Shown: in pieces, positions 1 to 64,000 of the stretch
How positions within the stretch are numbered: position 1 is the first letter of the stretch
Layout: every line of letters begins with the position of its first letter
IMG/VR virus record: IMGVR_UViG_3300035665_003403
Coordinates: 32,001-96,000 of that record
Length of the DNA: 64,000 bases
Source: a virus
Reading direction: 5' to 3' (one strand)
Made by a program: the position numbers and the translations under genes
The notes under the pieces: generated by a model
What the model was told of the DNA's origin: nothing
What the model saw: the letters and a program-made list of their open reading frames with translations, nothing else
Database searches by the model: none

Positions 1-352
1 TTATATTTGAAATACCTAAATTTTCATTACCAGATTCATTTAATAATGATAAATCAGTATAAGCTGTAGTTAAACTTTTAACACCATTGATATCCGTTCC
101 TTCAATGAAATTTATATCACCGATTAACCCTGAAGTTGTTTCACTTCTACCTTGTAGTGTTAAAACACTTCTATTTTTTTTTCTAGCTGTAAGTGAAACA
201 GATATTGATAAATCTTCTTGTGGGACTGAAAAATTATTGTTAGCATCTGATTTAAAATCACCATCAGGTGTTTTGTAAAATAGATTTGGGTCAATTATCC
301 TTGTATTTCCATTGACGCAACCGCAGTCACTTAATTTTGTTGTATTATTCAC
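1..352 (-). CDS. N-terminal part of a probable large baseplate/virion protein (runs off the window; absent from ORF track)
   Basis: GTG at 352 overlaps the stop of 345..665. The frame stays open to position 1: MNNTTKLSDCGCVNGNTRIIDPN...VPQEDLSISVSLTARKKNRS...INFIEG...LTTAYTD...ENLGISNI. Confidence 0.65.
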   Translation of the reverse strand, partial: MNNTTKLSDCGCVNGNTRIIDPNLFYKTPDGDFKSDANNNFSVPQEDLSISVSLTARKKNRSVLTLQGRSETTSGLIGDINFIEGTDINGVKSLTTAYTDLSLLNESGNENLGISNI

Positions 353-665
353 CGTATAAATTTTTGTATGTTGTCACAGCATCAGCGTATCTCTTTAACC
401 CACTATCGAATGGAAATGGTATTATTAATTTAGCACTGTTTGGTATATTAAACTCCAAGCCACCGAATTGTGGGTTTGCTGCTAATATTAACCAACCATG
501 ATATGGGTTATTATAATATTCATCACTTACTTTGTCAAGTCTTGTTTGTCCTTTTTTAAAAATAAATGTTTTATCACCGTTTTCATATGGTATTGGTATA
601 AAAGGAATCATGCTTACCTTATTATTTGACCTAAAATTGGTATATCTATCGTAAAATACTATCAT
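345..665 (-). CDS. Baseplate LysM-like / tail protein X (gp53-like) small protein
   Basis: TRLDKVSDEYYNNPYHGWLILAANP...LIIP is a LysM/tail-X pattern; lies downstream of the tape measure gene. Confidence 0.7.
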   Translation of the reverse strand: MIVFYDRYTNFRSNNKVSMIPFIPIPYENGDKTFIFKKGQTRLDKVSDEYYNNPYHGWLILAANPQFGGLEFNIPNSAKLIIPFPFDSGLKRYADAVTTYKNLYGE

Positions 666-667
666 TG

Positions 668-3600
668 TTATTTACTTAAGGTTATATTAGCTGATTGAAT
701 TAGTAGATTACCCTTAATTAGTTTTAATGTATAATTACCGTTTGGAAAACGAGGAAACCTAGGAATAAGTATTTTATAAGAATAATTTGTTGTAGTTACA
801 TATTCAACCATTTGTTCATTAAATAATGAACTATCAGTTAAACTAACAATTTGAAATTTACTATCTGATATTAATTTATTTATTTCATCTTGTGTTGGTA
901 CCTTTGAAAATTTTAATGTTACCACTATAGTCCAAAATCCAAAATAATACTCAATATTTGTATCAATAATTGGATTAAACCCAACAATATTAGGTTCATC
1001 AATGGCTCCAGTTACTTCAATTGAATTACTGCTATTATTTGCTGTGGCAGTTTGGTTGATGTTACTAGTAACTGGATTAATAGGATTGAATTGAGATGTT
1101 GTTGCTTCAAATGTTTCGGCCTCCAAAGTTTCACCATTTACAAACTCATATGGTTTCTCTATACTATTAGCTTTAACTATTGTGTCACTTCTTCTATCAT
1201 AAACTTGTGTGTTAGCAAAAAAATTAAATGATAAAGCATTTTGTAATTTATTTATTGGGCCTTGTAACGATGAACCACCAATAAATTTAAAAGCAATATT
1301 TACATTAGCTATCATTGGTTGAACACCAATACCCTCTGGGTTTAAATCCCAAACTAACGGTTCATATGTTATTCCTAAATTATCAATCATTATTTTTGTG
1401 TTATAAAAATCACCAATTCTTAAAATACAAACTGGCGGTCTACCAAAAGCTAAATTATTTATACTGTTATTCTTACCAATATTTGTTTGACCTTGCCTAG
1501 TACATTGTAATAAAAAATTAAGTCTAGCATTAAATCCTTCTGGTGTTGTTGAATGAAAAGCTGGATGAAAATATTTTATTTTATTTTTTATTTCACTGTA
1601 AACAATTGGGTCTTCTAATTTTAATTTCTCAAAAAAATTACTTTCGTTATAAAATCTCTTTCTAATACCACTAGATACTGTTGTTGTATTAATACCTTTA
1701 ACCAAAACATCTGGTTGAGTTGCTTCTGTTGTAAGTTCATTATCAATTTCAAACTCAACCTTAACAAATCTACCTTTCTTAGCTTTATCAGATGATACAG
1801 GTGTGTTTTCATCACCAGAATCAAGTGTTACTCCACCATTAACAGTTGTATATCTAGTACTATCAGATAGTACATTATTAATTAACCAATTATAAACCGT
1901 ATTTGTTCTATTTTGCGCTAATGTTTCATTATTAGGTGTTGCGCCACCACCTTGTGAACTAGCATAACCAGTTATCTTTATTTTACAAGTTTTACATTTA
2001 TTAGCAATATAATCCCTCATAGCCGATAATAAACTACTATCATTCATTCCAGAATATATTGTTGAACTACCTGGTAATTGATATTGTTGTTTATTTAATC
2101 CAAAATTTGTATTATCTGGCCATGAATTACCAAACTCACCAGCAATCTGAGAATCTATTGGTGAACTTAAACCACAGCCCTCACCTGTTAATACAACCTC
2201 ACTACCATCACACATACCATCCTCATAAAATCCACTTCCACTTTTCTTTTTAGTAAAAATCTCATTTGATATGTCATTTGGAAAATAAATCTTGAAAGGT
2301 TTTGGTGGTTCTTCATTGTTGGTTACTTTTTGTTGAATTTGTGTTGTTTCTCTACTGTTAACAATGCTTTTTTCATTTGTTGTTAATTTATTAGCTAACG
2401 TTGGGTCTAATGGTAAACAACCAGCAAAAAATGAAGCCATTTCGTCATTTGAATAATCGGACAAAGCATTAACATAAGATGGGTGGTCAATTATTATCTT
2501 AAAAGCCAAATTACCCATTCTTTCAGTATTATTATAAGTGTAAACTGGTTCACCTCTACCTATAAATGGTGTGGTTTCTAAGTTTACATTACTATTCTCT
2601 GAAAATTCAATATTATAGGGTGGAAACCACATAATTTTACCAAATACACCAGTTAATAAATCACCTGGACCAGTTTCTTCTGGGGTCATGTCTTTACTTC
2701 CAGCCCATGCTAGATTTTCAATAGATAACATATAATTCTTTGCTATATCATTTCTTAATCCATTTTTATTACTAGCTTCATCTGATAAATTTTCAAAATC
2801 TGACTTATAAGGGCTAACCTTAACAAAACCATTATCATCTAATACTGAATTTTGCATATTATACCTAAAATTATTACCCATTCCATCCAAACCTCTATGA
2901 CGAATTAATTTATTAACCGTATCATATTTATCCAATGAAGTCCATGACCTACAATATGTTTCATCAGCTGATAACCCATTTGATTGTTGAAGGGCTTTAG
3001 ATGTTAATACACCACTACCCTTAGATATACCTTCACCAGATGGTGTTGTTAACTGTGATTTTATTACGGGATATTTATCACCTTTAGATGATACAATGGT
3101 TTTCATACCAATATCCTTAAATAATTTTTGAGTCTTACCTAAAAGACTATATTTGTCTTTAATTGATGCCTCAATAATACCAGGAACTGAATTTGTTAAA
3201 CCACCTTCATTTGCTCCCCATGTGAATTTAGATGGGTATGTTGATGCATCATATGTTACATCTGGTAAATCATCAAACCCATATTGTTTAATCATTTCCT
3301 CTCTATTCCAACTTAATTCTGGTATAATACTATTAGAGTTATAAGCTAACACATTTATTAATCCATTTGCATCACCAAAAGCATATGTAATTGGTGTAAA
3401 TGTTTGATTACCTCTGTTATCTGTGTAACCTGGAACATAGCCACTTCTAAATGGACTTAAATCTGGGTCATCAAACGATGTTGTACCGTTCAAATTAGCT
3501 TTCATATTGGTTAATAAGGCTAAAACCTGACCTTTACCAGTGTTTTTAATCATATTATTGGCTCTATCAATATTACCAATATTACCATTTTCACTAGCAA

Positions 3601-4609
3601 ATATAGACCCACTATCGTCTAATTTTGAATAGGGTAGTGTAAACCCTAATAATCTTTCAGTATAATCACCAACTCTTGATGATGGGTCACTACTTACAGT
3701 TATATTATAATTTGGTCTAAAACCTTCTAAGGTTCCATTACCTATTAAACTTAGTAAATTATCTGTTATATTCAAACTACCCAATGCAGTTTGTTGTACA
3801 TTAAAAGCTGCATTATTGGCTAAAGATAATGCTAATTGTTGTGCCCCAATCAAACCTAACTTAGTGTCATTAACAGCAGCACCAGAACCCAATACTCTAC
3901 CAGCTAGTGATGCTCTAAAATCAAAATTACTAACTAAACCAGCACTAGATAAACCCAAACCAGTACCATTTAATATACTACCAATTATGTTTGCAGCATT
4001 GATAGCCGATGAATCACCTCTATTTAAACCACCATATATATCTAAATATGAACCTAACTGTTGTTCAATATCACTTGGTATTAATGTAATTAAATCACCA
4101 GCATCAAACTCTTCTTGTTCTGAATTATATAAATTTTTAATTAATAAATCTTTCCTGAAATTACCATCCTTGGTTTTACCCATTAAACCATATTTTGAAA
4201 TATCAGTTGTTGAATTAAATGGGTAAGGTTCACCTACAGGTTGAGTTGAATCAGGAAATATGGGTACTTGAGGTACATTGGTTATTATTGTTAAATCAGT
4301 TGCATTTGAATCAGTATTTCTAAATTGATTTAATGCAGTTAAATTATTATAATTGATAATACCATCTACTTCTATTGGTGTATGTGAAACAATACTACCA
4401 TTACCAACCATTGTATCTAATACGGGTTCACCAATTCTTGGTTCACCATTAACTGAACTAATTAATGCAGTTAAACCATTGTTTATAATTGAAGGTGAAA
4501 TTATATTCTTAGTTAAGAGATAATCCCTGATACCATACGTTGTTGCAACACTAGTAATTGTATTTTTAGTGTTTGGTGTTGGTGAAGCAGTATTATAAAA
4601 AATTGGCAT
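668..4609 (-). CDS. Large baseplate / tube-initiator-like virion protein with embedded OmpA-like domain
   Basis: 1313 aa. Tube-initiator-like segments (FPPYNIEFSE...FIGRGEPVYTYNNTER; PPVCILRIGDFYNTKI...PMIANVNIAFKFIGG) flank an OmpA-C-like segment (IYFPND...ITGYASSQ...NETLAQNR...RFVKVEF). Confidence 0.6.
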   Translation of the reverse strand: MPIFYNTASPTPNTKNTITSVATTYGIRDYLLTKNIISPSIINNGLTALISSVNGEPRIGEPVLDTMVGNGSIVSHTPIEVDGIINYNNLTALNQFRNTDSNATDLTIITNVPQVPIFPDSTQPVGEPYPFNSTTDISKYGLMGKTKDGNFRKDLLIKNLYNSEQEEFDAGDLITLIPSDIEQQLGSYLDIYGGLNRGDSSAINAANIIGSILNGTGLGLSSAGLVSNFDFRASLAGRVLGSGAAVNDTKLGLIGAQQLALSLANNAAFNVQQTALGSLNITDNLLSLIGNGTLEGFRPNYNITVSSDPSSRVGDYTERLLGFTLPYSKLDDSGSIFASENGNIGNIDRANNMIKNTGKGQVLALLTNMKANLNGTTSFDDPDLSPFRSGYVPGYTDNRGNQTFTPITYAFGDANGLINVLAYNSNSIIPELSWNREEMIKQYGFDDLPDVTYDASTYPSKFTWGANEGGLTNSVPGIIEASIKDKYSLLGKTQKLFKDIGMKTIVSSKGDKYPVIKSQLTTPSGEGISKGSGVLTSKALQQSNGLSADETYCRSWTSLDKYDTVNKLIRHRGLDGMGNNFRYNMQNSVLDDNGFVKVSPYKSDFENLSDEASNKNGLRNDIAKNYMLSIENLAWAGSKDMTPEETGPGDLLTGVFGKIMWFPPYNIEFSENSNVNLETTPFIGRGEPVYTYNNTERMGNLAFKIIIDHPSYVNALSDYSNDEMASFFAGCLPLDPTLANKLTTNEKSIVNSRETTQIQQKVTNNEEPPKPFKIYFPNDISNEIFTKKKSGSGFYEDGMCDGSEVVLTGEGCGLSSPIDSQIAGEFGNSWPDNTNFGLNKQQYQLPGSSTIYSGMNDSSLLSAMRDYIANKCKTCKIKITGYASSQGGGATPNNETLAQNRTNTVYNWLINNVLSDSTRYTTVNGGVTLDSGDENTPVSSDKAKKGRFVKVEFEIDNELTTEATQPDVLVKGINTTTVSSGIRKRFYNESNFFEKLKLEDPIVYSEIKNKIKYFHPAFHSTTPEGFNARLNFLLQCTRQGQTNIGKNNSINNLAFGRPPVCILRIGDFYNTKIMIDNLGITYEPLVWDLNPEGIGVQPMIANVNIAFKFIGGSSLQGPINKLQNALSFNFFANTQVYDRRSDTIVKANSIEKPYEFVNGETLEAETFEATTSQFNPINPVTSNINQTATANNSSNSIEVTGAIDEPNIVGFNPIIDTNIEYYFGFWTIVVTLKFSKVPTQDEINKLISDSKFQIVSLTDSSLFNEQMVEYVTTTNYSYKILIPRFPRFPNGNYTLKLIKGNLLIQSANITLSK

Positions 4610-4711
4610 AATCCTTATTGTTTATTTATAAATACAATATGTTTTGAAATGTAAGGATTAAAATTGAAATTAAGTTGCTTGTTCACAATTGAACACAACT
4701 CCCCCTAATTA

Positions 4712-4731
4712 TATAGTATAATTATACTATA
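4712..4731. repeat. Perfect 20-bp palindrome TATAGTATAATTATACTATA
   Basis: Read directly; its half-site matches the tandem repeat unit at 4855-4920. Confidence 0.85.
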
Positions 4732-4854
4732 ATTAAAATGTTTAATAAAAAATGAATTAATAATGAAAAAATTAGTAAATTTATAAATCATTTTTAATTC
4801 ATGTTAAATTAAAAATGAAATTAAAAACATATTTAATAAAAATATTTAATTAAA

Positions 4855-4920
4855 AGTATAATATATAGTATAATATATAGTATAATATATAGTATAATAT
4901 ATAGTATAATATATAGTATA
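4855..4920. repeat. Tandem repeat, 5.5 x AGTATAATATAT
   Basis: Read directly, within a ~400-bp extremely AT-rich intergenic region. Confidence 0.95.
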
Positions 4921-5018
4921 GAAATACAATTGTAATTTTTTTTTCTGAATAAGTCAATAGCTAGAAACGTTAAATATTTGTTAATATTTTTAACTAATTG
5001 ATTATCAATATGAATATT

Positions 5019-7469
5019 TTAATATGGATTAGGTGATAATTTACCTAAATTTAAATTTTTGCTTACTTGTTGTGAAATTAACCTTGTCATTTCTGAAATG
5101 AAATTTTGGTCTTTTGTTAAATCTAAATTATTTATTCTACCGTTAGGTGTATTTAAATTGATAGTACCAGCAAATTCAATTTTGATTGGTTCAATAGTGT
5201 ATTTAACATTATTTTTATTCTTTCCTTTCAATGATTTATCAATAAAACCACTATTTTTCATAGCTAATAAATCATCTTTGTTATCAATAGGATTTATCCT
5301 ACCATCTTGTATAATTGCTCTACCTTTACTAAAATTATTACTCAATGGTGATTTGATAACACCATCATGCATTGGGGTACCCATATAATCACCAATCATC
5401 TTACCCCCAGCTGAACCCAATCCACTTCCAACCATAGCACCCATTGGTCCACCAACCAATGCACCAATAACCCCACCAGCAATTGTACCGATAAGCGAAC
5501 CCATATCTCCACTTGAATTATTTGTGGTATTTACACCAATACTTTTCATAGCTTCAGTACCTAAATTACCAAGACCAAACCCAACCGCACCACCAATTGC
5601 AGTAGCACCAATACCTTTTAATAACATTTTACCAATACCAGCAAGTCCAGTACTCATCATACCTTGAAAGGTTTTTAAAAATGAACCACCAGCAGCACCA
5701 GCATTGAATCCCTTGGCTAAGATGAAACCATTCATCAACCATTGTGCTTTATCAAACAAGAATTCACCAGCTTTCAATAATCCGTACATAATTCCAGTTT
5801 TTATTGGATTATCAAGTATGAAACCACCTACAGTTGTAACTACTTTTCCAACTAAACTAGCAAATTCACCTATTTTATCAATCCATTTTTCATTTCTAAT
5901 TCTTTCTACTAAATCTTTAACTTTAGGCATCAAGTCTCTATTTAACCCTTCAATCAAAGGTAACATTGCCGTCTTAAATAGCGTTATAGTGTTGTTTAAG
6001 GCATCATCGAAGGTTTGGTTAGACTTTGCCATCTCTTCTAAGTTTGCTTTCTCTTCAGCTAATATTTTTAATTGAGCTATATCTTGGTTAGATAGTTCAG
6101 ATACCAATTTCTTGATTACTTTTCCATCTTTCATTGAAAATGCTATTTCAGCTTTTCCATTTTTACCAATAGTTGCTGTATTTTCAATAAATTCTTTTAC
6201 ATCATCCTTTACAGATAGTTTTATTTGTGAATCAATGTTAGCGAACTTAGCCGCATTCTTAGCTGATTTAACCAAATCCTCAAATGCAACACCAGTTTGT
6301 TCAGCAACATTCCTTAATATCTGCATATTCAATGAACTAATATCAAACTCACCAGTTTCCTTATTCAACTTAGCAGTACCCTTAGTAGCATTAACAACAC
6401 TCTTCAATAAACCATCCATATCATTCCTTGCCATATACATCAATTTGAATGGGTCACCCAATTTAGACCATTCCCCACCCAATACCTGTAATTGAGCCGA
6501 CATATCAATAGCACCTTCAATATTGAATAATTTATCAGCCATACCACTAACAGTATCCATTTGAATACCCATCTTGGTTACAGTTGAAGCCATCTCAGCT
6601 AAACCCTTGGTTCCATTCTTGAAGTTATACTTGTTAATAAGCTTAAACCCTGATTGTATGTTTTTGACCGTTTTTGATGCGTTTAAGCCTAGTTTGTGTG
6701 TTTTATCTAACGATTCCTCAACGAAGTCCCTAACACGCTCTGTAGCGAAGCCTATTGTCTCCATTTCAGAAGCCATCTCAGCAGCACCTTCAGCACCCAA
6801 GATAGTCCCTTTGGCTAATTGAGCCATTGCTTTATGAGATTGTTCAGTAAAAACAACGTTTCTACCCAAAGAATCCGAATAAGAAGCTTGCATCTTAGCC
6901 AAATCCTCAACCCCAACACCATAATCTAATGTAGAATATTCAGCAGCTTTTATAATAGCATCTCTAAACCCATTTGTTTGTCTAACCAACACACCCATTT
7001 CAAGGGCTGCGTTTTTCATAGATTTATCCATTTCGAATAAACCACTAGATTTTATTTGACCATAACTACTTTTGATTAACCCAGGCAAAGCAGCAAATCC
7101 TTTTACCAAGTTGACACCCAACTGAGCTATAACAATCCTACCCTTGTTTACAGACTTAACAGCATCACCAATCAAATCACGTTGAAGTTCTAATTGTTTT
7201 GTTTGTTTTTTTAACTCATTTAGTTTTGCGTTTTCATTATCAATATCATCTTGAGTTATATTATTTTGACCAACTATCATGGCTGATATGTCAGCCACCA
7301 TTTTCTTTTCAATTTCGGTCAAACGATTTATTTCCTCGTTTGTTTTTTTTAAATCTTTGATAGCATCAACGTAAGACTTAGCACTAGAACCAATCTGTGC
7401 TTGTAACTCTGCCATTTTTTTTAATTCTCTGACAGCTTCTTTTATTTCTTTTGGTGTTAATGCAGCCAT
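5019..7469 (-). CDS. Tail tape measure protein
   Basis: 816 aa, helical and Ala/Lys/Met-rich, with Gly-rich hydrophobic C-terminal segments (GGVIGALVGGPMGAMVG); sits between chaperones and baseplate genes. Confidence 0.8.
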   Translation of the reverse strand: MAALTPKEIKEAVRELKKMAELQAQIGSSAKSYVDAIKDLKKTNEEINRLTEIEKKMVADISAMIVGQNNITQDDIDNENAKLNELKKQTKQLELQRDLIGDAVKSVNKGRIVIAQLGVNLVKGFAALPGLIKSSYGQIKSSGLFEMDKSMKNAALEMGVLVRQTNGFRDAIIKAAEYSTLDYGVGVEDLAKMQASYSDSLGRNVVFTEQSHKAMAQLAKGTILGAEGAAEMASEMETIGFATERVRDFVEESLDKTHKLGLNASKTVKNIQSGFKLINKYNFKNGTKGLAEMASTVTKMGIQMDTVSGMADKLFNIEGAIDMSAQLQVLGGEWSKLGDPFKLMYMARNDMDGLLKSVVNATKGTAKLNKETGEFDISSLNMQILRNVAEQTGVAFEDLVKSAKNAAKFANIDSQIKLSVKDDVKEFIENTATIGKNGKAEIAFSMKDGKVIKKLVSELSNQDIAQLKILAEEKANLEEMAKSNQTFDDALNNTITLFKTAMLPLIEGLNRDLMPKVKDLVERIRNEKWIDKIGEFASLVGKVVTTVGGFILDNPIKTGIMYGLLKAGEFLFDKAQWLMNGFILAKGFNAGAAGGSFLKTFQGMMSTGLAGIGKMLLKGIGATAIGGAVGFGLGNLGTEAMKSIGVNTTNNSSGDMGSLIGTIAGGVIGALVGGPMGAMVGSGLGSAGGKMIGDYMGTPMHDGVIKSPLSNNFSKGRAIIQDGRINPIDNKDDLLAMKNSGFIDKSLKGKNKNNVKYTIEPIKIEFAGTINLNTPNGRINNLDLTKDQNFISEMTRLISQQVSKNLNLGKLSPNPY

Positions 7470-8890
7470 TACTTGTTAATTTCTTTTTTATTGTACTCAT
7501 ACCCCTCAGAATCAGGTAGCATTTCAATAACGATTTCAATTACCTCATCTGAATTAAGTATTACATATTCACCAGTTTTATTGTTTCTATAAAACAATTC
7601 TAATATACATTCAAATTTATTATTTTCCAATTCTTTAACTATATAAAATATAAACCCAGATTCTCTATTAACTAATTCAATTTCTTCAATACCATATTTA
7701 ACTACAGCAGTATATGTTGAATCTTTATAGAAATCTCTATTTATATCTTTATTATTTATTGAATATTCTTTAGTTATTGGTTCTAATACTTTAAATTTAA
7801 CACTCCTACCTTTTTTAAATTTATTTGCTGATTCACCAATTTTATCCTCATATTTACCCAAAGAATATTTATCAATTAATTTTAATGTAGCAACAACACC
7901 TTTACTTTCAAAATCCTTATTCTTTAATCCATTGATGAACATATTAAATAAAGTAGGTGATTTATAAAAAGCAGACTTTAAATTTTCATCATTAATTATT
8001 TTATATAAGATGTCTTTTGACTCACTACTTTGCTCATCATCAATAATTTTATTATCAAATTTATCTTCTCTGGTACAATTATCTTTAATTTCAATACTAT
8101 CAATAGATATAAACTCATTTTGTTCATCTTCACCAACTAGTTTAATTAATTTTAAATATGGTACATTACCACCTTTTAACATAAAATTATCATAATCAAC
8201 ATCAGTAAATATGTCTTTTTCTAATTCAATTTTAATTTGATGTTTTCGTAAATTAGATAATTCATTATTATCATCCTCAATCATGTATAATGAAAAATTA
8301 TTACCATTTCTAGAATCAACACAAAAAATAACTTTTGATTGATTATAAAGTGTTATAACTAGACTATTACCCTCATTTGCACTTAATATTTCATTTCTAA
8401 ATTCATTTAAAGAAGCATAATCATTATCATCTAATTGATAAGTTGGTTCTAATTCTGTCGCTTCTGGGTCATTAGGTGTTGAATCATCAAATTCCAAAGA
8501 ATCAATAATTTTATTATTCCTTATAATATCTAATGACTTTAAATCAGTTAACGGTTTAAATTCCCAAGTTTTAGGGTTTTTAATATCAATACCATCTTTG
8601 CGTTTAGTTTTATGCGCCCTTTTAAATGTTAGCTTTTTATTAGATAAACTATCTAAACTAAGTAAATAATAATAATTAATATGCTCAGAACCTGGATTTT
8701 TATTTTCTAAAAATAGATGGTCACCATCTTTTTGTATAACCTTAAATATCAAACCGTCAGTATTCTTAAATGAAATTCTAATGATATCACCTACTTTAAT
8801 AACAGAATCAATCAAAGTATCATAAGTACTTTCTAACAGTATCTTTTCAACCCTCTTTAATTGTTCATTTGTGATAATTAATCGTTTCAT
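7469..8890 (-). CDS. Hypothetical protein with MKRLIITNEQ leader, probably virion-associated
   Basis: 473-aa ORF; ATATTTATA motif just upstream. Confidence 0.6.
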   Translation of the reverse strand: MKRLIITNEQLKRVEKILLESTYDTLIDSVIKVGDIIRISFKNTDGLIFKVIQKDGDHLFLENKNPGSEHINYYYLLSLDSLSNKKLTFKRAHKTKRKDGIDIKNPKTWEFKPLTDLKSLDIIRNNKIIDSLEFDDSTPNDPEATELEPTYQLDDNDYASLNEFRNEILSANEGNSLVITLYNQSKVIFCVDSRNGNNFSLYMIEDDNNELSNLRKHQIKIELEKDIFTDVDYDNFMLKGGNVPYLKLIKLVGEDEQNEFISIDSIEIKDNCTREDKFDNKIIDDEQSSESKDILYKIINDENLKSAFYKSPTLFNMFINGLKNKDFESKGVVATLKLIDKYSLGKYEDKIGESANKFKKGRSVKFKVLEPITKEYSINNKDINRDFYKDSTYTAVVKYGIEEIELVNRESGFIFYIVKELENNKFECILELFYRNNKTGEYVILNSDEVIEIVIEMLPDSEGYEYNKKEINK

Positions 8891-8901
8891 CCTTATAAAT
8901 A

Positions 8902-9171
8902 TTAAACTAATGGAACATTACCACTATTAATCATATTTTTTAATGCATCACCACTAACTTTTCTAGTTCTACTACCATTTTTAGTTTGTGATTGTCTTGC
9001 TTCTTCCATTTGTTCTTCACGTCTATGCTTATCTCTAATAAGCATATTTAATCTAAACCTTCTTTCATTAACTGGCATTTCCAATATATCATTCCTACTC
9101 AAATTATTTAATAATTGATTACAAATATGCATTTCTTCAATTAAAGTTTCCTTATAATCTGATGTTAGGCC
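8902..9171 (-). CDS. Tail assembly chaperone, second (frameshift) ORF
   Basis: The track ORF 8902..9132 is open upstream to the U7 run at 9172-9178 (FFGLTSDYKETLIEEMHIC...ILEMPVNERRF). Confidence 0.65.
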   Translation of the reverse strand, partial: GLTSDYKETLIEEMHICNQLLNNLSRNDILEMPVNERRFRLNMLIRDKHRREEQMEEARQSQTKNGSRTRKVSGDALKNMINSGNVPLV

Positions 9172-10237
9172 AAAAAAAGTTGATGTTAAGTGGAAGAAAG
9201 GTTTTTAAGGAACCACCTCCAGGGGTTCCAACAGTAACTTCCAAATCAATGTTTGGTTCATTAGCTTCCAAATACTTTATAAAATCACTAGAATCCTTTA
9301 ATAACATATTTGACACATATTCAATTATCGATATAGAATCACGTCTTCCATTAACCTCAACAATAATTCTACTTAATTCATATAGTTTCCTTTTGTTAAT
9401 TGGTACTCCATTCTTTTCATCTTCCTCAAGCATCTTTTCTATATCTTCAATATCCCCAACAGTCAAAAACCTATGTTTTATAACATCTTTTCTAACACTC
9501 GTAACATACTTAATCAAGCCATTTTCATCAACCTCTAATTTCAATTCCTTAAGCTTTAATGTACTCAAATCAATCTCAGATTCAAATGGTTCATTATTTT
9601 CATCAATAAGCGTTACTGGGTACTTTTCACCATAAGCAGTTGCTCTTAACCAAATCATAATAGTGTTTCTATCCCCAACAATCAAATCCCTATAATTTAA
9701 ATTTTGTTCCAATAATTTCCTCTCAATTAATATCTCAAGGAACTGACCACTACCCAATAAGTTGGGTGATGTTAATATAACCTCATCCATTGTTGTCATA
9801 AATGAGACTTTAAGGTTTGATTTAACGTTATGATATAACTTACCTAATGACGGAATAGGGATAACATCATAAGCTGAACTCCAATCCCTTTCTTTTAAAT
9901 TATTCAACATTTCATTATTGATTACCATATCTTCCATCGGTTTTTTAAGTTCAACTTCTTTTATAATCTTAGGATTAGATGCAACTGGGTTAGATAGAAG
10001 TTCATTTGATTTACCCTCTCTCTTAGCTTTGATTCTTTCATCAAATAATTTAGCTTTTTCTTCCATTTCTCTCATCTGCTCTTCAGTCCTCTTTCTCATT
10101 TCCTCAATTCCTTTATCCATACCAGTTGCCTTGGCTGAATCTGTATAGATTTCATTAATGACTTGTTTTTTGGCTTCTTCAAATTTTTCTGTTTGGGATT
10201 TATCACCCTCATTCTTTGGGAACACTTCTGGTTTCAT
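9152..10237 (-). CDS. Tail assembly chaperone / T4 gp26-like baseplate hub assembly protein
   Basis: IPIPSLGKLY...MTTMDEVILTSPNL...LIVGDRNTIMIWLRATAYG..Y, ending FFWP. ATG at 10237 preferred over the track's TTG at 10255. Confidence 0.7.
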   Translation of the reverse strand: MKPEVFPKNEGDKSQTEKFEEAKKQVINEIYTDSAKATGMDKGIEEMRKRTEEQMREMEEKAKLFDERIKAKREGKSNELLSNPVASNPKIIKEVELKKPMEDMVINNEMLNNLKERDWSSAYDVIPIPSLGKLYHNVKSNLKVSFMTTMDEVILTSPNLLGSGQFLEILIERKLLEQNLNYRDLIVGDRNTIMIWLRATAYGEKYPVTLIDENNEPFESEIDLSTLKLKELKLEVDENGLIKYVTSVRKDVIKHRFLTVGDIEDIEKMLEEDEKNGVPINKRKLYELSRIIVEVNGRRDSISIIEYVSNMLLKDSSDFIKYLEANEPNIDLEVTVGTPGGGSLKTFLPLNINFFWPNIRL

Positions 10238-10286
10238 AATAACTTTGTTTAACAATAAATATATCCCAATTTTTTTCTATGTAAAT

Positions 10287-10318
10287 AAAAAACCCCCTTG
10301 CATTGCTACAAGAGGGTT
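10287..10318 (-). terminator. Intrinsic terminator
   Basis: Minus strand AACCCTCTTG-loop-CAAGGGGGTT followed by a U-run. Confidence 0.75.
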
Positions 10319-10339
10319 AATTTATTTACTTTTAATTTT

Positions 10340-10825
10340 CTAAACGTCCATTCCTTGTCTATAATTCACATGAACCAAAAATTTAGGTCCAAAATCTTTA
10401 ACAACAAAAGATAATTTACTATACGTGTTTGAATGACCATTATATCCACTACCACCATAACCATTCAAATACTCGTCCATATCTTCAACACTCATCCCCC
10501 TAAATGGTTCCCTTTTCTTTGGAATCAATAACCCAAATCTAACACTTAATCCTTCCACACTCTCATCCCATTCAATTGATTCTGGTCTAATAAACCCAAT
10601 CAACTCCCTATTGTTATCTAAGATAGAATTTCTAATGAAGTTTATTCTATCACCATCAACATCCTTGGGTGATATAGGCTCTTGAACAGATACATCCATC
10701 TTATTATAATAATCACGCTCCATGTCGTTATAATTATCAGCACTAAAACCCCTGTTCTCAAAATATCTAGATTCACATAATTTAGATACCATCTTTAATT
10801 TATTTAATTTGTCGGTTTTTCTCAT
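10340..10825 (-). CDS. Hypothetical protein
   Basis: 161-aa ORF with upstream ATATTTATT motif and downstream terminator. Confidence 0.6.
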   Translation of the reverse strand: MRKTDKLNKLKMVSKLCESRYFENRGFSADNYNDMERDYYNKMDVSVQEPISPKDVDGDRINFIRNSILDNNRELIGFIRPESIEWDESVEGLSVRFGLLIPKKREPFRGMSVEDMDEYLNGYGGSGYNGHSNTYSKLSFVVKDFGPKFLVHVNYRQGMDV

Positions 10826-10846
10826 ATTAATAAATATTTGACTTCT

Positions 10847-11542
10847 TTAAGAAGTTATAGTTAGTTTCTTATAATTTATAATTAAACTTATTATATTGAT
10901 GTTATTTAATGCATAATCTGATTTGCCAAAGTCAATAAATTTTATTACACAATCACCCAAAACATAACGGTCAACCAAAGCACCAGTAGGGTCTATAATT
11001 TCAATTTCTAACGAAAATTTCTTATTGGTTTCTAAATATGTAATTAGTTTATTAATGAAATTACCAGGTAAATCACGTATATTTAACTTAATATCAGAAT
11101 ACTTTCTTTTACGACTATAAGTAATCCCAAATATTTTTTTCTCTTCAATATAAATTATTGGTTTTTCTATTGATGAAATAGAGTAAGCTGGAATCGTCAA
11201 TTCTTCTGGTAAATTAACCAAAAACCTATTAGTTAGCTTAGGTTCAAAAACAATTGGTAATTTATTTAATAAACTTATCCTATCTGTTAATGGATTTTTT
11301 TTACCAGTTAATTTCTCATATTCCATATTTGGTTCACCAGTATGTTGGTCAAATAGTGGAATTTCATTTTTTTTCTTTTCTAAGAAATCATCTATTGATT
11401 TTGCATAGTTTTTATCTTCTAAAAATTTACTCTTAAAACTATTAATTGATAAATATCTTTTATTAGTTGGTGGTTGATTTCCGTGTAATGTAACACCTAA
11501 GAATTTATCTTTCGTAAATCCACTTAAATTTTTGTTTTCCAT
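10847..11542 (-). CDS. Divergent tail tube (gp19-like) paralogue with N-terminal extension
   Basis: FEPKLTNRFLVNLP...EIEIIDPTGALVDRYVLGDCVIKFIDFGKSDY aligns by eye with the tube protein's YEPLRKNRWLITFP...ELEMLDPTGVVVQKWLLDGTMLTNVSFGDLAM. Confidence 0.7.
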   Translation of the reverse strand: MENKNLSGFTKDKFLGVTLHGNQPPTNKRYLSINSFKSKFLEDKNYAKSIDDFLEKKKNEIPLFDQHTGEPNMEYEKLTGKKNPLTDRISLLNKLPIVFEPKLTNRFLVNLPEELTIPAYSISSIEKPIIYIEEKKIFGITYSRKRKYSDIKLNIRDLPGNFINKLITYLETNKKFSLEIEIIDPTGALVDRYVLGDCVIKFIDFGKSDYALNNINIISLIINYKKLTITS

Positions 11543-11593
11543 ATTATAACATTTATCTATAAATATGGAATAATTAGTTTTTTTTAGTAATAA

Positions 11594-12469
11594 TTAATTT
11601 AATAATTCTCGTTTTAACTCATTAATTACCCACTCAGTATTGTTATTTATATCTGACTCCCAAAATCTTAATAACTTAATATCGTTTTCTTCAGCTAATA
11701 AATTTTTTCGTATATCATTACCAACTGTTTTTATTTGTATTGGAAATGTTGGTATTTTGTGTTTTGTATTAGGATTACAATGATGGAAATCACCATCAAC
11801 CTCAATTAGTACATTATTTTTAATAATTAAAAAATCAAAAATAGCGTTACTTAATTGATGTTGGTATTTAAACTCGATATTTAAATCAACTAATATTTGT
11901 TCGAATCTTTCTTCCAATTTAGTTTTACTATTCCTGTAATTATTTTTAATTAATCTACTTATTAATCTTTCTGATTGTTTATTTCTTTCATCTACCTTCT
12001 CCCAACGCAATTTACTGAATTGTTTAATTTTAGCTATATGTTCATCACTCTTAGGAACACCACTTAATGCTTTTGATATGTTCTTACCACGCTCTGGGTT
12101 AGCCATAATTTTATTAATATTATCTCTAACCCTATCATCATCCATTGTTAATCCTTTATTCCAAACATTTAATTCACCATTTTCATGCATCTTTTTTTGA
12201 GTCTCATGTGATTTTCTTATAGCTTCTGGATTATGCCCCCAATTATTATTAACCCTAGATGCATGACCACGTACATAATCAACAAATCCTTTCTCAATAG
12301 ATAAAAAATTAGTTTTTTCACCACACCCACACTTGCACGTTGGTTGAACACCATCTAACTTATAGTCAATATATGTTTGCTCAGCACTAACTTTGTGCTT
12401 CTGAACACGATGTCTTCTTAATCCATCCAGTGTTTCAAATTCTCTATCACATTCTTTACATTTAAACAT
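11594..12469 (-). CDS. Putative homing endonuclease (C2H2 zinc finger, NUMOD3-like repeats, DUF559/Vsr-like nuclease)
   Basis: CKECDREF..LDGLRRHRVQKH; CKCGCGE; WNKGLT; KSDEHIAKI; FDFLI...LIEVDGDFHH...LLRFWESDI. Confidence 0.75.
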   Translation of the reverse strand: MFKCKECDREFETLDGLRRHRVQKHKVSAEQTYIDYKLDGVQPTCKCGCGEKTNFLSIEKGFVDYVRGHASRVNNNWGHNPEAIRKSHETQKKMHENGELNVWNKGLTMDDDRVRDNINKIMANPERGKNISKALSGVPKSDEHIAKIKQFSKLRWEKVDERNKQSERLISRLIKNNYRNSKTKLEERFEQILVDLNIEFKYQHQLSNAIFDFLIIKNNVLIEVDGDFHHCNPNTKHKIPTFPIQIKTVGNDIRKNLLAEENDIKLLRFWESDINNNTEWVINELKRELLN

Positions 12470-12502
12470 AAAAAAATCTTTTAATATACTTGTTATTTTT
12501 TA

Positions 12503-12532
12503 CAAATATACTAAAAGATTTTAATAAGTCAA
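12503..12532 (-). promoter_or_regulatory. Bacteroidota-type sigma-A promoter (TTG-N19-TATATTTG)
   Basis: Matches the -33 TTTG / -7 TAnnTTTG consensus, upstream of the endonuclease. Confidence 0.55.
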
Positions 12533-12593
12533 GTATTTGATAAACCAATTCTACTTTTGAATTATAAGTACTTGATAACCAAGTAAATAAAAA

Positions 12594-13082
12594 TCAAAAA
12601 AGTAATATAGCCCTATCAAATCTTAATGTTGCCGTGATTTCTGCGATACCGTCATCGTCCATAGCCAAGTCACCAAAGCTAACATTAGTAAGCATAGTAC
12701 CATCTAGAAGCCATTTTTGAACAACAACACCAGTTGGGTCAAGCATTTCAAGTTCCACAGGTCTTTTATAACCAACAGCATAACCTTGACGACCAGTAAT
12801 TGATTCACTATGTAAACGAACCCATTCCATAATTGCTTGTGTTGCAGAAGGACCAATTGGGTCTCTAAAAACAACATCGATTGCTTCCCATGTAAATCTA
12901 CCAATAACCCATGTTGATGTATTCAAGAATTGTATCTCAGTTTCATTTTGTGTTATTGATGGTCTAGACGCTGAAGACAGCCACCATTGCTGAATTCCCA
13001 AATCGGCAGGGAATGTTATTAACCATCTATTTTTCCTTAGAGGTTCGTAAGGTAATGGCATTTTAACTAATAAATCTGACAT
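12594..13082 (-). CDS. Tail tube protein (T4 gp19-like)
   Basis: 162 aa; RPSI...GRFTWEAIDVVFRDPIGPSATQAIMEWVR...GYKRPVELEMLDPTG..VQKW. Confidence 0.88.
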   Translation of the reverse strand: MSDLLVKMPLPYEPLRKNRWLITFPADLGIQQWWLSSASRPSITQNETEIQFLNTSTWVIGRFTWEAIDVVFRDPIGPSATQAIMEWVRLHSESITGRQGYAVGYKRPVELEMLDPTGVVVQKWLLDGTMLTNVSFGDLAMDDDGIAEITATLRFDRAILLF

Positions 13083-13168
13083 AGTTTTAAGTTTTTAATT
13101 GTATTTATTAGTATCTTTGTAAATACTAACGATTATTTAATGATAAATACAATAGAAAATAAAAAAAA

Positions 13169-14812
13169 ATGAATAAAGCTAATGAATTTATAAAAAAAGC
13201 TATTAAAAAATTTGGTGATAGGTATGATTATTCAGAAATGCAATATATTTCATCAATAGAAAAGATTAATATTAGATGCAATAAACATAATATCATTTTC
13301 AATCAACTACCTTCAGCACATTTACGTGGTCAGGTGGGATGTCCTGTATGTAAAAACAGAATAACTACAACAGAAGAATTAATAAGCAAAGCGAAAGAAA
13401 TTCATGGTGATAGATATGATTATTCCAATACAAAATATGTTGATTCAAAAACAAAGATTAAAATTATATGCAAAGAGCATGGTGAATATGAACAATACCC
13501 AAATAATCATCTGATAAATAATTGTCCTAAGTGTGTTATTAAAGCTAACGCAATTGGTAGGACATTAAATAGCCAATCATTCATCAATAAATCAATTTTA
13601 AAGCATGGTGATAAGTATGATTATAGCTTGGTTGATTACATTGATTCTAAGAGCAAGGTTAAGATTATATGCAAAGAGCATGGTGAATTTGAGCAAATAG
13701 CTAGTTCACATATTAGAGGCAAGGGGTGTGAACTATGTGGTATAGAATCCAGGAATTCAATGAGTAGACATACAAAAGAAATGTTTATCAGTAAGGCTAA
13801 TATAATCCACAATAACAAATATAGTTATGATTCACTTGTTTATAAAAATGGTGTATCCAAAGTACTTATAACTTGTAAAAAACATGGTGAATTTGAACAA
13901 TATGCTTATGACCATTTAACTGGTCATGGTTGTAGTAAATGTAGTTCATCTGTATCAAAACAAGAATTGGAATTAATTGAATTTATAAGTAGTTTAGGGT
14001 TAAAGGTAAAAACTAGAGATAAATCAATCATAAAGCCGATGGAATTGGATATATTTATTCCATCACATAATATCGCAATCGAATTCAATGGGTTATATTG
14101 GCATAATGAATTATTCTTGGATAAGAATTATCATTTGAATAAAACAATTCAATGTGAAGAAAACGGGATAAAGCTTATACATATATTTGAAGATGAGTGG
14201 GAGTTTAAAAAAGATATTGTTAAATCAAGGCTTAAGAATATACTTGGATTGACTGAAAATAAGATATTTGGTAGGAAATGTGAGGTAAGAATTGTTTCAC
14301 AAAAAGATGGTGAAATATTTTTAAATAACAATCATTTGCAAGGCAATGTAAATTCAAGTGTTAGGCTTGGATTATATTATGATGATGAATTGGTATCTTT
14401 GATGTGTTTTAACAAACCAAGATTAGGGGTTGGAATTGGTTATGATGGGCATGAACTTAGTAGGTTTTGTAACAAATTAGATATAAATGTTATTGGTGGT
14501 GCTTCTAAGTTATTATCTCATTTCATAAAAGATAATTCACCAAATAAGATTATTAGTTATGCTGATATGAGGTGGAGTACTGGTGATTTATATGATACCT
14601 TAGGTTTCATAGAGTCACATAAAAATAAGCCAAATTATTGGTATGTAGTTGGAAAACAACGTAAACATAGATTTGGGTTTAGAAAAGAAATTCTCAAGAA
14701 AAATGGTTTCGATACCACCAATAAAACTGAACATGAAATTATGCTTGAAAGGAAGATGTACAGGATATATGATTGTGGAACTATAACATATAGTAAATCA
14801 TTTGTTGATTAA
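13169..14812 (+). CDS. Hef-like homing endonuclease with four Zn-ribbon (DUF723/CapR-like) repeats
   Basis: Four copies of (H)GDxYDYS..Y....K..I.C..HG.F.Q....H..G.GC..C, then ELDIFIP...IAIEFNGLYWH and ELSRFC...VIGGASKLL...ISYADMRWS; opposite strand to the tail operon. Confidence 0.75.
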   Translation: MNKANEFIKKAIKKFGDRYDYSEMQYISSIEKINIRCNKHNIIFNQLPSAHLRGQVGCPVCKNRITTTEELISKAKEIHGDRYDYSNTKYVDSKTKIKIICKEHGEYEQYPNNHLINNCPKCVIKANAIGRTLNSQSFINKSILKHGDKYDYSLVDYIDSKSKVKIICKEHGEFEQIASSHIRGKGCELCGIESRNSMSRHTKEMFISKANIIHNNKYSYDSLVYKNGVSKVLITCKKHGEFEQYAYDHLTGHGCSKCSSSVSKQELELIEFISSLGLKVKTRDKSIIKPMELDIFIPSHNIAIEFNGLYWHNELFLDKNYHLNKTIQCEENGIKLIHIFEDEWEFKKDIVKSRLKNILGLTENKIFGRKCEVRIVSQKDGEIFLNNNHLQGNVNSSVRLGLYYDDELVSLMCFNKPRLGVGIGYDGHELSRFCNKLDINVIGGASKLLSHFIKDNSPNKIISYADMRWSTGDLYDTLGFIESHKNKPNYWYVVGKQRKHRFGFRKEILKKNGFDTTNKTEHEIMLERKMYRIYDCGTITYSKSFVD

Positions 14813-14828
14813 ACCTATATTTATATGT

Positions 14829-15893
14829 ATGAATTTATTTATAAAGAAGTTATTACGTGAGAATTTACAATTAGCTGATAAATTATACTTTAAAACAAAT
14901 AAGATATCTGAAGAAGGTAAAGATATCATCTTAAGTATAACCAATGGTGACAATACAACTAAAATAATTTCTGATATTTATTCAAATGTTAAGTTACATT
15001 CACACTTTGGTACTAAAAAATTTATAAACTATTTAAAAGATATTCATAATTCATTAGTTAACTACAATAAAAATGTTTTACCAATAGAAAATTTTGATTT
15101 ATACAAATCAAAAGGTGATGAATTATTTTCGTTATTTATTGAACGAATTAAATGTTTAAAAAAATTAAATAAACTACCAAAAGTTGCCATTAGAAATTTA
15201 AAAAACGATATTAGGTTAGAACGTGACTATAATGATTTTAGAACATTACTTAATGATATAGAATATATAACAACACATTTATCATTATTAAATAATAGAG
15301 ATAATTCAGCTAAAAATAAGATTTACAATAAATTATTTAAGAGTGATATAACATTCAGTAGACTAACTCAAATAATTGACGACAAGAAAAAATTAATTGG
15401 CGGTAATAAATTAACCCTTAAAGCAATAAAAGAGATTATTGATTCTGATGATGATTTACAGATAAAGTATTTTAAAAATAAAGTAATGGTTGTTGAGGTT
15501 GGGTCACCATATGCTATTAAAAAGATTGGATGTAATTCATTATGGTGTTTCACATATGATAATTCTAATTTTAATCATTTATGGAAACAATGGCATGATT
15601 ACTCAACAAATGAAATCTGTTACGTTATCATTGATTTTAAACAATCTAGTGATAGTTTAGATTTTATGCATGTATTAGTTAGTCCATTAGAAAGTGAAGA
15701 AACTTATAATACAGATGATTTTGATGCCCACACACCATTATATTCTATGGATAATGAAAATATATACAACCCATATGGTGTATTATATGATTTAGTTGGT
15801 AAAGATAATATTGATAAGATTTTCACATTTGATTATGAAACTGAACCAATCAACGAAACCCAAATATTATTAAGACTTGGGCTGGTTTATTAA
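14829..15893 (+). CDS. Hypothetical protein with MNLFIKKLLRE leader
   Basis: ATG at 14829 follows ATATTTATA (14817-14825); contains GCNSLWCF. Confidence 0.6.
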   Translation: MNLFIKKLLRENLQLADKLYFKTNKISEEGKDIILSITNGDNTTKIISDIYSNVKLHSHFGTKKFINYLKDIHNSLVNYNKNVLPIENFDLYKSKGDELFSLFIERIKCLKKLNKLPKVAIRNLKNDIRLERDYNDFRTLLNDIEYITTHLSLLNNRDNSAKNKIYNKLFKSDITFSRLTQIIDDKKKLIGGNKLTLKAIKEIIDSDDDLQIKYFKNKVMVVEVGSPYAIKKIGCNSLWCFTYDNSNFNHLWKQWHDYSTNEICYVIIDFKQSSDSLDFMHVLVSPLESEETYNTDDFDAHTPLYSMDNENIYNPYGVLYDLVGKDNIDKIFTFDYETEPINETQILLRLGLVY

Positions 15894-16268
15894 GTTTTTA
15901 ACTTGAACCAATAAGTATTCAAAGAAATATGTAAACGCTTCATGGTTATTGGCTTTTATCTTAACACCAACATGGTCAAGTATTGCCCATGTTAAGTGAA
16001 TCAATTCATGTTCAACGGTAGTATTATTATGCTTAAGCAATTCATTTGAGTTAATAAACATAAAGAATCTATTTTTAAGCATTCCTTCAAATTTATATGA
16101 TGTTTCCCATTGGAACCCTCTAGCGTCATTTGCTAAGTCTAATGTATCTTCATTATCAAACTCATCATTTATATGTTGTATTGCTTCTATACATGAATCA
16201 TGAAATATAACAAAAACGTCTTGATTATATATCGATGTATCTATTTTATGATGAGTTATTTTTGTCAT
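15870..16268 (-). CDS. Small HEXXH zinc-metallopeptidase-like protein
   Basis: VEHELIHL followed by NHEAFTY (candidate third ligand). Confidence 0.5.
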   Translation of the reverse strand: MTKITHHKIDTSIYNQDVFVIFHDSCIEAIQHINDEFDNEDTLDLANDARGFQWETSYKFEGMLKNRFFMFINSNELLKHNNTTVEHELIHLTWAILDHVGVKIKANNHEAFTYFFEYLLVQVKNLINQPKS

Positions 16269-16675
16269 TTGTTTAAGTTAAGAACTGTTGTTATATCTAA
16301 TCTATCTTTGATATTTGATTCCTTAGCCAATGAATTAAATGTGGAAACCAATTTATTTGCATTTTTACTCATAAAAGATTTAGGGTCTTTCACACCCAAG
16401 ATTTCCATAGCATCAAATAATTCATCCAATTGAGATTCATCTTCAAGCATATTTTTTATCTTAGACATGATTTTAGGGTTAGTAATGGCTTTATTTGATA
16501 ATTCCAAGTTATGACCACTCTGATTAAATTTGGTGCCATTAACGGCTTTATTTAGAATCAAACCGATTCCCAAGATACATTCTTTTTTACTCTCAGTAAT
16601 TAAAGTCTTAAACTTTAAATTATATTCAAATAGTTTTTCTTGTTGTGATTCAGTTATAATCAAAGTCTTTTTCAT
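16265..16675 (-). CDS. Hypothetical protein with MKKTLIITESQ leader
   Basis: 136 aa; ATATTTATA immediately upstream. Confidence 0.6.
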   Translation of the reverse strand: MKKTLIITESQQEKLFEYNLKFKTLITESKKECILGIGLILNKAVNGTKFNQSGHNLELSNKAITNPKIMSKIKNMLEDESQLDELFDAMEILGVKDPKSFMSKNANKLVSTFNSLAKESNIKDRLDITTVLNLNK

Positions 16676-16701
16676 ATTATATAAATATCATTTTAATAAA
16701 C

Positions 16702-16735
16702 AAAAAACCCCATACTGAAAAGTATAGGGTTTTTT
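16702..16735. terminator. Bidirectional-type intrinsic terminator after the sheath gene
   Basis: AAAAAACCCCATACT-GAAA-AGTATAGGGTTTTTT. Confidence 0.8.
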
Positions 16736-16752
16736 AACGTTAAGGTTATCGA

Positions 16753-19596
16753 TTAAATATCATCGAATGAAGCCCCAGCGTTTGTTAGTACGAAGTCAAT
16801 CTTTATAAACTCTAGTGAACGAGTTGGTTTCAACCAAATAGTTGCATTCAATTCATTTCTATCCAAGTCTTCTGGTGCATCAGATATAGCCACTCTAAAG
16901 TCAATAAGACCTCTTTGTGTTCTAATATTATTAAGGATTGGGTTAACCATAGCTAAGAATTGGCTTCTAACTACTGAATCATTTTGTTCGAAGATAAGTC
17001 TTAAACAAGCTGATGAAATCAACTTTCTAGTTTGCAATAAAAGTCTTCTAACATTTATTCTATTAAGGGCTGTTTCATTAACTTGAAGTGTTTTATTACC
17101 CCAAATCTTAATACCTTCAGTATTGAATGTGAATATTGGGTTAACTCTAGCATCCAAAAGAGTTTCATTTTCACCAACTGTTAATTTCTTTCTTGCTTTG
17201 ATAGCATCCACGTTACCTCTTTGAAGACCAGCAACTGCGAACCAAGAATAAGATATATTATCAGTCAAAGCTATGTTTCTAACAACATCTCTTGTTGGTG
17301 GAACGTACACATAAGCATTATTTTCAGAATCCAATATTTGAATCCAAGGCCAATATGTTGCTGTGTAGCTACTATCATATAAACCATCAAGTGAATCTGC
17401 AACATCAGCTGCTGATATAACATCACCACTAGCATCTGTATCTGGTGTTGTAACGATATAAAGTGAGTCACTTCTATCATCTTGAATCATATCGATTGTA
17501 GCTTCAACCAAGTTACTATTATCGAATGTATCGATACCTGGTGTAGCCAATACGTTAATATTTATAGCTTCAGGGTTATTAAACGTCCAAATTGCTTCAA
17601 GGTAAGCATAGTAATCGGATGTGATACCTAAATCACCATTTGTAAGTGTTCTATTTGCGAATGTATCAACCAATAGACCAGCAGCACCTTTAGTTCCATT
17701 TATCGTATATGAATCTTGGTTACTTCTTCTAGTTCTATAGATATCCCATCCATCAAAACCACCATAAGGTGCCATTGTGAATTTACGAGCATAAATTTTC
17801 TCATAAGGAGTATTTAGTAATCCAGCTTCAGTTCTAAATTCAGCATCACCAGTATCAAATAAGAATATTGGTGAGTAAGTACCTCCACTTGAGTTAATTA
17901 CTATTTCAACACCATCAATAGTTGCTCCTGTAGCATCGATATCCATGTGGAATCCTTTTGTTAATCCAGTCCACATATCTAAAGTAGAACTTTCTGGTTT
18001 TCCTTTGTAATCAAAGAAGTCAGCATCAATACCGATAGTATTTGATAAACCTAAATAATATTTTCTTTTGTTTTCAAAAGCACTATAAGATGTTTTATAA
18101 GTGATTGATGGAGAAAGAACTGATGAATTACCATTTTCATTATAATCTCTAACTGGATACCCAATAAACCCAGCAGGGAATGCTTCACTTATATCATTTT
18201 CAGTATCAAATTCAACTAAAACATATAAAGATTTTGAAGCATATTCACCATCTAACGTACCTATTTTCTTACCAATATAATTATTAGATTCTGGGTCTAA
18301 TGTACATCTAGTAAAGCTTTCCAACACTTGAATATTAGCATCAGTATCATAGAATCCTCTAACAATAACATCAAACTCTTTTGTATCTGGTTTAATATTA
18401 GTGATTGATATCTTAAACTGCTCATTTGCCGCATTACCATCAGAAATTGTCCAAAACCTGAATAATCTAAGAACTTTATTACCTCTTAATTCTGATACAA
18501 CATATGGTGTAACAGCTGGAGCAAATTCCACCAAATAATCATCAAATTTATTACTATAATTAATAGGTGTTAAGTTAACACCTCTAACTTTTTCATCATC
18601 ATTGTAATTTTCGAACATTTCTGAATAGAATTCTTCAACAAACAATGCTGTTTTACCATCTTGGGCACCTCTACCTAAAACCTTAGGTAAGTAATTTCTT
18701 TTTGTTTTATCCAAAGATAATCCATAACTAAACGCACCTTGTGTTGTTGATGCTCCTGTTAATGTGAAGTCACCTAATGGATTTGTTGTAGCACCAGTAA
18801 CTGATGGGTTAAACCCAACTCCAGTAGCACCAGTAACTTCAAAATCAACCAATTGTGTTGTTTGATTAACAGTTCCTCTAGACCTTAATAAGGCTACCAA
18901 TTTATTTTCAACATCAGAATAAGATGTACCAGAATAAAAAGTTGTAACACCACTTGTTGTTCCAGTTAAATATGAACCACTTGTACCAGTAGATATAACA
19001 TTCAACGTAAATGAAACACCACTAAAGTTATCACCAGTTTTTAAATAATATGGTGATATTGATGAAGTTGTACCAGTATTTGATACACCCAAGAAAGCTA
19101 ATTGGTCTGTTAAAGTACCATTATTTATTAATGATTGAATCAATGAAACACTTGAAGAAACTACCACGTTTGTTCCACCAGTAGTTGCACTATAAGTTAT
19201 CAATGATGCAACATTTGTTGGGCCACTTGTAATACCATATGTACTATTATCCATAGCTGCATCTAATGTAATACCCCATGCTAAACCAGCGTCATAACCA
19301 GAATAACCTAATACTCTAGTTACAAATAATTGATTTGATTGACTAAGATAAGATTTAGCAATATATGCCAATTCATATTTAGGGGCACCAGTATCTTTTA
19401 TTAACGTATTATCTAAACCACCAAAAAATGATTGGAATTCATTATAATTGCTAATGAATATAGGTTGAAACGCTGGTCCAATTGTTGTTTCACCAACCAA
19501 ACCTAATGTTGTAACACCAACTTGACGGGCTACATATGTTAAGTCTCTTTCTGATGTGTAAATACCTGGACTTACGAATACTCTTGATTCTGACAT
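16753..19596 (-). CDS. Tail sheath protein (gp18-like)
   Basis: FVSPGIYTSERD...GLVGETTIGPAFQP; YTATYWPW; WFAVAGLQRG; IWGNKTLQ..ALNRINVRRLL; KPTRSLEFI. Confidence 0.95.
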   Translation of the reverse strand: MSESRVFVSPGIYTSERDLTYVARQVGVTTLGLVGETTIGPAFQPIFISNYNEFQSFFGGLDNTLIKDTGAPKYELAYIAKSYLSQSNQLFVTRVLGYSGYDAGLAWGITLDAAMDNSTYGITSGPTNVASLITYSATTGGTNVVVSSSVSLIQSLINNGTLTDQLAFLGVSNTGTTSSISPYYLKTGDNFSGVSFTLNVISTGTSGSYLTGTTSGVTTFYSGTSYSDVENKLVALLRSRGTVNQTTQLVDFEVTGATGVGFNPSVTGATTNPLGDFTLTGASTTQGAFSYGLSLDKTKRNYLPKVLGRGAQDGKTALFVEEFYSEMFENYNDDEKVRGVNLTPINYSNKFDDYLVEFAPAVTPYVVSELRGNKVLRLFRFWTISDGNAANEQFKISITNIKPDTKEFDVIVRGFYDTDANIQVLESFTRCTLDPESNNYIGKKIGTLDGEYASKSLYVLVEFDTENDISEAFPAGFIGYPVRDYNENGNSSVLSPSITYKTSYSAFENKRKYYLGLSNTIGIDADFFDYKGKPESSTLDMWTGLTKGFHMDIDATGATIDGVEIVINSSGGTYSPIFLFDTGDAEFRTEAGLLNTPYEKIYARKFTMAPYGGFDGWDIYRTRRSNQDSYTINGTKGAAGLLVDTFANRTLTNGDLGITSDYYAYLEAIWTFNNPEAININVLATPGIDTFDNSNLVEATIDMIQDDRSDSLYIVTTPDTDASGDVISAADVADSLDGLYDSSYTATYWPWIQILDSENNAYVYVPPTRDVVRNIALTDNISYSWFAVAGLQRGNVDAIKARKKLTVGENETLLDARVNPIFTFNTEGIKIWGNKTLQVNETALNRINVRRLLLQTRKLISSACLRLIFEQNDSVVRSQFLAMVNPILNNIRTQRGLIDFRVAISDAPEDLDRNELNATIWLKPTRSLEFIKIDFVLTNAGASFDDI

Positions 19597-19693
19597 AATT
19601 TTATTTTCTTAATTTTTAATTTATTTTAAGCTCTGCTTAGTTATAAATATTAAGAAATAAATGAAAGTATTCTTTACTTTTTAAAAAATTTAA

Positions 19694-19909
19694 TTAATGA
19701 CCATAAATATAATCAATCAACTCTTGTATGGTATTAAATTTATTCCCATCAATTATCATATCAATAGTTAATACCCTGATTGAATTATCCAATTCAACAT
19801 GAGCCATATACTCATCGATTATTTCAAATCCATTTTCGTATAGTGAATATGTGAATGGTAAAAACTCACCATCCATAATTACTCCACCTTGTGTACTTTG
19901 ATTACTCAT
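19694..19909 (-). CDS. Small hypothetical protein (possible fibre chaperone)
   Basis: 71 aa, directly after a fibre-like gene. Confidence 0.5.
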   Translation of the reverse strand: MSNQSTQGGVIMDGEFLPFTYSLYENGFEIIDEYMAHVELDNSIRVLTIDMIIDGNKFNTIQELIDYIYGH

Positions 19910-19912
19910 AAA

Positions 19913-21613
19913 TTAAATCCTTTTAACTGTCATGTAAGATAATGTTTGTGTTTCAGCTGATGATGCCATTTGACCAGCAATTAATAAATAAACATCATTA
20001 TCCCAATTGATTGCCACACTTGAAACGTTATTTAACGGTGTTGAATCACTTGTATATGTACCAGCCACAAATACAGCTTCGGTTCCATTTCCTGTTCCAT
20101 TTGTGACCTTAATTGGAAGTGTACGTTGCATATATGTTGCAGCTAAGTTTGCAGCGGAAGTTGATGTACCAATTAATGTTGCTCCAGCTAATGTTGGTGA
20201 AGTATTAAAGTAAAATCTATTTGTCGGAATAACTGTCACACCATTTTTTCTTCCTCTCATTTCCATCCTTATAACATCTCCAGCTACATATGTTCCACCT
20301 GAAATTAATACTAAACCAATTAAAGTATTTGATGCTGCTGTTGTTCCACTTTGGTCAATTCCATTTCCATAAATTACATTATTATTTCCAGATGAATAAC
20401 CAGTTATAATAACATTATTTCCATCATTACGTCTTAAAGTTGTTGTACCATTTGCAAATGTACCACCTGTTACATATATATCAGTTGATGAACTTCCTGT
20501 TGTAAATCCAGTTACGTTAAAGGTTCCACCTGTGTTATTTGTAAAAATAGCAGTTCCATTACTATAAGTACCCCCTGTAACTCTAATATCTAATGGTAAA
20601 TTTTGATATGTTGTTGCCGATATTGTTGTTGCCGAAACACCAGACGTAAATCTAGTTTCACCACTAACGGTACCACCAGATAATGGTAAGTATTCACCAC
20701 TTAATGATGATGTTCCACCAGTACTAAACCCACTTACACTGAACGTTCCACCTGTGTTATTTGTAAAAATAGCAGTTCCATTCGAATATGTACCACCAGT
20801 AACATAGACATCAAATCCTGACGAACCGCTTATTGTTGACACATCACGTAGTGAAATAGTTCCGTTATTATCTCTAACTAAAATATTACTTAATGAATTA
20901 TTTGTTGATGCTGATAAAATACTTAAAAAAGGTACAAAAAGTGTATTATTTCCATTTACCGAAATATTTTCCCCTCCAATAATAGCAGACCCATCACCAA
21001 TTAAAGATGAGTTTTTAGACAAAACAAAAGATGTGTAACCAGATACTTGACTACCATCCCCACCAATTAAACCAAAATCACTTCTATTTATATTGTTTGA
21101 ACCAAAACCAACCCCACCTATACCTCTAACAGAAACTTCATAACCAATAGCTACGGAATAATCACCAACAGCATCAGTTGATGAATCATTTAATGTTTTT
21201 AAAGAAAAATTACCACTTGAACCACTACTCCAATATGTATCGGAAATAGTACCACCTGTTGTAAACCCAGTTATTGGTATATTAACATTATCATTTCGTA
21301 TTAAAGTCAATGTTTGTCCATTCAATGTTCCACCAGTAACATAAATATCTGTTCCACTACCACCAGTTAATTGATTAACTGTGGCAAATGGATTAGCACC
21401 ACTAGGTGATGATGCATTCGTTATTGCAGCTATTTGATTTGGTGTAAGTATTGTAAAAGCACCCCATGTACTAATATCATCAGTATTCATATATGCAATT
21501 CCAGTAGAGTAATCAATATAGAATGTACCACGTTTACTAACATGGATTGGAATTCCATCTCCAGATTGAAGTAATACACTACCTATTGATATTGACCTAA
21601 CATTTGTTGCCAT
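19913..21613 (-). CDS. Tail fibre/appendage protein with DxYVTGGT repeats
   Basis: Gly/Thr/Ser-rich; repeats of DIYVTGGTYSNGTAIFTNNTGGTF; short YadA-head-like segment. Confidence 0.65.
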   Translation of the reverse strand: MATNVRSISIGSVLLQSGDGIPIHVSKRGTFYIDYSTGIAYMNTDDISTWGAFTILTPNQIAAITNASSPSGANPFATVNQLTGGSGTDIYVTGGTLNGQTLTLIRNDNVNIPITGFTTGGTISDTYWSSGSSGNFSLKTLNDSSTDAVGDYSVAIGYEVSVRGIGGVGFGSNNINRSDFGLIGGDGSQVSGYTSFVLSKNSSLIGDGSAIIGGENISVNGNNTLFVPFLSILSASTNNSLSNILVRDNNGTISLRDVSTISGSSGFDVYVTGGTYSNGTAIFTNNTGGTFSVSGFSTGGTSSLSGEYLPLSGGTVSGETRFTSGVSATTISATTYQNLPLDIRVTGGTYSNGTAIFTNNTGGTFNVTGFTTGSSSTDIYVTGGTFANGTTTLRRNDGNNVIITGYSSGNNNVIYGNGIDQSGTTAASNTLIGLVLISGGTYVAGDVIRMEMRGRKNGVTVIPTNRFYFNTSPTLAGATLIGTSTSAANLAATYMQRTLPIKVTNGTGNGTEAVFVAGTYTSDSTPLNNVSSVAINWDNDVYLLIAGQMASSAETQTLSYMTVKRI

Positions 21614-21674
21614 GTATATAAATTATTTAATAACTAACCACATAAATAAAAGTTAATGTGTAATTTGTTAATTT

Positions 21675-23159
21675 TTATTCCCAATATCCATTAATAGAAA
21701 CATTACCCCTATAAACTAATAATGGTGTTTCAACCCCTATTGGTATTTTTAATATTATGTGTAAATAAGTTCCAGATTCAACCATAAGTGGTGTTATTAG
21801 TTCATTATTTATCATTGGTCTTGCCATAGTTCCAACAGATGATATTGTTGGTATGTTTTGAACACCTAAACCTAATCTTCTAGTTGTTTTTGTACCACCA
21901 GTAACAGAATCCAACTCACCAAGTGATAAATCTGTTCCACCAACACCAACAACCCACTGAAGTGTTGTTCCAGTACTACCAATTGTTGCACCAGAAGTAA
22001 AAGTATTTATATTAATGTTGTTTATAACCAGTGTTTTACCAGGTATATCAGCTGTTCCATTTGGATTTAAATAACCAAATAAAATGTAATCATTTTCACT
22101 TGAACCACTCGCTGGAATTAAAAAATTTCCACCGATAGTTGTGTAACCACCAGTTGTATTATCAAGTAATGATAATCGTGTTGGTGATAAATTATTTAAT
22201 ATATTAGCTGAAGTTGTTCCACCAGTTAAATTTGATTGACCATCTGGTAAACTTATTGATGATTGACCATTAGTTACCATCAAAGATTTAAAATCTTTAT
22301 TACTTTTAAAATCACTGAAAAGAACACCAAAATCACAAATACTAATTTTAATTGGGGATGAAACAACACCACTATTTCTATTTCTAACAAATAAGGGAAG
22401 TGAATTTGGAAGTGATGTACGATATCCAGCGGTTGTTAATGTAAAGGTTGTTGATGTAAAAAAAACAGTTGTTGCTGTTGGTGTTATCTTACCGATAATG
22501 GTATCATCAACCCAAAACTCAACATTGTTATCAATTATTGCTAATATATAGTCATTATATTCATTTATCGTTGGTGTGTGTATGTTTACAATAGTAGTTT
22601 CATAACCACTATAACTAACAACACCATTAAGGGTTCCACCACTAACTCTAAAAAAAACACCATCAGTAGGTGTTGTTGTTCCAGTTGTGGTAGCTAAACC
22701 AAATTCAATTATATTATTTGTTTGAAAAGTATTATCAAATTTGGTTTTAAAATTAACATAAATAGGGGCGTTTTCAAAAATAGGAAAGGTTCTAAATGTT
22801 TGAACCATTGAATAATCACCACTACCTACACTAGAATTCGCATTTAAGTTAAGACAACCACCAGATAATACTATTGTTTGATTAGTAGTAGTTGCTTTAT
22901 ATTTACTATTGTTTAATACATTACTTGAAAAATTATCTTGCCAAAAAGGTACTTCAACATTTTTAAGTAACCTATAATCTTGAGTAGTATGTAAAGCTCT
23001 TAATGTGGGTATACCAATAACTGAACCATCATCAACTTCAGATATAATATAATTATATCCAGATTCATTTATGATTGTTGGTAAAGTAACTTTTAAATTA
23101 TTATTTGAATCTACTTCAACTTCATTTATACTTTTACCGCCCTTTATTTTTATACTCAT
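21675..23159 (-). CDS. Beta-rich virion protein (possibly lectin-like), paralogue of 23161..24600
   Basis: Collinear with its neighbour (VDSNNNLKV, PTDGVFFR.SGG, PLMVE.GTYLHIILK.PI, VSINGYWE). Confidence 0.6.
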   Translation of the reverse strand: MSIKIKGGKSINEVEVDSNNNLKVTLPTIINESGYNYIISEVDDGSVIGIPTLRALHTTQDYRLLKNVEVPFWQDNFSSNVLNNSKYKATTTNQTIVLSGGCLNLNANSSVGSGDYSMVQTFRTFPIFENAPIYVNFKTKFDNTFQTNNIIEFGLATTTGTTTPTDGVFFRVSGGTLNGVVSYSGYETTIVNIHTPTINEYNDYILAIIDNNVEFWVDDTIIGKITPTATTVFFTSTTFTLTTAGYRTSLPNSLPLFVRNRNSGVVSSPIKISICDFGVLFSDFKSNKDFKSLMVTNGQSSISLPDGQSNLTGGTTSANILNNLSPTRLSLLDNTTGGYTTIGGNFLIPASGSSENDYILFGYLNPNGTADIPGKTLVINNININTFTSGATIGSTGTTLQWVVGVGGTDLSLGELDSVTGGTKTTRRLGLGVQNIPTISSVGTMARPMINNELITPLMVESGTYLHIILKIPIGVETPLLVYRGNVSINGYWE

Positions 23160-23160
23160 G

Positions 23161-24600
23161 TTATTCCCAATATCCGTTAATTGAAACCAAACCTCTTATT
23201 ATTTGTGTTGCTGTTGCTGTTGATATAGGCATCTTAAGTATTATATGTAAATAAGTTCCAGCTTCCACCATAAGTGGTGCTGTGAATTTTGCATCAATAC
23301 TTGGACTTGCTACAGTACCAACAGTTGTTCCTGTAACCATAGATTGAATTCCCAAACCTACTCTTCTCGCTGCTCTTGTCCCAGCAGTAACAGAATCAGT
23401 TGTAAGAAGAGTAACAGCTGTTCCACCTACACCAATTGTCCATTGCAATACAGTTGCTGTAGTTGCAATAGGTACTACAGCAACATAAGTATCTATCTTA
23501 ACACCAGTTACAACAAGCGTTTTTCCAGGTATAGCAGCTGTTGCAGCTGGGTTTAAATAAGCAAAAAGAGCGTAATCAGTTTCAGCACCACCTAATGCTG
23601 CAAATTGAAACTGTCCACCAAGAGTTGCATAACCAGCTGTTGTATTAGAAAGAGAAGCAGATACTGGACCAGTAATGTTAACAATATTTGCTGTTTGAGT
23701 ACCAGCAGCAACAGCTGCTGAACCATCTGGTGTTGAAATAGATGATTGTCCGTTGGTTACCATGGTTGTACTCCATTCTTTCCCAGAATCCATATCACCA
23801 AGACTTATACCTAATTGTGCTATATTTAATTGAACAGCCGTACTTACAGCACCAGAATTATAATTTCTTAATAATAAAGGTAAAGAATTTGATTGACAAG
23901 GACTACCAAGACCAACAGGTGTTGGTAATGTCGTTAAAATAGTATCATTAACCCAAAAAGTACACTTATCTTGACCAATTGTTATGGCATAATGATATAC
24001 AATATTAGCTATTGGTACATGTATATTAGGTATAACAACTTCAGCACCGTTATTATTAATAACAGCATTTAATTGTCCACCGCTTGCTCTAAAGAAAACA
24101 CCATCAGTTGGTGCAGCAACACCTGAAGCCAACCCCAAACCAAATTCAATAACACTATTTGCTTGAAGTGGGTTTGAAAATTTAGCCTTTATATCAAAAT
24201 ATAAAGGATATGTGTTAAATAAAGAAAAACTCTTAAATGTTTGTACCCTAGCAACGTTGGTTGATGCAACGGCATTACCAGCATTTAAATTTAAAAAACC
24301 ATTTGCTAGTGTTATTGTCATTGTTGATGTAACACCAATATATTTTGCGTTATTTAATACAGCATGACTAAAAGTATCTTGCCAAAGTATTTTATCAATA
24401 CCAGTTCTAAGACGATAATCTTGAGATACATCTATTGGTCTTAATAATTTACTTCCAGTTACTTGACCATCATCTACCTCACCAACTGATATTGAATACC
24501 CAGCACCTGATAATACCACTGGTAAATTAACCTTTAAATTATTATTAGAATCAACATCAGCTAAGATATTTGAAACACCACCTTTTATAATTACACTCAT
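23161..24600 (-). CDS. Beta-rich virion protein (possibly lectin-like), paralogue of 21675..23159
   Basis: Collinear with its neighbour; ATATTTATA at 24617-24625. Confidence 0.6.
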   Translation of the reverse strand: MSVIIKGGVSNILADVDSNNNLKVNLPVVLSGAGYSISVGEVDDGQVTGSKLLRPIDVSQDYRLRTGIDKILWQDTFSHAVLNNAKYIGVTSTMTITLANGFLNLNAGNAVASTNVARVQTFKSFSLFNTYPLYFDIKAKFSNPLQANSVIEFGLGLASGVAAPTDGVFFRASGGQLNAVINNNGAEVVIPNIHVPIANIVYHYAITIGQDKCTFWVNDTILTTLPTPVGLGSPCQSNSLPLLLRNYNSGAVSTAVQLNIAQLGISLGDMDSGKEWSTTMVTNGQSSISTPDGSAAVAAGTQTANIVNITGPVSASLSNTTAGYATLGGQFQFAALGGAETDYALFAYLNPAATAAIPGKTLVVTGVKIDTYVAVVPIATTATVLQWTIGVGGTAVTLLTTDSVTAGTRAARRVGLGIQSMVTGTTVGTVASPSIDAKFTAPLMVEAGTYLHIILKMPISTATATQIIRGLVSINGYWE

Positions 24601-24648
24601 ATTCTTACATTTTTATTATAAATATCTTATATTTTTATATTATCACTT

Positions 24649-27600
24649 TTAATTCAATATTAAATATTTGATATTATACACACCCCAAGTTCCTTCAGAA
24701 CTAAAAGCATTTATGTTAAAACTAACATTATCAACGATATCACTCTTACTAAGAACCACCCCATCAATCATTGAATCCTCAATATCTGGGTGGTTTGTAG
24801 AACTAATAATTGTTAAAACAATATTGGATAAATCAGTAACGGTTGTGGAAGATACTGTTACTGTTGTGAAACTAGTTTCACCACTTATAGCTGCACCAAA
24901 ATTAACACTTGTTGTACCAGTTTCATTCACTATAACAGTAACAAAATTATTAACATCAATACCTAAATTACTAACACTATTACCACCAATAGTTTTTATG
25001 TTCAAAGCATCAACATATGTTGTATTATCGGAAGTACCTGTTAAATTACTACCCAACACAATTGTACTTACACCAATAGCTGTACTACCACTTCCATGAA
25101 CAAATGAATTTAATCCTGATGCAACAGATAAATTACCACCAGCATGTGAATTCTGACCTGATGATGTATTTAAAGCTCCTTCAACGTGACTTCCATCACC
25201 TGAAGCTATATTTCCACTTCCTTCAGCATGTGAAGCTAATCCACTTGATGTGTTTTGGTCACCCTCAGCGTGACTAACGTTACCACTTACTGTATTACTT
25301 TTACCTTCAGAAAATGAATCACTTCCAGTTACTGTATTATTTCTACCTGTTGCAAAAGAATAATTACCACTAACTATATTGGTGTTACCAAAAACACCAG
25401 CATCATTACCACTTATATCATTACCATTTCCAAATGCAGCACTAGTTAATCCACCAACAATATTATTATATCCAGCCGCAAATCCACCATCACTTGTAAC
25501 TCTATTGTTGAATCCAAATGCAGCAGCGTTGATAGCAGCAACATCAAGTGAGTTACCAGCCGCAAAACTTGTTATACCTGATACACTATTACTAAAACCA
25601 AAAGCAGCATTATAAGAATCCCTTGCCACGTTATCATGACCCATAGTGAATGAACCAATACCAATAGATTGGTTATTTAAACCAGCAGCCACAGCATAAT
25701 TACCAGTAGCATCAGTTGTTGAATCGTTTACTATCTTTACAGAATAATCACCACTTGAACCACTACTCCAATATATGTCAGAACTTGTAGTTCCTGTTGT
25801 AAATCCTGTGATAACCACATCGTTATTATCATTACGTCTTAATGTAAGCGTTTGCCCATCCAAGGTTCCACCCGTGACATAAATATCAGTTCCTGTTCCA
25901 CCAGTTGAAAACCCACTTACATTAAATGTACCACCTGTATTATTGGTAAAAGTTGCTGTACCATTTGAATAGGTACCTCCAGTCACACGTATATCTAAAG
26001 GTAATCCTAAATATGTTGATGCGCTTAAGCTACCATTAACAGTTAAGTTTCCTGTTATAGTTCCACCACTTGTACTTAACTTAGATAATATATCTGATTT
26101 AATTGTTTGAATAGTTGAACAATCACTAAGATTATCGCAAGTTAATCCTTGTTGAGTAGGTAAGCTTGAAACGACATATGAATAATGTTGTGAACCTTCT
26201 GTAAAAAATGTTATTGTATGTGATTGATTACTTGTGTTTGTTGCTCTTACAAGAGCAACTATGCTATCAGTAACAGTTATAGGAGACCCACTAAAATATG
26301 CATCACTAAGTTGCATTGATGGTGTTGGTGAATTTGTTGTTACTGGTGTTGGGTCTGTTGTAAATAATAAAGTTGATGTACCACCACTTGTTAGTTTATA
26401 AACTTCAACAAAAATATTAAAAGCTGCATTATTATTTTCCTTATATGAATGCAAATAAAATGACCAAATTCCACCAGGTATTAACGTTTTATTTAATTGG
26501 TCTGATTGAAAAGATGCTATTGTTTCTGTTGCACCAACACCAATTGTTGTTCCAGTTGATTGTTCAGATGCTGTACTACCTGTTGTGCTTAAATATCGAT
26601 TACTATTTTTTGATTGAGATATATTAAAATAAAATAATTGTCCTCCACCACCACCAGTTGAAAACCCACTTACATTAAATGTACCACCTGTATTATTGGT
26701 AAAAGTTGCTGTACCATTTGAATAGGTACCTCCAGTAACTCTAATATCTATAGGTAAACCTAGATAAGTGCTTGCACTAAACGTATTTGCTGTAAGACCA
26801 CTAGTAAATTGAGTTGGTCCCGTTACGGTACCACCAGTGAAATTAATTGCTGTACTAAAACCATTTACGGTAAAAGTACCACCTGTATTATTTGTAAATG
26901 TAGCCGTACCAGCATTATATGTACCACCAGTAACTTTTATATCTAATGGAAGATTTTGATATGTTGTTGCTGAAATTGTTACTGCTGTTAAACCACTAAC
27001 AACACCACCAGTAAATCCTGTGTAAAATCCGTTTACTGTAAATGTACCACCTGTATTATTAGTAAAAATAGTAGAACCATTTGAATAGGTACCTCCAGTA
27101 ACTTTTATATCAAGTGGTAAACCTTGATATGTTGTTGCAGATAAAATATTAGAAGAAATGGTACCGTTTGAAGTTAATCCAGTGACAGAATTAATATTTG
27201 AACTAAATGTACCCCCACTTGAATCTGTTATAGTAAATCTGTTATTATTATAAGTAAAATTAGTGATAGTTGTGTCCGTCATACCAGAACTAAAACCACT
27301 AACACTAAATGTACCACCAGTATTATTACTAAACGTAATGACACCATTATTTGGGTTATAAGTACCTCCAGTAATAGTAACATCACTTGATAATAACCCT
27401 AAGTTTGTGGTAAGTGAAACACCATCATTTCTAGTTAAAATTAAATCGTAATTAGATAAATTAAGAGTTAATCCAGTGGCAAAAACGTCAAGTGGTAAAC
27501 CAAAATAAGTTGTTGCACTCATTGTATTGGCTGTTAACCCATTTGTAAATTGTGTTGCACCAATAATGGTACCACCTGTAAAATTAGAACTACTTGTTCC

Positions 27601-29226
27601 AACAACAATATTTCCATTTGAATCAATACCTAAATTATTAACTGATGAACCACCACCAAGTGTCTTGATATTAAAACTATCAACATATGTTGTGTTATTG
27701 GTTAAACCAGTTATATTAGCACCTAACACAATTGTATTTATACCACCAGCGGTACTACCACTTCCATGTACAAACGATGTTAACCCACTAGCTATTGTAT
27801 TTGCACCACCAGCGTGTGAATAATCACCACTCGCTCTTGTATTTGACCCTTCAGCATGACTCGATAAACCATTAGCTATTGTATTATCACCTTCAGCATG
27901 TGATGTAACACCACTAGCTATTGTGTTACCACCTTCACTATGTGAATAACTACCAAAAGCTGTTGTATATGACCCCTCAGCATGTGATGCTAAACCAATT
28001 GCTGTTGTAAAAGCACCTTCAGCAAATGAATAATCACCAGAAGCAACTATATTTGTGTTATTATTTGATTTTATAGAATATAAACCAGTAGAACCAGTAA
28101 ACCCAGTAAAACCAATATTGGTTGAAAAACCACTTACGTTAAAAGTACCACCTGTGTTGTTTGTGAATATTGTAGTACCACCAGAATATGTTCCACCAGT
28201 AACATAAATATCCTGAGGTAATCCCTGATATGTTGTTGCAGATATTGATGTTCCAGTTAAACCATGAACACCTAAATCAACACCTCTAGTTGCGCCACTA
28301 TATGGTATGAAATTACTTGTATCAACTTGAGCAGAAGGAAAACTTAAACGTGAGTTAGTATTATCATCAATTCTAACTGTAACATTACCAGTTGAAGTAA
28401 CCATCTTAGCATATATCTTAACAACTAATCTATCAGTTGAATTAAGATATATATTATTAGATGAAACACTAAATGTTAAATTTATTTGTAATAACGCATT
28501 TAAATTAGATTGATTAGATGTGTCAGAAGATAATAAAATAGTTTCATTACCAATTAAATCTAATTTAGATAAAGTTGCAAATGTAAAATAATATGCACTA
28601 CCAGAAACTTTTTGAATTTCAAAATGTAAATCAATTTCACCAGATGGTATAACCGTTAAATTAGGATTATAAATATCAGTGACAAATTGACCAACGATTG
28701 TAGAAGCTGTGGTTATTGTAGTTGTTATCAAAGCAACTGGTCCAACAATATATTCGTTTAAACTAACCAATTTATTATAACCAGCAATATCAGTAGCCCC
28801 ACTTACAAGCATATAAGTTGATATTCCGTTAGCTGAATTAGTGAACCCAGTTATAGGTATACTAACATTATCATTTCTTACTAACGTAAGTGTTTGACCA
28901 GAATAAGTTCCACCTGTAACATATATGTCCGTAGATGATGTACCAGTACTAAATCCAGATACATTAAATGTACCACCTGTATTGTTTGTAAATATAGCTG
29001 TACCATTACTATAAGTACCACCTGTAACAAACACATCAGTGAAAGTTTGTCCAGTACTAAACCCAGTTACATTAAATGTTCCACCTGTGTTGTTTGTAAA
29101 TATAGCTGTACCATTACTGTAAGTTCCTCCTGTAACATATATATCAACACCACCAGTATCACCAGAAATCAATGGTTGAATAATATATGTTTGATTAATA
29201 TTTGATGTATTGTTATTATTAATCAT
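24649..29226 (-). CDS. Long tail fibre/adhesin with YadA-head-like SHAEG repeats and DxxVTGGTY repeats
   Basis: 1525 aa; about ten VTGGTY...TNNTGGTF units; two blocks of 14-aa (S)HAEG..T.ASG repeats. Confidence 0.75.
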   Translation of the reverse strand: MINNNNTSNINQTYIIQPLISGDTGGVDIYVTGGTYSNGTAIFTNNTGGTFNVTGFSTGQTFTDVFVTGGTYSNGTAIFTNNTGGTFNVSGFSTGTSSTDIYVTGGTYSGQTLTLVRNDNVSIPITGFTNSANGISTYMLVSGATDIAGYNKLVSLNEYIVGPVALITTTITTASTIVGQFVTDIYNPNLTVIPSGEIDLHFEIQKVSGSAYYFTFATLSKLDLIGNETILLSSDTSNQSNLNALLQINLTFSVSSNNIYLNSTDRLVVKIYAKMVTSTGNVTVRIDDNTNSRLSFPSAQVDTSNFIPYSGATRGVDLGVHGLTGTSISATTYQGLPQDIYVTGGTYSGGTTIFTNNTGGTFNVSGFSTNIGFTGFTGSTGLYSIKSNNNTNIVASGDYSFAEGAFTTAIGLASHAEGSYTTAFGSYSHSEGGNTIASGVTSHAEGDNTIANGLSSHAEGSNTRASGDYSHAGGANTIASGLTSFVHGSGSTAGGINTIVLGANITGLTNNTTYVDSFNIKTLGGGSSVNNLGIDSNGNIVVGTSSSNFTGGTIIGATQFTNGLTANTMSATTYFGLPLDVFATGLTLNLSNYDLILTRNDGVSLTTNLGLLSSDVTITGGTYNPNNGVITFSNNTGGTFSVSGFSSGMTDTTITNFTYNNNRFTITDSSGGTFSSNINSVTGLTSNGTISSNILSATTYQGLPLDIKVTGGTYSNGSTIFTNNTGGTFTVNGFYTGFTGGVVSGLTAVTISATTYQNLPLDIKVTGGTYNAGTATFTNNTGGTFTVNGFSTAINFTGGTVTGPTQFTSGLTANTFSASTYLGLPIDIRVTGGTYSNGTATFTNNTGGTFNVSGFSTGGGGGQLFYFNISQSKNSNRYLSTTGSTASEQSTGTTIGVGATETIASFQSDQLNKTLIPGGIWSFYLHSYKENNNAAFNIFVEVYKLTSGGTSTLLFTTDPTPVTTNSPTPSMQLSDAYFSGSPITVTDSIVALVRATNTSNQSHTITFFTEGSQHYSYVVSSLPTQQGLTCDNLSDCSTIQTIKSDILSKLSTSGGTITGNLTVNGSLSASTYLGLPLDIRVTGGTYSNGTATFTNNTGGTFNVSGFSTGGTGTDIYVTGGTLDGQTLTLRRNDNNDVVITGFTTGTTSSDIYWSSGSSGDYSVKIVNDSTTDATGNYAVAAGLNNQSIGIGSFTMGHDNVARDSYNAAFGFSNSVSGITSFAAGNSLDVAAINAAAFGFNNRVTSDGGFAAGYNNIVGGLTSAAFGNGNDISGNDAGVFGNTNIVSGNYSFATGRNNTVTGSDSFSEGKSNTVSGNVSHAEGDQNTSSGLASHAEGSGNIASGDGSHVEGALNTSSGQNSHAGGNLSVASGLNSFVHGSGSTAIGVSTIVLGSNLTGTSDNTTYVDALNIKTIGGNSVSNLGIDVNNFVTVIVNETGTTSVNFGAAISGETSFTTVTVSSTTVTDLSNIVLTIISSTNHPDIEDSMIDGVVLSKSDIVDNVSFNINAFSSEGTWGVYNIKYLILN
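25898..26736. repeat. Exact 86-bp direct repeat (25898-25983 = 26651-26736)
   Basis: CCACCAGTTGAAAACCC...GGTACCTCCAGT is identical in both copies. Confidence 0.85.
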
Positions 29227-29228
29227 GA

Positions 29229-30284
29229 TTACCTTGCATTACCAACTAATTGAAATCTACCTATATCTAAATTACCCTTGCTTATTGATATAGTTACCAC
29301 TTGATTTTGATTTATGTTTATTGGTGATACTAACACCGTACCATCAAAAACTGAAACACCATCTACCCTTATAATAATTCTACTTATATTTGAAATGTTA
29401 ATCAAAGAATTAAAAACTAAGTCATATTCACAAGTAAAATTAAATGTTTGGATGGTACTTGGATTAAAAACAAAGGTATATGTAATTACATTGTTATTTT
29501 CATTCCTATCAAACAAAATATTCCTATTATAAGCACCATCTTCTTCAACTTCTTGACTCAGCAATGCTCTATTCAATGATGGTATAACTTTATATTCCTT
29601 TTCATCCAACAAATAACCAGCCAATTTAATTTCATACATTTGTTGGTAGTATCTTCTTTCAGAAAATTCTTGAATGTTTGATTCATCAGAGTTATTTTCA
29701 ATTGTAAGTGGCATTGGATGACCTTTAGGTGATATATAATACTGTCTAGCATTGAATGAAATTTTCATTTTCTCATGAAACTCATTCAATTCAACCATCT
29801 TATTACTAAAAAACCTAACTTCGTAAATCAAATCAATCGCTGTTGGTTGTGGTATCTGATATAAATCAACCCCTTTCCTTGCTCCATCAAATGTTGGAAC
29901 TTTCATTATTGTCCAAGTCCTTTCACCAGGTATATTCCATAACCCAGCTTGATTTGTACCTTCTTGTGGGTCTGGTTTCCTAACTATAGTCACAAAAGGT
30001 AATTTAATATTCTTATCAATATCCGATACATCCCAAGTTTTAGTAAATTGACTCCATCTTTGAATAGTCAAAAATATTACTGGAACATTAACCCCATTTA
30101 ATGTCAACCCTAAATTAGTCTTAAATTCATCAATAACACTTGAATCCATATCTGATATCATAACTCCACGAGGCAAAAACCCTTGATGGTCAACAATACC
30201 ATCAAACAACTCTTGACGTTTCTCAACACCAATTTTGCTTGGATTTATATTTAAATTATTTCTGAAATTCTTAGGTACAGCCAT
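29229..30284 (-). CDS. Tail terminator / sheath stabiliser (gp15-like)
   Basis: VPVIFLTIQRWSQF...IKLPFVTIVRK...IPQPTAIDLIYEVRF; adjacent to the neck gene. Confidence 0.55.
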   Translation of the reverse strand: MAVPKNFRNNLNINPSKIGVEKRQELFDGIVDHQGFLPRGVMISDMDSSVIDEFKTNLGLTLNGVNVPVIFLTIQRWSQFTKTWDVSDIDKNIKLPFVTIVRKPDPQEGTNQAGLWNIPGERTWTIMKVPTFDGARKGVDLYQIPQPTAIDLIYEVRFFSNKMVELNEFHEKMKISFNARQYYISPKGHPMPLTIENNSDESNIQEFSERRYYQQMYEIKLAGYLLDEKEYKVIPSLNRALLSQEVEEDGAYNRNILFDRNENNNVITYTFVFNPSTIQTFNFTCEYDLVFNSLINISNISRIIIRVDGVSVFDGTVLVSPININQNQVVTISISKGNLDIGRFQLVGNAR

Positions 30285-30286
30285 TA

Positions 30287-30805
30287 TTATTTAGTATTAA
30301 ATTCTGATTCATCCACTGGGGCACAAGTTACAGTTCTTGATGCTTTTTTAAATCCTAATATTGTATGTTTGCTATCAAAATTCTTAATTCCGTTATTAAC
30401 AACTGAATAAGTTCTAAATTCAGTTTCACTAATTTGGTAAGACACATAATCACCAAGGTTGATTTCAACCCCCAATTCAATCAATTGTTGCTCAAAAATA
30501 CCAAAAACAAATGGCTTATCTTGAATATCCATCATAGTTCCATTTGGGTTAAAAGACTTCGCTTCAGGTTCTTCAATTATCGGCTGCACCTTCAATTCAA
30601 CTGGTGGCAAAAATTGAATCCCATCTTCAACTGATTCACCATATAAATCGTCATATTGTGTCGTAACCCTATCAACTCTATATAATATGACAGTATAATT
30701 ACCATCACCCTCAATGGCTTCACGGCTCATACTTATCTCTAAATTAAAATCTTCACTAGAGAAAAATTTATTTACACGATTTATAGGAATAATAGGTTTA
30801 TTCAT
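30287..30805 (-). CDS. Head-closure/neck protein (gp14-like)
   Basis: VILYRVD...DDLYGES...FLPPVEL...L.ELGVEINLGDYV. Confidence 0.55.
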   Translation of the reverse strand: MNKPIIPINRVNKFFSSEDFNLEISMSREAIEGDGNYTVILYRVDRVTTQYDDLYGESVEDGIQFLPPVELKVQPIIEEPEAKSFNPNGTMMDIQDKPFVFGIFEQQLIELGVEINLGDYVSYQISETEFRTYSVVNNGIKNFDSKHTILGFKKASRTVTCAPVDESEFNTK

Positions 30806-30916
30806 GAGTTTTATATATAAATATAGCTATTGACTTTTAAAACAAAAATAACCATATTTAAATTAAAAATTTAAAAGTCAATATTTGACATAAAGAAAAA
30901 TAAATTTTAACACAAA

Positions 30917-32734
30917 TTGATACAATTAAATGATATAAAATCAAAGAAAGCAATTATTCTACTATCTAATTATAGTGGGATAAACCCATATATCTTACAA
31001 TTAAAGAATAAATTAGCTACTAATGGTAAGTTACTATTAACCGAAAATCAAACCAACTATATTATCGAAAATGATAAAACTCAACCAATATTTATAAACA
31101 AAATATTATCTATAACACCATTTTTGGGGGAATCACTTAAAAAAGAGTTTGAATTAAGCTTTACCCCAGAAAAATTATTAGCCGAATACATATTAGCTGA
31201 CAACAATAAAACAATCCACATTTACGGAAAACTAACCAAGAATCAAAAAACATCAACAATGTTTTTCATTCCAAAAAATCAGTTGATAACTGACCCTTAT
31301 TTTGATGAAATTGATGTTGATGTTGATTTTGAAAAATATGATAATATTTTAGCCAAATATGGTAAAAATTTATTCGAACACCAAAAATCTGGTATTAAAT
31401 TCTTGTTAGGTAGAAAAGGAGCTATCTTAGCTGACGAAATGGGACTCGCAAAAACGGCCCAATCAATAATATCAGCACTTGAAAGTGGTTGTAAAAAAAT
31501 ATTAGTTATTTGTCCAGCATCAGTAAAGATAAATTGGAAAAGGGAAATTGAAATTTTCGATAAAAATGTATCAATAGTTGATGGTAATCGTTGGGTTGAT
31601 AATAAATTTACGATTGTAAATTTTGATATACTTAAAAATTTCCACACTATTGAAGATAAAAAAATTGAATTTCAAATTTTAAAAAGAACAATTCTTGATA
31701 CAAAATTTGATGCTATTATTATTGATGAAGCACATTATTTAAAAGATAGCAACACAATTAGAGGTGGTATTGTTAATGATTTGATTAAACTAAACGATTT
31801 TAAAAGAATTTGGTTGTTAACTGGAACCCCAGTAGCCAACAGACCAATAGATTTTTTTAATTTACTTAAGATGATTAAATCACCATTAGGTGATAATTGG
31901 ATGTTTTTTTCTAAGCGTTATTGTGATGCTAAAAAAATGTATAGAACCATGAAAAATGGTAAAAAGAAACAGTTATGGATTAATAGCGGAGCCTCAAACT
32001 TAGATGAATTACATAATAAAACTAAAAATATTATGTTAAGAAGGTTAAAGAGTGAAGTATTGGATATGCCAGAAAAATTAATTATTCCACAATACCATGA
32101 ATTATCACCAACACAATGGATTGAATATGATGGGTTATGGGAGGATTATTTGGTTGAACGTAAAAAGAAAGGAAAAAGAGGTAACTTAGATAAAGATTTA
32201 TTGGAGTTAATATTGCTTAGAAAATTTGTAGCTATGGAGATGATACCAAATACAATTGAATTGGTTGATGATTTGATTCTTGAAGATAAGAAAGTTATTA
32301 TCTTTACCACTTTTACTGAAGAATTAAATGAACTAAAGAATCATTTCGGTAAAAAATGTGTAACCCATAATGGCCCAATGTCAACAAAAGATAAGCAAAA
32401 AAGTGTCGATGAATTCCAAAATAACCCAAATATTAAGGTTTTTATTGGAAACGTTATTTCTGCTGGTGTTGGAATCACACTTACAGCAGCTAATGTTGTC
32501 GTGTTCAATAGCTATGCTTGGGTACCAGGAATCAACAACCAATGTGAAGATAGAAGCCACCGATTGGGGCAAAAAAGTGATGTACTTGTCTACTACCAAT
32601 TATTCGAAAACAGCGTTTCAGTTAGAATTTGGGAAACACTTAAGAGCAAACAATCAATCATAGACCAAATTATGGTTGGCAATGAAGAAACAATAACAGA
32701 TAAAATAATTGAAATGATATATGAACAGAGTTAG
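30917..32734 (+). CDS. SNF2-family helicase/ATPase
   Basis: LADEMGLAKT (motif I), IIDEAH (motif II), LLTGTP, AGVGITLTAA, QCEDRSHRLGQ. Confidence 0.93.
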   Translation: MIQLNDIKSKKAIILLSNYSGINPYILQLKNKLATNGKLLLTENQTNYIIENDKTQPIFINKILSITPFLGESLKKEFELSFTPEKLLAEYILADNNKTIHIYGKLTKNQKTSTMFFIPKNQLITDPYFDEIDVDVDFEKYDNILAKYGKNLFEHQKSGIKFLLGRKGAILADEMGLAKTAQSIISALESGCKKILVICPASVKINWKREIEIFDKNVSIVDGNRWVDNKFTIVNFDILKNFHTIEDKKIEFQILKRTILDTKFDAIIIDEAHYLKDSNTIRGGIVNDLIKLNDFKRIWLLTGTPVANRPIDFFNLLKMIKSPLGDNWMFFSKRYCDAKKMYRTMKNGKKKQLWINSGASNLDELHNKTKNIMLRRLKSEVLDMPEKLIIPQYHELSPTQWIEYDGLWEDYLVERKKKGKRGNLDKDLLELILLRKFVAMEMIPNTIELVDDLILEDKKVIIFTTFTEELNELKNHFGKKCVTHNGPMSTKDKQKSVDEFQNNPNIKVFIGNVISAGVGITLTAANVVVFNSYAWVPGINNQCEDRSHRLGQKSDVLVYYQLFENSVSVRIWETLKSKQSIIDQIMVGNEETITDKIIEMIYEQS

Positions 32735-32987
32735 AGTGTATACAACAAAAACATGTCCTTATTGTAAAACACTTAAGGATATGTTAACTGAAAATAACGT
32801 TGAATTTGTTGACGTTGATGTTTCAGATGAAAAAAATAATAAAGAATTTGAAATGGTAATTAAGATTACAGATTCAGATATGGTACCCATTATAAAAGTT
32901 GATAAAAATTTATTAGTTCCAGAAAAATCATTTAAATCAATACCACAAGCTGTTGAAATGATAAAAACGATAATTAATGGTAAATAA
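32721..32987 (+). CDS. Glutaredoxin / NrdH-like redoxin
   Basis: VYTTKTCPYC active site; VP cis-Pro motif. Confidence 0.9.
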   Translation: MNRVRVYTTKTCPYCKTLKDMLTENNVEFVDVDVSDEKNNKEFEMVIKITDSDMVPIIKVDKNLLVPEKSFKSIPQAVEMIKTIINGK

Positions 32988-33010
32988 GCTATATTTATAA
33001 ATAAAAGATT

Positions 33011-34165
33011 ATGGCTATAACTAGAGAGGAACAAACAAAGTTATTTAACAATTTCAGAGCAACTGTTGGTGCCCCACTTAGAAATATTGAAATAACCGAT
33101 GACCAATTATGTATCTTATTAGAATTATCAATTGAAGATTATAGTCAAGCAGTTCAAAATTATTTGATTGAACATCAATGGCAAAGCCTATTGGGTCAAA
33201 ATGTTGATACACTTGATATGGCATTTGCGTTGAGCGTTAGAGGAATGAATTTCTCAACACAATATACTTATGCATACTCTAAGCAAGTTGGATTACAAAC
33301 AAATGGACCTTGGGAACTTAAAAAAGATTTTATTGATATTGAAGCTGGAAGACAAGTTTATCAAATTCCAGCTGGTAGAGAAGTAAATGAAGTTCTTTGG
33401 ATTACACCATCAACCGTAAATCAATCATTGATGGCTAGTTATGGTGGTTTAGATGCTGGTTTTGGCTTCGGTGGGGGTTTTGCTCAAGTTGGTGGTGGTT
33501 ATGGTTCAACAACAGGTGGATATGCTGGTAGAAGTGGTTATTATATAGCACCAGCCTTTGATGTGTTATTAATGGCTAGTGATATGAATTTAAAAAATAG
33601 AATTGTTAGAAGTGAGTTAACATACAAGGTAACCGCTGGACCTAATGGTACTAAATTGTTGCATTTGATAAGCACTCCAGGTTCCAAGTTAAGTTTTGGT
33701 TTGGGTGTTGGTAGTAGAGTAAGCAATGGGATAAATTTAACTGGATGTAGAGTTTGGTATCACTACTATGATACAACAGATGCTAATGTCGATGATTGTA
33801 GAAATGACAATCCAGATATTATTAAGATGCCTAATGATGTTCCATTGGATAAATTAGATTATGCATCATTTAACGAACCAACAAAGGTTTTAATACGTCA
33901 AATATTATTTGCAAAAGCTAAACAAACACTTGGTAAAACAAGAGGTAAGTTTTTAGGTGTTATTGGATTACCAGAAGGTGAAAGAACTTTAGATTGGGAA
34001 ACGATGACAACTGAAGGTAACGAAGAATATAAAGCAGTGATGGAAAAATTAGAAGAAAGATTAGCTAGGTTATCTAGCACAGAACAATTAAAGAGAGCAG
34101 CTGAAGAAGCTGAATTCCTAAATACTCAGCTCAAATACAGGCCATTAGGTATCTATGTTAAGTAA
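33011..34165 (+). CDS. Neck / head-tail adaptor protein (gp13-like)
   Basis: VGAPLRNIEITDDQL...AKAKQTLGKTRGKF..IGLPEG..TLD; ATATTTATA at 32991. Confidence 0.65.
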   Translation: MAITREEQTKLFNNFRATVGAPLRNIEITDDQLCILLELSIEDYSQAVQNYLIEHQWQSLLGQNVDTLDMAFALSVRGMNFSTQYTYAYSKQVGLQTNGPWELKKDFIDIEAGRQVYQIPAGREVNEVLWITPSTVNQSLMASYGGLDAGFGFGGGFAQVGGGYGSTTGGYAGRSGYYIAPAFDVLLMASDMNLKNRIVRSELTYKVTAGPNGTKLLHLISTPGSKLSFGLGVGSRVSNGINLTGCRVWYHYYDTTDANVDDCRNDNPDIIKMPNDVPLDKLDYASFNEPTKVLIRQILFAKAKQTLGKTRGKFLGVIGLPEGERTLDWETMTTEGNEEYKAVMEKLEERLARLSSTEQLKRAAEEAEFLNTQLKYRPLGIYVK

Positions 34166-34168
34166 TGT

Positions 34169-34194
34169 AAAAGTGGTTTAAAATAACCACTTTT
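34169..34194. terminator. Inverted repeat between convergent genes
   Basis: AAAAGTGGTT-TAAAAT-AACCACTTTT. Confidence 0.6.
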
Positions 34195-37100
34195 CTTTTT
34201 TTACACCATCATTTACACCCTCATTTACACCCTCATTTACACCCTCATTTACACCCTCATTTACTACGTCATATACTACGTCATATACTACGTCATCTAT
34301 AACTTCATTAAAGAAATCAATTTCCGATTCCAATACCACTCTCTCATCAAATTTATCATTATAATCAATTTCACCACCATCTGATTCTTCATTTTCATCA
34401 TCTATTTTTCCTATCTCCAAAGATATGGTTTTTATATTATGTTCTTGTATTTTCTTAACAATATCTTCAATCTCTGATATTTCACCAATAATCAAATCAG
34501 CATTTCTAACTCCAGTTAAAAATTCTTTGGTTGTTTCGTTATTTACCCATAAATCAAACCTATCATCTTTTTTAACATTTTTATCCAATGATTCATAAAA
34601 TATATCTCTACTTTTAGCTAAGCTCTCATATTTGAATATTTGTATCAATGGCATCAAAGGTTCATTCCATTCATTAGAAACAAACACACCATCATCATTT
34701 AAATGTGCGAATCCGTAAATTTCAATAGGTATTTCACCTAATGACCTAATCTTACCGTAATCTTTTACCTCTAATCTTTTGAATATATCATCTAACCTGT
34801 CTTTAGCATAGGCAATATCTTTTATTTTTTTGATTCTCATCCTCTCGGTGTAATCAGCAACAATCAAATCCCAATCAGTTTGGGTCATATTGTTTGGTGT
34901 CTTATTAACTCTCATCCAAAATTTTATTTCCTTGTCTTCCATAGTCATTAAATCCTCATAACTATCTTGATGTTCTGGTTCAAATGGATTTCCATTTGTT
35001 AATTTACACTGCTCAATTGTAAAAGCTGATTTTTCTTGCAACACAAATAATTTACTTTTTTTATTTTTAACAACGTTAATCAACACATGATTTCTAACTT
35101 CAGTATCAAAACATACTAATAACGGTTTAATTCTAGTATTAAACGCAGCTAAGTATCTAGCAACATTATAGTCATCAACTGATAATTCAGCATTTATTTC
35201 ATTGATTCTATCAATTATTTCGTTATCTTCAGGTGTATTAATTAGTTCTTTATTTAACATTTCCAATTCCTTAAGCATTTCGAAATCTTTTTCAACAATA
35301 CTTGGTTCGATAAGTTTACAATTCATTTGTAAGGTAATCTTACCAGTTTCTTTATCCTTAATAGATTTTAAATCACCATGTGATTTAACAGTACCAATAT
35401 TAACATAATATAACATGTCACCCATATCAACATATAGATTATGTTTTAAAGCTAATTCCATATGAGCTTGCTTAGGTAAAGGGTTACCTTTTTTATTAAC
35501 CTTATCGGCTCTTTTTTTATATTCCTCAAGTGTTGATTTAACCTTGCTTTTTGATGCAATCTTAACCAATGGGATTTGCATATTATAAATTTTATCCACA
35601 TAAGAATAATAATACCTTATAAACCCATAACCATCACCTTTTAATAAAAGTTTTATCCCATAATCTAAAAATTCTTCAATATATGTTGGCATTTTTTTAG
35701 ACTTGATAGAATTCCCAACGAATTTAATCTTACCACCAATATCATTTGCGTAATTTTTCCTAGCAAAGTTAATAGTTGAATCAATTACATCATCAATATC
35801 CAATCCCATCCATCCAATCATATAAGTTTCATTAAATTCAGCTAAAGCAGCATCAATCCCATATAATACCTTACCACCATCACTCTTTGTTTTCCAATGC
35901 GACCCCTTGGGTGTATATGAATAACTATCAAGTTCAATTGGTACCGCAAAATTAACCCCATCAGTATCTAATAATAGGGGTGTCATATTAAATTTATCTG
36001 AGAAGAATTTAACCATCAATCTAAGATACTGTCTACCCCTACATGTTGTTTCCTCAGCGCAGTCAGTATCACCCCAATTAAATATATAAGGCGCACCATA
36101 TGAACCAAACCAAGAGTTAGCTAATATCTTTAAAGGGAGTTGTTTTTTATCATATAAGTTAGCTAATTTTTTATTTTCACTAATATCATCCAATAATTTT
36201 TTCTTTTCTTCTTCATTTAAGTCTTTATTATTTTCTAATTTTTGAACTAAACTTTTAACTATATTCTTATGTGTTGTGGTTAACTCTTTATTCTCATCTC
36301 TTGTTTCAACCACATAAGATAATAAACCACTCATTGCACCACTAATATCTAATTTAGGGAATATACCCCATGTTAATTCAGTTTTAGGGTATAGCGCAGC
36401 ATAATCTAATTTGTAAACATCCTTAGAGAAGCCAACTCTTAATAATCTAGATAATCCACCAGTAAAATCTTTCTTAACTTCAGTACTTGGAATTGCTAAT
36501 TTATTCTCATATGACCAAGCTGACATAATTAATTTCCACTGTCCAGCTGTACCCATAGTTGAACTTCTCATGTATGTTGTTGGAAGTAATTTTGCAATCA
36601 AAAACGATGCTTGATTAAAAATATTATCAATTTGCTCTGTTTCCCATAAGTCATCCAATAAATATCTTCTAACCAAGAATGCCCCATCAACTACCTTATA
36701 GTTATTTTTTATTTCTTTATTAGGTTTAATCTTATACCAATCACCATTAGTGTCATTAAAAGCATAAGTATTGTTTTTATCATTCCATAAATCAAATAAT
36801 ACATTACCATTAATGTAAACCCTATTCTTTTTAGCAATATTAGAGTACTTTGTGATATATTTTAAAGACCAAGATTTGATATCAGAATTAATTGCCTGTG
36901 CCCTTCTGACTGAATGAGCAATATCTAATATATTATGACCATACATATGGGCTTGCATGTAGTGTTCAACCTCACCACCCAATTTAATCATGGATTTCTT
37001 ACGTTTGAATTTACTATTGGGTGATAGTGTTGTCGCTAAATCAGAAACATTACTTCCTAACCTACTAACTCGTTTCTCAATAAAATCCCAATCGAAATTT

Positions 37101-37807
37101 TCGGAATTATAACCAGTAATTATATCTGGTTTAAGATAATCAATTACCCCAAAAAACTTTTTAATATTGGTTAATTCAGAATTTCTTAACTCCTGTGGCG
37201 TGTTTCCACTTATTTCAATTACACCTTCTAACCCTCTATTATCCCTTATCCCAATTTGGAATATAGCATCTCTATTAGGATTCAGTCCCTGTGTTTCCAA
37301 GTCAAATTGGAATCTATGTAAATCATTGTAATCATCAAATCCTTTAAATAACCTTTTACCCGTTTGAATCATGAATTGTTCAACTGGTGTGTAAGCTAAA
37401 AATAAGTTTCTATCCTCTTTTCTGAAGATATCTAACCCACCATCCCTAAAATAATTAATAAGTGAATTGTATGATTTATCACAAATGGCCATGAATTTAT
37501 ACCCATTTTCCATTCTATCTGGAATATGCCCACTATCATCATGTGTCCTTAGGTTTTTAATAGTAATACCATACCTTTCTCTAGCTTTTATTTGCTCAGA
37601 ATGCTTACCCCTATATAAAATCTTATTAACGTCTTCCTTGAACCACAAGAATGGTTTGTAACTATGTGTTTCAGTCCTCTTTCCAGTTTCTGGGTCATTT
37701 ATTACCAATACAACATTATTTGAGTTATACTCTGGTTCTATTGTAATTATATACTTTTGGTCATCTCGACCCAATAAAAACGCTTCAATTTCTTCTTTTG
37801 GAATCAT
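34178..37807 (-). CDS. Family B DNA polymerase with 3'-5' exonuclease
   Basis: ExoI FDLET, ExoII GYNSENFD, ExoIII YLLDD; polymerase motifs LDYAALYP, KILANSWFG, DTDG. Confidence 0.93.
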   Translation of the reverse strand: MIPKEEIEAFLLGRDDQKYIITIEPEYNSNNVVLVINDPETGKRTETHSYKPFLWFKEDVNKILYRGKHSEQIKARERYGITIKNLRTHDDSGHIPDRMENGYKFMAICDKSYNSLINYFRDGGLDIFRKEDRNLFLAYTPVEQFMIQTGKRLFKGFDDYNDLHRFQFDLETQGLNPNRDAIFQIGIRDNRGLEGVIEISGNTPQELRNSELTNIKKFFGVIDYLKPDIITGYNSENFDWDFIEKRVSRLGSNVSDLATTLSPNSKFKRKKSMIKLGGEVEHYMQAHMYGHNILDIAHSVRRAQAINSDIKSWSLKYITKYSNIAKKNRVYINGNVLFDLWNDKNNTYAFNDTNGDWYKIKPNKEIKNNYKVVDGAFLVRRYLLDDLWETEQIDNIFNQASFLIAKLLPTTYMRSSTMGTAGQWKLIMSAWSYENKLAIPSTEVKKDFTGGLSRLLRVGFSKDVYKLDYAALYPKTELTWGIFPKLDISGAMSGLLSYVVETRDENKELTTTHKNIVKSLVQKLENNKDLNEEEKKKLLDDISENKKLANLYDKKQLPLKILANSWFGSYGAPYIFNWGDTDCAEETTCRGRQYLRLMVKFFSDKFNMTPLLLDTDGVNFAVPIELDSYSYTPKGSHWKTKSDGGKVLYGIDAALAEFNETYMIGWMGLDIDDVIDSTINFARKNYANDIGGKIKFVGNSIKSKKMPTYIEEFLDYGIKLLLKGDGYGFIRYYYSYVDKIYNMQIPLVKIASKSKVKSTLEEYKKRADKVNKKGNPLPKQAHMELALKHNLYVDMGDMLYYVNIGTVKSHGDLKSIKDKETGKITLQMNCKLIEPSIVEKDFEMLKELEMLNKELINTPEDNEIIDRINEINAELSVDDYNVARYLAAFNTRIKPLLVCFDTEVRNHVLINVVKNKKSKLFVLQEKSAFTIEQCKLTNGNPFEPEHQDSYEDLMTMEDKEIKFWMRVNKTPNNMTQTDWDLIVADYTERMRIKKIKDIAYAKDRLDDIFKRLEVKDYGKIRSLGEIPIEIYGFAHLNDDGVFVSNEWNEPLMPLIQIFKYESLAKSRDIFYESLDKNVKKDDRFDLWVNNETTKEFLTGVRNADLIIGEISEIEDIVKKIQEHNIKTISLEIGKIDDENEESDGGEIDYNDKFDERVVLESEIDFFNEVIDDVVYDVVYDVVNEGVNEGVNEGVNEGVNDGVKKEKWLF
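34200..34296. repeat. In-frame 12-bp tandem array in the polymerase C-terminus
   Basis: Four TCATTTACACCC units plus TCATATACTACG units, encoding VVYD/VNEG repeats. Confidence 0.9.
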
Positions 37808-37826
37808 ATATTTAAAACTAATTCCA

Positions 37827-37834
37827 CAAATTTA
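37827..37834 (-). promoter_or_regulatory. Bacteroidota-type -7 element (TAAATTTG) upstream of the DNA polymerase
   Basis: TAnnTTTG about 20 nt before the ATG. Confidence 0.45.
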
Positions 37835-37845
37835 CTATTTTAAAA

Positions 37846-38220
37846 TCACTTTTTAATAGAACCACCAATCACATTTATGAATAATTCTTCAGAAATAGGT
37901 GTAAGCAAAGTTCCACTACCATCCAATACCTCAATTGAAAATTGTCCAACATATCTACCAGCATTTTTAGTGTCTATAGCCCTAAAATTATATGTTATGA
38001 AGTATTCTTCACAACAATCACTAGTAGGTGTAACCAATTCAGTACCAGCCAATCTATTACCAATCACATGTTTTCCTGTGGTAACCTCCCACATATTGAA
38101 TTTTATTGTTGAATTTTGTAATTTATCAAAAAAATTGTTAAAATCATATCTACCATCATTTATTAGTTCCATTTTAAGAACAGGTAAGGTAGCACCCTTC
38201 ATTATATTAAATTCCATCAT
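37846..38220 (-). CDS. BppU-N-like virion protein
   Basis: FNIMKGATLPVLKMEL...YNF...DT..AGRYVGQFSI....G.L..P. Confidence 0.5.
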   Translation of the reverse strand: MMEFNIMKGATLPVLKMELINDGRYDFNNFFDKLQNSTIKFNMWEVTTGKHVIGNRLAGTELVTPTSDCCEEYFITYNFRAIDTKNAGRYVGQFSIEVLDGSGTLLTPISEELFINVIGGSIKK

Positions 38221-38231
38221 GTTTTTAAGTT

Positions 38232-39962
38232 TTATAATATCGTTATACCATACCTCACAGCCTCACGCCTCACCAAATAGTCAATTTCAGAAAAATTCAA
38301 ATCACAAATATTAAATTTGAATTGAGATATGCCACCTAAAAATGTACCAGCGAAATTCTCTTCAATCGGTAATCCAAGGTCTCTTGGGTCAGGCCCATCA
38401 AATGTGAAGCTTTCCAATAATCCCTGAGAACCACCACCCAAGCTTATATTGAATGGTACACCGACTTGTTTTAATTTATTATCACCAAGCCTTTTACCAA
38501 TGAATTCATCAAAATCATTTACAACGTATTTTAATTTTCCGTTAACATAAAACATAAGTCTACCTTTTCTTCGTTTACCATAAATTAAATCACACGTATC
38601 ATAAGTATCATTCATTTTAAATCTAACCATAATACTCGTCCAAACATCACCACTTACAACACCACTAGCAGAATACCCCTCTTGAACCGTAATACCACTT
38701 GAATAAGTATCACCACTACATGAACCAGTTACTGTTAACAACCTATATCCAATACTACCATCTGATTTTATTCTAAACCCTAATGCATTATCAACAATAT
38801 CCGCTTCATAATCTAATTCTAGTTTATCTGATGTAAAACCACTGAAGCTACAAGCTGTTTGATTTCCATAACCATCATGACTTCCACCACAACTTAGGCA
38901 TGAGGTACCACCAGTACTTGCTCTACCATAAATCAAGAATGGGTTTGTTGTATTTGTTATTTCTTGTTGATGTGAAGTTACTACAACACCATTACCATCA
39001 TAATTACATGCATTATATGTACCTAAACCATCATGACTTCCACCACAACTTAGGCATGAGGTACCACCAGTACTTGCTCTACCATAAATCAAGAATCCGT
39101 TCTCAATCAAATCAATATTAATAATCGGTGGAGACAATGGAATACCAACATTATAATCACCAGTCAAAACAATATCAGTTTCTTTTAATGTTGTACAATA
39201 TCCAGATACACTATCAGTACAACCACTAGGAACTGTACAACCACTAGTACATCCAGTATTCAATCCTTCAAAAACATTCCAAAATTTATTTTCAGCTCTG
39301 GTTCCCATATAAAAAAAGAAACCCTCATTATTTGGGTTCAAATCATTCAAGGTAGTACCAGTATGTCCACTACAGTTATCTGTTTTATTTAACCAAAATT
39401 CAGCAACCCAACCTTTAGATACTCTATTTGGTAAAACTTCATATGTTGAACCATCTAATTTATAATAACCTTGATAAAATCCACCACAAAATTGTGCATA
39501 TCTACCAATGCTTGTATTAGCACTCAAAATATCTATTGGATATATAACATTACCTGTAAAACCACTAACTCTATTTAATTTTAATCTAGTATCACCAGAT
39601 AAAATAGTTAGTGTTGTTCCAGTTAATGCCGACATTATTTCAGTATTAGATGTTCCAGTTAAACCAGATATATCAATACCACCGTTATCAATACCTGTTA
39701 AACCATATGTTGAAAATGTATACCCAGTATTAATGGCATCACCCCAACTAATTAAACTATATATAGTGTTAGCAGATGTTGACCCAGTAGAATATATATC
39801 AGAGTTAGCAAAATCAAAATAAGAAACCAAACAAGTACCAGATGTAACACCAGTAATGGGTGATGTTATTTTACCATCATTAGCCAATTTAAAATCCCAA
39901 TAATCATGGTTTGATAATTGAAGTTTAAGTTTATTACTATTATAATTATTAATGTTTGTCAT
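38232..39962 (-). CDS. Cys-rich virion protein with LamG-like domain
   Basis: AEFWL, LMFYVNGKL, ISLGGG, F.GGISQFKF; duplicated CLSC module. Confidence 0.55.
   Translation of the reverse strand: MTNINNYNSNKLKLQLSNHDYWDFKLANDGKITSPITGVTSGTCLVSYFDFANSDIYSTGSTSANTIYSLISWGDAINTGYTFSTYGLTGIDNGGIDISGLTGTSNTEIMSALTGTTLTILSGDTRLKLNRVSGFTGNVIYPIDILSANTSIGRYAQFCGGFYQGYYKLDGSTYEVLPNRVSKGWVAEFWLNKTDNCSGHTGTTLNDLNPNNEGFFFYMGTRAENKFWNVFEGLNTGCTSGCTVPSGCTDSVSGYCTTLKETDIVLTGDYNVGIPLSPPIINIDLIENGFLIYGRASTGGTSCLSCGGSHDGLGTYNACNYDGNGVVVTSHQQEITNTTNPFLIYGRASTGGTSCLSCGGSHDGYGNQTACSFSGFTSDKLELDYEADIVDNALGFRIKSDGSIGYRLLTVTGSCSGDTYSSGITVQEGYSASGVVSGDVWTSIMVRFKMNDTYDTCDLIYGKRRKGRLMFYVNGKLKYVVNDFDEFIGKRLGDNKLKQVGVPFNISLGGGSQGLLESFTFDGPDPRDLGLPIEENFAGTFLGGISQFKFNICDLNFSEIDYLVRREAVRYGITIL
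38870..39096. repeat. Exact 71-bp direct repeat (38870-38940 = 39026-39096)
   Basis: Encodes FLIYGRASTGGTSCLSCGGSHDG twice. Confidence 0.9.
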
Positions 39963-39964
39963 AA

Positions 39965-42037
39965 TTAATACCTAACTTGAGTATACTCACATTTACCGTA
40001 CCAATTAATATCCGCTGTATTTAAACCAGTTACATTAACAACAATAGCTTCGTTAGGTACATCAACTGATATTGCAGCTGAGGTTGCAGCCAATGAAGCA
40101 TCACCATGAGTTGATGATAGAGCTGTACTACCAACTAATGATACTGTACCAGCAACATTCTTAACTAAACAATTACCTCTCCATTCTTTAGCATCACCAT
40201 TTGCCACATCAACACACACAATAGTAATGTTAATAAAATAAGTGTGTCCCGTATCAATTGTGAATCTAGCATATGTGCTATCAATATACATTTCTGTTTG
40301 AACATTATTTGTTGTTGCAGTATATAATGGAATAATACCATATTGACCACCATCTAAATTTAAAACATAAGCACCATTACTTCTAGCCCACTCATAATTA
40401 TGTGTGGCTGTTGCATAACCACCAGCATGAGAATAATCAGCATTAGCGGTACCACCATTTTCAGCATGACTACACAAACCATAAGCCTGACCACTACCCT
40501 CAGCATGTGAATTAATACCACCAGCAATACTAATACCTTCAGCATGTGAATAATCACCAGATGCTGTTGACCTACTACCTTCAGCATGTGAATATAATCC
40601 AGAAGCTAAAGTTAAAGAACCCTCTGAATGGGAAGCAACACCAGAAGCTAAAGTTAAATAACCCTCTGAATGAGAAGCAACTCCATTTGCAGTCGTACCA
40701 CTTCCCTCAGAGTGTGAAGCATCACCAATTGATGAATTAAATGAACCCTCAGCGTGAGAGCAATTTCCACCACCAGTGTTATAAGAACCTTCAACATGAG
40801 ATGTTACACCAGTTGAATAATTATTTTGTCCTTCAACATGAGAATAATTACCAGAAGATAAATTTTGACCACCCTCAGCATGGGATGCAAACCCAGAAGC
40901 TGTATTTTGACTCCCTTCAGCATGTGAATAACTACCACTAGCTGTGGTGTTAGTACCTTCAGCGTGTGAATTTAACCCAGAAGCAATATTAGATTGACCC
41001 TCACTATGCGCTGCCAAACCACTAGCTGTTGTCCTAAATCCTTCACTATGGGAATATAAACCAACGGACGTTGAATAAGAACCTTCAGCATGTGATGAAG
41101 TTCCACTAGCTGTAGTAAAACTACCCTCAGCATGTGAAAAATCACCTAAAGATACTGTTTTACCACCCTCAGCATGAGAACCATTACCGTTAGCAGTTGT
41201 ACCACTACCCTCAGCTAAACTATAATCACCAGTAGCAGCTATTCCGCTATTATTTTTAGCCTTAACAGAATGAGTTCCAGAATTACCACTAGTCCAATAC
41301 GTTATAGCACTTAATGCAAACGTACCACCAGTATTATTTCTAAAAGTAGAAACATCGTTAAATTGATTATAAGTTGCACCAGTTACAAAAACATCAAAAC
41401 AACATCCACTTGAACTACCACTTGTAGTACCTGTGTTTGGTGACCAGTACCCTAAACCTTCTGGTGTCAAACAGGTCCATACATAACCAACAGTTGGGCT
41501 ATCACTAATAATTAATCTATTTGTCCTAGTAATACCAGAAACATCCACCCAAATAGTTCTTCCAGTAAAATCTAATGTATTAGCTGATAAAAATTGAACA
41601 ACACTCGAAGTAACACTACCAGTGTATGCTCCACCACCAACATCAACAATTTGAACCACACTAATATCAAAATTAACACCAGAATAAGTTAACACAACAT
41701 TATTATCATCAATAACCGTTGTTGTATTAGATGTAAATATAATACTAGTATTTTGAGTAATACCACTATTTGATGGTGTCAACGCTGATAAAACACTATT
41801 ACCTAATCCCATCCTAGCGTCAAACCAACTATAAACAGTTGTTCCAGTATTACCAGAAAATGTTGAAACATATAAAGTATATTCTTCAGTAACACCAGAT
41901 GAAATAGTAGATGGACCACTAGGTAACAAATTAAAAGGCTGACCAAATATAGTACCACCAGATAATTCAGTAAATGTCTCAATTCTCTGTTTTATTTGTC
42001 TATTATCCGAATAATCTAATTTAGTTATGAATCCCAT
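39965..42037 (-). CDS. Tail fibre/adhesin with about 20 YadA-head-like SHAEG repeats
   Basis: ATG at 42037 (MGFITKLDYS) follows ATATTTATA; the track's extension to 42223 overlaps a real plus-strand gene. Confidence 0.75.
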   Translation of the reverse strand: MGFITKLDYSDNRQIKQRIETFTELSGGTIFGQPFNLLPSGPSTISSGVTEEYTLYVSTFSGNTGTTVYSWFDARMGLGNSVLSALTPSNSGITQNTSIIFTSNTTTVIDDNNVVLTYSGVNFDISVVQIVDVGGGAYTGSVTSSVVQFLSANTLDFTGRTIWVDVSGITRTNRLIISDSPTVGYVWTCLTPEGLGYWSPNTGTTSGSSSGCCFDVFVTGATYNQFNDVSTFRNNTGGTFALSAITYWTSGNSGTHSVKAKNNSGIAATGDYSLAEGSGTTANGNGSHAEGGKTVSLGDFSHAEGSFTTASGTSSHAEGSYSTSVGLYSHSEGFRTTASGLAAHSEGQSNIASGLNSHAEGTNTTASGSYSHAEGSQNTASGFASHAEGGQNLSSGNYSHVEGQNNYSTGVTSHVEGSYNTGGGNCSHAEGSFNSSIGDASHSEGSGTTANGVASHSEGYLTLASGVASHSEGSLTLASGLYSHAEGSRSTASGDYSHAEGISIAGGINSHAEGSGQAYGLCSHAENGGTANADYSHAGGYATATHNYEWARSNGAYVLNLDGGQYGIIPLYTATTNNVQTEMYIDSTYARFTIDTGHTYFINITIVCVDVANGDAKEWRGNCLVKNVAGTVSLVGSTALSSTHGDASLAATSAAISVDVPNEAIVVNVTGLNTADINWYGKCEYTQVRY

Positions 42038-42048
42038 TTGATTTTTAT

Positions 42049-42080
42049 TATAAATATTCTGATTTTTAGTTATATTTATA
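42049..42080. promoter_or_regulatory. Back-to-back ATATTTATA elements (putative late promoters)
   Basis: Minus-strand copy at 42049-42057 and plus-strand copy at 42072-42080, each just ahead of an ATG. Confidence 0.6.
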
Positions 42081-42086
42081 TATTGT

Positions 42087-42509
42087 ATGATAATCAAAAA
42101 AAAAATATTTGAAAATATTGATATAACTGAGCTGGTTAATGCTGATGGTGGTATTATTAGTGGTGATAGAAATGCTGTTTCTAATTCCGAAATAGAAACT
42201 GGACCTGTTGATAAATCATTCAATGATAATTCAGATTATGAAAAAGGTATTTCAACAACAACAGATAGAGCATCAAGATATAGACAAGATTTACCTTGGT
42301 TAAATTCATATTATTCAGGTCAAAGCCCTTTGACTAAACAAACAATGGAAGAAACCATAAATGATTTGGTAAAAAAATCAAATAAAAAGGATGGTGAATT
42401 TGTTGATAAAAATAGTAACAACATAAAAAAAGTTACCAATTATATTGAAAACATTGATTTGACTGATGATGAAATACAAGCAATTAAGAAATATTTAGAT
42501 GAATTATAA
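42087..42509 (+). CDS. Hypothetical protein
   Basis: 140 aa; first gene of a coupled operon. Confidence 0.6.
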   Translation: MIIKKKIFENIDITELVNADGGIISGDRNAVSNSEIETGPVDKSFNDNSDYEKGISTTTDRASRYRQDLPWLNSYYSGQSPLTKQTMEETINDLVKKSNKKDGEFVDKNSNNIKKVTNYIENIDLTDDEIQAIKKYLDEL

Positions 42510-42961
42510 TGCCAAATTCTGAATTACAACATAAATCATTTAGTATTTCACCAGAACAAATTAAATTCTTAGGTTCTTCATCAACATATGAAGCTCTAAA
42601 GATGAAACAAAGTAGGTTAGAAGATAATAAAACTAAAAACCCAGAAGAATTTAATAAAATGGGTGGTGAAAAAACATTATCTTACGTTAAAAAAATTCTT
42701 AATCAAGAAAGAGAAACCATTTATAACCCTAAAAAAATAGCAATGGATACAGGTCTTAAAAATCAATTCAAAAAAGAACATGAAAAAGATAGAGATAACG
42801 CAAATCCAACAGCTGTAGGTGGAATTCCTAAGATGGGTAAGGGTGATTTGAATGACAAAATACTTAATAATAAAGAAGTTTATAACGAAAATTTAAATAA
42901 AAACTCAAATAAGATAAAATATCTAATTGAGTACCTAACAAAAACAACTAAAAAATTATAA
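42509..42961 (+). CDS. Hypothetical protein
   Basis: 150 aa; TAATG overlap with the previous gene. Confidence 0.6.
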   Translation: MPNSELQHKSFSISPEQIKFLGSSSTYEALKMKQSRLEDNKTKNPEEFNKMGGEKTLSYVKKILNQERETIYNPKKIAMDTGLKNQFKKEHEKDRDNANPTAVGGIPKMGKGDLNDKILNNKEVYNENLNKNSNKIKYLIEYLTKTTKKL

Positions 42962-42963
42962 CT

Positions 42964-43317
42964 ATGCCAACACCTGGAGGTCAAACACCATTAGAAGTAG
43001 CTGCAATTGCAGCTAGAAACAGCTTAATTGCAATAAACACATATAATGTAATAGCTGGTAACAATTATGGGGCAACTCACACAAGAGCATTAGCTGATAA
43101 CTTAACACCTAACTACGGAAAAGGTACTGGTGGTTACTTAGATATTCAAAACTACTTCGCTGGAAGCGAATGGGATAGAAATGGTAATCCATTGGTAGCA
43201 TTAGGTGGTGGTAGAAATCCAGCACTATCCGATAACCAATCAACTTGGGGTTATGGTCCAGCTCAAAATTATATTGCACCTAATACAAGCTTAAACGTTG
43301 GTCAAGTAATTATTTAA
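42964..43317 (+). CDS. Hypothetical Gly/Asn-rich probable virion protein
   Basis: 117 aa; YGATHTRALAD..TP.YGKGTG..LD. Confidence 0.55.
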   Translation: MPTPGGQTPLEVAAIAARNSLIAINTYNVIAGNNYGATHTRALADNLTPNYGKGTGGYLDIQNYFAGSEWDRNGNPLVALGGGRNPALSDNQSTWGYGPAQNYIAPNTSLNVGQVII

Positions 43318-43799
43318 TGCTTAAACTTTACAATATATTTAATGAGGTTATAATTGAAGAATTAACCCCTAACTTGATATTTGAATCTGTTGATATAAAC
43401 AAGGTTAATGACGCTATCAATGGAAAATATAATGTAAATATTTTGTATAGAGATTATGATGACCCAGCTATACCACCTAGTAAACGTTATATCCAAGTTT
43501 ATAATTTTGCAAAGACAAAAGGTAATGTAACTGGAGGTAATGATGCGATTAGAGCATATCAAATTTTTGGTGGAACAAAAACTAAAAATGCCACTTGGAA
43601 AATATTTAGATTAGATAGAATTGAAGGTTGGTTTCCAACAACAGTTAAGTTCAATAAACCAATTTCTGATATGGATATGTCAATACCTAAGTATAATAAT
43701 AATGGTGATAATAGTATGTCACAAGTTTATAATAAAGTAGATTTTAATAACAATACAAACAATGGAAAATCAACCATCAGCAGACCTAAACAGGCTTAG
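43317..43799 (+). CDS. Stand-alone WYL-like domain protein
   Basis: VNILY...KRYIQVY...IRAYQ...WKIFRLDRI. Confidence 0.6.
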   Translation: MLKLYNIFNEVIIEELTPNLIFESVDINKVNDAINGKYNVNILYRDYDDPAIPPSKRYIQVYNFAKTKGNVTGGNDAIRAYQIFGGTKTKNATWKIFRLDRIEGWFPTTVKFNKPISDMDMSIPKYNNNGDNSMSQVYNKVDFNNNTNNGKSTISRPKQA

Positions 43800-44343
43800 T
43801 CATATATTAAGAGCCTCTAAGAAGGTAATGGATAAAGTTGAAACAGGTGACTTTACACCAACAGGAATCAATGCAGAATCACTGGTAACTCATGGTGAAC
43901 TTCTATCCAATTTACCAAGCAATGCACCAATAAGAACAACAAAAGCTAGTCTTTCTGAAGTAGATGAAAGAAATGCTTTGGTTAATGACAAAAACTTAAT
44001 TATGAATTCTAATTTACCAGATGTAGTGAAAAAATATATGATTGATAAACCAATTAATGTTCATGCACCAAAAAGTAAAACTAGTTTCACAAGAGAAGAT
44101 ATATTAGGTAGTGATGCCGATGAAAAACCAATGGGTATACCAAAAATCACAAATATAAAACCCAAAGCAATTACCGAAAACTACAACCCAAATATGATTA
44201 CAATCGATAAAAACGAATTGAAATCATATATACAAGAAGAAATGATTAATTCTTTATTGAAAGAAAGAGATAAGAAATTAATCGATGAAACTATCAAACG
44301 TACAATCACTACCTTGATAAAAGAAGGAAAAATGAAACGATAA
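43762..44343 (+). CDS. Hypothetical protein
   Basis: 193 aa; NSNLPDVVKKYMIDKPI. Confidence 0.6.
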   Translation: MENQPSADLNRLSHILRASKKVMDKVETGDFTPTGINAESLVTHGELLSNLPSNAPIRTTKASLSEVDERNALVNDKNLIMNSNLPDVVKKYMIDKPINVHAPKSKTSFTREDILGSDADEKPMGIPKITNIKPKAITENYNPNMITIDKNELKSYIQEEMINSLLKERDKKLIDETIKRTITTLIKEGKMKR

Positions 44344-44345
44344 TT

Positions 44346-44372
44346 AAAACACCCATTTGGGTGTTTTTTTTT
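44346..44372 (+). terminator. Intrinsic terminator
   Basis: AAACACCC-ATTT-GGGTGTTT followed by a U-run. Confidence 0.85.
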
Positions 44373-44475
44373 ATCTAAACTTTACTTAGATAAAAAATAT
44401 GATTATAATTGTTTAGTAATTTGGGAATCAGATTATAAAAAAATAAAGATAAAATAATAAAATTAATTAAAGATT

Positions 44476-45738
44476 ATGGAGAACCAACAAAATATGGCCC
44501 CAGACAGTCGTAAATTTCGCATTCTTGTAGTGCCTAGCGACAGGTCTGGGGTCAGCTGAAGCTTTTTTAGAAGTACAATACCTCATATGTATCTTGAAGA
44601 AAAATATCCTGACTTATTTTCAATAGATATTGATTACGAACCAGACCTTTCAAACGATAATTTCTTAAAGCAATATGATTTGATTCATTATCATAGAACA
44701 TTAGGTTCTTATGAAACTATGGAAGATACTCTAAGGAGATTAAAATCATTTAATATCCCATCAATTATGGATATTGATGACCATTGGGCACCTGGCCAAC
44801 ATCACCCAGCATATTTAGTTATCAAGAATAATCAATTAGATAAGAAGATATTGAATAATGTCAAGTTGGCTGATAACATCACCACAACAACACCATTGTT
44901 TGCTGCTGAGATTAGCAAGGTAAATAAGAATGTATTCGTGTTACCCAATGCGATTAATCAAAATGAATCTCAGTTTATTCCATCACCAGAACAATCCAAT
45001 AGAATTAGATTTGGGTTCATTGGTGGAAGTTCCCATTTGCATGACCTAAAAATATTAAATGGTCTTGTAAATAAGCTTAAATCAGAAGGTTACATGGATA
45101 AAATACAGTTTGTATTGTGTGGTTATGATTTAAGAGGCAACATGACTGTTATAGATGAGAAGACTGGAACACAAACCCAACGTCCAATTAAACCAACTGA
45201 AAGTGTTTGGTACGAATACGAAAAAATATTCACTGACAATTATTCAACTGTAAGTCCAGAGTACAAAGAGTTTTTACTTAAATTCAAAAATGAGGAATAC
45301 CCTAACGTTGCTAACGAACCTTATAGAAGAGTTTGGACTAAGCCAATTACATCATATGCTACTGGTTATAATTTATTTGATGTTTCATTGGTACCATTAG
45401 AAGAAAATAATTTTAATTATGTAAAATCTCAATTAAAATGTGTTGAAGCTGGATTTCATAAAAAAGCTATAGTTGCTCAAAATTATGGTCCATATACAAT
45501 TGATTTAAAAAACATAATTATGTTTGGTGGTGAAATTGATAAAACTGGTAATGCGATATTGATTGATACCAAGAAAAACCATAAAGATTGGTTTACGACA
45601 ATAAAGAAATTAGTCAATAATCCAGAATTGATTAAGATTATGGGTGAAAATCTACATAAAGACATTACATCTAAATATTCTTTAGATGCTGTATCAGAAA
45701 GTAGAAAAGACTTATATTTAAACCTTATTAACAAATGA
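44476..45738 (+). CDS. GT-B (GT4-like) glycosyltransferase with an in-frame TGA at 44557-44559 (recoded, or a pseudogene)
   Basis: ATG 44476 reads MENQQNMAPDSRKFRILVVPSDRSGVS*SFFRSTIPH, in frame with the track ORF at 44587; DIDDHW, GFIGGSSHLHDL, PLEENNFNYVKSQLKCVEAG. Confidence 0.75.
44495..44554 (+). other. GC-rich three-tier RNA stem-loop directly 5' of the in-frame stop
   Basis: UGGCCCCAGAC/GUCUGGGGUCA (11 bp), GUCGU/GCGAC and GCAUU/AGUGC. Confidence 0.7.
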
Positions 45739-46004
45739 GAATATCACTTTTATTATTTCTATTTTTAATCCTTATGGGTTGTGGTGAAAAAGAATCTGAA
45801 AAACATGATAGGATTATGAGTGAATTGGTTTGCCCAGTAATTCTAATAGGCAAGACAGATAAAGCATCAGTATTACCATCAATTGTTGTTTTAGATGGTG
45901 ATGGTAGAGTTAAAACAATAAGCCAAGGTGCTGGTGATGGATATAAAATGCCATCAGCTATATCTCAAAGTAGAGAAATTGGTGATACTTTAAAAAATAA
46001 TTAG
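45735..46004 (+). CDS. Lipoprotein
   Basis: Signal peptide MRISLLLFLFLILMG-C (lipobox). Confidence 0.7.
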   Translation: MRISLLLFLFLILMGCGEKESEKHDRIMSELVCPVILIGKTDKASVLPSIVVLDGDGRVKTISQGAGDGYKMPSAISQSREIGDTLKNN

Positions 46005-46012
46005 TACCTTTG
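46005..46012 (+). promoter_or_regulatory. Bacteroidota-type -7 element TACCTTTG
   Basis: Exact TAnnTTTG 13 nt before ATG 46026. Confidence 0.5.
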
Positions 46013-46025
46013 TTAAAAATTATTT

Positions 46026-46580
46026 ATGTTAACAAAAGAAGAGATAGTAGAAAATTACAAAAAGTACGTTAGTACTGGCCAAAAAAATGGGTTTTTAACT
46101 GATGGGTTATTAGAATTTTTAGGTCCAGACCTACTTAAGGCACCAGCCTCAACAATGAAATCATTAATCAATGCATACGAGGGTGGTTTAATTGAATACC
46201 TTATGCAAGTTACTAATTATGGTATTATGATTAATAACGCATTACCAGAATCGGAAAGAGCCGATAGAAATAGCTTACTAAAAGTTTGCTTATTACACCA
46301 AATAGGTAAAGCAAAATTATACAAACCTTGTACATCTGAATGGCACAAGAACAATTTAGGTAAGATGTATGAATTTAATGAGGATTTAGTATCTATGAGG
46401 GTTGGAGAACGTTCAGTTTATTACGCTACTCAATATGGTGTATCACTTACTGAAGATGAAATGATTGCTATTATTAATCATGATAAACCAGAGGATAAGA
46501 TGAGTGAATATCACAATTCATTAGTTGGTGATATATTGAAATCAGCAATTGTATTTGCATCTAAACACTTAAAAAAATAA
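46026..46580 (+). CDS. Degenerate HD-domain protein
   Basis: APAS...AYEGGL...LLHQIGK...RSV...LTEDEMIAIINHD. Confidence 0.55.
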   Translation: MLTKEEIVENYKKYVSTGQKNGFLTDGLLEFLGPDLLKAPASTMKSLINAYEGGLIEYLMQVTNYGIMINNALPESERADRNSLLKVCLLHQIGKAKLYKPCTSEWHKNNLGKMYEFNEDLVSMRVGERSVYYATQYGVSLTEDEMIAIINHDKPEDKMSEYHNSLVGDILKSAIVFASKHLKK

Positions 46581-46581
46581 T

Positions 46582-47085
46582 ATGGGAATCTTAGATTTAT
46601 TAAAATTTGGTGACTTGGATACTTTGACTGAAAAACTCAAAGTGAAGTTCAAAGTTAAGAATGTTTCGAATAATCCGATACCCAAATACGAATCAAATGG
46701 TGCCTCAGGTTTTGATATTAGAGCATTCATTGATGAACCAATTGTGTTAGAACCACAATCTTATGGTACAATACCAACTGGATTATATTTTGATATACCA
46801 GCTAATTTTGAGTTGCAGCTTCGTCCTAGAAGTGGATTAGCATCTAAATTTGGGGTTACCGTATTAAATTCACCAGCAACTATCGATAGTGACTACATTG
46901 GCCAAGTAATGGTAATCCTGATTAATCATGGTAAAGAACCATTTACAATAAATTCTGGGGATAGAATTGCTCAAGGTGTATTTGCTCCATCACCAACCAA
47001 TATGTTTGATATCGTGTCAGTTAAAGAAATAAATAAAATAACTGATAGGGGTGAAAACGGATTAGGAAGCACTGGAATAAAATAA
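46582..47085 (+). CDS. dut: Trimeric dUTPase
   Basis: ASGFDIRA, RPRSGLA, NSPATIDSDYIG, GDRIAQ, RGENGLGSTG. Confidence 0.95.
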   Translation: MGILDLLKFGDLDTLTEKLKVKFKVKNVSNNPIPKYESNGASGFDIRAFIDEPIVLEPQSYGTIPTGLYFDIPANFELQLRPRSGLASKFGVTVLNSPATIDSDYIGQVMVILINHGKEPFTINSGDRIAQGVFAPSPTNMFDIVSVKEINKITDRGENGLGSTGIK

Positions 47086-47086
47086 A

Positions 47087-47118
47087 TTTGTTTTTATTGA
47101 TTTAATTTCGTATTTTTG
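47087..47118 (+). promoter_or_regulatory. Bacteroidota-type promoter TTTG-N20-TATTTTTG
   Basis: Full -33/-7 consensus match upstream of 47129. Confidence 0.6.
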
Positions 47119-47128
47119 TTAAAAAAAG

Positions 47129-47374
47129 ATGAATATGCTAACAATATTAACACCCGAAGTTATAGCCAAATTGAACTATTTGGTATTGGTTTCTTTAAAA
47201 GACGAGTTAAGTTTTCTATTATTGGATATAAGTGAACTCACAAACAATAATGATGAAATCGAAATCATTGAATACGAAGTAAACAGGAATTTAAACAATA
47301 TACTTGAAGGAATATCTAAATTTGAAAAACAACCAATAGAAAAAACTATTGTCGGTAATATTTGTTTAAATTAA
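47129..47374 (+). CDS. Hypothetical protein
   Basis: 81 aa, downstream of the promoter. Confidence 0.5.
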   Translation: MNMLTILTPEVIAKLNYLVLVSLKDELSFLLLDISELTNNNDEIEIIEYEVNRNLNNILEGISKFEKQPIEKTIVGNICLN

Positions 47375-47508
47375 CCTTGTCCATTATAACGTTTTTTGTA
47401 TAATGTTGCTTTTTTATTTTTAGAAGTTTTAGTTTTAGCGTGAACACCCTTATTTTTCTTTTGGGGTTTATCTTTCCTAATAACTGTAGTGTTTTTAACT
47501 GTTGCCAT
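47371..47508 (-). CDS. Small Lys-rich protein (45 aa, absent from ORF track)
   Basis: MATVKNTTVIRKDKPQKKNKGVHAKTKTSKNKKATLYKKRYNGQG; ATATTTATT at 47521-47529. Confidence 0.75.
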   Translation of the reverse strand: MATVKNTTVIRKDKPQKKNKGVHAKTKTSKNKKATLYKKRYNGQG

Positions 47509-47539
47509 AATAACTTTATTAATAAATATAATCAAATCA

Positions 47540-47755
47540 ATGAAAACTAAAATAACTATAGATTTTGATAGTGAAAGAGATAATCAAATAATTTTAATGA
47601 AAGAACCCAGCGATGAAAAACCAGATTTGGTTGCTGACATTATTGGCACATGTGCTGCGTTATGTGAGCTAATTGATTATGGTTCCACAAATAAAATAGT
47701 AGATAAAGAGGGTTCAATATTAGCTGCTATCAAAAGTCTTAACCAATTAAGATAA
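47540..47755 (+). CDS. Hypothetical protein
   Basis: ATG 47540 (MKTKITIDFDSER) preferred, since it avoids overlap with the minus-strand gene. Confidence 0.55.
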   Translation: MKTKITIDFDSERDNQIILMKEPSDEKPDLVADIIGTCAALCELIDYGSTNKIVDKEGSILAAIKSLNQLR

Positions 47756-48315
47756 TGTTTAAAAAAATAATAAAAGAAAAGTTAAATTCATTTTTAATGG
47801 AAGGTCATAAACGAGAATTTGGTTGTGTCATGCTAGATATTGATGTTGATAAAACCAAATGGAATAAATTAATTGAATCAATTGATGAATCTGATTTATA
47901 TGAGGGTGAATCAAAAAAAGATAAGGGTGAATTTGGTGTTGAAAAACAACAACATATAACTATATTATTTGGGCTGCATTCCTCAGTAAAGGATTCTGAA
48001 GTCAATGAAATATTGGATAAGATTGAAACAATTGATTTTGATTTAACGAAGATTTCTATATTTGAAACAGATGAATTTGATGTTTTAAAATATGACGTTG
48101 TTAGTTCAGATTTGAAAAAATGGAATAAAGAATTATCTAAATTAGATAACACAAATGAATTTGATTACCACCCACATGCAACTATAGCTTATTTAAAAAA
48201 GGGAAGTGGTAAAAAATATATTCAGACTTTAAAAATGGAAGCCAAACCAGAAAGATTACACTACAGTAAAACAGATGGTACCGATAAATTTTACCCAATA
48301 AAAAAACATGAATAA
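47755..48315 (+). CDS. 2H phosphoesterase, Acb1/T4 gp57B-like (candidate anti-CBASS nuclease)
   Basis: Two HxT motifs, QHITILFGLH and YHPHATIAYLKKG; also GCVML. Confidence 0.75.
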   Translation: MFKKIIKEKLNSFLMEGHKREFGCVMLDIDVDKTKWNKLIESIDESDLYEGESKKDKGEFGVEKQQHITILFGLHSSVKDSEVNEILDKIETIDFDLTKISIFETDEFDVLKYDVVSSDLKKWNKELSKLDNTNEFDYHPHATIAYLKKGSGKKYIQTLKMEAKPERLHYSKTDGTDKFYPIKKHE

Positions 48316-48712
48316 AGAAACTGCAACACATAGCTTCACTGTATTTCCAAATGATTTAAATTATTTTGGGACACTATATGGTGGTACACTTATGTCACAC
48401 ATGGATTTAGCAGGTGTTCAAGTTGTTAGACGAGCAACTTATGGTACTGGTGCTGATGGTTGTGTAACTGCATCAGTGGATAAGATTGACTTTCATAGAC
48501 CAGCATTCTTAGGTGATTTAATTGTGTTGGTTGCCACCATAAAAACAATTGGTAAGTCATCTATCCAAGTACAAATTAAGGTTACTAGAGAAAGTACAAT
48601 TGGTGAAACAGAAGAGATTTGTACAGCCAACTTTACTTTTGTAACAATGAAAGATAAAAAACCATTTAAACATAATTTAACATTTGAAAAATTAACCAAT
48701 GGAGAACTTTGA
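48308..48712 (+). CDS. Hot-dog fold acyl-CoA thioesterase (YciA-like)
   Basis: VFPNDLNYFGTLYGG.LM..MD.A; VTASVDKIDF..P...GD; GKSSI. Confidence 0.9.
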   Translation: MNKETATHSFTVFPNDLNYFGTLYGGTLMSHMDLAGVQVVRRATYGTGADGCVTASVDKIDFHRPAFLGDLIVLVATIKTIGKSSIQVQIKVTRESTIGETEEICTANFTFVTMKDKKPFKHNLTFEKLTNGEL

Positions 48713-48872
48713 AAGGAAAACATTTGAAGAGTTATATGAAAACTATATTCATGACAGAACTTATTTCACTCCAACAATGGATGATATAATTAAATTAAAT
48801 ATTGTTTTTGAAAACATAGACAAATTCACAGTACAACAAATATCAGATTTTTTTGAATCAAATGGAAAATAA
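48699..48872 (+). CDS. Small hypothetical protein (57 aa, absent from ORF track)
   Basis: MENFERKTFEELYENY...FFESNGK fills the gap and overlaps both neighbours. Confidence 0.55.
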   Translation: MENFERKTFEELYENYIHDRTYFTPTMDDIIKLNIVFENIDKFTVQQISDFFESNGK

Positions 48873-49170
48873 ATATTACAAACCACTTCCTAGTTATTTG
48901 ACAATAAAACCATCCCCAATTGAAGGGTTAGGTTTATTTGCAACAGAATTTATACCAAACGGTAAAGTTTTCGGGATAACCCATGTCAAAGATAAAAGAT
49001 TTCCAGATGGATATATTAGGACAGCCTTAGGGTCGTTTTTTAATCATAGTGAAAACCCCAATTGTAAATTAATTCATACTAGAGATTTTATCCTTATAGA
49101 ATCAATAATGGATATTCAACCATCTGAGGAAATTACTGCTCTATATTCTTTATACGACCCAACTAAATAA
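48862..49170 (+). CDS. SET-domain lysine methyltransferase-like protein
   Basis: SPIEGLGLFA, FNHSENPNC, EEITALY. Confidence 0.85.
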   Translation: MENKYYKPLPSYLTIKPSPIEGLGLFATEFIPNGKVFGITHVKDKRFPDGYIRTALGSFFNHSENPNCKLIHTRDFILIESIMDIQPSEEITALYSLYDPTK

Positions 49171-49173
49171 TTA

Positions 49174-49491
49174 ATGGAAATACAAGACATTATGAAAACC
49201 TTGGCAAAGAAATGGATTTCAACAACGATGGAGTATAATAAAACACAAGATTTGTGTTATGTTGATTTACAAACAATGGCAAAAAGCCACTTATATTTGT
49301 ATGAGGATGGTACGTTGCATGGTAGATACGACTATCAGAAAAAAATAGATTTAAGTAAGAGTGAAGATGAAATAATAACAGAACTATGTAATGAGTTCAA
49401 TAATGCATTACATGGTAGAAATTACTGTCAAGAAGCGTGGGCTGAGCTATGCCGTTCAAAAGGGGTGGTTCTTAAAATGTACGGAATGTAA
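49174..49491 (+). CDS. Hypothetical protein
   Basis: 105 aa ORF in the operon. Confidence 0.55.
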   Translation: MEIQDIMKTLAKKWISTTMEYNKTQDLCYVDLQTMAKSHLYLYEDGTLHGRYDYQKKIDLSKSEDEIITELCNEFNNALHGRNYCQEAWAELCRSKGVVLKMYGM

Positions 49492-49548
49492 CATTAATTT
49501 TATTGACTTATTTAATTAAAATGATTACATTTAACCAAATCAAAAAGT

Positions 49549-50640
49549 ATGATAAGCATTATATGTTCAACACAATATCCATTAGATGGGTTTAAAGAAG
49601 AAATAATAAAATCCTCTGGATTAAAAGATAAGGTAGAGTTCCTGGAATACATAAACAATGATGAATTTTCTTTGACTGAGATATATAATCGTGGTCTAAA
49701 AGAATCTAAGTATGATATCTGTGTGTTCTTGCATAATGATATCATCATGAATTCATCATCATGGGCTGGTAAGCTTCTAAAGCATTTTGAAAGAAACCCA
49801 GACTACGGAATCATTGGTGTAGCTGGAACTAAATACATGGCCCCAAGTGGTATGTGGTGGGAAGACACTAGAAAGATGTATGGAAGGGTTGGTCATATGC
49901 ATGAGGGTAAGACCTGGATTTCTAAATACAGTGATGATTTAGGGTCTTCAATTGAAGAGGTGTTGGTTGTTGATGGTGTATTCTTTGCTGTTCACAAAAA
50001 TAGAATCAAAAAAAACTTTGATGAATCATTCAAAGGGTTTCACTTTTATGATGTTGATTTTTCTTTCTCAAATTATTTAGCTGGTGTTAAGGTTGGTGTT
50101 ATTACCAACATTCGATTAACTCATAAGTCAATTGGTATGACCAATGAAAAATGGGATAAAAATAAAGCTCAGTTTGTTGATAAGTTCAACGATGAATTAC
50201 CCAAGTCAATCAAAAGAGTTCTGCGTAAGAATGAAAAACTAAAAGTCATCTTAGCTGTTCCATCAGAAAATACCGATAACGATTATTATCTATCATTAAT
50301 CAAGGCATATAAGAATGAATTATCATTTACAGCATATGGTCAGTTATCAACTGAATTGAGAAATGTGTGTAACAAGAATGGTATTAAGATTTATGATATA
50401 AAAGAACCACCTAATTTCAAAATGGGTGATGGTCAATGGGTTTTGAATACCGCTAATGGCCCTATTACTTCAGTAGTTAACACACTTTATAAAGTAAATG
50501 ATATGAGATATGATATCATACATATGAGTGATGAACTTCTTAAAGAACATGTTAATAAGTTATATCCAACAACACCAATTATAAGTGGTAAATTACCTAT
50601 CGAAGTAATCAAAGATGAATATTGTGAAGTTATTGAATAA
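49549..50640 (+). CDS. GT-A glycosyltransferase (Glyco_tranf_2_5-like)
   Basis: SLTEIYNRGL...VFLHND; GIIGVAG; VVDGVFFAV; FDE.FKGFHFYDVDFS. Confidence 0.8.
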   Translation: MISIICSTQYPLDGFKEEIIKSSGLKDKVEFLEYINNDEFSLTEIYNRGLKESKYDICVFLHNDIIMNSSSWAGKLLKHFERNPDYGIIGVAGTKYMAPSGMWWEDTRKMYGRVGHMHEGKTWISKYSDDLGSSIEEVLVVDGVFFAVHKNRIKKNFDESFKGFHFYDVDFSFSNYLAGVKVGVITNIRLTHKSIGMTNEKWDKNKAQFVDKFNDELPKSIKRVLRKNEKLKVILAVPSENTDNDYYLSLIKAYKNELSFTAYGQLSTELRNVCNKNGIKIYDIKEPPNFKMGDGQWVLNTANGPITSVVNTLYKVNDMRYDIIHMSDELLKEHVNKLYPTTPIISGKLPIEVIKDEYCEVIE

Positions 50641-50644
50641 ATTT

Positions 50645-51433
50645 ATGAGTTGGATTAAAAATAAAATATTTGGTTTGATGTTAGCCACAGCTAATGTTGA
50701 AAAAAAAACATTTTCACAAAATGTTGCATCAGTGGAACCAGAATCAACTCAAGAGGTTGGTAAGAATCAAATAAATGTCATAAACTCTTTGATGAATTCG
50801 GAAATAACTGAAGAAGTTAAGGATTTACGATGGAGATTTTATAAGACTGTTGGTGCCCAAATAAATTATGATTTAGGTAAAGTAGATTTAGGTAAGATTA
50901 AAGTAGATTCGTTTGACCCATATCCATTGGAGTTATTAATAAACGTTAAAACTTTATCAGATAAAGTTGGTGATGAATTTCCAACAGAAAATCTTAGTAA
51001 TCAAGAATTTAATAAAGGGTTGAATGTTGATTCGAATATTAATATCACCTATAATTCCATACCTAAATTTGATTTGACTAATTTTGTTAAAAAAATAATG
51101 GTAAGAAGAATTCATGATAAGTCTAAATTGATTGAATTACATATCCCAAAAGAAGGTAGGTCGGAAAATAGAACGACAAATTTCCTTATGAGTGAACTTA
51201 AAAAGTTAACAGAAAACCCTAGGTTCAGCAACATAACAGATGTTTCTAGTATTGAAGCTTTATTGGATATAAGATTCTTAGAAATGAAAATCGTCAAGTT
51301 TGATAAAATAGTTGAATTCAATGGTAATTTCGTTATAAAATTCATAGGAAGTATAAGTAAAGATGAGTCTATTGTTGAAAAATACAAGCAGATTGAATTG
51401 GAAGAAAGATATAATAATAAAGAGGCTAGATGA
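50645..51433 (+). CDS. Hypothetical protein
   Basis: ORF in the GT operon; alternative start at 50615. Confidence 0.55.
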   Translation: MSWIKNKIFGLMLATANVEKKTFSQNVASVEPESTQEVGKNQINVINSLMNSEITEEVKDLRWRFYKTVGAQINYDLGKVDLGKIKVDSFDPYPLELLINVKTLSDKVGDEFPTENLSNQEFNKGLNVDSNINITYNSIPKFDLTNFVKKIMVRRIHDKSKLIELHIPKEGRSENRTTNFLMSELKKLTENPRFSNITDVSSIEALLDIRFLEMKIVKFDKIVEFNGNFVIKFIGSISKDESIVEKYKQIELEERYNNKEAR

Positions 51434-52218
51434 GCAAGATAAAGATTTTAACTGGTTGGTCAAATAAGGGTGGGTCAACAACCGCATTTATTAGATTAAC
51501 AAATGCGTTAAATAAGCATGGGTTAGATGTTACATTATATGGTCCACACGATTACCATTTAGATAAATGTAAGTCAGATATTCTAAATAATTTTATTGCT
51601 GAACCAGATGATATTGTTATAGTTCACTTTTTAAGATTACCAGAAAGACCCAAGGTTAAAAAAGTAATCTTAGCGTGTCATGAAAAAGATTTATTCAAGG
51701 TTGGTGAAATTAGACAATTTTGGGATGTTGTAGTATTTTTAAATGAAAGACATAGAGAATACCATAAATCTTATACTAATAAGTTCACAATCATTCCTAA
51801 TTTAAAAGAAGTTATTCCAGTTAAATTAAGAGATGAAGATGGTGATTATATTGCTGGGATAATAGGGTCTTTTGATGAAAACAAACAAACTCATGTATCA
51901 ATACAACGAGCATTACATGATGGTTGTGATAAGGTTTATTTGTTTGGTGACCCAAACACTGAATATTTTAATTCAAAGATAAAACCCTTATTAAGTGATA
52001 AGGTTATTTTGAAAGGGTTTATGGAAAGCAAAGAAGATATGTATTCTTTGATAGATTGTGTTTATCATTCATCATTAAGTGAAGTTGCTTGTTTAGTCAA
52101 AGATGAATGTGAAGCCTTGGATATCCCATTTAATGGTAATCAAGCAACCTCCACCCCAGTTAGTCAACTATCAAATGATGAAGTAATAAATTTATGGGTT
52201 AAACTATTTGAATCATGA
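51430..52218 (+). CDS. GT-B (GT4-like) glycosyltransferase
   Basis: GWSNKGGSTTAF..L.N.L...G.DV; IGSFDENK; YHSSLSE. Confidence 0.7.
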   Translation: MSKIKILTGWSNKGGSTTAFIRLTNALNKHGLDVTLYGPHDYHLDKCKSDILNNFIAEPDDIVIVHFLRLPERPKVKKVILACHEKDLFKVGEIRQFWDVVVFLNERHREYHKSYTNKFTIIPNLKEVIPVKLRDEDGDYIAGIIGSFDENKQTHVSIQRALHDGCDKVYLFGDPNTEYFNSKIKPLLSDKVILKGFMESKEDMYSLIDCVYHSSLSEVACLVKDECEALDIPFNGNQATSTPVSQLSNDEVINLWVKLFES

Positions 52219-52712
52219 TAATAGGTGGTGGTGATATAGCTAAAGTATTAGTTGATAGAAATGACTTGACATTTTTTGCGTCTGGAGTTTCAAATAGTAA
52301 GTGTATTGATGATAATGAATTTATTAGAGAGGTAAATTTATTATTGGACGTTAAATGTAAACACTTAGTTTATTTTTCAACATTATCTATCTACGACAAA
52401 GATACTCCTTATACTAATCATAAATTATTTATGGAAGATTTGGTGAGACAATTTGATACATATACGATAATAAGACTCGGTAATATTACTTGGGGAGATA
52501 ACCCAAACACGATAATAAATTATTTTAAAAATAACGAGTGTACCGAATTAAAAAATGAGTACAAGTATCTTTGTTCATTAGATGAATTTAAATATTGGAT
52601 TTCAAAAATACCAAAATTTTCAACAGAAATGAATATAACAGGTAGTAGAATTCATACCTATGATTTATACCAACAAATAAAAACAAATTCGCCACGATGG
52701 TTAAACCAATAG
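52215..52712 (+). CDS. Short NAD-dependent epimerase/dehydratase-like protein
   Basis: IIGGGDIA, FFASGVSNS, VYFSTLSI, YTNHK (YxxxK). Confidence 0.7.
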   Translation: MIIGGGDIAKVLVDRNDLTFFASGVSNSKCIDDNEFIREVNLLLDVKCKHLVYFSTLSIYDKDTPYTNHKLFMEDLVRQFDTYTIIRLGNITWGDNPNTIINYFKNNECTELKNEYKYLCSLDEFKYWISKIPKFSTEMNITGSRIHTYDLYQQIKTNSPRWLNQ

Positions 52713-53440
52713 TTCATGCATTCTTTCTTTGTTATAATGAAGAAAATATATTACCACACTTAATAAAACACTATTCTTCATTCTGTGAAAAAATAGTCAT
52801 ACTAGATAATAACTCAACAGACAATAGTGTTGCAATAGCTGAGTCATTCGTTAATACTGAAGTTATTCCTTTTTCATCAAACAATGAATTTCATGATGGT
52901 ATCCATATTAATTTAAAAAATAACGTTTGGCGTTCAAGTGTAGGTGAGGCTGATTTTGTTATATTAGGTGATGCTGATGAGTTTTTATACCATGAAAATA
53001 TGGTTGATTTTTTAATTGAAGCTAAAAAAAATGGTATATCATTTTTCATACCAGAAGGTTACCACATGGTTGCTGATTTGGAGTTAGATTTAAAAAAAGA
53101 TGATAACATTTTAGATTTAATAAAATATGGTGTTAGAACACAAGTCCTAGATAAACCAATGATGTTTGATTGCAATAAGATAACAAACATAAATTATGGT
53201 TTTGGTTGTCACTCAGCTAACCCAGAGGGTAATATCCTAGTCTTACAAGACCCAAAACTAAAAATGTTACATTATAAATTTATTGGTATTAAGGATTACA
53301 TCTATAAAAATCAAATAAGACGTGAAAGATTGAGTCAATTTAATAAAAAAAACAATTTCGGTACTTATTATTTATTTGATGATAATGAACATACTATTGA
53401 CTATAAAAGATATTTTGATAAAAGAAGTAAAGTAATATGA
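52697..53440 (+). CDS. GT2-like glycosyltransferase
   Basis: CYNEE..LP, DNNSTDNS, DADEF. Confidence 0.8.
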   Translation: MVKPIVHAFFLCYNEENILPHLIKHYSSFCEKIVILDNNSTDNSVAIAESFVNTEVIPFSSNNEFHDGIHINLKNNVWRSSVGEADFVILGDADEFLYHENMVDFLIEAKKNGISFFIPEGYHMVADLELDLKKDDNILDLIKYGVRTQVLDKPMMFDCNKITNINYGFGCHSANPEGNILVLQDPKLKMLHYKFIGIKDYIYKNQIRRERLSQFNKKNNFGTYYLFDDNEHTIDYKRYFDKRSKVI

Positions 53441-54165
53441 AACTAATAATATTAACTGGTTTTTATAACGCAGAAAACTATATTGAAAGATGCTTAGCAT
53501 CGATAATGGCTCAATCACATTCCGATTTCACCTGCTACATAACTCACGATTTATCAACAGATAATTCTGTTAATTTGGTTAAAGAAATGATTGAAGGTGA
53601 TGATAGATTCATATTGGTACCCGATAACGATAAAAAATTATATCAAGCTGGTAATTTTGATACCGTTATTAGAAATAACCCAAACATTGATGATAATGAT
53701 GTTATTATTGAAGTGGATGGTGATGATGTATTACCACATTCAAATGTATTTTCGTATTTACATGATGTTTATCTAAACGATAATATTTGGATTACAAATG
53801 GTTCATTTAAGTACACCAATGGACAACCAGGGTTCTCTTCAAAACAAGTTATAGATGATAAATTAAGGTATGCTGAAATGACTTGTTCACATATTAGAAC
53901 CTGGCGAGCTTTTTTATGGAGAGCAATCAAAGAAGAAGACTTAAAAGATGAAAATGGTGATTATTGGCAATGGAGTGGTGATTTATGTTTCATGTTTCCT
54001 ATGTTAGAAATGGCCACTGATGAACACTATAGGTTTATTGATGAAACACTTTACCTATATAATGGTGATAACCCAATAAACGAACATAAAGTTGATATTG
54101 GTATGGTAATCAACCACGCTGAACGAATAAGAGCTAAAAACCCATACCAAAAATTAATTAGATGA
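53437..54165 (+). CDS. GT2 glycosyltransferase
   Basis: FYNAENYIERCL.S, DLSTDNS, VDGDD, D...MFPMLEM. Confidence 0.85.
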   Translation: MKLIILTGFYNAENYIERCLASIMAQSHSDFTCYITHDLSTDNSVNLVKEMIEGDDRFILVPDNDKKLYQAGNFDTVIRNNPNIDDNDVIIEVDGDDVLPHSNVFSYLHDVYLNDNIWITNGSFKYTNGQPGFSSKQVIDDKLRYAEMTCSHIRTWRAFLWRAIKEEDLKDENGDYWQWSGDLCFMFPMLEMATDEHYRFIDETLYLYNGDNPINEHKVDIGMVINHAERIRAKNPYQKLIR

Positions 54166-54929
54166 TATCATGTGAACTACAGGGTGGCTTATCTAATCAA
54201 TTATTTCAAATAGCCACAACACATGCGTTAGCTGAAACTAATAATGACATTGCTGGATTTGATTTAAACGCATGTTACACCCCAAATCAAGGTAACCCAT
54301 CAAAAAACTACACCAACAGCATCTTAAGTAAGATTAATCATGTTGACAACCCATATTATAGGGTAGCTTATAATGAACCATATTTTTCGTACAATGAAAT
54401 ACCATATGTTACTGACTTAAAACTACGTGGTTATTTTCAATCGTATAAATATTTCAAAGATATTGACGTGCATGATTTATTCCCATTCGATTTAGATACA
54501 AAGAATAAAATATTCAATTACTTAGAAAATAATTTTGGGGTTAACCCAGTAACTTCAGTTCATGTTAGAAGAGGTGATTACTTAAAAAATCCAGATTTTC
54601 ACACTAATTTACCTATAGAATATTATAAAGAAGCTATGGATATTATTGGTGATAGTTTCTTTATTTTCGTATCTGATGACATAAATTGGGTTAAAGAAAA
54701 CTTTGTTGGTGATAATATATTTTACTCACCATTTAATACTGATGTTGAAGACTTATTTCTAATGAGTCAATGTGATAACAATATAATTGCCAACAGTAGC
54801 TTTAGTTGGTGGGGTGCTTATTTAAATAAAAATATTGGCAATAAAGTCGTTTCACCAAAGAATTGGTTTGGTAAATTAGGACCAAAAGATACTCAAGATT
54901 TGATTCCAGATAATTGGATAACGATTTAA
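54162..54929 (+). CDS. GT11 alpha-1,2-fucosyltransferase-like protein
   Basis: GGLSNQLFQ, GYFQSYKYF, HVRRGDY, SDDINW, IIANSSFSWWGAYL. Confidence 0.9.
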   Translation: MISCELQGGLSNQLFQIATTHALAETNNDIAGFDLNACYTPNQGNPSKNYTNSILSKINHVDNPYYRVAYNEPYFSYNEIPYVTDLKLRGYFQSYKYFKDIDVHDLFPFDLDTKNKIFNYLENNFGVNPVTSVHVRRGDYLKNPDFHTNLPIEYYKEAMDIIGDSFFIFVSDDINWVKENFVGDNIFYSPFNTDVEDLFLMSQCDNNIIANSSFSWWGAYLNKNIGNKVVSPKNWFGKLGPKDTQDLIPDNWITI

Positions 54930-54980
54930 ATATTTACTTATTAAATTTTATTTAGTAAATTTATTTAAAACTAACAAATT

Positions 54981-55691
54981 ATGAATAAACCATTTTTTAC
55001 AATAGCTATACCGACTTATGAAATGGGTGATGTTGGTGTTAATTTTTTAGCGAATAGTTTTAATCTTATAAAAAAACAAACTTTTACCGATTTTGAAGTT
55101 GTTATTTCTGACCATTCAAAAAATGATGATATTAAAAATTTATGTGAAGAATATATTAATTTTTTTAAAATAAATTACATTAAAAACGAAAACAATCTAG
55201 GTTCATCATCTGCAAATTTGAATAATGCTATATTAAACGCTAAAGGACAAGTTATTAAAATTTTATTTCAAGATGACTTTTTTTTTGATGAATTTTCATT
55301 AGAAAATACCGCATCAAACTTTGATATTAAAGTAGATAAATGGTTAGTTAGTCGTTGTGAACACACATTTGATGGCTCAACATTTATTAGAGATTTTACA
55401 CCTAGATATAACGAAATGATTTATACTGGAAATAATACAATAAGTTCACCATCTGTTTTATCTATTTTAAATGATAACCCCATTTTATTTGATGAAAATT
55501 TAATAAACTTAATGGATTGTGAATATTATAAACGTTGTTATGATAAATTTGGTTTACCAAAAATTTTAGACAAAATAACAATTGTAAACAGAATGGGTGA
55601 ACACCAAATAACCAATTCAAAATTGACTGATGAGATAAGACAAAAAGAATTAAATTACGTAACAAAAAAAATATATGATAAAACTTCCTAA
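54981..55691 (+). CDS. GT2 glycosyltransferase
   Basis: TIAIPTYE, QTFTDFEVVISDHS, KILFQDD, ISSPS. Confidence 0.85.
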   Translation: MNKPFFTIAIPTYEMGDVGVNFLANSFNLIKKQTFTDFEVVISDHSKNDDIKNLCEEYINFFKINYIKNENNLGSSSANLNNAILNAKGQVIKILFQDDFFFDEFSLENTASNFDIKVDKWLVSRCEHTFDGSTFIRDFTPRYNEMIYTGNNTISSPSVLSILNDNPILFDENLINLMDCEYYKRCYDKFGLPKILDKITIVNRMGEHQITNSKLTDEIRQKELNYVTKKIYDKTS

Positions 55692-56298
55692 TGTAACTTT
55701 GGTATCTGTTAGTTCTGTTAAAATTACTGAAACTATCGAAGCCATTAATAAATCTATGGAAAATATTGAATTTTACGATACAATATTAATAAGCCATGAA
55801 AAACCAAATTATTTACCTAATAATATTAATTTTATTCAATGCGCTAAAATAAATAATATTGACGAGTATAGTAAATTTATGCTTTTTGATTTGACTAATC
55901 ACATAAAATCAGATTTTGTTTTAGTCGTTCAATATGATGGTTATGTATTAAGACCAAATAAATGGTCTAATGAATTTTTTAAATACGATTACATAGGTGC
56001 CCCTTGGCCAAAAAATGTTCATTATAATGGTGATTTAAATATTAGAGTAGGTAATGGTGGGTTTAGTTTTAGAAGTAAAAAGTTATTAGATGTTATGAAT
56101 ACCAATAACTTACCATTTACCGATAATGGAACTGGGTTTTTTAATGAGGATGGTGTTATTTGTAATTACCACAGAAAAACATTAGAAAATATCGGGATAA
56201 AATTTGCAACACCAGAAATAGCTTCTATGTTTAGTTATGAATCACAATGTGATGAAAGTGTACAAGAACCTTTTGGTTTTCATAAATATAAAAAATAA
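55675..56298 (+). CDS. DUF5672-type putative glycosyltransferase
   Basis: VQYDGYV, YDYIGAPW, VGNGGFSFRSKK, FGFH. Confidence 0.8.
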   Translation: MIKLPNVTLVSVSSVKITETIEAINKSMENIEFYDTILISHEKPNYLPNNINFIQCAKINNIDEYSKFMLFDLTNHIKSDFVLVVQYDGYVLRPNKWSNEFFKYDYIGAPWPKNVHYNGDLNIRVGNGGFSFRSKKLLDVMNTNNLPFTDNGTGFFNEDGVICNYHRKTLENIGIKFATPEIASMFSYESQCDESVQEPFGFHKYKK

Positions 56299-56303
56299 AT
56301 AAT

Positions 56304-56924
56304 ATGAATAAATTAGAAATTAAAAAATTAATAAATAAAGAAAACCCCATGATTTTTGAAATAGGTTGTGCGGATGGTGGTGATACATTAGAATTCATAA
56401 ATACATTTAACGATTTAGAAATCTATTGTTTTGAACCAGAACCAAAAAATATAAAACTAGTCAAAGAAAAAATTAATTATCCAAAACATCATTTATTTGA
56501 AGGTGTTATTTCGGATGTTAATGGTGAACTAATATTTAATCGTTCCAGAACTGATAACCCAAATGACTTATCTTATTCTGGTAGTATTAAAAAACCAAAA
56601 GAACATTTAAACGAATGGTCTTTTATTAAATTTGATGAGCAAATTACCGTTAAATCAATTACTTTAGATAAATTTTGTGAAGATAAAAAAATAAACTTAA
56701 TTGATTTTATTTGGGCTGACGTACAAGGGGCTGAGGAAAATTTAATAATTGGTGGGTTAAATACATTAAACAGAAATGTTAGATATTTTTACACTGAATA
56801 TTCTAATAAAGAATATTATGAAGGTCAATTAAAATTAGAATCTTTATTAAAATTAATGGGTAATAATTGGGAATTAATAAAAGATTTTGGTTCTGATGTT
56901 TTGTTAAAAAATAAAACTTTATGA
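56304..56924 (+). CDS. FkbM-family methyltransferase
   Basis: FEIGCADG, FEPEP, ITLDKF, IWADVQGAE. Confidence 0.88.
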   Translation: MNKLEIKKLINKENPMIFEIGCADGGDTLEFINTFNDLEIYCFEPEPKNIKLVKEKINYPKHHLFEGVISDVNGELIFNRSRTDNPNDLSYSGSIKKPKEHLNEWSFIKFDEQITVKSITLDKFCEDKKINLIDFIWADVQGAEENLIIGGLNTLNRNVRYFYTEYSNKEYYEGQLKLESLLKLMGNNWELIKDFGSDVLLKNKTL

Positions 56925-57910
56925 TACACATTTTTACTTATGCACATAAAAGACCAGATTTTATAAAAATACAATATGAATCCATTAAAAAATATGTTAT
57001 AGGGGAATACGAATATGTGGTGTTTAATAATGCAATTGATTCAATGCAACAACATAATGACATAAAAAAAATATGTGATGAACTAAATATTAAATGCGTT
57101 GATATCATTATCGACAATGACATTACATCTAAATTAATTATGGGTCATATATATAACAACACCTATAGTAATGCAAATGTAGGTACTTCTTACCCTATTA
57201 TGTATACATTTAAAAATTATTTAACCAGCGAATCAAAAATTTGTATAATAGATTCAGACATGTTTTTCATTAATAATATTAATTTTAATGAAGTAATGAA
57301 AAACAAAGACGCATTATATATACCTCAATATAGGGATAATAATAATTTAAAATATATGTGGAATGCGTTTGTATGTTTAAATTTTGAACGAAACGAATTA
57401 TTGAAAAATTTAGATTGGAATTGTGATTATGTTGGTAATATCGGTTTAGATGTTGGTGGTAAAACCAGACATTTTTTGGTTGAAAATAAATTAGATATTT
57501 CAATAATGGAAGAATATAGTATTTATGATTACATAGATGACGGCTCAACCAAAAAAATACATTTTATATTAAACGGTAATATAAATTATAATTTAGTTTT
57601 AGACCAAAATAATAATTTATTATCATTTACACACATAGGTGGTGATAAACTTTTTGATAATAAATCATTTCCACACGAACCAGAATTTTCAAATTATTCG
57701 TCATATATACTAAACAAAACACTTAAAATATTAGAAATTTTCGATAATTATGGTGTCAATTTACCTAACCCAAAACACATAGGATTTATTGGTTTTATGG
57801 GTAGTGATGATTATTTTATAATTCATTATAAATCTGGTTCAAACTATTTAGGGTTCAGCACTAACGAATACAATATTAAAAAAACAAACGAAATAAAAAA
57901 AATATTATGA
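56921..57910 (+). CDS. Putative GT-A glycosyltransferase
   Basis: RPDFIKIQ, IIDSDMFF (DxD), DVGG, HYKSGSNY. Confidence 0.55.
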   Translation: MIHIFTYAHKRPDFIKIQYESIKKYVIGEYEYVVFNNAIDSMQQHNDIKKICDELNIKCVDIIIDNDITSKLIMGHIYNNTYSNANVGTSYPIMYTFKNYLTSESKICIIDSDMFFINNINFNEVMKNKDALYIPQYRDNNNLKYMWNAFVCLNFERNELLKNLDWNCDYVGNIGLDVGGKTRHFLVENKLDISIMEEYSIYDYIDDGSTKKIHFILNGNINYNLVLDQNNNLLSFTHIGGDKLFDNKSFPHEPEFSNYSSYILNKTLKILEIFDNYGVNLPNPKHIGFIGFMGSDDYFIIHYKSGSNYLGFSTNEYNIKKTNEIKKIL

Positions 57911-58848
57911 TAGTAACAGAATTATATAATGGTCAAGGATTAGGAAATCAATTATGGTGTTACGTTGTTACTAGGTTAATTGCTGACACTAATGGTTATG
58001 ATTTTGGTATAATGTCTTTAGATAAATTTAAAGGTAAAGAATTTATGGATTTAGATTTTGGTAAAACGGTTACAGGTGGTTCTGGCCCAGAAGGTGGCCC
58101 ACCAACAACTTTACCAGATGGAATATTAAATTACTATAAAGAGAATCTAGTAAGACATCCATTTAGCGGTTTAGATATTTCACCTAAAGATAACTTATTA
58201 TTAACAATTTCAGATGACACAAAAGTTGATGGAACTATGCAATCTTTTGAGTATGTTAAAAATTATAAAGATAAAATAGTTGGGTATTTAAAAATAAAAA
58301 AAGATAAACAAATTTTAGATTATAGTTATGATAACATTTGTGTTATACATATTAGGGGTGGTGATTTTAAAAATAGTTCGGCAATGTTATATTCTAATTA
58401 TTATACCAATGCAATGAATTATTTTAAAATGAAAAATAATGATATGGTATTTTATATTGTAACAGATGATTTTAATACAGCTAAACAAATATTACCAAAC
58501 GTTGAAATAATAGGTTCTTCTACAACTAATTATACTGATTCTAATAAAGCCAATCACCATTTAGGCGGTCCAATTTGGATTGATTATTCAATATTAAACA
58601 ACGCAAAAAATATAATTATATCAGCATCAAGCTTTAGTTGGTGGCCAGTATGGACAAACCGTAATAACCCTAATGTTATAGCACCAAAATATTGGGCGGC
58701 ACATAAAACTAATGCTGGATATTGGTCTTGTGGTGAGTCATTAGTTGAAGGGTGGAATTATTTGGATACTGAGGGTAAACTATTTACACACGATGAATGT
58801 TTATTAGAATATAACAAATATAAAAAAGAAAATGAATATGGATATTAA
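57907..58848 (+). CDS. Second GT11-like fucosyltransferase
   Basis: GQGLGNQLW, HIRGGDF, VTDD, SASSFSWWP. Confidence 0.8.
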   Translation: MIVTELYNGQGLGNQLWCYVVTRLIADTNGYDFGIMSLDKFKGKEFMDLDFGKTVTGGSGPEGGPPTTLPDGILNYYKENLVRHPFSGLDISPKDNLLLTISDDTKVDGTMQSFEYVKNYKDKIVGYLKIKKDKQILDYSYDNICVIHIRGGDFKNSSAMLYSNYYTNAMNYFKMKNNDMVFYIVTDDFNTAKQILPNVEIIGSSTTNYTDSNKANHHLGGPIWIDYSILNNAKNIIISASSFSWWPVWTNRNNPNVIAPKYWAAHKTNAGYWSCGESLVEGWNYLDTEGKLFTHDECLLEYNKYKKENEYGY

Positions 58849-59476
58849 TGAAATATGTTTAAAATATAAAACTGATAAGTCGTCTAATTTTCATAATTAT
58901 TCTGAAAAATATGAACAATATTTTTCAAAATTAAAAAATGAAAAAATAAAAATATTAGAAATCGGTATACAAAATGGATATTCATTAAAAACTTGGTGTG
59001 AATATTTTCCAAATGCTGAAGTTTATGGTGTTGATATTGTTAATTGTTCTCACTTAGATAATGATAGGATAAAAACTTTTATTTGTAATCAGACAGATTT
59101 AGATATGCTTAACACAATAAATGAAAATTATGGTCCATTTGATATAATAATTGATGATGGTTCTCATGTTAGTAACCATATGGTTACAACTTTTAATCAT
59201 TTATTTCCATTATTAAAACCTAATGGTTTATATATAGTTGAAGATTTACATTGTTGTTATTGGTCTAATTTTAGTAGTGAAACTAAATTTATGGACAGAA
59301 TGAAAGAACTATTAGATGTTGTGAATGGAAATGGTAAATGTGGTCTGGCTGAAATTAAAAATTTAGATTCAGACAATTACTATCAAAATAAAACTAGAGG
59401 TGAAATGGATTGGTGGGAAATGAATATTGAATTCCTCCATCTATATAGAAGCATAGTGTTTATTAAAAAAAGATAA
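58832..59476 (+). CDS. Class I SAM methyltransferase (sugar O-methyltransferase-like)
   Basis: TDK...HNY, ILEIGI, GVDI, DIIIDDGSH, GLYIVEDL. Confidence 0.85.
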   Translation: MNMDINEICLKYKTDKSSNFHNYSEKYEQYFSKLKNEKIKILEIGIQNGYSLKTWCEYFPNAEVYGVDIVNCSHLDNDRIKTFICNQTDLDMLNTINENYGPFDIIIDDGSHVSNHMVTTFNHLFPLLKPNGLYIVEDLHCCYWSNFSSETKFMDRMKELLDVVNGNGKCGLAEIKNLDSDNYYQNKTRGEMDWWEMNIEFLHLYRSIVFIKKR

Positions 59477-59477
59477 T

Positions 59478-60314
59478 ATGAAAATTTACGATACTTTCAT
59501 CTTTTTTAATGAATTAGATTTATTAGAAATTAGATTAAATATACTTAACGATTATGTTGATTATTTTGTTTTAGTTGAGGCTACTAAAACATTTACTGGT
59601 AAGGATAAATCATTATATTACCTAGAAAATAAAGCTAGGTTTGAAAAATTTAATGATAAAATAATACACATTATAGTTAATGATATACCAGATTCTTTTA
59701 ATGAACTAACTTTAAGGGGTGGTGATGAATTAGAAAAATCTATTCATCATGATTGTTTAACTACACCTAATGTACCAAAAAATGAGGTTCATTGGTTAAG
59801 GGAATTTTACCAAAAAGAACAAATAAAACAAGGGTTAAGAAACGCTTCAGATGATGATTTTATTTACATTTCAGATTTAGATGAGATTTGGTTACCAGAC
59901 ATTAATATAGATTATAATTCAGATAAAATTTTTAGATTAAATCAAAAAGTCTACACTTACTTTTTAAATATTAGGTCATCCGAAGATTGGTTCGGAACTG
60001 TTTCAACCAAATACATTAATCTGAAAAATTATAGTGTTAATCATATTAGAACCCCCAATAGAAATAATTACGAACATGTTTATAACGCTGGTTGGCATTT
60101 TACATTTCAAGGTGGTGAATTAATGATAAAAAATAAAATAGAATCATATGGTCATCAAGAACTAAATAGAGAAGATATTAAAAATATGATTTCAAATAGG
60201 TTGGTAAACTCTATTGACATTTTTGGTAGAGGTTATGTATTAACAATGGATAATGAAAATTTACCAGAATATGTAAAAAATAATTTAAAAAAATACAAAC
60301 ATTTAATTAAATGA
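59478..60314 (+). CDS. GT17 (beta-1,4-GlcNAc transferase-like) glycosyltransferase
   Basis: IYDTFIFFNELDLLEIRL, FVLVEA..TFTG..K, SDLDEI, AGWHF. Confidence 0.85.
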   Translation: MKIYDTFIFFNELDLLEIRLNILNDYVDYFVLVEATKTFTGKDKSLYYLENKARFEKFNDKIIHIIVNDIPDSFNELTLRGGDELEKSIHHDCLTTPNVPKNEVHWLREFYQKEQIKQGLRNASDDDFIYISDLDEIWLPDINIDYNSDKIFRLNQKVYTYFLNIRSSEDWFGTVSTKYINLKNYSVNHIRTPNRNNYEHVYNAGWHFTFQGGELMIKNKIESYGHQELNREDIKNMISNRLVNSIDIFGRGYVLTMDNENLPEYVKNNLKKYKHLIK

Positions 60315-60904
60315 CAAGAACAGAAATAATTAATGGGTTAATTAAAAAAAATAATTATACATCTTATTTAGAAATTGGTGTTAATACACCAGCACAACCT
60401 GGATATAATTGGGTTGGTGTTAACATACCATTAAAACATGGTGTTGACCCTAATGTTGATACAACATACAAAATGACTTCTGATGAGTTTTTTGAAAAAC
60501 ACATAACACAAAAATATGATATAGTTTTCGTTGATGGATTACATTTACATGAACAAGTTTATAGAGATATTATTAACTCACTTAATAATTTGAATGAAAA
60601 TGGAGTTATTGTTGTACATGATTGCAATCCAGTTACTGAAATAACACAAAGAAGAGAACGTGCCAGTGATTCGTGGCATGGTGATGTATGGAAAGCTATT
60701 GTACAGTTACGCATGGAAAATTTAGAATTAGAAATTTACACAGTTAATACTGATGAAGGTTGTGGTATTATAAAAAAAGGTAAACAAGAATTATTAATTG
60801 TTAACGAAAATGAAAATTACAATGAATATAGTTTCTTAGAAAAAAATAGAGAAAAAGCTATTAATTTAATTTCTATAGAAACATTTAAAGAAAAATATTT
60901 ATAA
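60311..60904 (+). CDS. Class I SAM methyltransferase (Methyltransf_24-like)
   Basis: YLEIGV, GVDP, TSDEFF, VFVDGLH, VVHDCNP. Confidence 0.85.
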   Translation: MTRTEIINGLIKKNNYTSYLEIGVNTPAQPGYNWVGVNIPLKHGVDPNVDTTYKMTSDEFFEKHITQKYDIVFVDGLHLHEQVYRDIINSLNNLNENGVIVVHDCNPVTEITQRRERASDSWHGDVWKAIVQLRMENLELEIYTVNTDEGCGIIKKGKQELLIVNENENYNEYSFLEKNREKAINLISIETFKEKYL

Positions 60905-60935
60905 TAAAAAAATAATATCTTATTTAGTTTTTTAA

Positions 60936-61049
60936 AAGATTAATAATGACCCATTTTTTAGGGGTTGGTTAACATTGGTAAATGTAGATAACTCATACCC
61001 AGAATATTTACTCAACAATATCGAAAAGTATGGACATATGATAAAGTAA
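60936..61049 (+). pseudogene. Start-less 3' remnant of another GT17 gene
   Basis: DPFFRGWLTLVNVDNSYPEYLLNNIEKYGHMIK* resembles the GT17 end DIFGRGYVLTMDNENLPEYVKNNLKKYKHLIK*. Confidence 0.7.
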
Positions 61050-61075
61050 CCATATATTTATCATAAAAAGACTTC

Positions 61076-61828
61076 ATGCCAAGAAAAAAAGCAGCAGTAA
61101 AAAAACAAACAGCAAAAACTAGAACCAACACAGATTGGAATCTAGAAAAACAACCAAACACAGTTGAAGATATTATTAAAAATATCAGGTTATCAATAAA
61201 ACCACAAAGTCAAAACCAAAAAAAATTATTAGATAGTATAAGAGATAAAGAAATAACCATATGCTCTGGTTCTCCAGGTGTTGGTAAAACATTCTTATCT
61301 TGTGCTGAAGCACTTAATATCCTAAAAACATCCGATACAATAGATAAGATTGTAATTATTAAATCAGTTACCACATTACCCTCTGAACAAATTGGCTATG
61401 TTAAAGGCTCTGTTGAGGACAAAATGGAGGGAATAATTTATTCATTTACAAATAATTTTGAAAAATTAATTGGTAAAGATAAAACATCTAAATTAATGGA
61501 ATTAGGTGTCATTCAAACTTTACCAATAGCCTTTCTTCGTGGAATTAATATAGATTCAGCTATAGTGATTTGTGATGAGGTTCAGAACATAACGATACCA
61601 AATATTAGAACAATCATGACTCGTTTAGGTAAGAACAGCAAGATGGTTTTCTTGGGTGATGTGAACCAAATTGATATCAAAGATAAAAAAGAATCAGCTT
61701 TACAATTCCTAATTAATAACTTCAATGATATTGATGAGATTGGTATAGTTGAATTAACAGTAGATGATATCGTTAGAAATCCATTGATTAAAAAAATTGA
61801 AGATAAATTTAATTCATTAAAAAAATAA
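61076..61828 (+). CDS. phoH: PhoH-family ATPase
   Basis: GSPGVGKT, IGYVKG, PIAFLRG, DEVQN, TRLG, GDVNQID, DIVRNP. Confidence 0.93.
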   Translation: MPRKKAAVKKQTAKTRTNTDWNLEKQPNTVEDIIKNIRLSIKPQSQNQKKLLDSIRDKEITICSGSPGVGKTFLSCAEALNILKTSDTIDKIVIIKSVTTLPSEQIGYVKGSVEDKMEGIIYSFTNNFEKLIGKDKTSKLMELGVIQTLPIAFLRGINIDSAIVICDEVQNITIPNIRTIMTRLGKNSKMVFLGDVNQIDIKDKKESALQFLINNFNDIDEIGIVELTVDDIVRNPLIKKIEDKFNSLKK

Positions 61829-61877
61829 CTTTACTTTAAAATAAACAATATTATGTTTGTTTTAAATTATTGTATTA

Positions 61878-62498
61878 ATGAATAAAAAACAAATTTCTAT
61901 TGGTATTAGTATTAATGAGGTCGTTCGTGATTTCATTGGTCAATTAACCTATACCTATAACAAGTATTACCCAGATTTCAAAATTGAAGAAACTGAGTTA
62001 ACAAACTTTGATTTTCTGAATTCATTGTCGGCATTCAAAGATGCTAAAGAAATGAATACTTTTATCTACTCAGAATCAGCAATGGAAATATTCGCTCATG
62101 CTGACGTAAAATCGGAAGCCTTAAAAATACACTTAAATTCATTTATAAGAGATTTAAAAGATTTCTATGATATCGATTTAACTGTTGTAACAAGAGAAGT
62201 GGATAAGAGTATCCCAAGCACATTATTTTTCCTTTCCAAGCTTGGTTGTAGAGCAACCAATATCAAATTTGTACCAGGTAACGTGGACGAATGGGATGGT
62301 ATTGATATCTTGATTACGGCAAACCCAATAGCCTTGGATAATAAACCAGATGGTAAAATAAGTGTCAAGGTAAAAAGCCCATATAACTCAGAATCAACTG
62401 GAACCTATGAGGTTAATGATATCATGGAATTAATAACAAACGATGATTTAATTAAAAAAGTAATAACAACAGAACTAACACAATATGAAGAACTTTAA
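61878..62498 (+). CDS. HAD / 5'-nucleotidase-like protein (degenerate)
   Basis: IGISINEVVRDF occupies the DxDxV motif I position; TLFFLSK; PYN. TATGTTTG at 61852. Confidence 0.5.
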   Translation: MNKKQISIGISINEVVRDFIGQLTYTYNKYYPDFKIEETELTNFDFLNSLSAFKDAKEMNTFIYSESAMEIFAHADVKSEALKIHLNSFIRDLKDFYDIDLTVVTREVDKSIPSTLFFLSKLGCRATNIKFVPGNVDEWDGIDILITANPIALDNKPDGKISVKVKSPYNSESTGTYEVNDIMELITNDDLIKKVITTELTQYEEL

Positions 62499-62847
62499 TA
62501 TGCTAGAATTCGGAAACAAAACATTTTTCATTGACATAGATGCCTTGGAAAAATATGTAACAATGAACCCAGACCCAACTGACGTAGAAACTACAATTTT
62601 TGAAAGTTATGATAGTAGTGGTAATTTAGTTAGTAGAAATATGACCACAATATCCCCATCAAAAGATAAAACAATAAATTTACCTAAATATGAAACAATA
62701 CGATATTTTATAGATGTATTGACTGAAGTTTTTAGTGTTGAAATGGATGAAACTTTGGGTGCTGACAGAGCATTAGATGGGTTAAGCTTCTCACATAAAT
62801 TGGTAATTAACACCTTACTAAAAAACGGAATTATTAAATACAAATAA
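62485..62847 (+). CDS. Hypothetical protein
   Basis: 120 aa; DETLG..AL..LSFSHKL..NTL...GII. Confidence 0.55.
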   Translation: MKNFNMLEFGNKTFFIDIDALEKYVTMNPDPTDVETTIFESYDSSGNLVSRNMTTISPSKDKTINLPKYETIRYFIDVLTEVFSVEMDETLGADRALDGLSFSHKLVINTLLKNGIIKYK

Positions 62848-62849
62848 CA

Positions 62850-63959
62850 ATGAAAAACCAATTACTAAACTTAATTGAAAAATTAGAGAATAAAAATTTT
62901 AACATTTATTTTTTTACTCTAGACACTAAAGGTGTTGCAACAGCAAGTGTTGCCAACATTTATGAAAATGTTAAAATCCTAAATGAATTAGGGTATAAAG
63001 CAAATATATTACACGAAAAAAATGACTATAAATTTACTGCTGATGAAAATGGTGGTGGTTTATCAGATTGGTTAGGTGAAGAATATTGCTCACTCCCACA
63101 CGCATCTATTGAGGGTAAAAATATCAATATCAACGCTGAAGACTTTATTATCATCCCAGAAATATTCTTTGGTTTGATGGACCAATTAAAGGGGTTCCAA
63201 TGTAAGAAGATTGTTTTCTCACAAGCTTATGATTATATATTAGATATGATTCCACCAGGTAAATCTTGGAATGTGGATTGTGGTTTTAATGATGCTATTA
63301 CAACATCAGATAAACAAGCCGATTACATCAAATCATTGTTTCCATCAGTTAGAACACACATCATTCAACCATCAATCCCAAGTTATTTTAAATCTAGTGA
63401 TAAACCTAAGAAACCAATCATCTCTATTGTGTCTAGGAATCAATCTGATATAACTAAGATTGTTAAATCCTTCTATTTACAACACCCAATGTATAAATGG
63501 GTTACATTTAGGGAATTACGTGGGTTAAGTAGAACTGATTTTGCCAAGGCATTAGGTGAGTCTTGCTTGGCTGTTTGGTTGGATACAGCATCTGGTTTTG
63601 GTACATTCCCATTGGAAGCAATGGAGTGTGAAACACCAGTTATTGGCTTACTTCCAACTATGATACCAGAATGGTTAGAAACAACAAATACTGATGGCGA
63701 GGTTACTATCGCTAACAATGGGATTTGGACAAACACAACATTAATTATTCCAGAATTGATTGCTAAGTTTATGAAAGCTTGGTTAGAAGATTCTGTACCA
63801 GCATATCTTACAGATAATATGAAACTAACAACAGGGATTTATACCTTGGATAAACAAAAATCTGAGGTTGAAAGAGTTTTCAATACTCTAGTTACAAATA
63901 GAGTTAATGAATTAAAACACTTACTTCCTGTTGAAGAACCTAACGAAACATCAATTTAA
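62850..63959 (+). CDS. GT-B (GT4-like) glycosyltransferase
   Basis: YENVKILNELGY, DFIIIPE, SGFGTFPLEAMECETPVIG. Confidence 0.75.
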   Translation: MKNQLLNLIEKLENKNFNIYFFTLDTKGVATASVANIYENVKILNELGYKANILHEKNDYKFTADENGGGLSDWLGEEYCSLPHASIEGKNININAEDFIIIPEIFFGLMDQLKGFQCKKIVFSQAYDYILDMIPPGKSWNVDCGFNDAITTSDKQADYIKSLFPSVRTHIIQPSIPSYFKSSDKPKKPIISIVSRNQSDITKIVKSFYLQHPMYKWVTFRELRGLSRTDFAKALGESCLAVWLDTASGFGTFPLEAMECETPVIGLLPTMIPEWLETTNTDGEVTIANNGIWTNTTLIIPELIAKFMKAWLEDSVPAYLTDNMKLTTGIYTLDKQKSEVERVFNTLVTNRVNELKHLLPVEEPNETSI

Positions 63960-64000
63960 AATATGTTTTCATTTATAAAAAACTATATTAGTAAAATAAC

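Follow-up and report, generated by a model that had tools for sequence, protein, structure and literature searches.

A selected hydrophobic-[Ser/Thr]-Gly-x-Thr motif on the outer tail proteins of a giant aquatic phage clade and its possible role as a modification sequon

Why should one tetrapeptide recur in tail proteins that have no detectable homology to each other, and is it there to be recognized by an enzyme? The question is raised by a stretch of 64,000 nucleotides, here called the window, that spans positions 32,001 to 96,000 of the IMG/VR virus record IMGVR_UViG_3300035665_003403. An original prediction, made from the letters of this DNA, proposed that the pattern [S/T]-G-x-[T/S] saturates virion proteins but not enzymes, and that it is an acceptor motif for glycosyltransferases (GTs) and methyltransferases encoded nearby. 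The features considered here are listed in Table 1. The excess of [Ser/Thr]-Gly-x-Thr on tail proteins is real, and its extended form, hydrophobic-[Ser/Thr]-Gly-x-Thr, is a selected, clade-specific motif of outward-facing tail parts.

Table 1. Positions and properties of motif-bearing tail genes and of the glycosyltransferase/methyltransferase island in the window
Feature	Position	Strand	Remarks
Tail sheath, 947 aa	16753..19596	-	Pfam Phage_sheath_1C; PHROG 23
Sheath insertion domain (residues about 100-300)	18697..19299	-	AF2 pLDDT 85-94
Fibre A, 566 aa	19913..21613	-	22 sites; 13 in four 36-aa module copies
Paralogue, 494 aa	21675..23159	-	7 sites
Paralogue, 479 aa	23161..24600	-	1 site; 49% identical to 494-aa copy
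Fibre B, 1525 aa	24649..29226	-	62 sites; 34 in ten 36-aa module copies
p576, 576 aa	38232..39962	-	ConA-like lectin jelly-roll core and duplicated Cys-rich segment
Fibre C, 752 aa from TTG start	39965..42223	-	18 sites; YadA-head-like repeats
ORF without family match	44587..45738	+	Kept in every locus-spanning relative
dUTPase	46582..47085	+	Left boundary marker of variable island (synteny)
Core glycosyltransferase, Glyco_tranf_2_5 / GT2	49549..50640	+	In all locus-spanning relatives
Variable island part	50615..60904	+	GT2 x3, GT11 x2, GT17-like x1, DUF5672, FkbM methyltransferase, Methyltransf_24 x2
PhoH-like ATPase	61076..61828	+	Right boundary marker of island (synteny)

At least six proteins carry the motif, and homology between the sheath, p576 and the fibres is not detectable. 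The 947-aa protein is predicted to be a gp18-like contractile tail sheath with sheath C-terminal and subtilisin-like domains; it matches PF17482 above the cut-off, PF04984 below the cut-off (E=3e-5) and PHROG 23 with E=9e-58. All 14 of its [ST]G.[ST] sites, ten of which are [ST]GxT, reside in peripheral insertions. The insertion domain holds 11 of them (residues 124-283), six in a single long hairpin (190-225), and the conserved C-terminal core (residues 600-947) has none. Enrichment is strongest in p576, which has 17 [ST]GxT against 1.9 expected and one [ST]GxS (18 [ST]G.[ST] in all). Among the fibres, fibre B also contains YadA-head-like SHAEG repeats, and fibre C is read here from a TTG codon rather than from the ATG at 42037 that was chosen originally. 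The YadA_head profile PF05658 matches the fibre repeats below its cut-off (E=0.009), and the match to PHROG 25468 is strong. Atlas look-alikes are leads only. In the alignment of the two paralogues, the seven motif positions of the 494-aa protein are mostly substituted by Ala in the 479-aa copy, which has the same fold without the motif and therefore serves as an internal control.

Many other proteins of this phage show no such enrichment. The polymerase and the helicase have one site each. The major capsid protein (3 sites against 1.5 expected) and the portal (1 against 1.3) are not enriched, and neither are the tube (1 site) or the baseplate wedge and hub. Two candidate tail-internal proteins of 1313 and 816 aa have no sites against 3.2 and 1.1 expected. 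The proposed division between virion proteins and enzymes is thus borne out for the sheath insertion, the fibres, p576 and one paralogue, with the enzymes free of enrichment, but it does not extend to the capsid, portal, tube, baseplate core or tail-internal candidates, which are not enriched. The accompanying argument that shared ancestry does not explain the recurrence stands when sheath, p576 and fibres are compared with one another. It fails in part among the fibres, which share a duplicated 36-aa module.

Composition and internal repeats might generate such counts with no selection on the tetrapeptide. The fibres consist of 38-42% G+S+T, and the 36-aa module, which also occurs once in fibre C (2 of its 18 sites), supplies 49 of the 102 fibre counts. 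However, an excess of [ST]G.[ST], whose earlier by-eye counts are reproduced exactly by computation, is obtained with whole-protein shuffles (z = 5-12) and is kept when the repeat module is masked and residues are shuffled inside blocks of 20-50 aa. Under this regime there are 14 sites against 4 expected in the sheath, 18 against 3.5 in p576, 28 against 10-11 in fibre B, 16 against 7 in fibre C and 9 against 3 in fibre A. With the module masked and shuffles confined to 30-aa blocks, [ST]-G-x-T is found 75 times against 14.7 expected (5.1x, z=17), whereas its sibling [ST]-G-x-S, of near-identical composition, is at chance level (17 against 15.9, or 1.07x). Correcting for composition, which might have abolished the predicted enrichment, does not remove it. 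Repeats were rejected as its sole source, since the module accounts for about half of the fibre counts and the excess outlives masking.

These calculations also sharpen the motif. Of the two residues originally allowed at position 4, Thr is upheld and Ser is not, and the refined form is hydrophobic-[ST]-G-x-T. Its parts are more weakly enriched when taken alone ([ST]G 1.34x, GxT 1.77x), and the complete [ST]GxT exceeds their product. The SAxT variants that had been noticed by eye are in mild excess (26 against 15 expected, z=3). The N-x-S/T sequon was also considered, and its 1.17x ratio is not significant. A DNA-level word was rejected as the origin of the motif because codons for G and T4 follow the background, which points to selection at the protein level. 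The position-1 residue is preferentially encoded by codons with a final T before GGN.

The pattern is seen in 11 of 12 related giant-phage genomes examined, and proteins of relatives with as much as 54-56% G+S+T show no enrichment; both observations count further against a compositional artefact, which is very improbable. In nine of the 12 relatives, [ST]GxT is 2-3x enriched genome-wide with [ST]GxS near 1.0 (for example, 154/71 versus 65/68 in G049). In two others, G006 and G007, the excess occurs in individual tail proteins, and S/G/T-repeat giants inflate both genome-wide ratios. Outside this group, T4 has no motif excess, Microcystis phage Mel-JY01 has none (0.4x) and Flavobacterium phage immuto is weakly enriched (1.5x). 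These phages rule out a generic trait of myovirus tails or of G/S/T-rich fibres. The p576 family has over 1600 members.

Conservation was evaluated in 61 p576 homologues and 109 sheath homologues. In the p576 set, position 1 is almost exclusively S or T, which are freely swapped (for example, S30/T30 and S43/T18), and hardly ever Asp, Asn, Lys or Glu. The G is invariant, T4 is nearly so, and the homologues average 13.7 [ST]GxT versus 1.2 [ST]GxS. Several sheath sites repeat this pattern of S/T exchange at position 1 with G and T4 kept. Sheath sites 211, 215, 543 and 570 are invariant or almost so, and two sites persist in the [ST]GxS form, where the Ser varies little or not at all. The number of sites ranges from 2 to 11 in relatives whose sheath insertion is equally long. 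In distant sheaths, V, I or L takes the place of T1 and T4, and G is the best-conserved residue. Across both sets, D or N is rare or absent at position 1, the capping position, unlike what is expected of ST-turns.

The sheath sites have a structural look in several respects. In the high-confidence AF2 model of the insertion, which includes strands E190-206 and E209-225, 8 of the 14 sheath sites are located within beta-strands and 6 of 14 in flanking loops. By the secondary structure of this model they are not the beta-turns whose burial might have accounted for them. Strand ends assigned by DSSP suggest that TG and SG dipeptides face each other across the 190-225 hairpin. It is quite possible, therefore, from this strand placement, the hairpin pairing and the V/I/L replacements, that the motif serves the G/S/T-rich beta domains of this clade as a structural element, that no modification takes place and that the neighbouring GTs are coincidental. 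The hydrophobic residue, Gly and Thr4 would then share one strand face, with the position-1 hydroxyl and x on the opposite face, and the small Gly would permit tight cross-strand or inter-sheet contact. Fixation of many positions over more than 100 homologues, some of them as GxS, agrees with such a role, as does the origin of half of the fibre counts in one duplicated module. However, a paralogue and some relatives keep the fold without the motif, and site contexts range from strand interiors to loops to low-confidence segments; in the AF2 model of p576, most sites are in coil or at pLDDT below 50. A capping or exposed site would also be expected to tolerate D, N or A at position 1, where hardly any occur. 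Finally, the motif is missing from the beta-rich, G/S/T-rich tail proteins of T4, immuto and Mel-JY01, and from the G/S/T-rich internal tail proteins of this same phage.

A GT/methyltransferase cluster had been predicted at 44-64 kb and is present there as an island of GT2, GT11, GT17-like, DUF5672, FkbM and Methyltransf_24 profile matches. There are four GT2-type proteins when the core GT is included, and one more, separated from these by PhoH, is encoded directly beyond the end of the window. Island content varies around the conserved core GTs. For the core GT in Table 1, at least 490 relatives were found in IMG/VR and none among GenBank phages; as judged by these searches it is clade-specific to the same degree as the motif. 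The upstream ORF without a family match is 47-67% identical in relatives and 32% in the most distant one. No island protein has a segment that reaches the transmembrane hydrophobicity threshold, and all are predicted to be soluble. Genes for a flippase, a polymerase or a priming transferase are absent from the island. No sugar-nucleotide SDR enzymes are present in the 149 kb searched, and the conserved GTs have no match in PDB sequence searches or in NCBIfam.

The most probable single reading, although it falls short of an even chance, is that the motif is a sequon for glycosylation or another modification. Proteins would be modified post-translationally in the cytoplasm, ahead of assembly, and the motif would be the site that accepts the modification or is recognized for it. 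The best candidate is O-glycosylation, which one of the conserved soluble GTs encoded beside the fibre genes would initiate; enzymes of the variable GT/methyltransferase island would later lengthen the glycan and add methyl groups. We infer the protein modification, the acceptor residue and the action of the island on protein. This sequon reading is favoured because [ST]GxT is strongly preferred over [ST]GxS and position 1 admits little besides S or T. It is favoured also because the motif is independent of fold, occurring in unrelated proteins and mixed contexts and in such different numbers in the two paralogues, and because it is clade-wide, not tail-generic and selected at the protein level. 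The conservation and clade specificity of the core GT, together with the lack of transmembrane-like segments in island proteins, add to these reasons. That a widespread clade of giant aquatic phages O-glycosylates its outer tail through a [Ser/Thr]-Gly-x-Thr sequon, with a hypervariable island that diversifies the glycan in the manner of an O-antigen locus, is a more specific proposal and a somewhat doubtful one.

Several observations weigh against the sequon. The location of most sheath sites in strands and the two sheath sites fixed as [ST]GxS disfavour it, as does the capsid, the largest virion surface, which is not enriched. Motif load also does not track island size. The original prediction expected the motif to co-occur with GT clusters across relatives, and neither island size nor the G008/G019 pair lends this any support. 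Island size and sheath motif load give rho 0.27 (p=0.20, n=24 genomes); 11 genomes had given rho 0.75 (p=0.008), a correlation that was lost in this larger set. A relative of the G008/G019 type, which has core GTs only, is un-enriched in sheath and fibres yet still enriched in its 576-aa protein, a further point against the sequon. G008 was rejected as a GT-less relative, since its contig without GT matches stops just short of the locus and the overlapping G019 has the core GT. Every relative whose contig crosses the locus has GTs, leaving no negative set in which to compare GTs with the motif. At the level of the clade, motif and core GT are both missing from the outside phages tested. Proteins with low G/S/T content in five related genomes appear to avoid the motif (pooled 0.60x, P=0.001), but avoidance in enzymes was not replicated in the complete genomes G049 and G051 (0.82x and 0.89x, like the [ST]GxS control), and this too disfavours a sequon. 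That the motif neither co-varies with the GT island nor is avoided elsewhere fits a structural role.

Some other sequence-directed function of the tail surface would fit the specificity, distribution and dispensability of the motif as well as a sequon does, but is unlikely. It might be a different modification, such as phosphorylation, or methylation by the island methyltransferases, of which there are three. However, the window yielded no kinase or other enzyme that modifies proteins, and the FkbM and Methyltransf_24 families are usually sugar or small-molecule methyltransferases. Docking of an assembly chaperone or decoration protein is another candidate, although four residues are short for protein docking. 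The motif might also build a flat, Thr/Ser-rich surface that binds ligands, ice or glycans. Among the Atlas look-alikes of fibre A, with scores <0.9, are clusters that have an ice-binding family in a minority of their members; this is a lead only.

Related forms of protein glycosylation exist in other systems. Aah and TibC carry out cytoplasmic O-heptosylation of the autotransporters AIDA-I and TibA. Soluble cytoplasmic transferases of the phage would similarly attach many sugars to Ser/Thr residues in beta-repeat adhesins rich in Gly, ahead of export or assembly, and the phage fibres have YadA-head-like beta-roll repeats. The enzymes here are instead GT2, GT11 and GT17-like by Pfam, and the repeat and motif differ as well. 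In the collagen-like region of Bacillus BclA, Thr in G-x-T triplets is O-glycosylated and a methylated sugar is placed at the glycan tip. The phage motif shares the G-x-T core, the preference for Thr over Ser, the surface filament and (as predicted here) methylated glycans; unlike true collagen triplets, it is isolated, preceded by Ser/Thr and found in beta structure. Chloroviruses and mimivirus, which are eukaryotic viruses, attach N-linked glycans to their capsid protein or carry glycans on fibrils. They resemble this phage in their large virus-encoded cytoplasmic sets of soluble GTs and sugar methyltransferases and in their atypical acceptor sites, but are not known to have the [ST]GxT motif.

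Phage virion glycosylation has been documented mainly in mycobacteriophages, and we know of no acceptor rule for it. If the sequon reading is true, no sequon for virion glycosylation in bacteriophages would have been defined before [ST]GxT. Glycosylated proteins could then be predicted from sequence in hundreds of giant phages that are still uncultured. A role would emerge for the core GTs of large aquatic phages, and short peptides would become available as substrates for direct enzyme assays. Should the motif be structural instead, it would mark a new class of tail-surface beta-domains compactly and with high specificity, and would be useful in their annotation. In mycobacteriophages, virion O-glycans are reported on C-terminal extensions of capsid and tail-tube subunits, with no sequon defined (Freeman et al. 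2023, as summarised in PMC12619734). Both systems have phage-encoded GTs and a proposed glycan coat on structural proteins; the motif described here differs in being internal and in its carriers, which are the sheath, the fibres and a lectin-fold protein, with capsid and tube not enriched.

The 'Moraphages' are large aquatic phages that form a lineage and are predicted to infect Bacteroidota; their core genes include four GT orthogroups, PhoH, dUTPase, a ClpA-like ATPase and the tail sheath (PMC12619734). All of these gene types occur here, a likeness in gene content. DNA, host serotype and the virion are listed as possible targets of Moraphage GTs, and no motif is described (PMC12619734). The target of the present island could likewise be DNA or host glycans instead of protein. 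All five genomes tested, of which four are complete, encode a member of the thymidylate synthase family.

The tetrapeptide [ST]-G-x-[ST], predicted to be an acceptor sequon for glycosylation of the virion, is in its [ST]-G-x-T form real, specific and under selection in the window, and to our knowledge it is not known from before. All of the original motif counts were reproduced. Whole-protein shuffles give z = 5-12. Once repeat modules are masked and residues are shuffled within 20-50-aa blocks, the sheath, the 576-aa protein p576 and all three fibres still show the predicted enrichment over composition-shuffled proteins, at 2.3- to 5-fold. Position 4 of the 92 non-module instances is Thr in 75 and Ser in 17, position 1 is Ser in 51 and Thr in 41, and position -1 is mostly hydrophobic or S/T. 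In local shuffles, the proposed alternative at position 4 holds for Thr (75 [ST]GxT against 14.7 expected, 5.1x, z=17) but not for Ser (17 [ST]GxS against 15.9). Taken singly, the motif parts are weak ([ST]G 1.34x, GxT 1.77x), and N-x-[ST] reaches 1.17x. Codon usage at the G and position 4 Thr (T4) sites equals background, which places selection at the protein level. Before a GGN codon, Ser or Thr at position 1 is written ACT, AGT or TCT far oftener than ACA or TCA; at this position ACT accounts for 65% of Thr codons versus 32% in background, and an A-GG junction is thus avoided.

Features of the window, with the properties that distinguish them
Feature	Position	Length (aa)	Remark
Tail-internal candidate	668-4609	1313	OmpA-like domain, amid tail genes; 25% G+S+T
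HNH/homing-endonuclease gene	13169-14812		Opposite strand, amid tail genes; PHROG 559, E=1e-141
Tail sheath	16753-19596	947	
Fibre A	19913-21613		Four module copies
Fibre B	24649-29226		Ten module copies
p576	38232-39962	576	
Fibre C	39965-42223		One module copy
Conserved ORF	44587-45738		
dUTPase	46582		
ORF	47755-48315		Weak, below-cut-off matches to anti-CBASS Acb1 and 2H phosphoesterase family
Core glycosyltransferase	49549-50640		
PhoH	61076		

The module shared by the fibres is 36 aa long (consensus about D-I-Y-V-T-G-G-T-Y-S-N-G-T-A-I-F-T-N-N-T-G-G-T-F-N-V-S-G-F-S-T-G). Its near-identical copies contribute 34/62 motif counts in fibre B, 13/22 in fibre A and 2/18 in fibre C. Each copy also carries three N-x-S/T triplets.

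The motif was expected to distinguish virion proteins from enzymes. This contrast stands for the sheath, fibres and p576 set against the polymerase and helicase, but the capsid protein, portal, tube, wedge and hub show no enrichment, nor do two tail-internal candidates of 1313 aa (0 versus 3.2 expected) and 816 aa (0 versus 1.1). The division is therefore between the tail periphery and all else. Also enriched are the 494-aa member of a tandem paralogue pair and three proteins beyond the window, two of them tail-protein candidates. The paralogues are 49% identical; where the 494-aa copy has its seven sites, the 479-aa copy mostly carries Ala substitutions. Of the 14 sheath sites, 11 fall in an insertion (residues 124-283), three in residues 543-573 and none in the conserved core. 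An apparent under-representation in low-G/S/T proteins (0.60x pooled) did not replicate; two further complete genomes gave 0.82x and 0.89x, the same as the control pattern.

The >1600 members of the p576 family, none of which has a name, come from contigs as long as 378 kb. Across 62 aligned sequences, the mean per protein is 13.7 [ST]GxT and 1.2 [ST]GxS. Many sites keep a constant place in the alignment: position 1 swaps S and T only (for example, S30/T30), G is invariant and T4 nearly so, and several sites are still present at identities of 34-36%. Two copies of a Cys-rich segment (F-L-I-Y-G-R-A...C..C.G) occur in p576, along with a T-G-C-T-S-G-C-T run. The p576 model (pLDDT 65; <50 in motif-rich segments) has a core that weakly matches ConA-like lectin jelly-rolls in Foldseek.

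Relatives were found through the sheath (42 loci, 41-70% identity), and whole records of eleven were analysed. Eight genomes (G000, G011, G001, G004, G002, G010, G049 and G051) show genome-wide [ST]GxT at 2.2-3.1x and [ST]GxS at 0.84-1.34; G003 shows [ST]GxT at 1.4x and G008 no excess. In G006 and G007 individual tail proteins show the excess, and both genome-wide ratios are raised by S/G/T-repeat giants. These giants (G006:C1:204879-211991, 2370 aa, 74% G+S+T, with long G-T-S-G-S-G-G-type runs; G007:C1:70077-77468, 2463 aa, 51% G+S+T) have an excess of [ST]GxS, not [ST]GxT (221 versus 108 and 106 versus 40). Relatives whose sheath insertion is equally long carry 2 to 11 sites in it. In some G004-type relatives (L025-L029) the sheath is 1636 aa long, and its insertion, 887 aa rather than about 200 aa, has 27-28 sites. 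Among outgroups, T4 sheath, fibres and baseplate have no excess (gp18 0 versus 1.4, gp34 1 versus 3.7, gp37 8 versus 4.9), nor has Microcystis phage Mel-JY01 (2 versus 5.6). Flavobacterium phage immuto has 30 versus 19.4, with fibres up to 47% G+S+T.

The proposed modifying enzymes lie in an island between dUTPase and PhoH that encodes four GT2-type, two GT11 and one GT17-like glycosyltransferases (GTs), DUF5672, an FkbM methyltransferase and two Methyltransf_24 proteins, none with transmembrane-like segments. The site, at 46582-61828 in the window, is a syntenic, hypervariable cassette hot spot (4.4 to 22.4 kb in 24 relatives). All locus-spanning contigs keep the core GT, the conserved ORF and a GT2 just beyond the window end; the other GTs and methyltransferases change. 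At least 490 IMG/VR relatives of the core GT were found, but GenBank phages yielded none. No GT-less relative was found among clade contigs: G008 lacks GT hits because its contig stops before the locus, and G019, with an identical polymerase, has a minimal island (4.4 kb) that includes the core GT. This phage keeps the p576 excess (12 versus 1.2) and shows none in sheath and fibres. Island size tracked the sheath motif ratio in the first 11 genomes (rho 0.75, p=0.008), a relationship lost after 13 more (rho 0.27, p=0.20). The island may instead act in DNA glycosylation, a possible role given a thymidylate-synthase-family gene in 5/5 genomes tested (four complete); that of the source genome scores just below the ThyA equivalog cut-off.

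Sites 211, 215, 543 and 570 show little or no variation among 110 sheaths, and two others are fixed as [ST]GxS. In distant sheaths, the Thr at positions 1 and 4 is sometimes replaced by V, I or L. In the AF2 sheath model (pLDDT 85-94 over the insertion), 8 of 14 sites fall within strands, six of these in a long hairpin (E190-206/E209-225), and the others in strand-flanking loops. Given the two-residue turn 207-208 suggested by DSSP, TG 203-204 would lie opposite TG 211-212 and SG 192-193 opposite SG 222-223. The hydroxyl-specific pattern, the fold independence and the confinement of the motif to the tail surface slightly favour a modification sequon over a purely structural element. The structural reading stays nearly as likely, given the in-strand positions, the sites fixed as GxS and the absence of any co-variation between motif and GT island.

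The source record is a 148.8-kb IMG/VR virus (completeness estimate 44%), of which bases 32001-96000 were studied (G+C 29-30%). It belongs to a giant contractile-tailed phage in which Pfam or PHROGs picked out the sheath, tube, baseplate hub, wedge, portal and major capsid protein; the closest cultured-phage sheaths are only about 30% identical. By gene content (core glycosyltransferases, PhoH, dUTPase, ClpA-like ATPase), it resembles moraphages, which are known from aquatic metagenomes and have predicted Bacteroidota hosts (PMC12619734). The HNH/homing-endonuclease gene is missing at the same site in most relatives. In one 193-kb relative (L042, G009), the sheath and PhoH homologues are interrupted by in-frame TGA, TAG and TAA alike, a pattern more suggestive of decay or of many errors in the record than of an altered genetic code.

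Follow-up and report, generated by a model that had tools for sequence, protein, structure and literature searches.

A predicted ribosomal hop over an in-frame stop codon in a phage glycosyltransferase gene, at the junction of a homing-endonuclease cassette

In the 64,000-nt stretch analysed here (positions 32,001 to 96,000 of IMG/VR record IMGVR_UViG_3300035665_003403, hereafter the window), we infer, with a probability of about 0.78, that positions 44476-45738 of the plus strand are one gene for a GT-B glycosyltransferase (GT), the mRNA of which contains a 6-nt coding gap crossed by a ribosomal hop. The anatomy of the gene was observed directly: the GT frame is opened by ATG 44476, in frame with the annotated ORF 44587-45738, and the 37-codon 5' extension thus gained contains a single stop, TGA 44557-44559, flanked by AGC codons, as had been reported in a preliminary description made from the sequence alone. 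The upstream AGC (Ser, 44554-44556), also located by the gap alignment of relatives, would be the take-off codon, and the downstream AGC (Ser, 44560-44562), placed by comparison with homologues, the landing codon, with UGA as the entire untranslated spacer in this allele and decoding restarting at UUU 44563. The rest of the GT4-like ORF occupies 44563-45738 and has its own stop, TGA 45736-45738. Relative to the uninterrupted reading, the window carries exactly 6 extra bases, and a hop from AGC to AGC restores GVS-FFRS exactly; the predicted product, GVS-FFRSTIPH, is identical to alleles P0002 and P0126, which are 97-99% identical to the window GT and read GVSFFRS.

The TGA is not an assembly error, because it is shared, with sequence identical to that of the window, by three other assemblies (L002, L003 and L004) and is spanned, with 0 differences and no indels, by contigs from 3 independent lake-water metagenome runs (Logan contigs). 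This settles the question raised in the preliminary description as to whether the stop is real. UGA was also found to be an ordinary stop in this genome, as that description had held, since TGA ends 24 of the 130 long ORFs, the GT ORF among them. An ARAGORN search of the window and the 148.8-kb genome detected no tRNA and no suppressor tRNA. A Shine-Dalgarno (SD) core was present upstream of only 5 of the 130 ORFs, against a background of 3%, indicating that the phage genes show no SD use.

Structure prediction indicated that the GT has a GT-B fold of the GT4-like type, with two Rossmann-like domains and an N-terminal β1/Gly loop/α1 unit. Foldseek with the GT model matched GlgM, MshA, BshA, PimA and PglA (E = 1e-14 to 1e-10), and PHROG 7162 was matched at 4e-40; no family was matched in a Pfam search with the GT. 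In the AF2 model of the uninterrupted allele P0126 (pLDDT 81, pTM 0.80), β1 comprised residues 4-9 and α1 residues 16-31, with M26 corresponding to ATG 44587, and the annotated start is therefore predicted to fall in the middle of α1.

More than 100 homologues read ...VLVVPSDR[TS]GV[SG][YF][FY]RS, without extra residues at the gap site, which agrees with the earlier expectation that intact ones would read GVS[Y/F]FR; nearly identical alleles depart from the window only within the first ~90 nt. Relatives with an interruption at the same codon had 19 gap configurations, with lengths of 5, 6, 7, 8, 9, 10 and 13 nt among the matches listed. Two broad patterns applied to viral contigs gave mostly random hits among the matches listed, and they were used only where matches of both intersected. 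Configurations with matched codons were AGT-TG-AGC (5 nt); AGC TGA AGC, GGC TGA GGT, GGT TAA GGC, GGT TAA GGT and GGT TGA GGA (6 nt); AGC TGA A AGC, AGC TGA T AGC and GGC TGA A GGT (7 nt); AGC TGA CA AGC/AGT, AGC TGA AA AGT, GGT TAA AT GGT and GGC TAA TT GGT (8 nt); AGC TGA CTA AGC (9 nt); GGC TGA ATTA GGT (10 nt); and GGC TGA ATTTAAA GGA (13 nt). Two others, AGT TAA GGC and GGT TGA AC AGC, were mismatched between Ser and Gly. In all 19 a stop lay immediately 3' of the take-off codon (UGA in 14, UAA in 5) and never a sense codon, and in 17 the take-off and landing codons specified the same amino acid (Fisher p = 0.001, uncorrected for relatedness), although 2 of these 17 are GGY to GGA, a wobble-position mismatch between codons normally read by different tRNA-Gly. 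The two codons switch jointly between Ser and Gly among alleles. The gap lengths represent all three frame relations, and in every configuration only a hop yields the family consensus GV[S/G]-x[F/Y]RS.

Directly 5' of the gap, folding and covariation revealed a conserved RNA hairpin (44495-44554) that ends at the take-off codon. Its outer stem pairs 44496-44505 with 44544-44553, plus U44495-A44554, and its middle stem 44507-44510 with 44538-44541. The GC content at 44490-44579 was 45-48%, against 15-33% in the flanks, bearing out the richness noticed in the preliminary description; a 131-nt fold at the hairpin had -36.6 kcal/mol (z = -2.6), and the 64 nt ahead of the take-off codon folded with -27.3 kcal/mol. 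The hairpin was present in 21/21 distinct interrupted alleles and in 0/66 uninterrupted ones, with minimum free energies of -25 to -31.6 kcal/mol in the former and -1.7 to -20 in the latter, ranges that do not overlap (U = 0, p = 6e-12); the interrupted alleles are related by descent and these counts are not independent events. Across the 21 alleles, 86% of the cells in the outer and middle stems pair and both sides change in 7 of the 14 pairs, giving a covariation score of 0.251, compared with 0.157 for shuffles (reached by 0 of 500) and <=0.10 for slid controls. Of the three tiers originally proposed, these two are thus conserved and covarying, whereas the apical stem (44519-44523/44529-44533) is specific to the window, only 59% of its cells pairing across the 21 alleles. 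The stems tolerate G-U pairs, a sign of RNA on the sense strand. The N-terminal extension of the protein keeps xPxx[RK][RK] about 14-16 residues before take-off, and since the same codons make up the 5' arm of the hairpin, selection on peptide and on RNA cannot be separated there. No match was obtained in an Rfam search of the hairpin (E up to 5). On geometric grounds, without RNA or ribosome data, the hairpin is likely to be a stimulator of hopping.

Alignment of these regions identified the gap as the 3' junction of a mobile cassette consisting of a promoter, a NUMOD3/Vsr-like endonuclease gene and a hairpin-bearing replacement GT 5' end, an origin that the preliminary description had missed. 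Upstream, the intrinsic terminator of a 193-aa gene (44346-44367, a 9-bp stem and then a T run) marks the end of the sequence common to cassette-free alleles, L008 and L009 being identical to the window up to ~44388. It is followed by a remnant (44374-44489) of the 3' end of the homing endonuclease gene, the rest of which has been deleted; the ~110 nt left had 57-59% identity to residues 260-298 of the L257 endonuclease (tblastn, E = 0.006), and a promoter scan located a promoter-like TTTACT-17-TATAAT (44381-44409) inside it. Intact endonuclease ORFs of 291-309 aa occupy the same position in L252, L253, L254, L257, L260, L262, L266, L269, L270, L279-281 and L286-291; the endonuclease matches NUMOD3, and its similarity to Vsr/MTES_1575 is weak. 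A 12-nt sequence, AAACTTTACTTA, is shared by the native leader (L008) and the 3' part of the endonuclease gene (L005, L012), and a role for it in mediating the endonuclease deletion is inferred.

The replacement 5' end carried by the cassette (44476-44556) supplies the start codon, an N-terminal extension of ~10 residues (MENQQNMAPDSRKF), and β1 with the Gly loop (RILVVPSDRSGVS). Its nucleotide sequence in the window shares only 51-58% identity with the 5' ends of L005 and L008, whose GTs are 97-99% identical, and 79-83% with those of L257 and L259, whose GTs are only 34-63% identical. Judged from these identities, the cassette and the GT form a mosaic. The cassette is also patchy, the near-identical phages L008 and L009 having no endonuclease, as fits a free-standing homing endonuclease cassette next to a conserved target site. 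Five lineages retain the original GT 5' end ahead of the endonuclease, where it stops right after GV[SG][YF], and both cassette junctions carry a copy of the 6-9 bases that begin at the [S/G] codon; on this alignment evidence, insertion into the GT gene is precisely between the GV[S/G] and [Y/F] codons. Because the insertion site coincides with the gap site, and given the MobA precedent, it is most likely by analogy that the gap would disrupt the target as regenerated and thereby keep the endonuclease from cutting its own genome; both cleavage and immunity are inferred. In the window the endonuclease has been lost, which leaves the gap without its presumed function, and it could be heading to loss or decay.

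It may be argued that the gap is an inactivating scar, that is, that the cassette junction or an immunity insertion kills a dispensable GT, with the ORFs still intact since the invasions are recent and the matched codons inherited as a target-site duplication. The cassette is clearly mobile and selfish, and the 6-9 bases repeated at its junctions could be such a duplication. Moreover, uninterrupted alleles share 97-99% identity with the window GT, which makes the cassette there recent, and the intact window ORF proves nothing alone; the case therefore rests on the relatives. In these the downstream ORFs are intact (378-780 aa), except in one low-coverage contig, and purifying selection on the downstream GT was directly observed, dN/dS being 0.025-0.05 (L275/L277/L306), 0.075 (L012/L256) and 0.105 (L288/L289), and up to 0.13 overall. 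The gap-adjacent endonucleases are as diverged as the GTs (dS of 1.4 vs 1.1, 1.41 vs 1.37 and 0.92 vs 0.78), and this parallel divergence means that the gap has persisted over a long descent without decay of the GT. A scar would also leave unexplained the joint Ser/Gly changes of the take-off and landing codons, the covariation of the hairpin and its retention after endonuclease loss (window, L007, L012 and L256), and the conservation of the peptide VLVVPSDRTGV at the cassette 5' end despite synonymous changes, among them serine codons switched from AGY to TCN. We consider inactivation unlikely.

Readthrough of the UGA, by near-cognate Trp or Cys tRNA or by a suppressor, would be compatible with the frame-preserving 6-nt gap of the window, and bacteria commonly read through UGA at a low level. 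It would yield GVS-X-S-FFRS, two residues longer at the junction. Such an enlarged junction occurs in no homologue, however, and readthrough does not account for the matched AGC codons or for the matched-codon configurations of relatives, which include ten out-of-frame gaps, one in-frame 9-nt gap and one gap with two stops. With no tRNA genes in the genome, no SECIS-like element and no Rfam match, this explanation appears quite improbable. Least credible of all is termination at the UGA followed by restart, at ATG 44587 in the window, which would give a split enzyme with a 27-residue peptide or would mean that the N-terminus is dispensable. This ATG lies 9 codons past the landing codon and is the start used by gene callers, and split genes beside homing endonucleases can function, as in T4 gp39/gp60 and Aeh1 NrdA (10.1101/2022.08.31.505936). 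Yet its equivalent is also found in uninterrupted alleles, and restart at M38 would lose β1, the Gly loop and half of α1 of the Rossmann-like domain. No restart codon is conserved, and relatives have their first start in frame 5 to 106 codons downstream (as far as 53, 69 or 106 codons in some); a start only at 44587, which the preliminary description had named as a finding that would refute the hop, is thus without support.

For the preferred reading, a hop, the following course is proposed, its occurrence and efficiency being inferred in the absence of protein, RNA or ribosome data for any allele. Ribosomes would initiate at AUG 44476, translate 27 codons and stall with peptidyl-tRNA-Ser on AGC 44554-44556 and UGA in the A site. 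A fraction of them would avoid termination by sliding 6 nt, the same tRNA would re-pair with AGC 44560-44562, and decoding would restart at UUU, giving ...PSDRSGVS-FFRSTIPH..., the sequence of the uninterrupted homologues. Of the hallmarks of programmed translational bypassing, three were observed: matched take-off and landing codons, a stop directly 3' of take-off, and an mRNA structure, whose stimulatory effect is inferred. Absence of the gap residues from the product has indirect support only, from the gaps of 5, 7, 8, 10 and 13 nt, for which nothing but a hop reproduces the homologue consensus. The 3' arm of the hairpin covers the 16 nt immediately before the take-off codon; by inference, its apical part can pair again once outside the ribosome, and closure of the 10-bp outer stem would then drag mRNA from the exit channel. 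Short hops in synthetic systems that lack stimulators have a low efficiency (~1%). The preliminary description had suggested translational control of the glycosylation pathway, but nothing points to regulation; the gap would not have been selected for it, and it likely shields the cassette against the nuclease encoded there, the GT being rescued by the hop. We incline, with less assurance than for the hop itself, to the wider proposition that these alleles form a natural, diversified family of 5-13-nt hops, independent of T4 gene 60, in which the dedicated signals would be limited to a stop in the A site, a landing codon that matches, and a hairpin on the 5' side that zips where the mRNA leaves the ribosome and so pulls the message onward, in a host without SD pairing, and by which the cassette protects its insertion site without destroying the host gene.

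To our knowledge, besides the mitochondrial byps, T4 gene 60 is the one well-studied natural bypass in bacteria and phages. In both T4 gene 60/MobA and the GT, a mobile cassette has entered a phage enzyme gene at a single conserved position and brought a new N-terminal extension with it, an untranslated insert starting with a stop lies between matched take-off and landing codons, and the insert outlasts loss of the endonuclease. The MobA bypass insert protects against self-cleavage, and that cassette was termed 'unique' (Manning & Atkins 2022, bioRxiv 10.1101/2022.08.31.505936). The gap of gene 60 (Huang 1988, as cited in PMC5009743) is ~50 nt, whereas those of the GT family are 5-13 nt (6 in the window) and so too short to hold a take-off stem-loop or an internal SD. 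The two also differ in the host gene (topoisomerase vs GT-B glycosyltransferase), the endonuclease (MobA vs a NUMOD3 motif with a Vsr/PD-(D/E)xK-like domain), the take-off codon (GGA vs AGY or GGY) and the 5' hairpin, which is strongly conserved and covarying here and was reported not to be conserved in gene 60. There is no sequence similarity between them, and the GT cassette replaces the 5' end of the gene, whereas the MobA element splits its gene into two functional ORFs. The GT cassette is thus analogous to, and not a homologous family member of, the T4 gene 60/MobA cassette.

Synthetic stop-hops, including +5 and +6 hops, were established in E. coli (Weiss et al. 1987, as cited in PMC5009743), in which identical or synonymous codons flank a stop, 9 nt give one amino acid and the same peptidyl-tRNA re-pairs; both lengths occur in the GT family. 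Those were engineered and of low efficiency, whereas the GT family is natural and diversified and has a dedicated hairpin. The byps of Magnusiomyces capitatus mitochondria (cited in PMC5009743) likewise comprise many natural short inserts bypassed between matched codons, but are 27-55 nt long, and no homing endonuclease cassette or conserved 5' hairpin is known for them. In the +1 frameshift of prfB (RF2) at CUU UGA, the A site likewise holds a stop, and a G-rich element (GGGGU) precedes the shift codon by a few nt, but slipping once by +1, to a codon that overlaps, cannot account for gaps of 5-13 nt. A prfB-like SD role for the GGGGU 5' of the take-off codon was considered and dropped on the SD counts given above, and since the phage genes show no SD use, anti-SD pairing as in prfB or gene 60 is unlikely. 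Other +1/-1 frameshifting and transcriptional slippage were rejected, since the site lacks any slippery or homopolymeric run and the gap lengths cannot all be met by one shift. The case likewise does not qualify as stop-codon readthrough, selenocysteine or code reassignment, for which UGA would have to be decoded in frame in every member, given the out-of-frame gaps of relatives, the ordinary use of TGA, and the lack of tRNA genes and of an Rfam match.

In-frame stop-hops were not known from nature according to the 2016 recoding review (PMC5009743), which also states that short matched-codon counterparts had 'long been presumed'. The comparisons made here indicate that the GT stop-hop, not yet shown at the bench, is probably such a short natural counterpart of the T4 gene 60 bypass. 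It would provide dozens of natural minimal-hop variants that differ in gap length (5-13 nt), in the take-off residue (Ser or Gly) and in the stop (UGA or UAA), and its conserved 5' hairpin makes directly testable the hypothesis in which pairing of the exiting mRNA is proposed to drive bypassing (bioRxiv 10.1101/2024.12.09.627546). For annotation it is a warning, in that gene callers truncate such genes (to 383 aa here) or would label them pseudogenes. With immunity still inferred, the GT cassette also suggests that recoding can be co-opted time and again by homing endonucleases as a means of disrupting the very site they target.

The glycosyltransferase (GT) frame starts at ATG 44476, downstream of a 193-aa gene ending at 44343 and a terminator (44346-67), and continues into the annotated 383-aa ORF (44587-45738) with a single interruption, TGA 44557-59, which lies between a take-off AGC (44554-56) and a landing AGC (44560-62); the sequence thus bears out the frame and the UGA between AGC codons given in the preliminary description. 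An assembly error can be dismissed, as the same sequence was present in three other assemblies and in contigs of three independent lake-water runs, with 0 differences and 0 indels across the TGA site. UGA is, as had been stated, an ordinary stop, terminating 24 of 130 long ORFs, this GT among them. The metagenomes containing the sequence were all from lake water. An 89-aa lipoprotein-like ORF (45735-46004) follows the single-domain GT of the window. The whole genome (148,824 bp, 29.4% GC) had no tRNA genes encoded in its 148.8 kb, and Shine-Dalgarno (SD) motifs were found upstream of only 5 of the 130 ORFs, a background level, the leaders being A-rich. Together with the low GC content, these features suggest that the host is Bacteroidota-like or another not dependent on SD pairing.

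The GT matched PHROG 7162 (glycosyltransferase) at 4e-40, and a Pfam search of it returned no family. A protein search yielded thousands of relatives, whose N-termini read M(K)KIKVLVVPSDRTGV[S/G][Y/F][F/Y]RS..PH. Two homologues 97-99% identical to the window protein, P0002 and P0126, read ...SDRSGVSFFRSTIPHMYLEE, indicating that the window is longer here by exactly six bases; a hop from AGC to AGC would yield their sequence with zero extra residues, as anticipated. In the AlphaFold model of P0126 (pLDDT 81), beta1 (residues 4-9), a Gly loop (10-15) and helix alpha1 (16-31) follow one another; the gap lies where alpha1 begins, and M26, in mid-alpha1, corresponds to the annotated ATG 44587. Foldseek on this predicted structure assigns the GT to the GT-B/GT4-like enzymes GlgM, MshA, BshA, PimA and PglA. 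Several relatives (L257:10287-12718, L262, L263, L267, L270 and L272) have a second domain of ~380 aa fused to the interrupted GT, for a total length of 770-780 aa. The N-terminal motif is covered uninterrupted by a homologue from a 735-kb uncultured megaphage (L001, LR756501.1:540601-541803), which shares 34% identity with the GT. For the uninterrupted allele L009:562-1743 (P0127), the public gene call read TGA as Trp, still starting at MYLEE, and ran past the real stop, gaining a spurious tail (...WEYYFYYFYF), an annotation artefact.

Interrupted alleles were gathered via truncated protein calls and DNA patterns for the hairpin 3′ arm, via a search with the neighbouring endonuclease that was blind to the gap, and via a GT search blind to everything else; of the 79 loci that could be resolved in the unbiased GT sample, 6 were interrupted. 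The alleles analysed in detail comprised 21 distinct cassette 5′ regions and, including three extra alleles from the GT-based search, 19 gap configurations, with inferred hop lengths of 5, 6, 7, 8, 9, 10 and 13 nt representing all three frame relations. The codon directly 3′ of the take-off was UGA or UAA without exception. The proposal that relatives keep a stop between matching codons held, the take-off and landing residues being the same in 17 of the 19 configurations (Fisher p = 0.001, relatedness ignored): the pairs were AGC/AGC, AGC/AGT, AGT/AGC, GGC/GGT, GGT/GGC, GGT/GGT, GGT/GGA and GGC/GGA, and the two mismatched ones AGT..GGC and GGT..AGC. Since the alleles are related, such statistics overstate their independence.

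In every configuration, the product of re-pairing with the landing codon would read GV[S/G]-x[F/Y]RS, a result that neither readthrough nor a single frameshift produces across them. A conserved restart after the stop is excluded, because the first in-frame start 3′ of the landing codon lies 5 to 106 codons away, varying by allele.

The hairpin occupies the 60 nt 5′ of the take-off codon, with an outer stem (44496-505/44544-553), a middle stem (44507-10/44538-41) and an apical stem, at 45-48% GC versus 29% genome-wide; an Rfam search of it gave no match. An N-terminal extension of ~10 residues, the codons of which form the hairpin 5′ arm, is present in all 21 interrupted alleles and absent from uninterrupted ones. 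For the 64 nt 5′ of the [S/G] codon, folding energies range from -25 to -31.6 kcal/mol among interrupted alleles, without overlap with the 66 distinct uninterrupted ones (-1.7 to -20, mean -6.0 kcal/mol). In the 21-sequence alignment, the outer and middle stems are paired in 86% of cells, both-sided changes occur at 7 of 14 pairs, and the covariation score is 0.251 versus 0.157 ± 0.014 for shuffles (0/500 reach it) and ≤0.10 for slid controls; RNAalifold independently predicts both stems. Of the three tiers originally described, therefore, the outer and middle are conserved and covarying, but the apical one is unsupported in this alignment. The frequent G-U pairs favour a structure of the sense-strand RNA. 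An SD-like role for the GGGGU 5′ of the take-off codon is unlikely, since the phage genes show no sign of SD use.

Directly 5′ of most interrupted GTs, and overlapping their start codon, is an endonuclease ORF of 291-309 aa. Its NUMOD3 motif exceeds the Pfam cut-off, its N-terminal region is HTH-like, and it weakly resembles Vsr, MTES_1575 and DUF559 nucleases. Five lineages still have the original GT 5′ end (M..VLVVPSDRTGV[SG][YF]) upstream of the endonuclease gene, where it stops directly after the GV[SG][YF] codons. Judged from these broken-off ends, the cassette comprises a promoter region and the endonuclease gene, followed by a replacement 5′ end of the GT with hairpin, take-off codon, stop and spacer, and its insertion point inside the GT is the exact position of the gap. 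A shorter, more distant endonuclease group (~253 aa) precedes uninterrupted GTs; how this type avoids self-cutting without a gap has no explanation.

The window retains only the last ~110 nt of the endonuclease gene (44374-44489). Near-identical lake phages have either no cassette (L008, 533-1759; L009) or an intact endonuclease of 254 aa together with a GT that is uninterrupted (VVASDRSGVSFFRS; L005, 1064-1828; L006), so that the locus occurs in three allelic states, the third being the window's remnant with hairpin and gap. The body of the window GT shares 97-99% identity with the GTs of these phages, whereas the identity of its 81-nt 5′ region is only 51-58% to theirs and 79-83% to that of L257 and L259, whose GTs share only 34-63% identity with the window GT; this mosaic indicates that the GT 5′ end was acquired horizontally. 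It was also noticed that the native leader of the GT shares a 12-nt sequence, AAACTTTACTTA, with the endonuclease 3′ part (codons NKLYL; window 44379-44391, L008:~487-499, L012:~6198-6211); recombination between AAACTTTACTTA copies would produce exactly the window's endonuclease deletion. Two more free-standing endonuclease-like genes, 11594-12469 (-) and 13169-14812 (+), lie among structural genes and have a Vsr-like core (...EFNG.YWH... / ...EVDGDFHH...), one being 291 aa long, with a C2H2-like zinc finger at its N-terminus, and the other 547 aa with internal repeats; a further weak match lies outside the window (genome 108578-108868).

As the window allele is recent and no longer has its endonuclease, the case for function rests on the relatives. 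Their downstream ORFs are intact (378-780 aa), except in one contig at 1.6x coverage. For alleles sharing a gap type with one another, dN/dS was 0.025-0.05 among L275, L277 and L306 (dS 0.13-0.28), 0.075 for L012/L256 (dS 0.40) and 0.105 for L288/L289 (dS 1.08). The peptide VLVVPSDRTGV in the cassette 5′ coding part is kept despite synonymous change, including AGY<->TCN switches of serine codon family. Endonuclease and adjacent GT have diverged to an equal extent (e.g. dS 1.41 vs 1.37 and 0.92 vs 0.78), which argues that the arrangement is old in those lineages and not merely a series of fresh invasions.

In the mechanism we propose, the ribosome would stall at UGA, and peptidyl-tRNA-Ser would detach from AGC, slide 6 nt and re-pair with the second AGC, upon which decoding resumes. 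While the take-off codon occupies the P site, the 3′ arm of the outer stem (-10 to -1) would be within the ribosome and the middle-stem 3′ strand (-16 to -13) at its exit. We infer that the apical part could then nucleate outside, and that the 10-bp outer stem, as it zips up, could draw the mRNA forward over a distance within the range of the hop lengths. This agrees with the idea, put forward for gene 60, that bypassing is driven by pairing of the mRNA as it leaves the ribosome (10.1101/2024.12.09.627546). The inferred hops match the stop-hops and +5/+6 hops engineered by Weiss et al. (1987), as far as the citation of that work in PMC5009743 goes; according to the latter, no natural in-frame stop-hops were known, and our full-text literature search found no paper describing the GT cassette. 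Although the cassette as proposed works like T4 gene 60/MobA, it does not belong to that family: it differs in host gene, endonuclease and gap length, lacks a take-off stem-loop and has no sequence similarity. In MobA/gene 60, the bypass insert stops self-cleavage (10.1101/2022.08.31.505936). By this precedent, and from the location of the gap at the regenerated target site, we infer that the gap may serve as immunity of the cassette against its own endonuclease.
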